A stretch of 46,449 nucleotides of DNA from Actinomycetota bacterium. Its GTDB lineage: Bacteria > Actinomycetota > Acidimicrobiia > Spongiisociales > UBA11373. Shown here one piece after another: positions 1-46,449 of this stretch; within the stretch, counting starts at the first letter, position 1; every line of letters starts with the position of its first letter. The translations under genes were made by a program, and so were the position numbers. Under the pieces are notes generated by a model, which was given only the letters and a program-made list of their open reading frames with translations, made no database searches and was not told where the DNA came from. Location of the stretch: NCBI GenBank assembly GCA_018821365.1, contig JAHJML010000003.1, positions 1 to 46,449 of the forward strand. Reading direction: 5' to 3'.

Positions 1-486
1 CCCGCCACCGCCGATGTGGTGATCACCCCCCTGCGCCGCGACCAGGGTTGCGACGCAGTCGTTGGGATGGTGTTCGACGGGACGACCGTCCTGACGCTGC
101 TCGCCCCCTTCGACCGCGACGAGATCGCCCACGCTCTCCATCACGGCGCGTTTCCTGCCGACTGGGAGTGGGACTCCGAGCGGATCCTGGCCGCGGCGGT
201 CGCCGCACTCGACGGTGACGTGCTGATCCCATTGGACCCGGCGCGAGCGCTGGCGCCGGGCAACGACACCCATCGGCAGGAGCCGTCCATCGGCGAGGAC
301 GAAGCGGCGTGGCTGGTCGCCCTGTCCCGGGGCGCCACCGTCGTGCGACTGGCCGACGACGCCGGTTACTCGGAGCGAGCGATGTTCCGGCGCCTCGCCG
401 ACCTCTACACACGACTGGGGGCCCGGGGCCGCACCGAGGCGCTGCTCACCGCAGAACGGCTCGGCCTGCTCGACCGCCAACCCTGA
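1..486 (+). CDS. LuxR/NarL-type response regulator (5'-truncated by window edge)
   Basis: Frame is open from base 1. C-terminal LuxR-like HTH 'LSRGATVVRLADDAGYSERAMFRRLADLYTRLGARGRTEALLTAERLGLL' follows a degenerate receiver-like region. Confidence 0.7.
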   Translation, partial: PATADVVITPLRRDQGCDAVVGMVFDGTTVLTLLAPFDRDEIAHALHHGAFPADWEWDSERILAAAVAALDGDVLIPLDPARALAPGNDTHRQEPSIGEDEAAWLVALSRGATVVRLADDAGYSERAMFRRLADLYTRLGARGRTEALLTAERLGLLDRQP

Positions 487-492
487 CCCGGG

Positions 493-753
493 TCAGTCCC
501 CCTTCTGCATCTCCTTCTGGATGGCCTTCTCACTGATCCGTGGCCGGAACGTCTCCCAGGCGTGGATCAGCAAGCCGATCCCCCAACCGCCGATCGGCCA
601 GATCGGCCAGAAGTTGCCGCCGCTGTTGGTGACCCCCCACACCACCACCAGGAAGGCGTTGACGACCACGTAGGCGATGACGTGGCTCCAGAAGTCCCGC
701 TTCTCCTTGAGCCGCCCGATGGCGGCTTCCCGGCGGGCCTGCTCGTCGACCAT
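493..753 (-). CDS. 2TM domain small membrane protein
   Basis: 'FWSHVIAYVVVNAFLVVVW...FWPIWPIGGWGIGLLIHAW' is the typical 2TM family pattern. Confidence 0.85.
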   Translation of the reverse strand: MVDEQARREAAIGRLKEKRDFWSHVIAYVVVNAFLVVVWGVTNSGGNFWPIWPIGGWGIGLLIHAWETFRPRISEKAIQKEMQKGD

Positions 754-790
754 GTGATGCTCCTCGTCTCGGCTCCCACGAGGCTACCGA

Positions 791-1708
791 TCACCGCAAC
801 GGGGTGCCGCTGTCGTCCACGTAGACCACCAACGGCCAGCGGTTGCCCAACTCGTCGGCAGCCGACAGCATCACCCGCCACCCACCCGCCACCCGGAACG
901 TCCCCAACAGGCGATGCTCCGACCCCCACCCCGCCGCCTCCCCCATCGCACCATCCACCACCACCTGCGACGGGATCTCCCCCTCCGTCGGCCACGGCTG
1001 CGGGGTGGGGCCCGCCGGCAGCGCCACCGGGGACGGCAGGTCCAGCACCACCGACCCGCCGCTGTCGGACACCGCCACCCGCACCTCGACCGCCCGCACC
1101 GCCAACCGCTGAAACCCCTGCTCCGGCGGCGCCCCCAACAACCGGTAGGCGACCATCACCCGATACGACCCGTCGCCGTCCTCCTCGACCCGCAACGCCC
1201 GAGCCCACTCCACATAGGACAGGCCGATCGCAGCATCCTGGGGCATCTCGGGCAGCACCACCCCCACCGGCAGCGCCCCCCGCAGATCGGCCGTCCCATT
1301 CGGCTCCAGATCCGCCGTGAAGTAATCCGTCACAAACCACTCGGCGCGGGCCACCGCCGCCCGGGCGCCGAGGTCGAAAGGGAACGCCATCAGATCGGCC
1401 TCGGTGTAGAGGACCGGGGCCGGCAGGCTGCTGGTGGTCGTGGTGGGCGGGTCGGTGGCCGGGACCTCCACCACCACCGTGATCGGAGCGGGAGGAACCG
1501 TGGTGGTCGTCGCCTCCGCCACCGCCACCGGCGCCGGTTCCGGCTGGGGAGGCGCCGGCGATGACAGCGCCCTGGTCACCACCACCCCCAGCACCAGGGC
1601 CCCCAGAGCCCCGGCCGCCAGGTACAGGGCCCGGCGCCTCCCGTCGTCGTGAGAGGCGAGCAACTCGCCCCAGGGGATGTGCTCGACCTCTTCGTGGTGA
1701 TCGTCCAC
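791..1708 (-). CDS. Membrane-anchored protein, TcpC/VirB8-like (conjugal transfer protein-like)
   Basis: Real part of the 791..4459 ORF. GTG start at 1708 preceded by GGAG. One TM helix, a Pro/Thr-rich linker, then 'AEWFVTDYFT...YVEWARALRV...YRVMVAY...VEVRV...LPSPV', resembling TcpC NTF2-like domains. Confidence 0.55.
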   Translation of the reverse strand: MDDHHEEVEHIPWGELLASHDDGRRRALYLAAGALGALVLGVVVTRALSSPAPPQPEPAPVAVAEATTTTVPPAPITVVVEVPATDPPTTTTSSLPAPVLYTEADLMAFPFDLGARAAVARAEWFVTDYFTADLEPNGTADLRGALPVGVVLPEMPQDAAIGLSYVEWARALRVEEDGDGSYRVMVAYRLLGAPPEQGFQRLAVRAVEVRVAVSDSGGSVVLDLPSPVALPAGPTPQPWPTEGEIPSQVVVDGAMGEAAGWGSEHRLLGTFRVAGGWRVMLSAADELGNRWPLVVYVDDSGTPLR

Positions 1709-1939
1709 AGGTGCTCCTCGGGATGCGGCGGTCGGGGGAAGCGTCCCGAACGTATCGATCCGGAGGCCGCTCGGGAAGGGGTTCGATCGGTGGCGAGAGA
1801 ACGGACCCGGCCGGGTTTCTCTCGCCACCCGTCCGGGGAGTAGGGTCGTCCCAGGCGTCGGCGGCGCGAGCGCGAGCACTCTCTCCGCTCGGTTCGCACC
1901 ACCGGTAGGTGGTCGAGAGCTGGTCCGATTGGAGGAACC

Positions 1940-4900
1940 GTGCTGCGAAGAACTCTTGTCGTGTTTGGTGCCTTGTCGCTGCTGCTGGCGACCTTGGCTC
2001 CGGGTGCCCTGGCCGAAGATAGGCCGGATGCCGACCTCACGGAGGCGGCGGGCACCGTCCGGTGGGTGTCCGGTTTCGAGGCTCCCAACTTCGCCAAGAG
2101 CGGGCGCAATCTCGTCCCGATCATCGTCAAACTGGACGAGCAGGCCGTCGCATCCTACGACGGCAGCGTCGCGGGGTTGGCGGCGACCAGTCCCGTCCTG
2201 CTCGGCCTCGACAAACTCGATGCCGACTCCGAAGCCGTCGTCTCCTACCGGGCCCACCTGGCCAACCGGCATGCGCTGTTCGCGGCATCGGCCCGGCGGG
2301 TTGCCCCACAGGCCACGGTGACCCACTCGTACGACATCGCCTTCGGCGGCGTCGCCATGATCGTCCCGGCGGACGCGATCACCGCCATCGCCAAACTCCC
2401 CGGGGTGGTCGCGGTGTACGCGGACGTTCGCCAGCAACTCGACACCGACCGGAGCGCCCAGTTCATCGGCACCGGCAGCCTGTGGAAGGAACTCGGCGGG
2501 CGGAAGTCGGCCGGTCAGGGCATCATCGTCGGCGTCGTCGACACGGGCATCTGGCCCGAGCACCCATCGTTCTCGGACCCCGATCCCAGGGGCAAGGCCT
2601 ACGCACCTCCGGTGTGGTCCGGTTCGGGCACCGGTGACGGTTGCGACTTCGGGGACACCGCCTACAACCCCAACGACGCACCGTTCACCTGCAACAACAA
2701 GTTGATCGGCGCCTACGACTTCACCGACACCTACAAGTTGCTCGAAGGCCTGCTGCCCACCGAGTTCGACTCGGCCCGTGACTCCAACGGGCACGGCACC
2801 CATACCACCTCGACGGCAGCCGGCAACGGCGCGGTCACCGCGACGCTGCTGGGCGTGAACCGCGGCAAGATCACCGGAATCGCTCCACGTGCTCACGTCG
2901 TGATGTACAAGGGTTGCGGCGAACTGGGCTGCTACGACTCCGACACCATGGCGTCCATCCAGCAGGCGATCCTCGACGGCGTCGACGTCATCAGCTACTC
3001 GATCGGCGGCGGCGACTCGCCGTATGGCGACGGCGTGTCGCTGTCGTTCCTCGACGCCTACAACGCCGGCATCCTGGGCACGCCCTCGGCCGGCAACGAC
3101 GGCCCCGGTGCGGACACAGTGGGGCACCGCGAGCCGTGGACGCTGACCGTGGGCGCATCGACAACGGACCGATCCTTCATCGGCTCGCTGATGCTCCGGG
3201 CCAACAACGGCGACACCCTCGAAGTCGAAGGTGCCTCCGTCACCGGCGGAATCGGCACGTGGACACCGGTGGTGATGGCCTCCGACCCCGAGTGCCACGA
3301 CACGATGGCGCCCGGGACCTACAGCGGCCAGATCGTGCTCTGTGACCGCGGCGACATCGACCGGGTGTTGAAGAGCTACAACGTCATGGAGGCCGGTGGG
3401 GGGGGCATGGTGCTGATGAACCTGGCGCTCCAGGGTCTCTCCACCGACAACCACTACATCCCGAGCATCCATGTCGAGGTCACCGAGACCAATGCCATCA
3501 AGGCCTTCATGGGCAGCCACACCCTCGTCAAGGGGCAACTCGTCGGGGGAACCGCCACCACGGTTCAAGGCGACCTGATGGCCGATTTCTCCAGCCGGGG
3601 CGGCCCGGGCCAGACCCTTGGGATCAGCAAACCCGACGTGGTGGCCCCCGGTGTGCAGATCCTGGCAGGCAACACCCCGATGCCGGAGACCCCCTCGGGG
3701 GGACAGCCGGGCGAGTTGTTCCAGGCCATCCAGGGCACCTCGATGGCGGCTCCCCACGCCGCCGGGACGGCGGCCCTGCTGCTGGCCGCCCACCCGGATT
3801 GGACCCCGGGCGAGGTCAAGTCGGCCATGATGATGTCGGCGCTGCGCAACGGTGTCGTCCAGGCGGACGGCACCAGGCCGGCCCGGCCGTTCGACCGGGG
3901 CAGCGGGCGGATCCGCCCCTCCGCTGCCGCCACGGTGCCGCTCACCATCTCGGACACGGGCGCCTCCTACCTGGCTCATGAAGACGACCTGTGGAACAGC
4001 AACTACCCGAGCCTCTACGTGCCGAGCCTGGCCGGTTCGATCACGGTGGAGCGGACGGTCTTCAACCAACGAGACACCGACCTCGACGTTACCGTCACGG
4101 CCTCCGGGCCGAACAACCTGGTGGTGACGGTGCAACCCAGCACGTTCACGCTCGGCCCCAACGGCTCGCCCTCGGCGACCCGCACCATCGAGATCACCGT
4201 CGACGCCAGCATGGTGCCGGTCGGCAGTGTCAGGCACGCCGCGTTGAGCTTCGAGGCCGACGAGCAGCGCCTCTTCTTCCCGATCACGATCGTCAAGGGC
4301 GTCCCCGATGTCACGCTCGACAAGACCTGCGCGCCGGCGAGTGTGCCACTCGGTGGCAAGGCCATGTGTGACATCGTGGTGGAGAACTACCTGCTGGACC
4401 CGGTGGAGGTCACGATCACGGATCTGCTGCCCCGCGGCATGATCCTGAAGGGCAACCAACCCGTTGTCGGAGCCGTCAAGGTCACTCAGAAGAAGTTGAC
4501 CACCACCGTGTTGCTCGATGCGGCGGTCCCGCCGCCGATCTTGGTGGCGGTCAACAACTTCGCATCACCGACGGGGTATCTCGACCTCTCCGGGTTCGGT
4601 CCGACGACGGTGAGCCTCACCGATGAGGCAATCGCGAACTTCTCCGTGCCCTCTTTCGAGTACGCAGGAGTGAGTTACGACGCCATCGGGATCGTCTCCA
4701 ACGGGTACCTGGTGCTCGGCGGCGGAACCGCCGCCGACGTCACCTTCATCAACTCGGATCTGCCCGATGCGGCGCTGCCCAACAACGTGCTGGCGCCGTT
4801 CTGGACCGACCTGAACCCGAGTGCCGGAGGGGACGTGTACATCGGACTCCTCACGGATGGATTCGACACCTGGATCGTCGTCGAGTGGCAAGCCGTCCCC

Positions 4901-5323
4901 AACTGGGGTGACGGTGAGCCGAACACCTTCCAGGTGTGGATCGGCCTGGACTCCGATTCCAACCCGTCGCAGGACATCTCCTTCACCTACGGGGCGGTCT
5001 CCGACGGCGACGGTGGGTTCCTGACGGTGGGGGCCGAGAACTACTCGGGCACCACCGGCGGCACCACCTACCTCGACGGCGCCGGCGCTCCGCCGGCACC
5101 TTCGTTCGGCGGAGGATCGGCCGCCTGCGACGGGGCATGGCCCGCCCCCCCCTGCTACGAAGTCGCCGTGACGGCGGGAGTGGGCGCCGCCGGCGGGACC
5201 CACACCATCAGCTTCATGGTCCGAGGCACCAGGGTGGGCACCTGGACCAACTGGGTCACCATGACCGGTGGGGACCTGGTCGGCATCGTGACCGACGGAT
5301 TCGACTTCGAGGTCACTCCGTAG
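1940..5323 (+). CDS. Secreted S8A subtilase (I9 propeptide, catalytic domain with PA insert, Fn3-like and C-terminal beta/NIDO-like domains)
   Basis: GGAGG RBS and signal peptide. Catalytic triad motifs VGVVDTG, DSNGHGTHT and QGTSMAAPH; also FSSRGG and KPDVVAPG. Confidence 0.95.
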   Translation: MLRRTLVVFGALSLLLATLAPGALAEDRPDADLTEAAGTVRWVSGFEAPNFAKSGRNLVPIIVKLDEQAVASYDGSVAGLAATSPVLLGLDKLDADSEAVVSYRAHLANRHALFAASARRVAPQATVTHSYDIAFGGVAMIVPADAITAIAKLPGVVAVYADVRQQLDTDRSAQFIGTGSLWKELGGRKSAGQGIIVGVVDTGIWPEHPSFSDPDPRGKAYAPPVWSGSGTGDGCDFGDTAYNPNDAPFTCNNKLIGAYDFTDTYKLLEGLLPTEFDSARDSNGHGTHTTSTAAGNGAVTATLLGVNRGKITGIAPRAHVVMYKGCGELGCYDSDTMASIQQAILDGVDVISYSIGGGDSPYGDGVSLSFLDAYNAGILGTPSAGNDGPGADTVGHREPWTLTVGASTTDRSFIGSLMLRANNGDTLEVEGASVTGGIGTWTPVVMASDPECHDTMAPGTYSGQIVLCDRGDIDRVLKSYNVMEAGGGGMVLMNLALQGLSTDNHYIPSIHVEVTETNAIKAFMGSHTLVKGQLVGGTATTVQGDLMADFSSRGGPGQTLGISKPDVVAPGVQILAGNTPMPETPSGGQPGELFQAIQGTSMAAPHAAGTAALLLAAHPDWTPGEVKSAMMMSALRNGVVQADGTRPARPFDRGSGRIRPSAAATVPLTISDTGASYLAHEDDLWNSNYPSLYVPSLAGSITVERTVFNQRDTDLDVTVTASGPNNLVVTVQPSTFTLGPNGSPSATRTIEITVDASMVPVGSVRHAALSFEADEQRLFFPITIVKGVPDVTLDKTCAPASVPLGGKAMCDIVVENYLLDPVEVTITDLLPRGMILKGNQPVVGAVKVTQKKLTTTVLLDAAVPPPILVAVNNFASPTGYLDLSGFGPTTVSLTDEAIANFSVPSFEYAGVSYDAIGIVSNGYLVLGGGTAADVTFINSDLPDAALPNNVLAPFWTDLNPSAGGDVYIGLLTDGFDTWIVVEWQAVPNWGDGEPNTFQVWIGLDSDSNPSQDISFTYGAVSDGDGGFLTVGAENYSGTTGGTTYLDGAGAPPAPSFGGGSAACDGAWPAPPCYEVAVTAGVGAAGGTHTISFMVRGTRVGTWTNWVTMTGGDLVGIVTDGFDFEVTP

Positions 5324-5352
5324 GGCCGTCCTGCCGAGCGGCATAGACAGGG

Positions 5353-5380
5353 ATCGGGGGCCGGGCGACCGGCCCCCGAT
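5353..5380 (+). terminator. Stem-loop terminator between convergent transcription units
   Basis: Perfect 12-bp inverted repeat ATCGGGGGCCGG-GCGA-CCGGCCCCCGAT with a GNRA loop, 30 nt after the subtilase stop. Confidence 0.7.
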
Positions 5381-5625
5381 ACGCGTCATCGGCCGCCGGC
5401 CTCAGCGGGCAGCAGTGGAGGCGCACCGGGCGGCCACCATCCACACCGGCATCGGTGAGGAACATGGGTGCGAGACCGCCCAGGTCCCCCCGAGTCGGAT
5501 CGGGGGAGGCGGCATCGTCGCCGGCGCGGCCGCGGCCGGCCAGACGCTCAACAGGATCAGCAGTGGGCAGAACAGGCGTCGCACCGCGGCAACCTACGCC
5601 CGCCACGATGTGGAGGGAAGGCCCT

Positions 5626-6753
5626 CTACTGCTTGGCGATCAGATCGAGGAACTCGGAACGGGTCCGGGTGTTGTCCTTGAACGATCCACGCATTGCCGA
5701 GGTGATCATCGACGAACCCTGCTTTTGGACCCCGCGCATCATCATGCAGAAGTGGGAGCCCTCCATGACGACGCCCACCCCGTGAGGGTCGAGCACCTCG
5801 GCGACGGCATCGGCCACCTGAGAGGTGAGGCGCTCCTGCACCTGGAGGCGGCGGGCGAACAGATCGACGATCCTGGCGATCTTGCTCAAGCCGATGATGT
5901 GGCGGTCGGGAACGTAGGCCACGTGCGCCCTGCCGAAGAACGGCAGCATGTGGTGCTCGCACAGCGAGTAGAACTCGATGTCCCTGACCAGCACCATCTC
6001 ATCGGTGTCGGCCTCGAACACCGCGTTGTTGACCACCTGCTCCAGGCTGCCGGTGTACCCACTCGTGAGGAAGTCCATGGCCTTGGCGACCCGCAGCGGA
6101 GTGCGGAGCAGGCCCTCGCGCTCGGGGTCCTCGCCCAACTCGATCAACTGGGCGCGAACGGTCCGTTCGTAGTCGGCGTCGTACACCTCGTTGGGGGTGA
6201 CCTCCTCCATCCGCCCCTCGAGGGCGTAGCGAGAGGTCTTGTTGATCGGGGCGATCTCGTGGGTCATCGGTCGGATCTCCTGCTCTGCCGCCAGACGGTC
6301 GGCGATCTGTCGGAGGGTGAAACCCGTCGAGGGCTCCGGCCATTCCGGGGCGATGTCGGCCATCGGCACGGCCAGATGTGCGAACCGGGCGACATCGGGA
6401 TCGGGGATGCCGGCCCCCTCGATCTCGGTGGCCATCCCCTCGATCATCACGATGTCGAGGTCGATGGTGCGGGGGGCGTACTTGTCGCCGGCTCGGTTCC
6501 GGCCCAGCACCGCCTCCACCCGGCGCAACTCGGTCCGCAGCGCCAACGGTTCGAGACCGGTCTCGATGAGGACGGCGGCGTTATGGAACTCGGCCTGTCC
6601 GGCGGGCCCCACCGCGGCACTCCGGTAGACGCGGCTGACGGCCAGGACGTTGAAGCACTCGTCCTCTTCGAGGAGTTCAATGGCGGCCGGGATGTGGTGG
6701 GCGGGTTCGATGTTGCTGCCCAGCGACACCAGCACCCGGTGCGAGGGGGTCAT
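5626..6753 (-). CDS. folKE: Bifunctional FolK (HPPK)-FolE (GTP cyclohydrolase I) fusion
   Basis: ATG at 6753 overlaps the folB stop (ATGA). N-terminal HPPK motifs 'VSLGSNI' and 'PRTIDLDI'; C-terminal GCH-I motifs '[14 protein letters not shown]', '[12 protein letters not shown]', '[10 protein letters not shown]', 'HFCMMMRG'. No stop between the domains. Confidence 0.92.
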
Positions 6754-7112
6754 CCCTCGTCCCGCCTGCGCCGGATGACCACCCCGACCGAGCGGGCGAA
6801 CCGCAGCGCCCCCGGTTTCTCGACGGCCACCTCCACCTCTGCGACCCTCTGATCGGCGTCGAGACAGATGCCGGCGATCTCGGCCACCAGGCGCTCCACC
6901 AGCATCGGATCGCCTGCTTCGATGTGGTCGATGATCGCCTTGGCGATGGTGCGGTAGTTGACGGCATCCTCGATGTCGTCGCTGACCGCCGCCGGGCGGG
7001 TGTCGGCCCACATGGTGACGTCGACGAGGATGTCCTGCGGTTTGGTGCGCTCGTCGGGATTGATGCCGACGATGCCGCGCACCAGCAGGCCGCGGATGAC
7101 GATCTGATCCAT
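6750..7112 (-). CDS. folB: Dihydroneopterin aldolase/epimerase (FolB/FolX family)
   Basis: '[31 protein letters not shown]', '[10 protein letters not shown]', 'LVERL', '[13 protein letters not shown]'. Confidence 0.9.
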
Positions 7113-7163
7113 GTCGCCAATGTACCGGGGTGCGGACGGTGCGGCGTGCCATGATCACCGGAC

Positions 7164-7982
7164 ATGCTTCTCATGGCCCAAGGCTTCCAAACCGATCCCG
7201 GCGTAGCCGGCGTGTGGGACTGGCCGGTCGTAGCTGCCTCCCTCTCCCTGGTCGCCGGGGCGATCTTCCTGTCCCGGTGGTTGGGTCTGGGGGTGGAACG
7301 ATCTCTGATCTGGGCCTCGCTGCGCGCCGCCGTCCAGTTGCTCGCCGTCGGTGCCCTGCTGGCCTTCATCCTGCGCTCCACCCTGCCCGACCTGTGGGCG
7401 TGGGCGTGGGTGGCCGTCATGATCGGTGTCGCTTCGTTCGTGATGGTCCGGCGCATGCCGTCCGCCCCGGGGGTCTGGGTTCCGGCGACCACCGCGGTGG
7501 GGTTGTCTACCGGGGCCGGCTTGGCCGTCGTCTTCGGATTCGGGGCAATCCCCTACGACCCCATCTCGGTGGTGGTGTTCGCCGGCATCACCATCGGCAA
7601 CGCCATGCCCCACGGCGTCCTTGCCGCCAAGCAGGTGATCGCCCAGGCCCGCGACCGTCCGGGCACGATCGAAGCACTGCTGGCAATGGGCTTCGATCGC
7701 GGCGGCATCGTCCGCTTCCTGGCCCCTGAGTCAGCGCGCATGGCCCTGATCCCCCAGATAGAGCGCACCAAGGTGGTCGGGTTGATCGCACTACCGGGGG
7801 CCATGACCGGACTCCTCCTGGCGGGCGTCGATCCGGTCGATGCCGTTGTCGTGCAGTTGCTCGTGATGTACCTCGTGCTGGGTGCTGCCGCAATCACGGT
7901 CATAGTGATGGTGCTGGCGGTGACCAGGTCCACGATCACGTCGCGGCTGCAGGTGGCCGACTGGGTGAGGCCCGGCGGATAG
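7164..7982 (+). CDS. FetB/YbbM (UPF0014) ABC-type permease
   Basis: '[10 protein letters not shown]', 'GITIGNAM', 'IEALLAMG', '[24 protein letters not shown]'; multiple TM helices. Confidence 0.88.
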
Positions 7983-7985
7983 CCG

Positions 7986-8714
7986 TCAGCGCAGGTGGGC
8001 GCCGCCGTCGATGCGGACGATCTCCCCGGTGATGAAGTCGTTGCCGAGCAGATGGAGGACGGTGGCGGCCACCAATCCCGGATCGCCGACCCGCCGCAGC
8101 GGTATCTCCTTGGCGAGCGCCTTCAGGTAGGCCGAGTCCCTGCCCGGCGGCGGCAGGATCGCCCCCAGCGCCACCGCATTCACCCGGATCCGGGGAGCCA
8201 GGTGCTCGGCGGCCGCCGCCGTGAAGGTGTTGATCGCCCCTTTGGCCACGATGTAGGAGAAGTGGTCCGAATAGGGGCGGGCGGTCCGCCAATCGGTGAC
8301 GTTGACCACCGCCCCGCCGAGATCGGCCGGGAGCGCCGCCGCAAACGCCTGGGTGAGGAACACCGGTCCGGTCAGGTTGACGTCCAGGGTCTGCCGCCAC
8401 CCCTCCGGGGTCACCCCGGTCAGCGAGTCTGTGGCGAACACGGCGGCGCTGTTGACCAGCACCCGCACCGGGGCCAGTTCACCGGCGCCCGCCACGATCG
8501 CGGCGGCGGCCGACGGTTCCGAGAGGTCCGCTCCGACCAGGGCCACCCTGCGCCCCATCGCCTCGATCTCGTCGGCAGTCTCCCGGGCGGCGCCTGCCGA
8601 AGATCGGTAGTGCAGCACCAGATCACAACCGGCTTCGGCCAGCGCCAACGCGATCCCCCTCCCGACCCGGTGGGCGCCGCCGGTGACCAGCGCAGTAGTG
8701 CCTGAGAGTTCCAT
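7986..8714 (-). CDS. SDR-family pteridine reductase (FolM/PTR1-like)
   Basis: 'VTGGAHRVG' with the Arg typical of pteridine reductases, 'LHYRSS', YxxxK (YIVAK), 'LAPRIRVNAVALG', 'DGGAHL'; sits next to folB/folKE. Confidence 0.8.
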   Translation of the reverse strand: MELSGTTALVTGGAHRVGRGIALALAEAGCDLVLHYRSSAGAARETADEIEAMGRRVALVGADLSEPSAAAAIVAGAGELAPVRVLVNSAAVFATDSLTGVTPEGWRQTLDVNLTGPVFLTQAFAAALPADLGGAVVNVTDWRTARPYSDHFSYIVAKGAINTFTAAAAEHLAPRIRVNAVALGAILPPPGRDSAYLKALAKEIPLRRVGDPGLVAATVLHLLGNDFITGEIVRIDGGAHLR

Positions 8715-8776
8715 GACCGCCGAGAGTAGCCCCGCGACGAGCCACCTCGCCCGGTGAAGCGACTACCGTTTCGTCC

Positions 8777-9421
8777 GTGTCACGTAGCGATCCCAAACAC
8801 GGCAGGTGGATCCTTCCGCTGATCATCGGCGGCATGGTGCTGCTCACCTACACCTTCGTGAGCACCCTGGAACCCACCGAGAGCGTCGACGTGACGGTGA
8901 CCACCGTCGACGAACCGCCCTTCCCGACCACCCCATCCTCGTCCACTTCGACGCTGCCACCTGATCTGGCCGCGTTCATGGTGACGGTGGACGTCTTCGA
9001 GACCCAGGCGACCGGGTTCGGCCAGCAGATCGTCGACATCAACGACGACTGGGAGGCCCGCTCGATCCAGTTCAACGAGGCCCGCACCAACTTCAACAAC
9101 GTCAGGGCGACCGTCGAGTTGTGGGAGCAGCAGGTGACCGATGCGGCCGCTGATGCCCCCGCCGCGCTCGCCGAGGAGTATGTGACCTTCGTCACCTCCA
9201 CCGCCGACCTGGCGCTGGCCATCGAGGACATCGTCCTGGGCCTCGAGGCGTCCGACGACGGCACTCTGCGCCGGGCCGCCGTTGCGGTGTACGCCGAAGA
9301 GATCCAGGACGTGCTCGACGCCATCCAGGCGATCCGGGACGCCGCCGATGCGGCCGCCGCCCCCACCGAGGACAGCACCGACACCACTGCGACGACTACC
9401 GGCGACGGCAGCAGCACGTAG
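8777..9421 (+). CDS. Hypothetical membrane-anchored acidic helical protein
   Basis: GTG start 7 nt after a TACCGT -10-like element; N-terminal TM, Thr/Ser linker, helical domain; host-like codon use. Confidence 0.7.
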   Translation: MSRSDPKHGRWILPLIIGGMVLLTYTFVSTLEPTESVDVTVTTVDEPPFPTTPSSSTSTLPPDLAAFMVTVDVFETQATGFGQQIVDINDDWEARSIQFNEARTNFNNVRATVELWEQQVTDAAADAPAALAEEYVTFVTSTADLALAIEDIVLGLEASDDGTLRRAAVAVYAEEIQDVLDAIQAIRDAADAAAAPTEDSTDTTATTTGDGSST

Positions 9422-9468
9422 CAGCGCATTTCGCCACGGGATCGGCCCGGGCGTTCCCCATCCCGCCG

Positions 9469-11333
9469 TCAGGCCGAACGAGGGATCGCTTCGGCGATGA
9501 CCACCCGGTTCCGCCCCGCGCTCTTGGCCTGGTAGAGCGCTCGATCGGCAGCGAGGATCAGGTCCTCGAGGGATCCGCCGTGATCCGGGAGGCCGCAATG
9601 CCGGCCGAAAGGGTGATGTGGCCGAGTTCCCGATCGGCGTGCCTGAGGCTCACCTCCGCCAGGGCCTCCCGAATCTGCTCGGCGCGCTGGGCAGACTGCT
9701 CGAGCGTCGCATCCGGGAGGATCACCGCAAACTCCTCGCCCCCGTAGCGACACGGGATGTCCTCGGCCCTGACCAGGGTTCGCAGCAGCCTTCCGAGGGC
9801 GCTCAGGGCAGCATCCCCCGCCCGATGGCCGTAGGTGTCGTTGAACTCCTTGAAGTGATCGAGGTCGAGCATGATCACACCCAGCGAAGTGCCGCGTCGT
9901 TCGGCGCGAGCCATCTCCCGTTCGAGGGACTCCTCGAGGTACCGGCGATTGAAGAGGCCGGTGATCGGGTCCCGAATCGACTGGGTCTGCAGCGTGTCGC
10001 GCAGCCGGAGGTTGGCGAGCGCCAGGGCGAGGTGGTCGGCGAAGGTGGCCGACAGTTGGTGAACCCGGGGCCAGGCATCCATCCACGACGGCCCGGCATC
10101 CGAGGACACCATGGTCAGCACACCGAGGTTCTCCCCCTGGGCGAGGAGCGGCAGGCACATCGACTGTCGGGGATCCACCGACTCCAGGTGCGGGCAGATC
10201 ACCCGCACCGCGTCGTCACCGAGGAAGTGGGGCTTGCCGCGGCGGAGCGCCCAGCAATCGGCCGGGTCGAAGACTGCAGCCCCCACCTCGCCGGCCCCCC
10301 AGACAACGACGTTCTCTGCGAGGTTGCGGGATTGGTTGATGAGGCCCACCGCTCCCACCCCCCTCGAGAACAGACGGCCGGCAAACGATGCGATCACCCG
10401 ATGGGCCTCGGCGGCGCCCTGAGAGGCCTGGAGCATCTCGCCCATCTCGCTGATCAGATCGGCCTCCTGCCCGAGCGCCTGGAGATCCTGGACCCGGCTC
10501 TCGAGCATCTGGTTGGCCTGCACCAGTTCGCCCTGGATTCGATGGTGCTCGCTCATGTCGATGATGGTCGCCGAGACGTGCACCCCGTCCCTGCCGGGGA
10601 GGGACGACAACCCGACGGCGGCGGGGAATCGAGTGCCGTCACGCCGCTGGCCGGTCAGGTTGCGATCCACTTGCAGCTGCCTCGTGCCGGCATTCCTCAT
10701 GAATTCGTCCCGCATGCGCACATGGGCCTCGCGGAACTCCTCCGGGATCAGGATCTCGATCGACTGGCCGAACAGTTGCTCCTGGGGGTAGCCGAACAAC
10801 TTCTCGGTCATCTGGTTGGCGAGGGAGATCGTTCCCTCACTGTCGATGATGACGATCCCGTTCGGGGCCGTCTCCACCAGCGTCCTGAACCACTCCTCCG
10901 ATCGCTGCAACCCCTGCTCCTTGAGCCTGCTGCGGGTGATGTCCCGGCCCACGATGTAGACCTGCTGCTCGGAGACATGGGCGGTCGCAGTCCAACTGAT
11001 CCACCGATGGGAACCATCCTTGTGGACGAGCCGATTGGCGAACTGGATGATCTCGCCGCCCGCTTCGATCCCCGAGAACGCCCCGACTGCCTCGTCCCGG
11101 TCGTCGGGATGGACGAGTTCGGAGAACCGGAGGGCGTAGATCTCATCGAGTGGGTAGCCCGTGGTCGTCTCCCAAGCCCGGTTCACCAGGCGGTGTCGGC
11201 CGTCGAAGCCGGTGATCGAGAGCAGGTCGGGTGACAGTTCGAAGAAGGCCGAAGGGTCCGGCGCGGTGGGTACCCGCCCGGGGGTGGGGCGGCGGGTGAA
11301 GGCAGCGATGTCGATGTTCGTCAGTTCGGTCAC
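9469..11333 (-). pseudogene. PAS-PAS-GAF-GGDEF diguanylate cyclase with a 1-nt frameshift near 9590
   Basis: Two PAS domains, a GAF-like region, 'IRDPITGLFNRR', 'DLDHFKEFND', RxxD (RAED) and RYGGEEF. The conserved tail 'PDHG...AADRALYQAKSAGRNRV' lies in another frame ending at 9469. Likely start GTG 11333 after AAGGA. Confidence 0.85.
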
Positions 11334-11414
11334 GGGCCTGTCCTTGCCGGAGAGGGCGGCAGACACCAGGAGTCTGTATCGGCTCCTTCGGCGATTCCTT
11401 GAACCTCGCCGGAT

Positions 11415-11702
11415 GTGTTCTCCCCCGCTTGCGGGGGAGACGCCCCCGCAGGGGGCAGAGGGTTACGAAGTGTTCTCCCCCGCTTGCGGGGGAGATGCCC
11501 CCGCAGGAGGCAGAGGGGGAGCACAAGCCTTCTGGTGGCGCGCCGTGTTCTCCCCCGCTTGCGGGGGAGATGCCCCCGCAGGGGGCAGAGGGAGAGCACA
11601 AGCCCCCTGGTAGCGCGCCGTGCGCGCCTCTGGATGAGCACCGCCCCCCTCTGGCCCCGGCCTGTTCGGCCGGGCCCATCTCCCCCGCTACGCGGGAGAG
11701 AG
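11415..11702. repeat. Cluster of REP-like double-hairpin elements (three minus-oriented, one plus-oriented)
   Basis: GTGTTCTCCCCCGCTTGCGGGGGAGA units start at 11415, 11470 and 11545; an inverted related unit lies at about 11643-11701. Confidence 0.9.
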
Positions 11703-11711
11703 AAGAGCCGC

Positions 11712-13133
11712 CTACAGGTCGTAGTAGAGCTTGAACTCCCACGGATGGGGGCGGAGACGGATCGCATCGACCTCGTGGCGGCGCTTGTAGGCGATCCAGT
11801 CTTCGATCAACTCCTCGGTGAAGACCCCGCCGGACAACAGGAACTCATGATCGGCCTCGAGGGCGTCGAGCGCCTCCTCCAGCGATCCGGGCACCGACGG
11901 CACCTTGGCCAACTCGGCGGGCGGCAGATCGTAGAGATCCTTGTCGACCGGGGCGCCCGGGTCCAGGCCGTTGGCGATCCCATCCAGACCGGCCAGCAGC
12001 ATCGAGGCGAAGGCCAGGTAGGGGTTGGCGGAGGGGTCTGGGCAGCGGAACTCGGGCCTCTTGGCGCCCGGTTTCTGCGAGTAGGTGGGGATCCGCACCG
12101 CCGCCGAGCGGTTGCGCTGGCTGTAGACGAGATTGACCGGCGCCTCGTAGCCGGGCACCAGGCGCCGGTACGAGTTGGTGGTCGGGGCGGCGAAGGCCAG
12201 CAGCGCCGGGGCGTGAGCCAGCAACCCGGCGATGTACGACCTCGCCAGGTCGGAGAGGCCCGCATAGCCGGACTCGTCGTAGAACAACGGCTTGCCCCCG
12301 CTCCACAGGCTCTGGTGGACGTGCATGCCTGAGCCGTTGTCCTCGAAGATCGGCTTGGGCATGAAGGTGACCGTCTTGCCGGCCGCCCAGGCGGTGCTCT
12401 TGACGATGTACTTGAACAGAGTCACCCGGTCGGCCGTCTTCAGCATCGTGTCGAAGCGGATGTCGATCTCGGACTGTCCGGCCGTGCCCACCTCGTGGTG
12501 CTGCACCTCGACGGGGATGCCGGCCTCGATGAGCCGCTTGGTCATCTCGGAACGCAGGTCCTGGAAGTGGTCGGTGGGCGGGACCGGGAAGTAGCCCTGC
12601 TTGTAGCCGGGCTTGTAGGCCAGGTTGCCGCCCTCCTCGTCCCTTCCGGAGTTCCAAGCCCCCTCGATGGAGTCGATCTCGTAGTAGGCCGAGAACTGGT
12701 TCTGATCGAACCGGGCAGAGTCGAAGATGTAGAACTCGGCCTCAGGGCCCCAGTAGGAGAGGTCGGCGATCCCGGTGGTCTTCAGGTAGGCCTCGGCCTT
12801 CTGTGCCACGTAGCGGGGATCCTTGTCGTAGGGCTGGCGGGTGAGGGGGTCCTTGACGAAGCAGTAGAGGATCATCGTCTTGTGGTCCCGGAAGGGGTCT
12901 TCCACCGCCGTGTCGGGGTCGGGAACCAAGATCATGTCCGACTCCTGGATCTCCTGGAAGCCCCGAATCGAGGAGCCGTCGAAGCCGTAGCCCTCGTCGA
13001 ACCCCTCCTCGCTGAGTTCCGAGGCGGGGATGGTGAAGTGCTGGACCTGGCCGGGCAGATCGCAGAACCGCAGGTCGACGAAGTCGAACCCGCCCTCATC
13101 GATGAGGGTGAGGACGTCGTGGGGCGAGGCCAT
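11712..13133 (-). CDS. glnA: Glutamine synthetase type I (GSI-beta)
   Basis: '[17 protein letters not shown]', '[12 protein letters not shown]', '[20 protein letters not shown]', '[12 protein letters not shown]', and the adenylylation Tyr motif 'KDLYDLPP'. ATG 13133 after AGGAG. Confidence 0.97.
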
Positions 13134-13177
13134 GGGGAAACTCCTGTTCGGTGTCACGTCGTTTCTACCCGATGGCG

Positions 13178-13215
13178 GTTTCCCGACGATTGCCGCCGTG
13201 TGAACAGTGTGTTTC
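13178..13215 (-). promoter_or_regulatory. Putative GlnR-box array in the glnA/glnA2 divergent promoter
   Basis: Minus strand reads GAAAC-n6-TTCAC-n6-GCAAT-n6-GAAAC, the 11-bp periodicity of the actinobacterial GlnR gTnAc-n6-GaAAc motif. Confidence 0.7.
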
Positions 13216-13278
13216 GGACCCGGTTGCACCTTCCCGGCGGAGGAGGCCTCCCGTACCATGGGCGGCCGGAGGTCATCC

Positions 13279-14607
13279 ATGGCGAAACAAGAAGACTATG
13301 TGCTGCGCACCGTCGAGGAACGGGGCATCCGGTTCATCCGGCTCTGGTTCACCGACGTCCTCGGCTACCTGAAGTCGTTTGCGATCACCCCCGCCGAACT
13401 CGAGACGGCCTTCGAGGAGGGGATGCAGTTCGACGGGTCGGCCATCGACGGGTTCTCCCGGGTCCAGGAGGCCGACATGCTGGCCCGCCCCGATCCGACC
13501 ACCTTTCAGATTCTTCCGTGGAAGGGCGAGCACGCCGGGGTGGCCCGGATGTTCTGCAACCTGGTCACCCCCGACGGCGAGGCCTTCGAGGGCGACCCCC
13601 GCTCGGTGCTGGCCCGCAACCTGCGGCGTGCCGCCGGACTGGGCTTCACCTTCTTCGTCGGGCCCGAGGTGGAGTACTTCTACTTCCAGGACTCCGGCCC
13701 CGAACCCCAGGTGCTCGACCGGGGCGGCTACTTCGACCTGACCCCGCTCGACATCGCCCAGGAGTACCGGCACCGCACCATCACCGCCCTGGAGAACCTT
13801 GGGATCCCGGTGGAACTGTCCCACCACGAGGTCTCCCCCAGCCAGCACGAGTTGGACCTGCGCTACACCGACGCCCTCAGCATGGCCGACAACCTGATGA
13901 CCACCCGCCTGGCCGTCAAGCAGGTCGCCATGGAGGCGGGCATCTACGCCACCTTCATGCCCAAGCCCCTCGAGGGAGTCGACGGCTCCGGCCTCCACCT
14001 GCACCTTTCGCTGTTCGAGGGTGATCGGAACGCCTTCTACGAGGCGGGCGGCGAGTACGGCCTCTCCACGGTCGGGCGCGGCTTCATCGCCGGATTGCTC
14101 ACCCACGCCAGGGAGATCACCGCCGTCACCAACCAGTGGGTCAACTCCTACAAGCGGTTGGTCTCCGGTTTCGACGCCCCCACCTCGGTGGCGTGGGCCC
14201 GCAACAACCAGTCGGCTCTGGTGCGGGTGCCGACCCCCAAGAGCGGCAAACCGACCAGCACCCGCATCGAGTACCGCTCCCCCGACGGAGCCTGCAATCC
14301 GTATCTGACGTTCTCGGTGATCCTGGCCGCCGGCCTGGCCGGCGTCGAAGGCGGCTATCAGTTGCCCGCCGAGATCCCCACCGACATCGGCGCTCTCACC
14401 CGTCAGGAGCGGGCGGCGGCCGGGATCCGGCGCCTCCCCGACAACCTGGCCGAGGCGCTCGACGTGATGGAGGAGTCCGAATTGGTGGCCGAAGCCCTCG
14501 GCGAGCACACCTTCGAGTGGTTTCTCCGCAACAAACGGCAAGAATGGGCCCGGTACCAGCGCCATGTTTCGCGCTACGAACTGAGCGAATACCTGCCGAT
14601 CCTGTGA
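13279..14607 (+). CDS. glnA2: Glutamine synthetase-like protein, actinobacterial GlnA2 type
   Basis: N-terminus '[33 protein letters not shown]' is characteristic of GlnA2; also 'FDGSAIDGF', 'TFMPKP', '[15 protein letters not shown]'. GGAGG RBS. Confidence 0.9.
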
Positions 14608-14609
14608 CC

Positions 14610-15260
14610 ATGTACATTGCCGTCCACCCCGACCGGCCGTCACCCTCGCTCATCGAGGGTCTGCTGAGCGCCGGGTTCCGCCCGATCCCGGTGGTCGACG
14701 TCGCCGCCCTCGCCGAGCAGGAACCGGAGGACGGCTGGGCGGCCCTGGTGGTCGAGTTGGGCGAGGACCCGGCCCCATCGTTGGCCCTGGCCCGCCGCGC
14801 CAGGGAGGCAATGGACCTGCCGACCCTGGTGGTGGCCAGTCGGGCCCTGACCGCTTCGCTCCCCGACGGCGCCGAGTTCGACGACTTCGTCCTCACCCCC
14901 ATCGACCACCACGAACTGAGCTTGCGGGTGCGACGGATGGCATCCCGCCCCGCCGGCATCCCCGCCGACGAGCGGATCGACTTCAAGGACCTCACTCTGA
15001 ACCTCGCCACCTACCAGGCGACACTGGGGAGCAACCCCCTCGACCTCACCTACATGGAGTACGAGTTGCTGCGCTTCTTCGTCACCCACCCGGTCAGGGT
15101 GTGGAGCCGGGAGCAGTTGCTGGAGCGGGTGTGGGGGTACGACTACTTCGGCGGCGCCAGGACCGTCGACGTCCACGTTCGCCGTCTGCGGGCCAAACTC
15201 GGGGAGGAGCGGGCGTCGTGGATCACCACCGTCCGCTCGGTCGGCTACCGCTTCGGGTAG
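14610..15260 (+). CDS. glnR: GlnR-like OmpR-family nitrogen regulator
   Basis: wHTH 'LDLTYMEYELL...VWGYDYFGGARTVDVHVRRLRAKLG...TVRSVGYRF' matches GlnR; atypical receiver domain; starts 2 nt after the glnA2 stop. Confidence 0.85.
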   Translation: MYIAVHPDRPSPSLIEGLLSAGFRPIPVVDVAALAEQEPEDGWAALVVELGEDPAPSLALARRAREAMDLPTLVVASRALTASLPDGAEFDDFVLTPIDHHELSLRVRRMASRPAGIPADERIDFKDLTLNLATYQATLGSNPLDLTYMEYELLRFFVTHPVRVWSREQLLERVWGYDYFGGARTVDVHVRRLRAKLGEERASWITTVRSVGYRFG

Positions 15261-15280
15261 GCCTCGCCGGCCCGCTCGGG

Positions 15281-15976
15281 GTGGTTGCGGCGATCCTGCT
15301 GACCGGGTGCGGGGGAGGAGCGGCCCTGGAGATCACCACGATCCCGGCGACCGCCACCACAACGACATCGACGACCCCTACCACGACCACCACCACGGTT
15401 CCTGCCACCAGCACCACGACGTCGACGACGACGTCGACCACCAGCACCAGCACCACCACGACCACCATGCCCCGCGAGGCGTGGCAGGTCGACGGCCGGG
15501 CCTACTACTTCCCGATCCAGCCGCCCGAGGTAGCCGCCTACAGCGGCAGCCATCACGACTACCCGGCCACCGACATCTTCGCCCCCTCCGGGTCGACCGT
15601 GGTGGCGGTGACCAACGGGGTGGTCGACGAGTTGCGGCGCGACGACCCTTGGGATCCGGCCGCCGACGACCCCGCCGAGCGGGGCGGACGGTTCGTCAGC
15701 ATCATCGGCGACGACGAGGTGCGCTACTACTGCTCGCACCTGGAATCGGTTGCCGAGGGCCTCAGCGAAGGCGACCGGGTGGTAGCGGGCCAGGTGCTCG
15801 GAGCGATCGGCAACAGCGGCAACGCCGCCACCACCAGCCCCCACTGCCACTTCGGGATCTCCCGACCCACCGGACCAGGCGACTGGGAAGTCCGCCGCGG
15901 CGAGGTGGGGCCCTATGACTATCTGCAGGCCTGGACGAGGGGAGAGGACCTCACCCCGGTGCTCCCCGAGGGGTAG
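15281..15976 (+). CDS. M23 family peptidase, probable lipoprotein with Thr-rich linker
   Basis: Lipobox 'LLTGC', poly-Thr linker, 'HHDYPATDIFA', 'YYCSHL', 'GNSGNA...PHCHFG'. Start codon uncertain. Confidence 0.85.
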   Translation: MVAAILLTGCGGGAALEITTIPATATTTTSTTPTTTTTTVPATSTTTSTTTSTTSTSTTTTTMPREAWQVDGRAYYFPIQPPEVAAYSGSHHDYPATDIFAPSGSTVVAVTNGVVDELRRDDPWDPAADDPAERGGRFVSIIGDDEVRYYCSHLESVAEGLSEGDRVVAGQVLGAIGNSGNAATTSPHCHFGISRPTGPGDWEVRRGEVGPYDYLQAWTRGEDLTPVLPEG

Positions 15977-15981
15977 GCGGA

Positions 15982-16818
15982 CTACGCCCCAGCCGCCAGG
16001 ACCAGCAGCGCGTCGATCCCGGCCCGCAAGGCCGGCCAGTGCTCGGCAGCGGTGCGGAGGCGGCTCATCTCGACGGTCACCACCCCGATGCCGAGCGTCT
16101 TCCCGTAGTAGGTGCCCAGCGACCCCGGCGTCGGATACGGCACTTCCGGCTCGACGCGCCACTCCGAGTCGATGACGCCCGCCGCGGCGGCGAAGGCCTC
16201 CGCATACCGCTCCGCCGGTCCGTCGTAGTTGGCAAACGGGCCGTTCCATTCGCAATGGAGGGTCACGATCAGATCAGGGGCGAACGCGGCGATGTCGGCG
16301 AACAGGGCGGCACTCTCCGGTTCCGACAGCGGGTATTCGCCGTGCTCGCCGCCCGGTTCGAAGTCGTCGGTCGGGAAGCTGCGATTCAGATCGACCCCGG
16401 CCCCGTTGACCCTGGTGGCGGCAACGACCCCGTCCGGGTTGGCGTTGGCGAGGTAGCGGATCGTCACCCCCTCGGGGACCCCGCCCTGCAACCAGTGTTC
16501 TACCAGCAGAGGCCCGGTGTCGACCGCGGCCCTCTCGTCCCCGTGGATCCCCACCATCACGTAGACCCGGGTGGGGCCGTCGCCGAAGGTGGTGGCGAGG
16601 ATGTCGCGGCCCAAACCGGAGACGCCGACGACGGTGTACACCGCTTCGGTGGCGGCGGGAGGGATGGTGGTCGACGCCTGCAGGGTCGTCGAGGGCACAG
16701 AGGCAATCGTCGTCGGCGCGGTCGCCGCAGCGGGCGGGCCATCGTCCCCCACCATGATGGCGACCGCCACCGCCAGACCGGCGATCGCCACCGCCATCAC
16801 CGACAGCGCCCAGCGCAT
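15982..16818 (-). CDS. M14 zinc carboxypeptidase, MpaA (murein peptide amidase)-like
   Basis: N-terminal TM; 'GIHGDE' (HxxE), 'NPDG', 'GVDLNRSFP', 'SEPES', 'TLH', 'TVE'. Confidence 0.85.
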   Translation of the reverse strand: MRWALSVMAVAIAGLAVAVAIMVGDDGPPAAATAPTTIASVPSTTLQASTTIPPAATEAVYTVVGVSGLGRDILATTFGDGPTRVYVMVGIHGDERAAVDTGPLLVEHWLQGGVPEGVTIRYLANANPDGVVAATRVNGAGVDLNRSFPTDDFEPGGEHGEYPLSEPESAALFADIAAFAPDLIVTLHCEWNGPFANYDGPAERYAEAFAAAAGVIDSEWRVEPEVPYPTPGSLGTYYGKTLGIGVVTVEMSRLRTAAEHWPALRAGIDALLVLAAGA

Positions 16819-16980
16819 CCACGCCGGGGCAGGACTCCTGGGTTGGTGACTCAATCGACCTCCGCTCCCGGCCAGCCGACAGTACCAAGGCGACACCGTT
16901 CCCACGCCCCGCCGGGAGGGTGGTGGCGGTCCGCTCCTCTCGGGGACACCCCCCGCCGAGTCAGTGACTCCGCCCGGTGT

Positions 16981-18234
16981 CTACCCGTTCACCCGCCGTC
17001 CGTAGATGACGGTGGATCCGGTAGCGGACCACACGACCAGGAACTCGTGGGCAGCCGAGTTGTAAGCGACGGACGGTTCCTTGTCGTCGTCGCGAGTGCC
17101 GGCCACCCGCTTGTCGGCGCCCATCGGCTGCCCGCTGCCCCTCACCCTCCGGGCGTAGAGCTCGATACCGCGGTCCCCGTAGCCCAGAACCTCCCAGGCC
17201 ACGAGGTATCGGTCGGCAGCGGGGTCGTATGCGAGAACAGGCTGGTGCTCATACTCCTGGGGCGTGGGGTTGCCGCTGACACGGACGTCTCCCCCAAGCG
17301 GCCGACCTCTGGCCTTCACCCGCCGCCCGTAGATGTCGTGCATCGTCGTGGTGTAGTTGCGGAGGTCCTCCCATAGGACCATGTACTGGTTGCGGATCGA
17401 GTTGTAGGCGACGGCCGGTCTCTCGCCGTTCGCCACTCCCGAGTCATCTTCGTTGACCATGAAGTCGCTCCCCGCTGGGATGCCGCTCTTCTTGATTCGC
17501 CTGCCGAACACGTCGTAGGCCCACGGGGTGGGCCCGTTGCGGGAGTCCTTCCAGACGACGAAGTAGTACCCGGTGGCGGTATTGCACACCACTTCGGGCG
17601 AGAACTGGTTGCCGGCGACCGCGTCTCCACTGATGCGAAATGCCCCACCGACCAGGGCACCAGTCGCATTGATGCGCTGCCCGTAGATTGCCCCTGCCCT
17701 CCAGACAACCAGGTACTGGTTGGTGACCGGGTTGTGAGCAACCGCCGGATCACTGGCCACATCGCCGTTGATGCGGAACTCCTTGCCTGCCACCTTCCCG
17801 TTGGCCTTGACCCGCCGTCCGTAGATGTCGTACCCCCCATCGCGTTCGTCCTGCCACACCACCAGGTATTGGTTGGACACGGAGTTGTACGCCACCGCCG
17901 TCGGATACTCCGGTCCGGTAGCGCCGGGTCCGCTGATGCGAAAGTTGACCCCGATGAGCGTCCCATCGCCCTTCATCAGTTGCCCGTAGATGTCGTTCTG
18001 ACGGGTGGCGGAGTTGCGCTGGTCCGACCACACCACCAGGTACTGGTTGTTCCTCGAGTTGTAGGCCACCACCGGGACCTCCACGCCACTGACAACAGCA
18101 AGGTCGGTGATCCGGAACCGCGTCCCTGCAAAGGCGTCGCCCAGTTGAGGGGTGCCCGCTGCCGCCGGCACCAGCGAGGCCAGCAGCACCGCGACCCCCA
18201 CTGCCGTGATGCCGATACCGTTCCGAGTTCCCAT
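16981..18234 (-). CDS. Secreted seven-repeat protein, probable beta-propeller
   Basis: Signal peptide; seven imperfect repeats of 'P.VAYN...YLVVW.D.R...DIYG.RV...G'. Confidence 0.8.
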   Translation of the reverse strand: MGTRNGIGITAVGVAVLLASLVPAAAGTPQLGDAFAGTRFRITDLAVVSGVEVPVVAYNSRNNQYLVVWSDQRNSATRQNDIYGQLMKGDGTLIGVNFRISGPGATGPEYPTAVAYNSVSNQYLVVWQDERDGGYDIYGRRVKANGKVAGKEFRINGDVASDPAVAHNPVTNQYLVVWRAGAIYGQRINATGALVGGAFRISGDAVAGNQFSPEVVCNTATGYYFVVWKDSRNGPTPWAYDVFGRRIKKSGIPAGSDFMVNEDDSGVANGERPAVAYNSIRNQYMVLWEDLRNYTTTMHDIYGRRVKARGRPLGGDVRVSGNPTPQEYEHQPVLAYDPAADRYLVAWEVLGYGDRGIELYARRVRGSGQPMGADKRVAGTRDDDKEPSVAYNSAAHEFLVVWSATGSTVIYGRRVNG

Positions 18235-18301
18235 CCCATGCTCCCGACTTGGAGGACGTTGCCAGCCTACGCCTCCCGGAACGGCCCCCGTCGTCGGGGA
18301 C

Positions 18302-18398
18302 GGCGACTGGGAGGTCCGCCGCGGCGAGGTGTCACACTTCGACTACCTGCAAGGCGTGGACGGGGGGCGAGGACCTCATCCCGGTGCCTTCCGAGGGA
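18302..18398 (+). pseudogene. Degenerate duplicate of the 3' end of the M23 gene (15878-15973)
   Basis: Reads GDWEVRRGEVSHFDYLQ/(+1 shift)AWTGGEDLIPVPSEG versus GDWEVRRGEVGPYDYLQAWTRGEDLTPVLPEG. Confidence 0.85.
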
Positions 18399-18440
18399 CA
18401 AGACAGCACCGCAGCGCCCGGCCCTATGACAATGCCTCTG

Positions 18441-19943
18441 ATGCAGACCCGCCCCGCCGCCACCCCACAGGACCCGTCGAGTCCAGGCACCCACCGACAT
18501 GGGGTGGTCACCCGCCTCCGCCGGGTGACCGTGTGGCAGTGGGGCCTGGTGGTGCTGGTGGCAGTCCACACCTGGTACTTCACCCGGGCCGGGTTGCGCA
18601 TCCACCACGGCCTGGGTACTTCGTCCTACGACTTCGGTCTCTACGACCAGGGCGTGTGGCTGATGTCCCGCCTGAAGGCGCCGTTCGTCACCTTGATGGG
18701 ACGCAACCTGTTCGGCGACCACACGTCGTTCGTGCTGCTACCCCTGGTCCCCTTCTACATGGTGTGGCCCGCCGCCGGGGTCCTGTTCTTCGCACAGTCG
18801 GCCGCCATCGCGGCGGGGGCGATTCCGGTGTTCCTCTACGCCCGGGGCCGCCTGGAGAGTGAAGCGGTGGCGCTGCTGCTGGCCGCCGTGTACCTGGTCC
18901 ACCCCGCCGTGCAGTGGACCAACCTGGAGAACTTCCACCCCGACGCCTTCCTCGGGGTGTTCGTGGGCACGGCCATCTACGCCGCCCTGCAGCGGCGATG
19001 GCGCCTGTACGCCGTGTTCGTGGTGCTGGCGCTGCTGGTCAAGGAGGACGCGGCGCTGGTGGTGGTGCCGCTGGGCATCTGGGTGGCGATGCGCCGCCAC
19101 CGGCGCATCGGCCTGCTCACCGTGGCCGGCGGCATCTCGGCGGTGCTGGCGGCGCTGTTCCTGGTGATCCGCCCCCTGCGGGGCACCGCTTTCCCCAACT
19201 CGTGGCGGTTCCCCTTCGGGGGGATGGGCGGCCTGATGGCCGAGGCCTTCCGCCGCCCCTGGAACGTCCTCCAGCACCTGTGGAGCGGCGACCGCCCCTG
19301 GTACTTGTTCCAGATGGCTGCCCCTCTCCTGGGCGTGTTCACCCGTTTGCCCGACGTGGCCCTCATCGGGTCGCTGGCCCTGGCCTCCAACCTGCTGAGC
19401 ACCTTCACGTTCCAGCACCAGATCGAGTACCACTACTCGCTGGTGGTGGTGCCTGCCCTGGCGCTGGGCACCGTGCACGCCCTGGGGGTGATCCGGGGCC
19501 GGGTTCGGGCGGCCCTACTGGGGGCGATGGCGGTGGCGGCGATCGCCGCTGCCTCGGTGTGGTGGCCGCTGCCGTTCTCGGCCAACGCCCCCGACTACTG
19601 GCCACCCGACCACCCCGCCGCCGTCGACGCCCGCGAGATCCTCGAAGACATCCCCGACGACGCCGTGGTCTCTGCGTTCCACCGCCTCACCGCCCACCTC
19701 GCCCACCGCCAGGAGATCTACGCCTTCCCCTCGCCGTTCCGCACCACCCCCTGGTGGGGCAACGAGGGGGATCTCTCCGGAGTGCGGATCCCCGCTGCCG
19801 ACCGGGTGGAGTACGTGGTACTGCCGGTGGACAAGACCATCGAGGACCTGGCTGGGCCCTGGGCCGAGGTCGAAGACGAGTTCCACCTGGTGCGCACCGT
19901 CGGCCAATGGGAGTTGTACGTACGGGTCCCCGGCGGGGAGTGA
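18441..19943 (+). CDS. DUF2079 polytopic membrane protein (GT-C-like)
   Basis: 'SYDFGLYDQGVW', 'GRNLFGDH', 'ENFHPD', 'LLVKED', 'YHYS'; many TM helices. Start could be 18426, 18432 or 18441. Confidence 0.85.
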   Translation: MQTRPAATPQDPSSPGTHRHGVVTRLRRVTVWQWGLVVLVAVHTWYFTRAGLRIHHGLGTSSYDFGLYDQGVWLMSRLKAPFVTLMGRNLFGDHTSFVLLPLVPFYMVWPAAGVLFFAQSAAIAAGAIPVFLYARGRLESEAVALLLAAVYLVHPAVQWTNLENFHPDAFLGVFVGTAIYAALQRRWRLYAVFVVLALLVKEDAALVVVPLGIWVAMRRHRRIGLLTVAGGISAVLAALFLVIRPLRGTAFPNSWRFPFGGMGGLMAEAFRRPWNVLQHLWSGDRPWYLFQMAAPLLGVFTRLPDVALIGSLALASNLLSTFTFQHQIEYHYSLVVVPALALGTVHALGVIRGRVRAALLGAMAVAAIAAASVWWPLPFSANAPDYWPPDHPAAVDAREILEDIPDDAVVSAFHRLTAHLAHRQEIYAFPSPFRTTPWWGNEGDLSGVRIPAADRVEYVVLPVDKTIEDLAGPWAEVEDEFHLVRTVGQWELYVRVPGGE

Positions 19944-19956
19944 TTCCGTCAGAGGC

Positions 19957-21162
19957 CTACCCGGCGGTCATGCCTCCGGCGCCGGCCACCAGGGAGCACA
20001 TCTCGCGTTCGAGGTCGTCGAAGTGCTTCTCCCAGGACCACTTCTCGACGATGAAGGTGCGGGCGTGGGCCCCGATCGTGGTGCGCATCGCCTCGTCATG
20101 GAGCAGGGTGACCACGGCGGCGGCGAACTCCTCCGGGGTGTCGGCTACCAGCAGATCGCGGCCCGGTTGGGCACCGATCCCCTCGTTGGCGACCGAGGTG
20201 ACCACCATCGGCAGGCCCATCGACATTCCTTCCAGGATCTTGTTCTGGAGGCCCGCCCCCACCCGCAGCGGGTCGATGGCCACCCGGGCCCCGTCCAGGT
20301 AGGGGCGCAGGTCGGAAACCCGTCCGGTCACCTCGATGATGCCGTCGGCGGCCAACGCCAGCACCGACGGAAGGGGGTCGGCGCCCACCACCGTCAAGCG
20401 GGCATCCGGCACCTCCCGGCGCACCAGGGGGAGGATCTCCTCCACGAACCACGCGACCGCGTCGGCATTGGGCGGGTAGGCCATGTTCCCGGTGAAGACC
20501 AGGTGCCCGTCCCGTTCGGCACCCGCCCCGGTCGAAGAGAAGAAGCGGGAATCGACGCCGTGGGGGTTGATGAAGACGTTGGCCGGCCGGGGGGTGCCGA
20601 GGGCCGCCACGTCGTGCTCGGAGATGAGCAAGCAGCGGTCGAAGCGGCGGGCGATCTTCGGCTCGTACTTCCCCGCCCACCACGCCTCGACCCGGTAGAC
20701 CAGCCTCCGCACTGCACTCCTGTGGAACCGGGCGAGCCGGCCGTAGTTGAGCCGCATCGAGATCTGCATCGCCAGCACCTTGGGGCGGGGGTCGCCGGCC
20801 AGGTACTCGGCCATCCGAATGGTGTGGGAGTAGACGATGTCGGGCCGGAACTCCTCGATCACCCGGGCGACGGTGCGGCGCATCTGCGACGACGAGTAGT
20901 AGCCCACCTGGAGCGGCCTTCCCCGCAGCATGCCGAGGACGGCGCGCACATAGGAGCGCCACCGCGGCAGCGGCACCGTGTCGATCCGGGCGGCGGCGTC
21001 GTCGAGGTGGCGGCGATCGGCGGGGTCCTGGCCGGGTTCCAGGAAGGTCACCAGCGCCACGTCGTGGAGGCGCGAGAAGTGCCGGACCAGGTTGAAGACG
21101 GTGAGCCGGTCGCCCTTGTCCAACGGGTAGGGGAATCGGGGGGCCAGGACGAGGATCCTCAC
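19957..21162 (-). CDS. GT4 family glycosyltransferase
   Basis: 'RFPYPLDKGDRL', 'FTGNMAYPPNADA', 'GAGLQNKILEGMSMGLPMV'. Confidence 0.92.
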   Translation of the reverse strand: MRILVLAPRFPYPLDKGDRLTVFNLVRHFSRLHDVALVTFLEPGQDPADRRHLDDAAARIDTVPLPRWRSYVRAVLGMLRGRPLQVGYYSSSQMRRTVARVIEEFRPDIVYSHTIRMAEYLAGDPRPKVLAMQISMRLNYGRLARFHRSAVRRLVYRVEAWWAGKYEPKIARRFDRCLLISEHDVAALGTPRPANVFINPHGVDSRFFSSTGAGAERDGHLVFTGNMAYPPNADAVAWFVEEILPLVRREVPDARLTVVGADPLPSVLALAADGIIEVTGRVSDLRPYLDGARVAIDPLRVGAGLQNKILEGMSMGLPMVVTSVANEGIGAQPGRDLLVADTPEEFAAAVVTLLHDEAMRTTIGAHARTFIVEKWSWEKHFDDLEREMCSLVAGAGGMTAG

Positions 21163-21166
21163 CCCA

Positions 21167-22483
21167 TCACCACGAGATGCCCCGGTAGCCCGGCCCGAAC
21201 GACGACGGATCCTCCCCCACCCGGATCAGGTCGACCACGACGATCTCGCTCCCGAGACGGGCGGGGATGGCGGCGAAATCAGGGTCGGCGGTGCCGATCA
21301 CCACCACCTCGGCCCCGCCGATCACCTCGTCGATCTCATCGGACATCAGCGAGGCGATGTGAGGGATGGCCGTCTCGATGTACTCCTTGTTGGCGCCCAC
21401 CAGGCGAGCCAGGGAGACGTCCCTGTCGTAGATCTTGAGATCGAACCCCTTGCCGAGCAGCGCCTCGACCAGCATCACCATCGGACTCTCCCGCAGGTCG
21501 TCTGTGCCGGCCTTGAACGAGAACCCGAGGATGCCGACCTTCTTCTTGCCGGTCTCCACGATCATCTCGACACCCCGCCGCAGGTGCGCCTCGTTGCCGG
21601 GGAGGATCGAACCGAGCACCGGGAGGTCGAGGTCGTGGCTCTTGGCGGCGTGGAGAGCAGCCCTCAGGTCCTTGGGCAGGCACGACCCCCCGAAGGCGAA
21701 GCCGGGGCGCAAGTAGGCGCCGCTGATGTTGAGCCGGGTGTCCATCTTGAAGATGTCGAGCACCGAATAGGGGTCGACCCCCAGGCTCCGCAGCAGCACT
21801 CCCATCTCGTTGGCGAAGGAGATCTTGAGGGCGTGGAAGATGTTGCTGGCGTACTTGACGCCCTCCGCGACCCGCACCTCGGTTCGCACCAGGGGCGCTT
21901 CGATCTTCCGGTAGAGACCGGCCAGCGTCTCGCCGGAGCGCTCGTCGAACTCTCCGATCAGCGTGAACGGCGGGTTGGTGAAGTCGCGGACCGCATCGCC
22001 CTCCCGCAGGAACTCGGGGTTGACGGCCACCCCGAAGTCGGGGCCTGCCCGCTTGCCGCTGGCCTCCTCGAGGACCGGGACGACCTGCTCTTCGAGCGTC
22101 CCGGGCAGCATCGTGCTGCGGACGGCCACCACGTGGTAGTGCTCGACGACTGCCAGCGCCTCGCCGACCGTGCGGGTGGCGGCCAGCAGGTGCTCGAGGT
22201 CGAGGCTGCCGTTGGCCCGCGACGGGGTCCCCACGCAGATCAGCGAGATCTCGGTGACGGCGACGGCGTCCGCCGCCGATCCGGTCGCCCGCAGGCGCCC
22301 GGCGGCAACCGCCTCCGACAACCGCTCGGTGATCCCCTCCTCGATGATCGGCGACTCCCCCCCGCCGATCATCTCCGCCTTCAGCGGGTTGACGTCCACT
22401 CCGACGATCTGGTGGCCTGCGGCGGCCAGGCAAGCAGCAGTGGTGGTCCCCACGTAGCCCAGACCTATGACGGCGACACGCAT
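21167..22483 (-). CDS. Nucleotide-sugar dehydrogenase, GDP-mannose 6-dehydrogenase (AlgD)-like
   Basis: 'GLGYVG', 'ICVGTPS', 'NPEFLREG', 'PGFAFGGSCLPKD', 'SFKAGTDDLRESP'. ATG at 22483. Confidence 0.92.
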   Translation of the reverse strand: MRVAVIGLGYVGTTTAACLAAAGHQIVGVDVNPLKAEMIGGGESPIIEEGITERLSEAVAAGRLRATGSAADAVAVTEISLICVGTPSRANGSLDLEHLLAATRTVGEALAVVEHYHVVAVRSTMLPGTLEEQVVPVLEEASGKRAGPDFGVAVNPEFLREGDAVRDFTNPPFTLIGEFDERSGETLAGLYRKIEAPLVRTEVRVAEGVKYASNIFHALKISFANEMGVLLRSLGVDPYSVLDIFKMDTRLNISGAYLRPGFAFGGSCLPKDLRAALHAAKSHDLDLPVLGSILPGNEAHLRRGVEMIVETGKKKVGILGFSFKAGTDDLRESPMVMLVEALLGKGFDLKIYDRDVSLARLVGANKEYIETAIPHIASLMSDEIDEVIGGAEVVVIGTADPDFAAIPARLGSEIVVVDLIRVGEDPSSFGPGYRGISW

Positions 22484-22547
22484 CCTTCGGAAACCTCCGT
22501 GGCGCGAGCGTAGCGGGGCGGGGTATGAGGAAGACAACGGTCCCGAA

Positions 22548-23489
22548 ATGGAGGAAGATGGGGACGACCAACATGTGGGAGAGGTGGTGGACAGAGCGAC
22601 CTTCGTGACTCTGGCCGAACCGGGTACCGGCGCCCTGCAGGCACTCCTGCTTGCCAGGAGCATCCGCGAATTTGGTGGAACCGTGGCCCAGGAGCCGATC
22701 TGGGCACTGGTCCCCGACGGGGGCAGGCGCATCACCCGTCTGGTCGCCGCCGAATTCGAGGAGCTCGGGGTCCGACTCCAGCCGTTCCCCATCGACGCCA
22801 GGGGTCGGGAGATCCCCTTCGCCGTCAAGGCCGCCGCCGCCGCCCATGCCGAGGCCCTGGTGGACACCGACCTCCTCGTCTGGCTGGACCCCGACGTGCT
22901 CGTCGTCGGCGGCGCCGGGGAGTTCCTGATCGGCGACAACACCGCACTCGGGTACCGGCCCGTCCATCATCGGCTCATCGGGATGGATGCCGACGCCCCC
23001 ATGGACGGGTTCTGGGACCTCGTCCTGATGGAGTGTGGGGTGTCCGAGAACCGCCTCTTCCGCATGTACACCAACGTCGGTGAACGGATCAAGGCCTACT
23101 TCAATGCCGGCGTCTTCGCAGTGCGTCCCGAGCGCGGCTTGCTGCAGACGTGGAACCAGACGCTGCTCACGCTGGCGCGGCAACCCGCCGTCACCGCCTA
23201 CACCCGCCACGAGACCATCTACGAGACCTTCCTCCACCAGGTGGCGTGGACCGCCGTCCTGTTGCGGCATCTGGAGCGCTCCGAGATGACCGAACTCAGC
23301 CCCGCCATCAACTACCCACTCCATCTCCACGAGCAGATCCCCGCCGGTCGGCGGGCCATGTCGCTGCAGCGCCTGGTCGCGGTGCGCACCGAGAACATGC
23401 TGCTCGACCCCGAATGGCAGGAGCGAATGCCGATCCTTGGACCGTTGGCGCCGTGGTTGCAGACGCAACCCTTGCTGGCGTCGCGGTGA
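22548..23489 (+). CDS. Putative GT-A fold (GT8-like) glycosyltransferase
   Basis: 'LLARSIR', DxD 'WLDPDVL', 'YFNAGV', 'HQ', 'NYP'. Start may be GTG 22584. Confidence 0.6.
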   Translation: MEEDGDDQHVGEVVDRATFVTLAEPGTGALQALLLARSIREFGGTVAQEPIWALVPDGGRRITRLVAAEFEELGVRLQPFPIDARGREIPFAVKAAAAAHAEALVDTDLLVWLDPDVLVVGGAGEFLIGDNTALGYRPVHHRLIGMDADAPMDGFWDLVLMECGVSENRLFRMYTNVGERIKAYFNAGVFAVRPERGLLQTWNQTLLTLARQPAVTAYTRHETIYETFLHQVAWTAVLLRHLERSEMTELSPAINYPLHLHEQIPAGRRAMSLQRLVAVRTENMLLDPEWQERMPILGPLAPWLQTQPLLASR

Positions 23490-24934
23490 CCACCTCGGAC
23501 CCCGCCGGACCATTCGGCATCTGCGCCGATTGCGGCGCCATCGTCCCCGGAGATAGGCAGCGGTGCGCACTCTGCCGGAGTGACCCCCTTCCGCAGCCAG
23601 ACCCTGCCACCGGCGACATCCCCCACCCGGGGCTGCGGCACCCCTACCGGCCCGCCGGGACGCTGGCGATCGCCCTCCGGATGATGTTCTCGGCATGGCT
23701 GATCCTGGAGGCGTTTGCCGTCGGCTCGCTGATCGTCCTCTACCGGGTCGTCGATGCCCTCGCCGCCAACCCCTTTGCATACGCCTTCGAGACCTTCGAT
23801 CGGCAACTCGGCATCTGGGATTCGATTTCAGTCGTCGAGGTCGGTTTCACGGTGGTTCTCGCCTTCCTGTTCATCAGTTGGATGTTCCGCGCCTACGGCA
23901 ATCTGCCGGCTCTAGGGGCGCTCGATCCGAGCTACGTCCGCGGCTGGGCGATCGGTGGTTGGTTCATCCCAATCGGCAATCTATGGATACCAAAGAGGAT
24001 CGCCGATGACATCTGGCGGTCTTCGGGATCCGACGTGCGGGCGGGTCGCGGCTGGCGACTCGAACCGGTCGACCTGCGAGTCCACCTGTGGTGGGTATCG
24101 TTCGTGGTCGGCCGCATCGTCCTCTCGGTCGCAAATGCCAGCGTCGACGATGGGGCGACTCCGGGAGCAATACGCAATGCCCTCGTGTGGTTGCTGGCCG
24201 GGGTGGTGCTCGAAATGGCGGCGGCGGTTCTGGCGATCTGGCTGGTCTGCACCGCCAGTGCCCGCCAGGCCACCCGGGTGGCCGCCACCGGCCGGTCGGT
24301 GGCCGATCGCCGGCCGACCAGGCGGCTCGGTTGGCACCTGGCCGCCACCCCGATCACGGCCGCCGCCATCGCGTTCGCCGGGTACCTGGTCTTCGACATC
24401 GGCGCTCCGGTGGCGTCGGCCGGGGCGGCGCAGGGGGATGGAACGGCCCGATACGAGGGGTACGGGATCTCCTTCGCATACGACGACTCGTTCACCGCCG
24501 TCGAACTGGGCCTCATCGGCGACACCCCCAGCGAATCTGAGGGATCGGTGATCATGGCGACACCCGATCAGAGCACGGTCGCAGTGGTGACCTGGGTCGA
24601 GATACCCGCCGGCCGATTCGATCCCGAGAGTGCCGTCGACCTGATCATCGACAACGCCGCCGACATGCTCGGAGACGATCCGTTGGTGGTGAGGGGCGCC
24701 GCCGTCGAACTCACCGGGGGGCCGGCCACCTTCCTCGCCAAGACCTTCCGGGTCGACGGCGACCTCGGGTTCCTCTCGGGCGCGGTGGCGGCGGGGACCT
24801 GCGCCGGGGATCGACGGGGCATTCAGATGGCTCTGCTCGAGGACGGGGTCATGCACATCGACGCTGCCGGGGAAGAGGGCGCCAACCCGCACCTGCAGGA
24901 ACTGAGGGCAATCCTGGCGACCCTCGACTGCTGA
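23486..24934 (+). CDS. DUF4328 membrane protein with N-terminal Zn-ribbon and C-terminal extracellular domain
   Basis: GTGA overlap with the upstream gene; CxxC...CxxC; 'FISWMFRAYGNL', 'GWAIGGWFIPIGNLWIP...IWRSS', 'LWW'. Confidence 0.85.
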   Translation: MTTSDPAGPFGICADCGAIVPGDRQRCALCRSDPLPQPDPATGDIPHPGLRHPYRPAGTLAIALRMMFSAWLILEAFAVGSLIVLYRVVDALAANPFAYAFETFDRQLGIWDSISVVEVGFTVVLAFLFISWMFRAYGNLPALGALDPSYVRGWAIGGWFIPIGNLWIPKRIADDIWRSSGSDVRAGRGWRLEPVDLRVHLWWVSFVVGRIVLSVANASVDDGATPGAIRNALVWLLAGVVLEMAAAVLAIWLVCTASARQATRVAATGRSVADRRPTRRLGWHLAATPITAAAIAFAGYLVFDIGAPVASAGAAQGDGTARYEGYGISFAYDDSFTAVELGLIGDTPSESEGSVIMATPDQSTVAVVTWVEIPAGRFDPESAVDLIIDNAADMLGDDPLVVRGAAVELTGGPATFLAKTFRVDGDLGFLSGAVAAGTCAGDRRGIQMALLEDGVMHIDAAGEEGANPHLQELRAILATLDC

Positions 24935-24936
24935 GG

Positions 24937-25422
24937 TCAGAGCGACCCGGTCGACACGCCGTCCCAGCGGCTCACTTCGGCCGCCAGATCGAGCGGTTCG
25001 ACGATCGCCTTATGTTCGTGCTCGCCCCAAGCGTCCCGGGGCAGCAGCCACATGATCTCGAACTCGTTGCCGTCGGGATCGGCCCCGTAGAGGCTCTTGG
25101 TGGCTCCGTGGGAGGACTCCCCGGTCAGCGCCCCGGCCTCGAGGAGTGTCCGCCTCGCCTCGACGAGGCCGCCGATGGTGTCGACCTGCCAGGCCAGGTG
25201 GTAGAGGCCGATGCCGCCGCGGACCTTCGGTGCAGCCGCCGGCCCGACACCGAACAACCCGAGGTCGTGGTGGTTTGCGGAACCGGGCGCCCTCAGGAAG
25301 GCGGCGTTGGCGCGCGGTTCGGTGGCAACGACTTCGAACCCGAACACCGATCGGTAGAAGCCCAGTGACTCCTCCAGGTCGCTGACGAACAGGACGGCAT
25401 GGTTGAGACGGGTGATCTGCAC
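24937..25422 (-). CDS. VOC/glyoxalase family protein
   Basis: 'RLNHAVLFVSDL', 'NHHDLGLF', 'GLYHLAW', 'SLYGADPDGNEFE'. Confidence 0.92.
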   Translation of the reverse strand: MQITRLNHAVLFVSDLEESLGFYRSVFGFEVVATEPRANAAFLRAPGSANHHDLGLFGVGPAAAPKVRGGIGLYHLAWQVDTIGGLVEARRTLLEAGALTGESSHGATKSLYGADPDGNEFEIMWLLPRDAWGEHEHKAIVEPLDLAAEVSRWDGVSTGSL

Positions 25423-25475
25423 GGCTCTCCTCGGGTCGCCCCAACCTCAACCCCCGGGCGGGGCGTGCTGTTCCC

Positions 25476-26537
25476 TCAGGCCCCCGCCAGGCCGAGGTAG
25501 AAGGCCCGGACCTCGCCGGCCGGCCAGACCAGGCTCCCGGCGATCTCGGCGGCGTGCTCCCGGGCGGCGGCCCGGATGCCGGCATCGGCGGCGATCTCCT
25601 CGATGGCCCGGGCCGTCGCGGCGGCGTCGCCGGGCGGCACCAGGCGGACCGCCTGGTAGCCCTCCATGGCCGCCTCGATGCCGGGCAAGCGGGAAGCCAC
25701 CACCGGGACCCCGATCCCGAGGTACTCCCACAGCTTGGTCGGCTGCGACCAGCGGTTGTTGGGGACGTCGGCCATCAGCGCAAGACCCACCGTCCCGGCC
25801 GCGGCGATCTCCATCGCCTCCCGATGGGGTAGCGGGCCGGTGAGCCGCAGTTCGACGCCGAGGCGGAGCGCACGTGCCTGCAACTCGGCGGTGGCGGCGC
25901 CGGTGACCCTCCCCACCATGACCAGGGGGAGAGGACGCTCCATGGCGCCGGCCGCCTCCACCATCAGCGCCGCCCCCCGGTACTCGTTGACCACCCCCAC
26001 GTAGGCCAGGTAGCCACCGTCGCCGGCCGGGGCCGGGAGCGCCCCCTCGGCCGGGTAGTTGGGGAACACCGGGTGCTGCTCCCGGAACAGCACCCGGTAT
26101 CCGTCCTCGGCCAGCGTCACCACCAGGAACCGCTCGGCCAACCGCAGGAAACGGTGGGCCAGCCAGGCGACCGGGCGTCGCAGCGGCCTCCACACCCAGT
26201 CCTTGTGGAGGATCTGCCCGGGCACGTGCTCGTGGACGTCCACCACCACCACCCGTCTCCGCAGCAACCGGGCCAGCAGGGCGGCGGGGATCAACTCGGG
26301 GTCGTGGATCGACACGACGTCGTAGACCCCCGACGACATCAAGCGCAGCCCCCGCCACCACCGGCGGATCCGGTTGCCGGGCAGTTCGATCCAGGTGTGA
26401 TCGTCCTGCCGGGCCGGGCCCGGCGCCCGCGTCGCGTAGTCCACCTCGAACACCTCGGCGAGCGACGCCAGGGTGCGCTCCCTGACCCGGGGATCGTCCG
26501 GGTCGTGGATGGTGGTCAGCACCAGCAGGCGCTTCAT
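25476..26537 (-). CDS. GT4 family glycosyltransferase
   Basis: 'HDPDDPRV', 'HDPEL', 'DVHE', 'SQPTKLWEYLGIGVPVVAS'. Confidence 0.9.
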   Translation of the reverse strand: MKRLLVLTTIHDPDDPRVRERTLASLAEVFEVDYATRAPGPARQDDHTWIELPGNRIRRWWRGLRLMSSGVYDVVSIHDPELIPAALLARLLRRRVVVVDVHEHVPGQILHKDWVWRPLRRPVAWLAHRFLRLAERFLVVTLAEDGYRVLFREQHPVFPNYPAEGALPAPAGDGGYLAYVGVVNEYRGAALMVEAAGAMERPLPLVMVGRVTGAATAELQARALRLGVELRLTGPLPHREAMEIAAAGTVGLALMADVPNNRWSQPTKLWEYLGIGVPVVASRLPGIEAAMEGYQAVRLVPPGDAAATARAIEEIAADAGIRAAAREHAAEIAGSLVWPAGEVRAFYLGLAGA

Positions 26538-26540
26538 CGG

Positions 26541-28067
26541 CTAGCCGAACTCGATGCCCTGGGCGAGGGGGAGGTCGGTGCTCCAGTTGATGGTGTTGGT
26601 CTGGCGGCGCATGTAGGCCTTCCAGGAGTCCGACCCGGACTCGCGGCCGCCGCCGGTCTCCTTCTCGCCGCCGAACGCCCCTCCGATCTCGGCGCCCGAG
26701 GTGCCGATGTTGACGTTGGCTATGCCGCAGTCGGACCCCTCGACGCTCAGGAATCGCTCGGCCGCCCGCATCGAGTCGGTGAAGATCGACGACGAGAGGC
26801 CCTGGGCCACTCCATTTTGGACCGCGATCGCCTCGTCGAGGTCGGCTACCTCGATCACGTAGAGGATCGGCGCAAACGTTTCGACGCGGGTGATCTCGGC
26901 GTCCTTGTCGATCTCGATGATGGTCGGTTCGACGAACCACCCGTCGAGGCCGGCGACCTCGGCCCTCCCCCCGCCGGTCAGCACCCTGCCGCCCTGAGCC
27001 CTGGCGGCGTCGACGGCCGCCATCATGGTGTGGACGGCCTGCTCGTTGACCAGGGGGCCCATCAGGACGCCCGGTTCGAGGGGGTCGCCGATCTCGACCT
27101 GCCGGTAGGCATCCACCAGACGCCCGACCACCTCGTCCTTGATGCCCGACTGGATGATGAGACGGCGGGTGCTGGTGCAGCGCTGCCCGGCCGTCCCCAC
27201 CGCTCCGAACAGCACCGCCCTGGTGACCATGTCGACATCGGCATCGTCGAGCACGGTGACGGCGTTGTTGCCCCCCAACTCCAGCAGCGACCTGCCGAGG
27301 CGCTTGGCAACCGCCACCCCCACCTTCTCGCCCATGTTGCACGACCCGGTGGCCGAGATCAGCGGCACCCTCCGGTCGTTGATCAGCCGATCGCCGATGG
27401 TGCGCCCGCTGCCGACCAGCAGGTTGAAGACGCCCTCGTACCCGGTCCCCGCCATCACCTGATGGGCGATCCTGGTGACGGCGATCGAGGTCAGCGGCAC
27501 CTGGGAAGAGGGCTTCCAGATGTTCGTGTCGCCGCACACCGCCGCCAGGAACGAGTTCCACGACCAGACCGCCACCGGGAAGTTGAAGGCCGAGATGATC
27601 CCGACCGGACCGAGTGGGTGCCACTGCTCGTACATGCGGTGGCCGGGACGCTCCGAGTGCATGGTCAGGCCGTACAACTGGCGGGAGAGGCCGACGGCGA
27701 AGTCGGCGACGTCGATCATCTCCTGGACCTCGCCCTCCCCCTCGGCGGCGATCTTGCCCATCTCCAGGGCGACCAGGGCACCGAGCGCCTGCTTGTTCTC
27801 CCGCAAGGCGTTGCCGATCTCGCGCACGTAGCCGCCCCGCACCGGGGCGGGAACCGTCCGCCACCGCAGGAAGGTCTCCCGACTGCTGGCGACGATGCGC
27901 TCGTAGTCGGCCTCGTCGGCCGTCTTCACCGTGGCGATGATCCCGGCGGTCGCCGGATTCTCGACGGTGAGTTCGGGGCCGGAACCGTCGAGCCACCCGC
28001 CGGCAAACGCCCCCGAGTTGACGTCTTCGAGGCCGAGGGCGCTGAAGATCTCATCCCGTTGCATCAT
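26541..28067 (-). CDS. Aldehyde dehydrogenase, ALDH7/piperideine-6-carboxylate dehydrogenase-like
   Basis: 'EGEGEVQEMID', 'SERPGHRMYEQWHPLG', 'LELGGNNA', 'GTAGQRCT', 'GGEKETGGGRESGSD'. Confidence 0.95.
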   Translation of the reverse strand: MMQRDEIFSALGLEDVNSGAFAGGWLDGSGPELTVENPATAGIIATVKTADEADYERIVASSRETFLRWRTVPAPVRGGYVREIGNALRENKQALGALVALEMGKIAAEGEGEVQEMIDVADFAVGLSRQLYGLTMHSERPGHRMYEQWHPLGPVGIISAFNFPVAVWSWNSFLAAVCGDTNIWKPSSQVPLTSIAVTRIAHQVMAGTGYEGVFNLLVGSGRTIGDRLINDRRVPLISATGSCNMGEKVGVAVAKRLGRSLLELGGNNAVTVLDDADVDMVTRAVLFGAVGTAGQRCTSTRRLIIQSGIKDEVVGRLVDAYRQVEIGDPLEPGVLMGPLVNEQAVHTMMAAVDAARAQGGRVLTGGGRAEVAGLDGWFVEPTIIEIDKDAEITRVETFAPILYVIEVADLDEAIAVQNGVAQGLSSSIFTDSMRAAERFLSVEGSDCGIANVNIGTSGAEIGGAFGGEKETGGGRESGSDSWKAYMRRQTNTINWSTDLPLAQGIEFG

Positions 28068-28077
28068 GGTGCTCCTC

Positions 28078-28458
28078 TCAGCGGGCGGCGATCACTTCGA
28101 TCTCGACCAGGAAGCCGCCGGGGAGGGCCCCGACTTCGACCGTGGACCGAGCAGGCGGGGCGGCCGGGAAGTAGCCGCCGTACACCTCGTTGACGACCGG
28201 GAAGTCGGCCATGTCGTCGAGGAAGATGGTGGTCTTGACGATGTCGTCGTAGCCGAGGCCGAGATCCCCGAGGATGCCGCCGAGGTTGTCCATGATGCGG
28301 GCAGCCTGAACACCCACGTCACCGTCGACGCGGCTGCCGGTGGCGGGATCGATCGCCACCTGGCCGGAGACGAATACGAGGCCGGCGGCTTCGGTGACCG
28401 TCGAGTAGGGACCGAGTGGCGTGACGCCACTGGGTACGGGGGGAACCAGTTTGGGCAT
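28078..28458 (-). CDS. RidA/Rid family enamine-imine deaminase
   Basis: 'LGPYS', 'VFVSGQ', 'VKTTIFL', 'NEVY', 'PARSTVEV..LP...VEIE'; GGAGG RBS. Confidence 0.92.
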   Translation of the reverse strand: MPKLVPPVPSGVTPLGPYSTVTEAAGLVFVSGQVAIDPATGSRVDGDVGVQAARIMDNLGGILGDLGLGYDDIVKTTIFLDDMADFPVVNEVYGGYFPAAPPARSTVEVGALPGGFLVEIEVIAAR

Positions 28459-28535
28459 GGGGGCCTCCACGGGCGATGGCGGTGCGCCTTCAGGGTAATC
28501 CGTGCCACCGAGCGCTCTCTGTCCCCACCGGTTCG

Positions 28536-28910
28536 CCTCTCTCCCGCGCAGCGGGGGAGATGGGTCCGGCCGAACAGGCCGGAGCCAGAGGGGGGCGGTT
28601 CTCTTCCAAAAGCACCCTCACCGCGCCACCCCCACCCCCTCTGCCCCTCCGGGGCATCTCCCCCGCCCCAGGGCGGGAGAGAAGGGAAAGCCGTCCGATG
28701 AGCGAGCCGGGCGGTCTTCCTCTCTCCCGCGCAGCGGGGGAGATGGGTCCGGCCGAACAGGCCGGAGCCAGAGGGGGCAGCCGGAGCCAGAGGGGGCAGC
28801 CGGGGCCAGGAGGGCACCCTCACCGCGCCACCCCCACCCCCTCTGCCCCTCCGGGGCATCTCCCCCGCCCCAGGGCGGGAGAGAAGGGAAAGCCGTCCGA
28901 TGAGCGAGCC
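28536..28910. repeat. Tandem duplication of an inverted pair of REP-like double-hairpin elements
   Basis: Two near-identical units of about 180-190 bp (from about 28536 and about 28719). Each has a minus-oriented element, then a plus-oriented element, and ends in AAGGGAAAGCCGTCCGATGAGCGAGCCG. Confidence 0.92.
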
Positions 28911-28920
28911 GCCAGAGGGC

Positions 28921-29280
28921 TTAGGAGAAGGAGTTGCCGCAGCCGCAGGCGCGGCTGACATTGGGGTTGTTGATGGCGAATCCGGCGCCCTGCAGACCGT
29001 CCTTGTAGTCGATCTCGGCGCCGTCGAGCATCGTCATGCTCTCGGCGTCCACCGCTACCGAGACCCCGCCGAACTCGCTGATGATGTCGTCGTCGTTGCG
29101 CTCGGTGTCGAAGAACATCTCGTAGGAGAATCCCGAGCACCCGCCGGGACGCACCCCCACCCGCAGCATCAACGAGGTGTCGCCCTCGGCCTCGATCAAC
29201 TGGGCCACCTTGGCGGCGGCGGCATCGGTGAGCGTCACCATGGGGTCGGCCTTGCGAGTGGTGATCGAGATCGGCTGCAT
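28921..29280 (-). CDS. erpA: A-type Fe-S carrier (ErpA/IscA/HesB family)
   Basis: 'LRVGVRPGGCSGFSY', 'GFAINNPN', 'CGCGNSF'; GAGGAG RBS. Confidence 0.93.
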   Translation of the reverse strand: MQPISITTRKADPMVTLTDAAAAKVAQLIEAEGDTSLMLRVGVRPGGCSGFSYEMFFDTERNDDDIISEFGGVSVAVDAESMTMLDGAEIDYKDGLQGAGFAINNPNVSRACGCGNSFS

Positions 29281-29399
29281 GGGGAAGGCTCCTCGGACGG
29301 TGTGGGCAGCGAGTATATCTCCATCGACCCGGTAGTTACCACCACGGTGTTAGTGGGAATCATTTCGGCTAGGGCCCGGAGCGCTCTACGGTGCCCCTG

Positions 29400-30551
29400 A
29401 TGCCCGAGACCACCACCCAGACCATCGAGTCCGCCCTGGGCGGGGTCCTCGACCCCGAACTCGGAGTCGACATCGTCGAGTTGGGCATGGTGCGCGGCAT
29501 CGAGATCGACGGGACCGCCGCCACCATCCACATCGCCCTCACCATCGCCGCCTGCCCACTCCGCACCCAGATCGAGGGCGATGTGGTCCGCAAGGTGATA
29601 GCCCTCCCCGGGATCGACTCGGTGGATGTGCAGGTGACGGCGATGACCGACCGGCAGCGCTCCGAGTTGATGGGCATCGCCCGGCGCAACGCTCGCGACA
29701 CCGCAGCGCCCACCATGGTCAACCCGATGACCCGGGTGATCGCCGTCGGCAGCGGCAAGGGCGGTGTCGGCAAGTCGTCGATCAGCGTCAACCTGGCGGT
29801 CGCCATCGCCGACACCGGCTACCGGGTGGGCCTGCTCGACGCCGACATCTGGGGGTTCTCCATCCCCCGCATGCTCGGCATCACCGGGCGGCGCCTCGAG
29901 GCAGGCGACGACCGCAAGATCGTTCCGATGCAGGCAGCCGGCATCCAGGTGGTCTCCACCGGGTTGATGCTCGACGACGAGCAGACCGCCCTCATGTGGA
30001 GGGGTCTGATGCTCTCCAAGGCCCTGGAGCAGTTCCTCCACGACGTCGCCTGGGACCGTGATCTGGACTACCTGGTCATCGACATGCCGCCCGGCACCGG
30101 CGACATCCAGATGGCGCTGGCCCGCCTGCTGCCGCAGGCCGAGATGGTGGTGGTCACCACCCCGCAGAAAGCGGCCCAGAAGGTCGCCGCCCGGGTGGCC
30201 GACATGGCCCGGCGCTCGTTCCTGCCGGTGGTGGGGGTGGTCGAGAACATGGCCGGGTTCACCACCGATGACGGCACCCACTACGACTTGTTCGGCAAGG
30301 GCGGCGGCGAGGAGTTGGCGGCCGAATTGGGGGTGCCGCTGATCGGGAGCATCCCCCTCGACCCCTTCGTGGTGGAGGGGGGCGACGACGGCGCCCCGGT
30401 GGTGAGGGCCCATCCCGACGCACCTTCGGCGCGGGCCGTCGCCGGGGTGGCCGCCCGGATCCTGGAACTGGTCCCCCCGGCCGCCGACGAGACCTGCACC
30501 GCTCGCATCGCCGTCCTCATGGAGCAACTGGGGCAGGACGCGGCCGGTTGA
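29400..30551 (+). CDS. mrp: Mrp/NBP35 (ApbC) P-loop ATPase with N-terminal DUF59
   Basis: 'DPELG.DIVELGMV', 'TIAACP', 'SGKGGVGKS', 'DADIWG', 'MWRG', 'DMPPGTGD', 'VVENM'. Confidence 0.93.
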   Translation: MPETTTQTIESALGGVLDPELGVDIVELGMVRGIEIDGTAATIHIALTIAACPLRTQIEGDVVRKVIALPGIDSVDVQVTAMTDRQRSELMGIARRNARDTAAPTMVNPMTRVIAVGSGKGGVGKSSISVNLAVAIADTGYRVGLLDADIWGFSIPRMLGITGRRLEAGDDRKIVPMQAAGIQVVSTGLMLDDEQTALMWRGLMLSKALEQFLHDVAWDRDLDYLVIDMPPGTGDIQMALARLLPQAEMVVVTTPQKAAQKVAARVADMARRSFLPVVGVVENMAGFTTDDGTHYDLFGKGGGEELAAELGVPLIGSIPLDPFVVEGGDDGAPVVRAHPDAPSARAVAGVAARILELVPPAADETCTARIAVLMEQLGQDAAG

Positions 30552-30571
30552 CGCTGCTCCGGCTGGTAGGA

Positions 30572-31020
30572 ACCTCTTCCCCGCTGGTGGGGAGCGGTGC
30601 CAACACCGCATATGCGCGTCGAGGTCGTTGCTTCCTTATCTCCCCGCTCCAAGGGAGGAGCCCTCCCGGCGCCGTCAGGCTCCGGGAGGGAGGGGGGTGC
30701 TTCGACCAGGGTTCCCTACGCACCCCCTCCGCCTCGCTTCGCTCGGCACCTCCCCCTTGAGGGGGAGGAAAAGAATGGGTGGATGCTCTCGTGCGAGGAT
30801 GCCCCCGCTGTCGCCTTCGGCGACATCTCCCCCGTGCCGCGCCACCAGAGCGTCTGCTCTCCCCCTCTGTCGCCTCCGGCGACATCTCCCCCGCAAGCGG
30901 GGGAGAACACGACCTCCCCCTCTGTCGCCATGGGCGACATCTCCCCCGCTACGCGGGGGAGAACACGACCTCCCCCTCTGTCGCCATGGGCGACATCTCC
31001 CCCGCTTCGCGGGGGAGAAC
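30572..31020. repeat. Cluster of REP-like double-hairpin elements including a 56-bp tandem array
   Basis: Three tandem CTCCCCCTCTGTCGCC-nnn-GGCGACATCTCCCCCGC-nnn-GCGGGGGAGAAC units (about 30859-31020), a truncated unit at about 30802, and an inverted pair at about 30640-30769. Lies between convergent genes. Confidence 0.92.
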
Positions 31021-31022
31021 CT

Positions 31023-32120
31023 CTATCTACAGAGTTTGACCATCAACTGGTAGGGGTTGGTGAGCGGGCCGCCGCCGGGTTGGTAGCCGAGGTGGAGGTG
31101 GGGGGTGCCGGTGGCATTGCCGGTATCACCCACATACCCGATGAGTTGCCCCCTGTCGACCCGCAGTCCCTGCTGCAGGCCGGACGCAAACGCCGAGAGG
31201 TGGGCGTAGTAGTAGATGTCCCCGGAATTACCCCTGACGTAGATGCCGAGGCCGCCCAGGTAGTGGGACGACATCGACCAGATGTACCCGCTCTCGGCGG
31301 CCACCAGTGGCGTGCCCATCGCCGCGATCATGTCGACGCCGTGGTGCTGGCGTCCCCCGGAGCGGGGTTCCAGCCAGGAGTCGCGGAAGGAGTTCGCTCC
31401 GGCCACCGGGCAGGTCCTGCCGGCCGGCGACACGTGGCCGCTGGAGGAGTGGTTGGAGGCAGCCGCCGCCGCAGCCGACGCCGCCGCCGCGGCTCGCTGT
31501 CGCTCGGCCTCCTCACGGGCGCGACGCTCGGCCTCCTGCTTCTCCCACTGCTGGTAGACCACCTGATACTCGTTGTTGGCGATCTCCAATTCGGCATAGA
31601 TCTCGGCCGAGGAGTCCTGGAGCCGTAGGGTCTCGTCGGCCTGCTCGGCGACCAGGCGCTCCAACTCCGCCTCCAGTCGCTTCGAATCGTTCTGGAGAAA
31701 GAGCAGGTCGTTGACCACATCACGCTGCTGGCCGGACAGGCTGTCGAGGTAGGCGGATCGGGCTCCCACCTGGGAGATGTCCTGCACGTTGAACAGCGAG
31801 TCCTGGCTGCTGCCGCCGGCGTTCATGTACATCGCGCTGGCGCGTTCCTTGGCCTGGAGTTCCATGATGACGAGTTCGCGCTGCCGGTCGAGCAACTTCT
31901 GCTCGATGGCGTGGATCCGCTCCTCGTAGGAGGCCTGCATCCCGATCGATTGGTCGAGTTCGGTGAGCCTTCCCTCGAGGCGGCGGGACACCTCGCGGAC
32001 CTTCTCCTGAGCGGCATCGAGTTCCGCCCGCGTGACATCGGCCAGTGCCGTCGCCGGTGTCAAGGCGACGATGCCGACGGCAATCACCAAGGCGAGCGCC
32101 TTACGCAGGGTGCGTCGCAT
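31023..32120 (-). CDS. Secreted coiled-coil M23 peptidase
   Basis: Signal peptide, long coiled coil, 'HHGVD', 'YYAHL', 'PHLHLG'. Confidence 0.92.
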   Translation of the reverse strand: MRRTLRKALALVIAVGIVALTPATALADVTRAELDAAQEKVREVSRRLEGRLTELDQSIGMQASYEERIHAIEQKLLDRQRELVIMELQAKERASAMYMNAGGSSQDSLFNVQDISQVGARSAYLDSLSGQQRDVVNDLLFLQNDSKRLEAELERLVAEQADETLRLQDSSAEIYAELEIANNEYQVVYQQWEKQEAERRAREEAERQRAAAAASAAAAAASNHSSSGHVSPAGRTCPVAGANSFRDSWLEPRSGGRQHHGVDMIAAMGTPLVAAESGYIWSMSSHYLGGLGIYVRGNSGDIYYYAHLSAFASGLQQGLRVDRGQLIGYVGDTGNATGTPHLHLGYQPGGGPLTNPYQLMVKLCR

Positions 32121-32163
32121 GTGCCCCTGATACTACGAAGTCCCCGTATTTGCGTCGAACCGG

Positions 32164-33417
32164 TCAGCAGAGTTGCCGGACGATCGGGTAGGGGTTGGCG
32201 TAGTAGGCGCCGCCCGGCAGGTAGCCGAGGTGCAGGTGGGGGATGCTGGCGTTGCCGGTCATGCCGACGTAGCCGACCAACTGCCCGGCGCTGAGCCGCA
32301 CCCCGGTCCTGATGCCCGAGGCGTACGAATTCAGGTGGGCGTAGTACCACCGGTCTCCGCTATCGCCCTGGATGTAGAGGCCGTTCCCCCCCGCGTAGTG
32401 CCACGACATGTACCAGATGTAGCCGTCCTCGATCGCCACCAGCGGTGTTCCCGTGACCGCCACCATGTCGGTCCCGGTGTGGCTACGGCCGCCGGGCCGG
32501 GGCTCTCCCCAGGTGTCGGAGAAGGTCACGGCCCCGTCCACCGGACACACCCTGACGCCGGGATTGGGCGGCAGGGTGGTCGTGGTCGTGCTCGGCGGGG
32601 CGGTGGTGGTCGTCGCTCCCGGTTCGGTCGTGGTGGTAGCACCGGGTTCGGTCGTGGTGGTCGTCGCTCCCGGTTCGGTCGTGGTGGTAGCGCCCGGTTC
32701 GGTCGTGGTGGTCGTCGCTCCCGGCTCGGTCGTAGTGGTAGCGCCCGGTTCGGTCGTGGTCGTCGAAGGCGCCAGGGTCGTGGTGGTGGATGTCGCCAGC
32801 CACTCCTGGTACCTCCGCTCCTCCTCCTGCTGGTCCCACTGCTGTTTGACCGCCTGGTACTCGGTGTTGGCGGCCTCCAACTGGGCGTAGATGTCCCCGA
32901 GGAGACTCTCCATCTCCTGGCGAACCACCTCCTGTTCGGCCACCGTCTCCTCCAGCAATGCCTGCTGGCGTTCGTAGCCGAGGCGGGCGGCGTCCAGTTG
33001 GACGACCACCTCCCGATCGGATTGAGCTACCGAGTCGAGGTAGGCCTTGCGGGCGGGCAACTCGGAGAACTCGCCGGCGGCGAGCACCCGCTTGTCGTCG
33101 GCGGCGCCGGCGATCATGTACATCTCGGCGACCCGGTCGTGGGCCGTCCGGCGGGCGAGCGCCAGTTCCCGCTCCCGGGTGGCGAGATCCACGACGATCC
33201 GATCCAATCGATCCTTCAACTCCACCTCGCGCACCACGGCGGCGTCGTAACCGGCCACCTGCTCCGAGAGGCGGTCGTTGACCTCCCGGAGGCGGGCCCT
33301 GGCCTCCTCGACCTGCTGGGAGGTGACATCGGCGAAAGCGGGCAGCGTCACGAAGAGCAGGCCTGCCGCCATGGCGGTGACGACCAGCAGTAGGGCGGCC
33401 CGTCGTCTCCTCATCAC
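32164..33417 (-). CDS. Secreted coiled-coil M23 peptidase with TTTTEPGA repeats (paralog of 31023..32120)
   Basis: Signal peptide, coiled coil, 'HTGTD', 'YYAHL', 'PHLHLG'; overlaps the MBL stop. Confidence 0.92.
   Translation of the reverse strand: MMRRRRAALLLVVTAMAAGLLFVTLPAFADVTSQQVEEARARLREVNDRLSEQVAGYDAAVVREVELKDRLDRIVVDLATRERELALARRTAHDRVAEMYMIAGAADDKRVLAAGEFSELPARKAYLDSVAQSDREVVVQLDAARLGYERQQALLEETVAEQEVVRQEMESLLGDIYAQLEAANTEYQAVKQQWDQQEEERRYQEWLATSTTTTLAPSTTTTEPGATTTTEPGATTTTTEPGATTTTEPGATTTTTEPGATTTTEPGATTTTAPPSTTTTTLPPNPGVRVCPVDGAVTFSDTWGEPRPGGRSHTGTDMVAVTGTPLVAIEDGYIWYMSWHYAGGNGLYIQGDSGDRWYYAHLNSYASGIRTGVRLSAGQLVGYVGMTGNASIPHLHLGYLPGGAYYANPYPIVRQLC
32603..32764 (-). repeat. Intragenic tandem repeat encoding (T4-5)EPGA x6
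   Basis: Alternating 24- and 27-nt units forming a 51-bp higher-order repeat. Confidence 0.85.
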
Positions 33418-34208
33418 TCGTCTTCGTGTGCCAGTGGGAACACCACCCGGGACGACCAGTCGGACGATCCATGCGGAAGTTCGACCAGGCCTTCGGTCAC
33501 CAGTTTGCGGAGGTGGGCGCCCACCGATCGGGCCGCCATCAGGAAGAAGATCGGATCGACGTCCAGGTAGCAGGCCTCGACGATCTCCCCCACCGTCCGC
33601 GCTCCTCGTTCGAGAGCGGCCAGGATCTGTCTCTCACGCTCCAGGCGATGCTCCACATACCATTCGATGACCTCGTCGGGGTCCTCCATGGGCTCGCCGT
33701 GCCCGGGGTAGAGCATGGTCACGCCGATGCCGCGCAGCTTTTCCAATGAGGCCAGGTACTCGATCATGTGCTCCACGATCACGGAACTGCCCCCCATGAT
33801 GTGGTCACCCGTGAACAGGGCGTCGCCGGCGCGGTAGCAGAGGTGATACGGCGTGTGTCCCGGTGTGTCGATGACCTCGATGGACACCTCGCCGACGACG
33901 ACGACATCTCCATCGGCAAGCACCCGATCCGGCTTGAAGGCGGGCCCGGGACAGGCACCCAGCGCCGCCGCCCGGAAGCGGCGGGCGAGGGCATTGGCTA
34001 TCTCCACATGGTCCAGGTGGCAATGCGTCACCAACACGGCAACCGGCTTGGCGGTGCCGATGGCGGCGACGATGGCCTCCTCGTGCTGCTCGAGGGAGGG
34101 TCCCGGATCGATCACGGCCACCTCGCCGGCAGATTCGACCAGCCAGGTGTTGGTGCCCTGACCGGTGAACATACCCGGGTTGCCTGCGCGGACTCTGGTG
34201 ATCTTCAT
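33414..34208 (-). CDS. MBL-fold metallo-hydrolase (LACTB2-like, C-terminal wHTH)
   Basis: 'NPGMFTGQGTNTW', 'THCHLDH', 'TPGHT..H', 'FTGDH', 'PGHG'. Confidence 0.92.
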   Translation of the reverse strand: MKITRVRAGNPGMFTGQGTNTWLVESAGEVAVIDPGPSLEQHEEAIVAAIGTAKPVAVLVTHCHLDHVEIANALARRFRAAALGACPGPAFKPDRVLADGDVVVVGEVSIEVIDTPGHTPYHLCYRAGDALFTGDHIMGGSSVIVEHMIEYLASLEKLRGIGVTMLYPGHGEPMEDPDEVIEWYVEHRLERERQILAALERGARTVGEIVEACYLDVDPIFFLMAARSVGAHLRKLVTEGLVELPHGSSDWSSRVVFPLAHEDE

Positions 34209-34939
34209 GCGCCGACCTCTACGTCGTAGTCCGAATCGCCGGGGATCGAGACCTTGTATTCACCATTGTCGCCGATCACGATCCTTGGCAGAACACTCTG
34301 GACCTCCGAGATCGAATCCGCGTAGTCCAACACCGCTCCGATCGAGTCGTGCCGCGCCAGCATCTCGAGGTGCCACCGGGTCGGAAACGGGACCTCCCAG
34401 GACCCATCGTCCCCCTGCGCCAGCGCCCGGCGGGGGTCGACCCAGGTGTCGTCGAACACTTCGACTCCGTCGGCCGCCGTCCCGTCCCCCTCCCCCACTG
34501 CGGCGACGAAGAACCTGGTGTCGAAGCGGCGGGGCAATCCCTCGGGGGTGATCCACCGGGACACCCAGTGGAGGCGGCCGGCATCCAACTTGCCGCCGGC
34601 GGCCGCCGTCGCCGCGTACAGATCGGCGGTGTCCGTTGGGATGACGAGGCCTTGGGGATCGGTCAGCGTCAGGCCGGCTTCCTCGTGGAGTTCCCTCAGC
34701 GCGGCCGCCCGCCAGGGCAGTTCCTCGGGATCACCGTCCCATTGCAGAGCGGTGGCCGCCTCATCGCGACGGTCCCGGTCGTCGACGGAGCCTCCCGGGA
34801 ATACGAAGGCGTTGCCCATGAACTCCGACCCGGCCGCCCGGCGCACCATCAGGACCTCGAACCCGGAGGAAGCCGGCCTCAGGGCGAGGACGGTCGACGC
34901 AGGACGCGCCCGAACCAGTGGGCCAGGAAACTCCACCAC
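34205..34939 (-). CDS. Nudix hydrolase (NUDT19/YeaB-like)
   Basis: 'PASTVL', 'FVFPGGSVD', 'AALRELHEEAG', 'WITP...RRFDTRFF'. GTG start 6 nt after TATCGT. Confidence 0.9.
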   Translation of the reverse strand: MVEFPGPLVRARPASTVLALRPASSGFEVLMVRRAAGSEFMGNAFVFPGGSVDDRDRRDEAATALQWDGDPEELPWRAAALRELHEEAGLTLTDPQGLVIPTDTADLYAATAAAGGKLDAGRLHWVSRWITPEGLPRRFDTRFFVAAVGEGDGTAADGVEVFDDTWVDPRRALAQGDDGSWEVPFPTRWHLEMLARHDSIGAVLDYADSISEVQSVLPRIVIGDNGEYKVSIPGDSDYDVEVGA

Positions 34940-34975
34940 GATCCCACGATACCGGGGTCGGTAGTCTGAAGAACC

Positions 34976-36307
34976 ATGTCCCCCCGCCCACCTTCGGTCG
35001 ACGCCCTGGCCGCCTCCCTCGATGACGGCCGCCTCCCCCGCGCCCTGCTGGTGGAGATCGCCAGGCAGGCCGTCGAGACCTTCCGCCGCGATCCGGGCGG
35101 CCGCTCCGCCGAGGAGGTGGCCGCCGAGCAGGCCGGGCGCCTCGCCGCACGCCGTCCCGGCAAGGTGGTCAACGCCACCGGAGTGCTGCTCCACACCAAT
35201 CTGGGAAGGGCGCTGCTGGCATCGGAGGCCGCCGAGGCCGAGCGGATGTCGTCGGCGGGTTACAGCGCCCTCGAGTTCGACCTCGGAGAGGGCAGGCGGG
35301 GAGGACGGGGGTCCTATGCCCATGACCTGCTGCGGGCGGTCACCGGGGCGGAAGCCGCCCTCGCCGTCAACAACAACGCCGGAGCGCTGTTCCTGACGAT
35401 CGCGGCGCTGGCCGGGGCCCGCGCCGCGGTGGTGTCGCGGGGCGAGTTGATCGAGATCGGCGGGTCGTTCCGTCTCCCCGACCTGATGGGATCGACCGGC
35501 GCCCGACTGGTCGAGGTCGGCACCACCAACCGCACCCGCCTCAAGGACTACCGCAAGGCGGTCGGACCCGACACCGGGATGATCCTGAAGGTGCACCCCT
35601 CCAACTACCGCATCGAGGGCTTCACCGAAGAGGCCGCCTACCGGGATCTCGCCGCCCTGGCGGCCGAAGGGGGGATCCCTTTCGTCGCCGATGTCGGCAG
35701 CGGCCTCCTCGACGCCCGCACCCCCTGGCTCGACGGCCCGCCGCCCGCCTGGCTCTCCGACGAACCGGCGGTCCGTCAGACCCTGGAGGCCGGCGCCGAC
35801 CTGGTGCTCTTCTCGGGCGACAAACTGCTCGGCGGCCCGCAGGCCGGCCTGATCGTCGGCCGGGCGGGGCTCATCGAGGAGATCCGGTCCCATCCCATCG
35901 CCCGGGCGGTCCGCATCGGGGGTGGCGCCCTGGCAGCGCTGGCGGTGACCCTGGAGATGTATGCCGCCGGGCGAGCCGGTGAAATCCCGTTCTGGAAGAT
36001 GGCCTCCCTCCCCACCGCCGGCCTGGAGGCCCGCAGTCTGGCGGCCGCCTCCACCATCGGCCCCGCCGCCTCCGTCGAGCAGGGCCTGTCACTGCCGGGG
36101 GCCGGTTCGGTGCCGGGCAAGGGCATCCCGGGGCCGATCGTCGTCGTCGGGAGCCCTCCGGCGACTGCATGGGGGCGCCTCCTGGCGGCGGCGCCCCCTA
36201 TCGTCACCCGCCGTGAGCCCCGGGGACTGGTTGCCGATCTCCGCACCGTCGACCCCGGCGACGATGCCCACGTCGCCGATTCCATCGCCCGCGCATGCCG
36301 GTCGTAG
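34976..36307 (+). CDS. selA: L-seryl-tRNA(Sec) selenium transferase
   Basis: '[16 protein letters not shown]', 'VNNNAGA', '[16 protein letters not shown]', 'EVGTTNRT', 'KVHPSNY', '[13 protein letters not shown]'. Confidence 0.96.
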
Positions 36308-38124
36308 GCACCGCCGGCCACGTCGACCACGGCAAGTCGACGCTGGTCCAGGCCCTCACCGGCCGCGACCCGGACCGCTGGGAGGAAGAGAAGCGGCGGG
36401 GCCTCACCATCGACCTCGGGTTCGCCTGGATGACGCTCGACGACGGCACCGAAGTGGGCTTCGTCGACGTCCCCGGTCATGAGCGGTTCATCAAGAACAT
36501 GCTGGCCGGGGTGGATGCCATCGACGCCGCCCTCTTCGTCGTGGCCGCCGACGAGGGTTGGATGCCGCAATCCGAGGAGCACCTGGCGGTGCTGGACCTG
36601 CTCGGGGTGGCCTCGGGCGTGATCGCCCTCACCCGCTGCGACGTGGTGGAGGAGGAACTCGCCGATCTCGCCGAACTCGAAGTGCGGGAGCAACTCGCCG
36701 GCACCTCACTGGCGGATGCCCCGATCCTCCGCACCGGGGCGCCGGCCGGGTTGGGGGTGGAAGCCGTCAGGGAGGCTCTCGCTGCTGCGCTGGGCCATGT
36801 GTCGTCGGGAGCGATCGGCCGGCCCCGGATGTGGATCGACCGATCGTTTACGATCGGCGGGGCGGGAACGGTGGTCACCGGCACTCTCCTCGACGGCCCG
36901 GTCGCCGTCGGCGACACGCTGGCCGTGTGGCCGGGTGCCCGGCCGGCCCGGGTCCGCAGCGCCCAGAGCCACGAGCAGTCCCACGACCGGATCGAACCGG
37001 GGACGAGGGTGGCGCTCAACCTGGTCGGCCTCGAACGGGGCGAGGTCGCCAGAGGCGCCATGCTGGGCCGGCCCGACGAGTGGCGCACCACCACCCGGTT
37101 CCTGGCCGACCTCAGGACCGTCCGCAGCCTCGACGAGCCGCTGCGGGACCGGGGCGCCTTTCATCTCCACGTCGGGAGCGGTTCGTTCCCGGCCCGCATC
37201 CGACTGGTCGACGACGCCGTGCTCGAGGGTTCCGGGGCGGCGGTCATCAGCGTCGACGAACCCCTGGCCCTCAAGACCGGCGATCGGTTGATCCTGCGCG
37301 AGGTGGGGCGGCGGGCGGTGGTGGCCGGCGGCACCGTGCTGGATCCCCAACCCCCGCAACGGGGCCAGCAGGTGCGGGCGGCGCTCCCCCGGCTGCGGGG
37401 GGCGGGCCCCTCTCCCGACGGCAAGGCCGATGCACTCCTGTCGGTGCGCGGCAAGGAAGATCTGGCCGATCTGGCTGCCGACACCGGTGGCGGCCGCCCC
37501 ACCGACGCTCTCATCATCGGGAGCATCGCCGTCTCCCGCGTCGAGGCGATCGGTCTCACCGACCGGGCGGTGGCCGGGGCGCAGCGGTTCCAGGAAGCCA
37601 ACCCACTCCGCCCCGGGATCCCCAAGTCGAGCCTCGCCGAGCAACTCGGCATCGGCCTCCCGATCCTGGAGGCTCTCGTCGAGGCCGACGATCGACTGGC
37701 AGACGATGGGCCGGTGGTCCGCACTGCCGGCTTCTCAGGTGGGCTCGACCAATCGGCGCAAGACTCCTGGGAGGCGGTCCGGTCCGACCTGCTGGCGGCG
37801 GGTTGGGGGGTTCCCCGCCGCAGCGAACTGGGACTCGACCCCGAGGTGGTCCATGCCCTCCTCCGCGACGGGACCCTGGTAGCCGTCGACGAGTTCGCCT
37901 ACCTGCCCGAGCAGTTGGACCGATTGGTGGAGCGGGTCATGGGGATGAGCGACGGCTTCAGCGTTGCCGACTTCCGCGACGAGTTCGAGGTCACCCGCAA
38001 GCACGCGGTGCCGCTGCTGGAGTGGCTGGATCGCAACCGGGTCACCCGCAGGGAGGGCGACCGGAGGGTGATCAGACGTTTGCCGCCCGGCGAGCCAGCA
38101 CCTGGCGGCGCTCCGTCTCGGTGA
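36295..38124 (+). CDS. selB: Selenocysteine-specific elongation factor
   Basis: '[11 protein letters not shown]', '[14 protein letters not shown]', '[15 protein letters not shown]', and C-terminal WH motif '[13 protein letters not shown]...TRREGD.R'. Confidence 0.96.
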
Positions 38125-38344
38125 GGGCCCCCCAGATGCCGTAGGGTTCGCGAATCTCGAGGGCGAACTCGAGGCACTCGGACTTCACCGGGCACACGTT
38201 GCAGATGGCCTTGGCCTTGTGCTCACGGCGTTCCCGTTCCTCCTTGCGCTCCACCGTGCTCGGAGGGAAGAAGAGGTAGGAGTGGTTTCCCCGGCACAGG
38301 CCGGTCCGCTGCCAGGAACGATCCATGGGTGCCAGACCCGCCAT
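38072..38344 (-). CDS. whiB: WhiB family Fe-S transcription factor (WhiB3/WhiD-like)
   Basis: 'WQRTGLCRG...LFFPP', 'AKAICNVCPV..ECL', 'EPYGIWG.LTE.ER'; AAGGA RBS. Confidence 0.92.
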   Translation of the reverse strand: MAGLAPMDRSWQRTGLCRGNHSYLFFPPSTVERKEERERREHKAKAICNVCPVKSECLEFALEIREPYGIWGALTETERRQVLARRAANV

Positions 38345-38410
38345 GTCCTTCTCCTCCGTGGGAAGCCGCAAGGGCGAAGCTACCAGCCGCCTCCGGAGAC
38401 CGCCAGGAAT

Positions 38411-39682
38411 TTACTGGGAGACCCTCGGCGCCCGCTCCACGTCGAGGATCACCCCGCGGACACCGATCACCGTGACCGGGTCCCCTTCGGCGATCTCGGC
38501 GGTCCGCCGGGTGATGGCCCGCCACCTGGCTCCATCGACCTCCACCAGGCCCTCGGGGTCGAAGGCACCGACGGCCACGCCGCTGGCGCCCACCAGGTGC
38601 TCCCGGCCGATGGTCGCCGTCGAGAAGCGCGACCTCGAGAGGGTGGTGAGAGCGAACCCGAAGAACAAGGCCGCCCCCACGGCCGTCACGACCACCGGCC
38701 ACCAGACCACCGGCATCTGCTTCCCGCCGTCGATGAGCGCCAACCCTCCCCACAGCAGCAGGCCGGTGCCGGCCAGGCTGGCGATCCCCAGGTCGTTGCG
38801 CTGGAAGTCGAAGACGTACAGCAGCAGGCCGAGGACGGCAATGGCGGCCGCCCACCAGTTGGTGGGAAGCACCGCCAACCCGTAGGCGGCCATCGCCAGC
38901 GAGATCGCCCCGACCGCGGCGGCGACCCCGGGACCGGCCGCATAGATCTCCAGCACGATCATGGCGATCCCCATCACGAGGAACAGGAAGGCGGCTTCGG
39001 GGCGAATTGTGATCCGCAGCGTCCTGGTCGCCATGCCCGGTTCCAGGAAGCGCACCTCGCCCGCCGGGGTGACGACGTCGGCGCCGTCGATCGTCTCTGT
39101 GGCGGCGGTGTCGAGGACGACCATCTCGCCGCCCACTTCGACCGTGGTCCCGTCGAGGCCGGTCACGAACTGCCCGATCGAGGGACTGACGATGTCGACC
39201 AGGCCGGGGATGGGGCGGTCGATCCGGACACGGCCGCCCATCAATGCGGCCGGAGCGGCTTCGAAGCGGGCGGCGACCACACCGGCGTCCCCGGCCGAGC
39301 CGATCACGGTCGGCGACAGGTATCCGATCAGCGTCCCCGGTGCCGCTCCCCGCAACCGGGCGGCCAGCAGCAACTGAGCGGCGCCGCCGTGGGCCACCGC
39401 CGGGGCAGGTCCCACCCACACCGCCACCGGGACCGGCGGGTCGGCCACCAGGGCCAGCAGTCCGTCGATGCCAGCGTCGAGCACCGCCGGAGCATCGACC
39501 TGCAGCACCACCAGTGAGGCCTCGCTGGTGGTGATGACGTCCTCCACGAAGTCGATCAGCCTGCCGTCGATGGGGCCGCTGATCTCCACCACGTCCACCG
39601 CAGCGGCGTCGGCGAGGGCCGGCGCCGCCCCCGACAGCAGCGCCGTGGCGACCAGCAGCAGTGGGAAGAAGGAACGTCGCAT
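38411..39682 (-). CDS. NfeD family membrane protein (long form)
   Basis: Signal peptide, ClpP-like N-domain, TM bundle, C-terminal OB fold 'G.VEVDGARWRA...GDPVTVIGVRGVILDV'. Confidence 0.85.
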   Translation of the reverse strand: MRRSFFPLLLVATALLSGAAPALADAAAVDVVEISGPIDGRLIDFVEDVITTSEASLVVLQVDAPAVLDAGIDGLLALVADPPVPVAVWVGPAPAVAHGGAAQLLLAARLRGAAPGTLIGYLSPTVIGSAGDAGVVAARFEAAPAALMGGRVRIDRPIPGLVDIVSPSIGQFVTGLDGTTVEVGGEMVVLDTAATETIDGADVVTPAGEVRFLEPGMATRTLRITIRPEAAFLFLVMGIAMIVLEIYAAGPGVAAAVGAISLAMAAYGLAVLPTNWWAAAIAVLGLLLYVFDFQRNDLGIASLAGTGLLLWGGLALIDGGKQMPVVWWPVVVTAVGAALFFGFALTTLSRSRFSTATIGREHLVGASGVAVGAFDPEGLVEVDGARWRAITRRTAEIAEGDPVTVIGVRGVILDVERAPRVSQ

Positions 39683-39749
39683 CGGCGTGCGGCATGTTAG
39701 GGAAGCCGGGGAGCCACTTCCCCCCCGCCGACTACAGTCGTCCCTGACC

Positions 39750-40130
39750 ATGAACATCCTCGTTGTCGCCGACGAAGCCTGGGTTCACCAGGAGGTGACC
39801 GCCGCCCTCGCCGAGGCGCGCTACCAGATCACCGCCGCCACTGATCCCTCCACGGTGGTCGATGCCTGCCGGGAAGCCGGAGCGGACGCCGTCATCACCG
39901 ACCTCCAGGTGGGTGCCATGGGCGGCATGGCCGTCATCCGCAACATCCGGGCCGCCATCCACGCCGGGGATCTCCCCCCCACCCCGACGGTGCTGCTGCT
40001 CGACCGGGGGGCGGACGTCTTCATCGCGGGCAGGGCAGGCGCCGACGGCGCGCTCCGCAAGCCGTTCGGTGCCTTCGAACTTCGCAGCATGCTCGACGGC
40101 CTCGTCGCCGCCGATGCCACCTCCTCATGA
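39750..40130 (+). CDS. Single-domain response regulator (atypical receiver)
   Basis: 'MNILVVADE', 'ITDLQ...GG', 'AGADG.LRKPF'. Confidence 0.85.
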   Translation: MNILVVADEAWVHQEVTAALAEARYQITAATDPSTVVDACREAGADAVITDLQVGAMGGMAVIRNIRAAIHAGDLPPTPTVLLLDRGADVFIAGRAGADGALRKPFGAFELRSMLDGLVAADATSS

Positions 40131-40176
40131 GAGCGCCCACGGAGCCTCCGAGACCTGATCCCCCCGGGGAACCTCG

Positions 40177-41433
40177 ATGACCAACCTGGAGATCGCCTAC
40201 CTGATCATCCTGGCGTTCTGCATCCTCGGGTCGGGCTTCTTCTCCGGTTCGGAGACCGCCCTGGTCTCGGTGCCCCGGGAGCGGGTGCTCCAGTTGCTCG
40301 AGACAGACAAGCGGGCAGCCCGGGTGGCGAACCTCATCGCCGATTCGGACCGCATGCTCAGCACCCTGCTGGTCGGCAACAACCTGGTCAACATCCTCGG
40401 CGCCTCGGTGGCGACCGTCCTGTTCATCGACCTGCTCGGTGAGGACTGGGGCCCGTGGGTGGCAACCGCGTCGGTCACCTCGGTGGTGCTGCTGATCGGC
40501 GAGATCACCCCCAAGAACCTGGCAACCCGGTTTCCGGAGAAGATCTCGCTGCTGGTGGCGCCGACGATCTGGAACCTCAGCAGGGTGCTGCACCCGGTCA
40601 CCCGGTTGTTCCTGGCCATGAGCCGGGGCCTGTTCCGACTCTTCGGGGTGGATCCCAGCAGCGGGCCCGCCCCGATCACCGAAGACGACATCCGGGTGAT
40701 GGCGGCCCTCGGCGAACGGGAGGGTGACATCGAGGCCGCCGAGCGCGACATCATCCACGCCGTCTTCGTGCTGGCCGACCGGCAGGTCCGCGAGGTCATG
40801 ACACCGCGCACGGACATCGTCACCCTCGACGACCCGGTGTCGATCGCCGACGTGCGGGCGGCCGTCTCGGCGAGCGGTCACAGCAGATTCCCGGTCATCG
40901 AGACCGACCTCGACGACGTGGTGGGGGTGCTCCATGTCAAGGATCTGCTCCGGATGCCCGGGGAGGCGTCGGAGGCCGACATCCGCCGGGCGCTGCGGGA
41001 GCCCACCTACGTCCCCGAGACCAAACCGCTGATGGAACTGCTCCACGAGATGCGGGCCCGCAGGAGGGCCTTTGCGCTGGTGCTCGACGAGCACGGCGGC
41101 GTCGAAGGACTCATCACCATCAAGGACATCGTCTCGGAACTGGTCGGCGAACTCCGGGATGAGTTCGACCCATCGGTGCCCGCCGTGGTCGCCACCGCCA
41201 CCGGCCACTGGGCGGCGGACGGACGGGTGCCGGTCGACGACCTGGACGCCGAACTGGGGGTCCGCTTCCCCGAGGGCCCCTACACCACCGTCGCCGGCCT
41301 GGTGCTCGACCTGGCCGGCCGAATCCCTCAGGAGGGAGACGCCGTCGAGAGCTGCGGGTACCGCTTGACGGTGACCGCCATGGACCGCAATCGGATCGAT
41401 CGGGTGCAGATCGAGCGTCTGCAGGACGTGTGA
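40177..41433 (+). CDS. Hemolysin/CNNM (DUF21-CBS-CorC) family protein
   Basis: 'SGFFSGSETAL', 'GEITPK', 'VMTPRTD', 'HSRFPV', 'DEHGG.EG.IT..D..ELVGE', CorC tail. Confidence 0.94.
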   Translation: MTNLEIAYLIILAFCILGSGFFSGSETALVSVPRERVLQLLETDKRAARVANLIADSDRMLSTLLVGNNLVNILGASVATVLFIDLLGEDWGPWVATASVTSVVLLIGEITPKNLATRFPEKISLLVAPTIWNLSRVLHPVTRLFLAMSRGLFRLFGVDPSSGPAPITEDDIRVMAALGEREGDIEAAERDIIHAVFVLADRQVREVMTPRTDIVTLDDPVSIADVRAAVSASGHSRFPVIETDLDDVVGVLHVKDLLRMPGEASEADIRRALREPTYVPETKPLMELLHEMRARRRAFALVLDEHGGVEGLITIKDIVSELVGELRDEFDPSVPAVVATATGHWAADGRVPVDDLDAELGVRFPEGPYTTVAGLVLDLAGRIPQEGDAVESCGYRLTVTAMDRNRIDRVQIERLQDV

Positions 41434-41465
41434 CCGCCGCCGCCGGGTAACATGGCCGCCCCACA

Positions 41466-41539
41466 CGGGACGTGGCGCAGTTTGGCAGCGCGCAGCGTTC
41501 GGGACGCTGAGGCCGCCGGTTCAAATCCGGCCGTCCCGA
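41466..41539 (+). tRNA. tRNA-Pro (anticodon CGG)
   Basis: Acceptor stem CGGGACG/CGTCCCG, anticodon arm CAGCG-TTCGGGA-CGCTG, T-loop GGTTCAAATCC. CCA is not encoded. TAACAT -10-like element upstream. Confidence 0.95.
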
Positions 41540-41541
41540 CG

Positions 41542-41569
41542 GAGGCCGGGCTCAGGCCCGGCCTTCTTC
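41542..41569 (+). terminator. Terminator hairpin after tRNA-Pro
   Basis: AGGCCGGGC-TCAG-GCCCGGCCT followed by TCTTC. Confidence 0.7.
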
Positions 41570-41676
41570 GCGTGGCGGGGGTCTCGGTGGACGTGCCCTA
41601 TCGCTTGCCGCGGTGGTACGGGGACATCCGGCCTCTATGCCGACGGCGACCTCGATGCCCCCATCACTGCGTCCCT

Positions 41677-42351
41677 CTAGCTGCGGGTCGGCGGCAGTTG
41701 GCTGATGATCCAGGAGATGAAATCACCGCTGCTTCGGGTCTGCATCCATACCCGCCCCGGCCCGGTGAAGTCGGTCACGAGGCCCTCGGCGCCCAGGATG
41801 GTCGACTTCCAACTACCGGCCTTGCGCACCGAGTACTGCACGGTGTCGTCGAAGGCCACGACGTGGCCGGTGTCGAGCGTGATCACCTCGCCCGCTCCCA
41901 GCGACTGCTGCAGGATCGCCCCGTAGGCCGAGATCAGCACCTCGCCGGATCCGGAGCAGCGCAGCAGGATCAGCCCCTCGCCGCTGAAGAACATCTTGCT
42001 CCCGCCCCACGTGGCGTCGACCTCGATCGACGGATCGGAGGCGATCCACGAGCCCGACTGCACCAACAGTGCCCCGGAACCGCCGATGGTGGCCAACGCC
42101 ATGTCCCCCGGCAGCGCCGGTGCGACGGCCACCGTCCCGCCCGTGGAGCTGCCGAAGTCGTTGACGAAGAAGCTCTCACCGCCGAGGCTGCGCTTGAGCC
42201 CCTTCAAGAAGCCGCCCTGCGTCGAGGTGCTCATCTGCACGTCGCCGCGGGTCATCGCCATGGCGCCCGCCTCCACCCTCACCGAACCGCCCGGAGGCAG
42301 CGTGATCTCACCGAACGCGAATGCCGGACCAGCCTTGATGTCTACTTGCAT
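41677..42351 (-). CDS. AIM24/TIGR00266 family protein
   Basis: 'EAGAMAM', 'GGESFFVN', 'APALPGD', 'FSGEG', 'DTGHVVAF', 'EGLV..FTGPGRVW.QTR'. Confidence 0.92.
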   Translation of the reverse strand: MQVDIKAGPAFAFGEITLPPGGSVRVEAGAMAMTRGDVQMSTSTQGGFLKGLKRSLGGESFFVNDFGSSTGGTVAVAPALPGDMALATIGGSGALLVQSGSWIASDPSIEVDATWGGSKMFFSGEGLILLRCSGSGEVLISAYGAILQQSLGAGEVITLDTGHVVAFDDTVQYSVRKAGSWKSTILGAEGLVTDFTGPGRVWMQTRSSGDFISWIISQLPPTRS

Positions 42352-42494
42352 GATCCGAGACTACGCGGCGCGGACCGGGGCTGTTGTCGGCGCTTCTCGG
42401 AGAGCCTTCGGTGGCAGAGGCAGACCGCCCGCCCCGCCGGGAGGCCCGCCGCGGTCACCAGGCCACCCGACGCCTCCCCCCGGTGCCGCCCCGG

Positions 42495-42547
42495 TTTTGG
42501 TCGCATCGACACCAACCGTGGTAAGGTATACGTCAGAATGACCAGTA
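42495..42547. promoter_or_regulatory. Two putative NrtR operator boxes
   Basis: 21-bp GT-N7-AC sites ttttgGTcgcatcgACaccaa (42495-42515) and tatacGTcagaatgACcagta (42527-42547) flank a TGGTAAGGT extended -10-like element; the second covers the ATG. Confidence 0.65.
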
Positions 42548-43281
42548 CCCCTCCATCAACCCCATCCGATTACGACCCCTCGCGCTTTCCCGCCTTTGCC
42601 GTGACGGTGGACATCGTGATCCTCACCATGTCGAGTGGGGCGCTCCACGTGCTACTGGTGCGCCGTGGTGAGGCGCCCTTCTGGGGCAGGTGGGCGGTCC
42701 CGGGCGGCTTCAAGCGCCCCTCCGAGACACTCGACGAGGCGGCTCGGCGGGAGTTGACGGAGGAGACGGGTGTCGACGCCGCCAGCGTGCTCAGGCAGTT
42801 CGGCGCCTACGGCGACCCCGGGCGCGACCCCCGCATGAACGTGGTGACGATCGCCTATGTGGCGGTGCTGCGTGACGTGGGGGCGATCGTGGCCGGGTCG
42901 GATGCTGCCGACGCCTCGTTGATCCCTGTGTCGGCGATACGGGACGGGGCCGTCGACCTGGCGTTCGATCATCTACGGATCGTCGGCGATGCCATAGAAC
43001 GGGTTCGCCTCGAACTCGACACGACCGGCATAGCCGCCGCCTTCGTGGGACCGACCTTCACCCTCGCCGAACTGCGCGCCGTCTACGAGGCCGTCTGGGG
43101 CGTGCAACTCGACGCCGCCAACTTCCGGCGCAGCATCGTCGGCCGGGATGAGTGGGTGATCCCCACCGGCAACCGCGCCCGGCCCGGGACCGCCGGTGGA
43201 CGGCCCGCCGAACTGTATCGGGCCGGCCGGGCGTGGGCCCGGGGCGGCCCCATCCATCGAACATCCAACGACAGGAAGTGA
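42538..43281 (+). CDS. nrtR: NrtR-family regulator (Nudix + wHTH)
   Basis: 'VTVDIVIL', 'WAVPGGF', 'AARRELTEETG', 'PGRDPR', 'LAFDH', 'FTLAELRAVYE', 'ANFRR', 'GRPAELY'. Confidence 0.9.
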   Translation: MTSTPPSTPSDYDPSRFPAFAVTVDIVILTMSSGALHVLLVRRGEAPFWGRWAVPGGFKRPSETLDEAARRELTEETGVDAASVLRQFGAYGDPGRDPRMNVVTIAYVAVLRDVGAIVAGSDAADASLIPVSAIRDGAVDLAFDHLRIVGDAIERVRLELDTTGIAAAFVGPTFTLAELRAVYEAVWGVQLDAANFRRSIVGRDEWVIPTGNRARPGTAGGRPAELYRAGRAWARGGPIHRTSNDRK

Positions 43282-43285
43282 CCCG

Positions 43286-44263
43286 ATGACGATTCCATCC
43301 ACGATGAAGGCGGCGGTCAGTGAGCGCTACGGGCCGCCGGAGGCGGTTCGGATTCAAGACGTGCCCGTGCCGGTGCCTTCGGACACCGAGTTGCTGGTCC
43401 GGGTCCGCGCCACGACCGTCAACCGGACCGACTGCGGGTATCGCGGCGCCAAGCCGTTCCCGATCAGGTTCTTCAGTGGGTGGCGACGGCCGAAGCGTCC
43501 GATCCTCGGAACCGAGTTCGCCGGCGAGGTGGCGGCGGCCGGCAGTGAGGTCACCCGCTTCGAGGTGGGTGACCGCATCTGCGGCTACTGCGAAGGCACC
43601 TTTGGAGCGCACGCCGAGTACATGACGATCGGCGAGAAGAGGATCATCGCCAGGATCCCTTCCCACCGCAGCTTTGCCGAGGCAGCGCCCAGCACCGAAG
43701 GATCCCACTACGCCCTCGGAATGCTGCGCCGCGCCGGGGTGCAGTCGGGAGATGCCGTGCTCATCAACGGCACCACTGGGGCCATCGGTTCGGCCGCGGT
43801 TCAGATCGCCAAGCGCATGGGCCTGATGGTCACCGCGGTGTGTGACACCGCCCACGTCGAGATGGTGAGGGGCCTCGGGGCGGACCGGGTGATCGACTAC
43901 CTGAAAGAAGATTTCACCAAGGACGGGCAGCGCTACGACCTCGTCCTCGACGCCGTCGGCAAGAGTTCGTTCCGCCGCTGCCGGCGCCTCCTGAAGCCCA
44001 AGGCGATCTACACCTCTTCGGATGTGGGCTTCATGTGGCACGGGCCGCTTCTGGCGCTCATCACCCCGCTGTTCCGCGGCCGCAAGCAGATCTTCGTGGT
44101 CCCCAAGCCGGACCCCGAGGGGATCCTCTTCCTGGTCGGCCTCATCGAAGCGGGCGAGTTCACCCCGGTCCTGGATCGGGAGTACCCACTGGACCGGATC
44201 GTGGAAGCGTACCGGTACGTGGAGACCGGCATGAAGGTGGGGAACGTCGTAGTGGTGGTGTGA
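43286..44263 (+). CDS. NAD(P)-dependent MDR oxidoreductase (quinone oxidoreductase-like)
   Basis: 'YGPPE', 'ILGTEFAG.V', 'GAHAEY', 'INGTTGAIGSAAVQIAK', 'LGADRVIDY'; no structural-zinc Cys cluster. Confidence 0.92.
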   Translation: MTIPSTMKAAVSERYGPPEAVRIQDVPVPVPSDTELLVRVRATTVNRTDCGYRGAKPFPIRFFSGWRRPKRPILGTEFAGEVAAAGSEVTRFEVGDRICGYCEGTFGAHAEYMTIGEKRIIARIPSHRSFAEAAPSTEGSHYALGMLRRAGVQSGDAVLINGTTGAIGSAAVQIAKRMGLMVTAVCDTAHVEMVRGLGADRVIDYLKEDFTKDGQRYDLVLDAVGKSSFRRCRRLLKPKAIYTSSDVGFMWHGPLLALITPLFRGRKQIFVVPKPDPEGILFLVGLIEAGEFTPVLDREYPLDRIVEAYRYVETGMKVGNVVVVV

Positions 44264-44402
44264 CCGTGACCGGCAACAGGGGGCCGGGAGAGCCGACGGT
44301 CGGTGCGCTAGACCCTTCCTGGTGCATCAAGCCCTGGGCCTCTGCCGAGTGATTGTCAGGGCAGGATCGAGAAGATGGGTCGTAGATCTCGGTGGTGTAC
44401 CG

Positions 44403-45020
44403 ATGCGGGATGCCGTAGGTCTCGTTCCGGACATCGATTCCGGCTCCGACCATCACACCCGACAGTCGTCTGATGAGTACAGTGAAGACAGTCAAGGGGG
44501 AGGCTCTATCGAGACTGCTGCCCCGGGTCCCCTGCCGGTTCCACGACGTTCCTTCCTGAAGGACTTTCTGTGGGCGGGAGCATTGGGTTGGCTTGTCTTT
44601 GGCCCCGGTTTCTCGTGGCTCGCAGCCAGTTCAAGGCCCTACGAGAGCTTCGGAGAGACCCTACGCACGGTGGGGGTGTGGTCGGGGTTGATGTTCGGTG
44701 TGATCCTGGGGTTGGCGATTGCGTACCTGATGAGGCCCATCCGGCGTTCTTTCCCCATTGAGTCGCCAGAGGCCTTCCGCACCAGCCTGCAGGAAGCACT
44801 GTCACCATCACCCGGGAAGCGCCGGGTCCCGTTTGCCCTCAGACAGGATGCCGGTAACGAGATCCTGCTCTGCAGCACTTCGGGCAAACTCGGGAATCGC
44901 ATCCAGGAGGACACTCTCCTGATCCGGATCTCGGGGGATCAGGTCACGATCTTCGGCGCGAGGTTCAGCCATTCGTGGCTCAGGAAGACGCTGGGCAAGA
45001 TCAGGACGAGATCGCAATAG
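44403..45020 (+). CDS. Hypothetical two-TM protein
   Basis: Open frame with two hydrophobic segments; start uncertain; codon usage is less host-like. Confidence 0.5.
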   Translation: MRDAVGLVPDIDSGSDHHTRQSSDEYSEDSQGGGSIETAAPGPLPVPRRSFLKDFLWAGALGWLVFGPGFSWLAASSRPYESFGETLRTVGVWSGLMFGVILGLAIAYLMRPIRRSFPIESPEAFRTSLQEALSPSPGKRRVPFALRQDAGNEILLCSTSGKLGNRIQEDTLLIRISGDQVTIFGARFSHSWLRKTLGKIRTRSQ

Positions 45021-45122
45021 GTCCCGCTGCGGACGCCATGAAGGGTCAAGCAGCGAGACGCCTGGCCGGCAAGGCCGTCCTGCGGCCGCTGGGGAGCCGC
45101 TTCGGCCGGGGAGGTTGACAAG

Positions 45123-46025
45123 ATGGCAGCGTGGACGTCACCGGTGCACCAGCTGTCGGTTGGCAGTTGGGGGGCTCGCGACGGCGAGCTAGACAGGCCG
45201 TGCGGGCTCACCGTCGACAGATCTGGCCTTCTCTACGTTGCCGATGCCGGCAACGGACGAGTGCAGGTGTTCGGCCCTGAGTTGAGCTTCCTCAGGAAGT
45301 TTGGCCAGGGAGAGGGGGGACGGTTCAAGAAGGTCGGCAGGTTGGCCACGCCAGCTGGGGTCGCCGTCGATCGGGCCGGCACCTGCTATGTGAGCGACGT
45401 GAAGGGAGGCATCCTCAAGTACGACGGTGCTGGTCATTACCTCGGGGAGTTTGTGGCCAGGGGGAAGGGTAAGGGTCAACTGGATTATCCGCGCGGCATC
45501 TACTTCAACCAAGACGGCAACCTGTGGGTCGCGGATTCGCACAGTGACCGCCTACAGCTGTTCGATCCGCAGGGGCTGCTGTTGCTCGTATTGGGGGGAC
45601 CGGGCAGCGATCCCGAGGGGCGTGGCCAGTTCCAGCGCCCCAGCGGCCTAGCCATCGATTCTGCGGGGTGCCTGTACATCACGGACACGCTCAACGACCG
45701 CGTGCAGAAATTCGACCCGGGTGGGGGTTTCCTCGGGAAGTTCGGGGCGACCGGTCGCGAGGAGGGCAAGCTCTGGCGTCCGCGCGGCATAGCCATCGAC
45801 ACATGGGACAGGGTTTACGTCGTGGAGCGGATGAACCACCGGGTTCAGGTCTTCGATCCCGACGGTCACTCGCTGGGTGCCTTCGGTGGCGAAGGGAAGC
45901 GAGACGGGCAGTTCAGGGAACCCTACGGGATTGCCATCGATGAGCAATCGTGGGTCTACGTGTCGGACAATCTTGGCAATCGCGTCCAGTCGTTTGCCCT
46001 GTCGGCACCTTCGCCCAGCAGCTAG
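45123..46025 (+). CDS. NHL-repeat six-bladed beta-propeller protein
   Basis: Six 'G.(L/F)..P.G(I/L)A.D..G.LYV.D..N.RVQ.F' repeats; GGAGG RBS; no signal peptide. Confidence 0.93.
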   Translation: MAAWTSPVHQLSVGSWGARDGELDRPCGLTVDRSGLLYVADAGNGRVQVFGPELSFLRKFGQGEGGRFKKVGRLATPAGVAVDRAGTCYVSDVKGGILKYDGAGHYLGEFVARGKGKGQLDYPRGIYFNQDGNLWVADSHSDRLQLFDPQGLLLLVLGGPGSDPEGRGQFQRPSGLAIDSAGCLYITDTLNDRVQKFDPGGGFLGKFGATGREEGKLWRPRGIAIDTWDRVYVVERMNHRVQVFDPDGHSLGAFGGEGKRDGQFREPYGIAIDEQSWVYVSDNLGNRVQSFALSAPSPSS

Positions 46026-46170
46026 GCGTTGCCCAGGGAGCAGCGGAATCCATCCGCTGAAACGCCACGGTCCAAGCGGACTGGGATTGGATTCGGCCGA
46101 CCCGGCATGACTGGAGTCCGCCCCCGACAGGTCCGCACCAGAGAAGTCCTCAGCCACGACAGTCCAGTAG

Positions 46171-46359
46171 AAAGGCGCCCTCCGCAGATCAGCGCCAGCG
46201 ACCGACCTGCTCGATGAGATCCGGCTCTATTCGGATCACCTGGAGGTCACGGTGTCGGGAGCGCCCCGGATGACCGTGCTGCTGGAAGAGGTCGGGCTGA
46301 TGCGGAAGCCCCCTCTGTCGCCTGCGGCGACTGTGAGGATGGTGTCCGCCGGTCGGTGA
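46171..46359 (+). pseudogene. Probable C-terminal remnant of a large serine recombinase
   Basis: Startless frame after TAG at 46168 reads 'DLLDEIRLYSDHLEVTVSGAPRMTVLLEEVGL', resembling recombinase C-terminal tails (recognition from memory only). Confidence 0.45.
46309..46331 (+). repeat. Truncated REP-like element (first hairpin only)
   Basis: CCCCCTCTGTCGCCTGCGGCGAC matches the first half of the units at 30859-31020. Confidence 0.7.
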
Positions 46360-46449
46360 TGCTGATCGGCAGACTGTGGGCTGGTGGCAGCGGGCGTGAC
46401 TCTTGCGGCGACCGGCTCCTTCGGGGATGCCTTGGAGATGATTTGTCCG

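Follow-up and report, generated by a model that had tools for sequence, protein, structure and literature searches.

Long-standing avoidance of AGCT, mainly as SAGCTS, in the genomes of one actinobacterial genus

The tetranucleotide AGCT is the target of AluI, which comes from a high-GC actinobacterium and recognises AG^CT, and of M.AluI, which places m5C in this site. In E. coli, m5C leads to CpG-like erosion, and VSP repair biases word frequencies (CTAG/CCWGG). Restriction-site avoidance in prokaryotic genomes was reportedly described by Gelfand and Koonin in 1997 and by Rocha and colleagues in 2001. Avoidance in genomes that hold no cognate system is among the cases described by Rusinov et al. 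(2015, PMC4687349), and the elimination of AGCT from clade-A pandoraviruses is among the findings of Poirot et al. (2019, bioRxiv 10.1101/712018).

The window, i.e. the whole 46,449-nucleotide stretch analysed here, holds 30 AGCT where an order-2 Markov model predicts 85.1 (O/E 0.35), together with 107 AACT (52.1 expected) and 103 AGTT (56.1 expected). Synonymous codon shuffling of 27 window genes (33,237 bp, 500 shuffles) gives 19 AGCT against 90.3 expected (sd 5.9), a count as low being obtained in none of the 500 shuffles, with AGTT at 68 vs 42.9 and AACT at 90 vs 52.1. The shortage of AGCT claimed by a sequence-only reading of this DNA thus survives both the Markov and the codon-shuffle controls, O/E does not return to near 1 after shuffling, and the depletion is confirmed as real. 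That reading had also noted that GAA, CAA, AAA and TTG are used in contexts where AGCT would otherwise form, and this is mainly where they occur: the 90 Glu/Gln/Lys-Leu pairs of the 27 genes are spelled NAA-CTN (53), NAG-TTR (30), NAG-CTN (5) and NAA-TTR (2; the hyphen marks the codon boundary), whereas NAG:NAA is 839:142 for Glu, Gln and Lys before non-Leu codons. All eight strings quoted as examples lie at or near where they had been placed, the NAA-CTN and NAG-TTG ones being carried by the subtilase gene (Table 1). The gene counts given at the time hold for the subtilase gene and for selA and selB, but the glutamine synthetase gene, said to be free of AGCT, has one. The four subtilase sites are all in codon frame 0, where a Ser AGC codon is followed by a codon starting with T.

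Table 1. Features of the window and the AGCT that they carry
Feature	Coordinates	Strand	AGCT content and other remarks
Native AGCT-poor DNA	1..44263	.	22 AGCT in 44.3 kb (1 before 1940, 21 in 1940-44263)
Subtilase gene (Peptidase_S8, PA, fn3_6)	1940..5323	+	4 residual AGCT: 2993, 3374, 4247, 5210
Glutamine synthetase gene	11712..13280	-	one AGCT, at 11728
selA and selB genes	34976..38124	+	AGCT 0
Atypical window end	44264..46449	.	GC 0.637; 8 AGCT, 3.66 per kb (normal density)
NHL-repeat gene	45123-46025		GC3 0.77; holds 7/8 AGCT of the window end

Up to position 44263, the window holds about 0.5 AGCT per kb vs about 1.8 per kb expected (order-2 Markov). The depletion had been called window-wide, which is accurate for positions 1940-44263 (21 AGCT, 0.50 per kb) but not for the last 2.2 kb. 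This window end is probably recently acquired DNA. It provides an internal contrast to the AGCT-poor remainder of the window.

The depletion extends to the genome of the window (G000; G001 and G002 being the other two species of the genus), whose native contigs hold 2217 AGCT vs 5117 expected. Over all contigs O/E is 0.53, a value that understates the native depletion because it includes 77 short contigs with GC <0.66 and O/E of about 1. DNA that arrived recently is thus undepleted, be it the window end or these low-GC contigs, and AGCT density can serve to distinguish native DNA in this MAG from newly arrived DNA and mis-binned contigs. All three codon frames are affected: shuffling the codons of 1782 native genes gives observed/expected AGCT of 336/950 in frame 0, 1141/3864 in frame 1 and 113/224 in frame 2, i.e. 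0.32 overall. So is non-coding DNA, the intergenic gaps of G000 holding 54 AGCT vs 116.5 expected (116.0 ± 9.4 in simulations), the lowest O/E among all tetramers expected 25 times or more.

The depletion is lineage-specific and limited to the genus. AGCT O/E is 0.29 in G002 (47/162.1) and 0.61 in G001 (78/127.9), vs 0.75-1.60 in 75 of 76 loci of other genomes, and no other tetramer has so low a G000/relatives ratio. The glutamine synthetase gene was the query with which 80 related loci were fetched. A distant pool of 32 high-GC loci shows AGCT odds ratios (OR) of 0.78-1.84. It could be argued that no specific cause is needed, the pattern being due to a generic bias in codon pairs or dinucleotides among high-GC Actinomycetota, or to a MAG artefact: AGCT is not the sole scarce palindrome, CGCG and CTAG being scarce too (AGCT is the most lineage-specific of the three), and relatives close to but outside the genus have a mild deficit (0.77, codon shuffle). 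However, all frames of unaffected high-GC genomes have odds ratios close to 1 or higher, AGCT-containing hexamers are at O/E 1.01-1.05 in the distant pool, intergenic DNA is depleted as well and each of three independently assembled genomes of the genus shows the depletion. We consider a generic or artefactual origin very improbable.

The proposal that the signal is long-standing is borne out, as it is old and common to the genus. Between G000 and G002, 0.517 of 5805 four-fold sites are identical vs 0.395 if independent, and therefore about four fifths of these sites have been randomised. Both species keep AGCT at O/E 0.26-0.32 despite near-saturation of synonymous sites, and the cause is thus old enough to be common to species whose silent sites are nearly random.

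AGCT is avoided chiefly as SAGCTS (S, G or C; W, A or T). In coding DNA of G000, O/E is 0.21 for SAGCTS (738/3583) and 0.60 with one W flank (817/1351), and the same flank pattern is found in coding DNA of G002 (19/106 and 22/46, respectively). The pattern is symmetric, the sense strand being depleted to the same degree in a word and in its reverse complement (CAGCTC 0.22, GAGCTG 0.20). An AluI-type four-base specificity does not account for this, as the intergenic depletion in G000 is limited to sites with G/C on both sides (S..S 9/64.1, S..W 38/43.8, W..W 7/7.5); the footprint rather predicts the specificity SAGCTS. With S on both sides, odds ratios amount to 0.14 in frame 0, 0.10 in frame 1 and 0.37 in frame 2.

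How are the sites lost? The sequence-only reading took AGTT and AACT as the mark of m5C deamination, and an m5C methylase of the AluI type that resides in the genome, perhaps as an orphan, could erode AG(m5C)T to these words faster than sites re-form. Several observations agree with such erosion: (i), under codon shuffling no other tetramers are as over-represented as AGTT (3964 vs 2566) and AACT (3820 vs 2399). (ii), depletion is strongest in frame 1, where neither product changes the amino acid. (iii), GAG-TTG is in excess of a one-parameter selection fit (1012 vs 658) and NAG-CTG is slightly more depleted than NAG-CTC. (iv), intergenic AGTT+AACT stand at 179 vs 150 (order-1) or 163 (order-2), with a distant-pool baseline of 0.79, relative to which they could account for as much as about two thirds of the sites that are missing. 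In frame 1 the AGTT/AACT excess is forced by the genetic code, however. NAA-CTN (AACT) and NAG-TTR (AGTT) are the sole synonymous spellings of Glu/Gln/Lys-Leu without AGCT, and the frame 1 deficit (4116-1379 = 2737) is matched by the excess of its only two alternatives (2816). An AGTT/AACT excess is thus not diagnostic of deamination because any force against AGCT yields these two words, and in similar findings a coding excess of AGTT/AACT at AGCT says nothing on mechanism.

The other two frames help to separate the alternatives. In the S-flanked context, 519 Ser AGC-T are missing while AGT-T gains only 64 (150 vs 86 expected): Ser AGC-T gives way to TCN rather than AGT, with an AGC:TCN odds ratio of 0.14 and an AGT:TCN odds ratio of 1.74, in line with the unaffected baseline of 1.57 in the distant pool. 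In frame 2, NNA-GCT is depleted although both deamination products change the amino acid (OR 0.56 overall, 0.27 in the highest GC3 quarter, and 0.37 for NSA-GCT-S vs 1.36 in the distant pool). The frame 0 Ser and frame 2 Ala tests thus favour selection rather than C to T erosion, and we regard erosion as the cause as quite unlikely. The GAG-TTG excess, the NAG-CTG vs NAG-CTC difference and the intergenic AGTT+AACT counts are compatible with an added C to T contribution.

The responsible gene had been said not to lie in the window, and none is there. A search for an M.AluI-like C5 methylase, which the sequence-only reading had proposed, gave no PF00145 match in G000, G001 or G002, and a profile made from eight C5 methylases of relatives had a best E of 0.052 over the 25,302 segments of the six-frame translation of G000 (held-out controls, n = 3, 1e-45 to 1e-52); no Vsr was found in G000, the sole genus genome searched for it. 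These results also argue against erosion. No cognate REase and MTase for AGCT were found in the three genomes, which are MAGs, 97-99% complete by markers, in which mobile DNA may be missing. G000 has two DNA methylases only. One, of the beta class, is an orphan that 56 of 61 genomes from this order encode; it is 70-82% identical across the family and also occurs in genomes without AGCT depletion, and its presumed specificity region is conserved, with no genus-specific change. The other belongs to an XhoI-type system on an IS-rich contig. G001 and G002 have the orphan methylase only.

Overall, we think that the genus has probably been under long-lasting selection against AGCT, mainly SAGCTS, orthodox Type II R-M being the most likely agent. 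Of the methylase or restriction system first proposed, a restriction-type cause thus stands as the best reading, without the C5 methylase. Either one such R-M system or several in succession, sharing one target, would act on the genus; occasional self-cleavage would make each site slightly deleterious, and sites would be lost by the least costly change: only to AACT or AGTT in Glu/Gln/Lys-Leu pairs, to TCN codons where Ser precedes a T-starting codon, to other wobble bases at NNA-GCT and to any neighbouring word in intergenic DNA. We infer that the agent is a restriction enzyme and that its cognate genes were lost or lie on unbinned mobile DNA. Several points stand against this proposal: no cognate enzyme was found in the three genomes, and a cause that outlasts synonymous saturation should be vertically inherited and visible in bins that are 97-99% complete; the depletion is uneven across frames; some features fit an added C to T contribution; and no enzyme with the specificity SAGCTS is known to us.

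An alternative is a non-canonical cause that is inherited vertically with the core genome of the genus, such as a nuclease or defence system of an unrecognised type that marks self in another way, a repurposed orphan methylase or an AGCU-cutting RNA endonuclease. In two species the pressure has persisted while synonymous sites came close to saturation, the three assemblies hold no genus-specific DNA methylase and SAGCTS is not a specificity known to us. While these observations fit a core-genome cause, the palindromic, strand- and flank-symmetric pattern rather points to a dimeric protein on double-stranded DNA, unlike an RNA target, the orphan methylase shows no genus-specific change and occurs in undepleted genomes, and composition-based MAG binning tends to lose the islands that carry R-M genes. 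We judge such a cause unlikely. A system of an unrecognised kind that is stable, passed on vertically and directed against SAGCTS, with no known DNA methylase family of its own, is in our view distinctly improbable; it would be, for example, a nuclease protected by site scarcity or by a non-methyl modification, or one partnered with the orphan beta-class methylase.

Selection by Type II restriction thus remains our preferred explanation, and the data provide a well-controlled restriction-type footprint in an uncultured actinobacterial lineage. As in m5C erosion and VSP repair, methylation-linked mutation can change word frequencies, but the tests made here favour selection, and the required C5 methylase (in the genus genomes) and Vsr (in G000) were not found. 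The central tetranucleotide is that of AluI; unlike for AluI, the assemblies yielded no C5 methylase and intergenic AGCT flanked by A/T are undepleted. As described for clade-A pandoraviruses (Poirot et al. 2019), AGCT is removed genome-wide by silent changes whose agent is at most suspected; those are viruses of eukaryotes with near-complete loss, whereas here a bacterial chromosome shows a 3- to 5-fold depletion with a flank preference. The genus differs from the cases drawn from Rusinov et al. (PMC4687349) in that the word behaves as a degenerate hexamer, SAGCTS, and not like a plain 4-mer or one particular 6-mer, in that two species retain the signal past the point where synonymous sites are nearly saturated, and in that none of the three congeners carries a candidate system. 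In other respects, the genus resembles the orthodox Type II site avoidance and the "traces of lost R-M systems" of that paper, as far as these cases go: a short palindrome is strongly under-represented by Markov and codon-aware measures, the cognate system is absent from the genome, and the pattern is found in close relatives and not in recently acquired DNA.

The scarcity of AGCT reported for the window by the sequence-only reading is real and survives both controls. The window has 30 AGCT where an order-2 Markov chain predicts 85.1, and in the 27 genes of 1940-44263 AGCT occurs 19 times against 90.3 ± 5.9 after within-gene shuffling of synonymous codons, none of 500 shuffles being as low. 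All eight example strings are present, and Glu/Gln/Lys-Leu pairs, described as rarely spelled NAG-CTN, are so spelled in 5 of 90 cases (before other codons NAG:NAA is 839:142). AACT and AGTT each stand about two-fold above the order-2 expectation. The genes of the window are ordinary housekeeping ones (subtilase, FolB, GlnA, a GGDEF protein, glycosyltransferases, aldehyde dehydrogenase, Mrp/ParA, M23 peptidases, SelA, SelB and others).

The same deficit pervades the source genome (G000; 2.92 Mb in 318 contigs, the window being contig C58; 99.2% complete and 2.8% contaminated by markers). Its overall observed/expected ratio (O/E) of 0.53 mixes two contig classes; the 241 contigs with a GC content of at least 0.66 (2.66 Mb) hold 2217 AGCT for 5117 expected. 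By codon shuffle, the 1782 genes of native contigs contain 336/950, 1141/3864 and 113/224 in frames 0, 1 and 2, respectively (AGC-T, with AGC encoding Ser; NAG-CT, encoding Glu/Gln/Lys-Leu; and NNA-GCT). Short intergenic gaps (490, totalling 67.8 kb) contain 54 AGCT against 116.5 (116.0 ± 9.4 in second-order simulations), the lowest O/E there of any tetramer expected 25 times or more.

The depletion is lineage-specific. Of the 76 related loci retrieved through GlnA with a length of 5 kb or more, 75 have an order-2 O/E of 0.75-1.60, and the sole outlier (L015, 0.54) is the closest locus, with 83% GlnA identity. The other two species of the genus share the deficit: 47/162.1 (0.29) over 80 kb in G002 and 78/127.9 (0.61) over 66 kb in G001. 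Other genera of the family lie mostly at 0.65-1.1, with 20-kb samples of G025 and G011 at 0.50 and 1.48, respectively; other families of the order range from 0.86 to 1.41. The ratio of the source genome to its relatives is lower for AGCT than for any other tetramer. Codon-shuffle totals are 0.32 for G000, 0.26 for G002, 0.47 for G001 and 0.77 for pooled close relatives from outside the genus, which take in some named MAG loci of unchecked family placement; in a more distant pool of 32 high-GC loci with 467 genes, the matching odds ratios (OR) of 0.78-1.84 indicate no avoidance. G000 and G002 are far apart: their orthologues share about 74% protein identity (36 pairs), and four-fold degenerate sites are identical at 0.517 against 0.395 if independent (5805 sites, 32 pairs), so that randomisation has reached about four fifths of the silent sites. 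Both nevertheless keep a three- to four-fold deficit, and 3 of 57 conserved Glu/Gln/Lys-Leu pairs have AGCT in the two species alike (1.79 by chance). We infer, roughly and without a date, that the pressure against AGCT persisted in both lines after their split.

DNA of foreign composition escapes the deficit. The 77 contigs of the source genome below 0.66 GC, mostly short (258 kb, two of them at about 34-35% GC), have an AGCT O/E of 0.88-1.18 against 0.37-0.54 elsewhere in the genome; such contigs were either binned wrongly or are recent islands. Within this bin, native DNA could be recognised by its AGCT density. The window's own end (44264-46449), which carries an NHL-repeat gene (see the table), has a GC content of 0.637 and 3.66 AGCT per kb versus 0.50 in the remainder, and is probably recently acquired.

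Two causes had been proposed for the loss: erosion of AGCT to AGTT and AACT by deamination at an m5C-methylated site, or avoidance of a restriction site. The abundance of AGTT and AACT does not discriminate between them. Glu/Gln/Lys-Leu pairs can be spelled only NAG-CTN, NAA-CTN, NAG-TTR or NAA-TTR, and it is because the code allows no other synonymous spellings that the frame 1 deficit of 2737 AGCT (4116 less 1379) is matched by an AGTT plus AACT excess of 2816. Serine codons are more telling. Where AGC-T is flanked by G or C (S), AGC is depleted relative to TCN (OR 0.14) and to AGT (OR 0.08), and AGT:TCN hardly moves (OR 1.74, the distant pool having 1.57). There the AGC shortfall comes to about 519 and the AGT surplus over expectation to only 64 (150 vs 86): the missing codons went to TCN, out of reach of a single C to T change. 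Such proportional redistribution is what selection on the word predicts, and not what a higher C to T rate does. Similarly, NNA-GCT, of which both deamination products are non-synonymous, is depleted (OR 0.56 overall, 0.27 in the top GC3 quarter of genes, and 0.37 with S flanks vs 1.36 in the distant pool). The differences between frames largely reflect flank composition, which takes away most of their weight as evidence for deamination: AGC-TC and AGC-TG have ORs of 0.13-0.15, like frame 1, and AGC-TT and AGC-TA of 0.38-0.43. The OR of AAG-CTS is 0.23-0.32.

C to T mutation may still be a minor contributor, as several residues of the data would suggest: (i) within the S-flanked context, a gradient of 0.10, 0.14 and 0.37 is left for frames 1, 0 and 2; (ii) GAG-TTG occurs 1012 times against 658 from a one-parameter selection model, which overpredicts GAA-CTN; (iii) NAG-CTG is depleted somewhat beyond NAG-CTC; and (iv) 522 intergenic gaps contain 179 AGTT plus AACT against 150 (order-1) or 163 (order-2), the distant pool standing at 0.79 (order-1), so that a third to two thirds of the missing AGCT could sit there, with wide uncertainty. 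As the main cause, m5C erosion is unlikely given the shift of Ser AGC to TCN and the depletion of NNA-GCT. The part of the sequence-only reading that pointed to a restriction-type footprint is likely correct, and its argument from AGTT and AACT for m5C erosion falls.

The avoided word appears to be longer than AGCT. Every one of the ten NAGCTN classes falls short of expectation in the source genome, though to unequal degrees: by codon shuffle, SAGCTS stands at 738/3583 (0.21) and AGCT with one A/T (W) flank at 817/1351 (0.60). The corresponding counts are 19/106 and 22/46 in G002, and the ratios are 1.01 and 1.05 in the distant pool. This contrast is sharper in intergenic gaps than in genes (S..S 9/64.1 = 0.14, S..W 38/43.8 = 0.87, W..W 7/7.5 = 0.93). 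A single 6-bp target of the SacI, PvuII or HindIII type is incompatible with the low values of all ten classes, and neither it nor a sum of SacI- and PvuII-type sites accounts for the non-palindromic GAGCTG/CAGCTC (0.20), which is depleted on a par with the palindromes CAGCTG (0.15) and GAGCTC (0.25). On the sense strand, words and their reverse complements are similarly affected (CAGCTC 0.22 and GAGCTG 0.20; AAGCTC 0.68 and GAGCTT 0.59), which fits a two-fold symmetric protein acting on double-stranded DNA. Among 1498 hexamer classes, the lowest relative to the distant pool are words containing CGCG and those with AGCT followed by G or C.

CGCG is itself depleted about as strongly as AGCT, across a wider group. 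The window contains 201 against 425 (order-2), and codon-shuffle ratios are 0.38 in the genes of the source genome and 0.61 in the close-relative pool outside the genus. Single genomes of the family have order-2 values of 0.44-0.92; the ratio is 0.55-0.88 in other families of the order and about 1 in distant Actinomycetota. ACGCGT, CGCGCG and CACGCG are the most depleted hexamers relative to the distant pool, and this scarcity may reflect another, older case of palindrome avoidance. A/T-rich tetramers also fall far below the synonymous shuffle in the genes of the source genome (TTAA 18 vs 237, TAAG 78 vs 695, ATAA 68 vs 558), which means that the rare codons ending in A or T keep away from A/T neighbours, a general context bias that is separate from the AGCT signal.

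Coordinates of the features discussed
Feature	Genome and contig	Position	Strand	Remarks
NHL-repeat gene	G000, window	45123-46025		GC3 only 0.77; 7 AGCT
Orphan beta-class DNA methylase	G000:C290	5759-6625 (locus L001:1462-2331)	-	289 aa, motif SPPY
XhoI-family restriction endonuclease gene	G000:C253	locus L130:2742-3512
IS21 element splitting the XhoI-type system	G000:C253	locus L130: istB 3412-4212, istA 4209-5777
Gamma-class methylase (Eco57I/N6_Mtase)	G000:C253	locus L130:5911-7725		604 aa, NPPY; 7 AGCT in gene
C5 methylase, then Vsr-like endonuclease, with NERD or REase-ARP domain gene downstream	G007:C1	1422591-1426643 (locus L087)		C5 methylase of 440 aa
Same C5 methylase-Vsr cassette	G015:C10	52798-56844 (locus L088)

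No candidate for the responsible agent was found in the three assemblies of the genus. None of them matched the C5 methylase family (PF00145), found in 8 of 61 genomes of the order, and in the source genome neither Vsr nor a D12-class methylase (PF02086) was found. A profile of our own, built from eight C5 methylases encoded by relatives and run unfiltered over 25,302 six-frame segments of the source genome, gave a best E-value of 0.052 (1e-45 to 1e-52 for three held-out C5 fragments). Two DNA methylases were found in this genome, of which G001 and G002 carry just the orphan. This beta-class enzyme, with cytosine-N4 methylases among its best solved relatives, lacks an endonuclease neighbour and sits between a presumed LacI-type regulator (called by eye) and sugar-transport genes. 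Of 61 genomes of the order, 56 carry it, at 51-82% identity (this tally and that of the C5 methylases include G040, flagged as unpublished, on which nothing else here depends), and the nearly invariant region between its catalytic and SAM-binding motifs shows no genus-specific change. Being present also in undepleted genomes, it cannot account for a signal confined to the genus; it resembles a core enzyme of the housekeeping type. The gamma-class methylase is discarded because of its XhoI-family partner, its low-GC, IS-rich contig (9.2 kb, 65% GC) and the AGCT in its own gene. An IS4/5 transposase adjoins this XhoI-type system and CTCGAG is not clearly avoided (0.98 with an order-2 chain and 0.74 at maximal order), which fits a recent arrival. 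The C5 methylase-Vsr cassettes of two family members (G007, G015) lie on AGCT-rich DNA of 63-64% GC and are uninformative as to the cause. Composition-based binning tends to drop islands of foreign composition; since the three assemblies are metagenome bins, the cells may still carry what the bins lack.

Because the depletion depends on the flanks, a simple four-base specificity like that of AluI does not fit, and we know of no enzyme with the site SAGCTS. Avoidance of Type II sites was reportedly the subject of earlier works by Gelfand and Koonin in 1997 and Rocha and colleagues in 2001. For orthodox Type II systems it is well documented, including in relatives that lack the system, as the trace of a lost one, in the relevant portion of Rusinov et al. 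(2015, PMC4687349). In its sequence statistics the present case shows the defining features of this avoidance; cognate genes were not found in the three assemblies. Pandoraviruses, too, are reported to have lost AGCT, without an identified cause (bioRxiv 10.1101/712018). Of moderate interest here are the degenerate SAGCTS target, the survival of the signal in species whose silent sites are nearly randomised, and the lack of a candidate system in three near-complete bins. The type of phenomenon is already known, and this lineage is a new instance of it.
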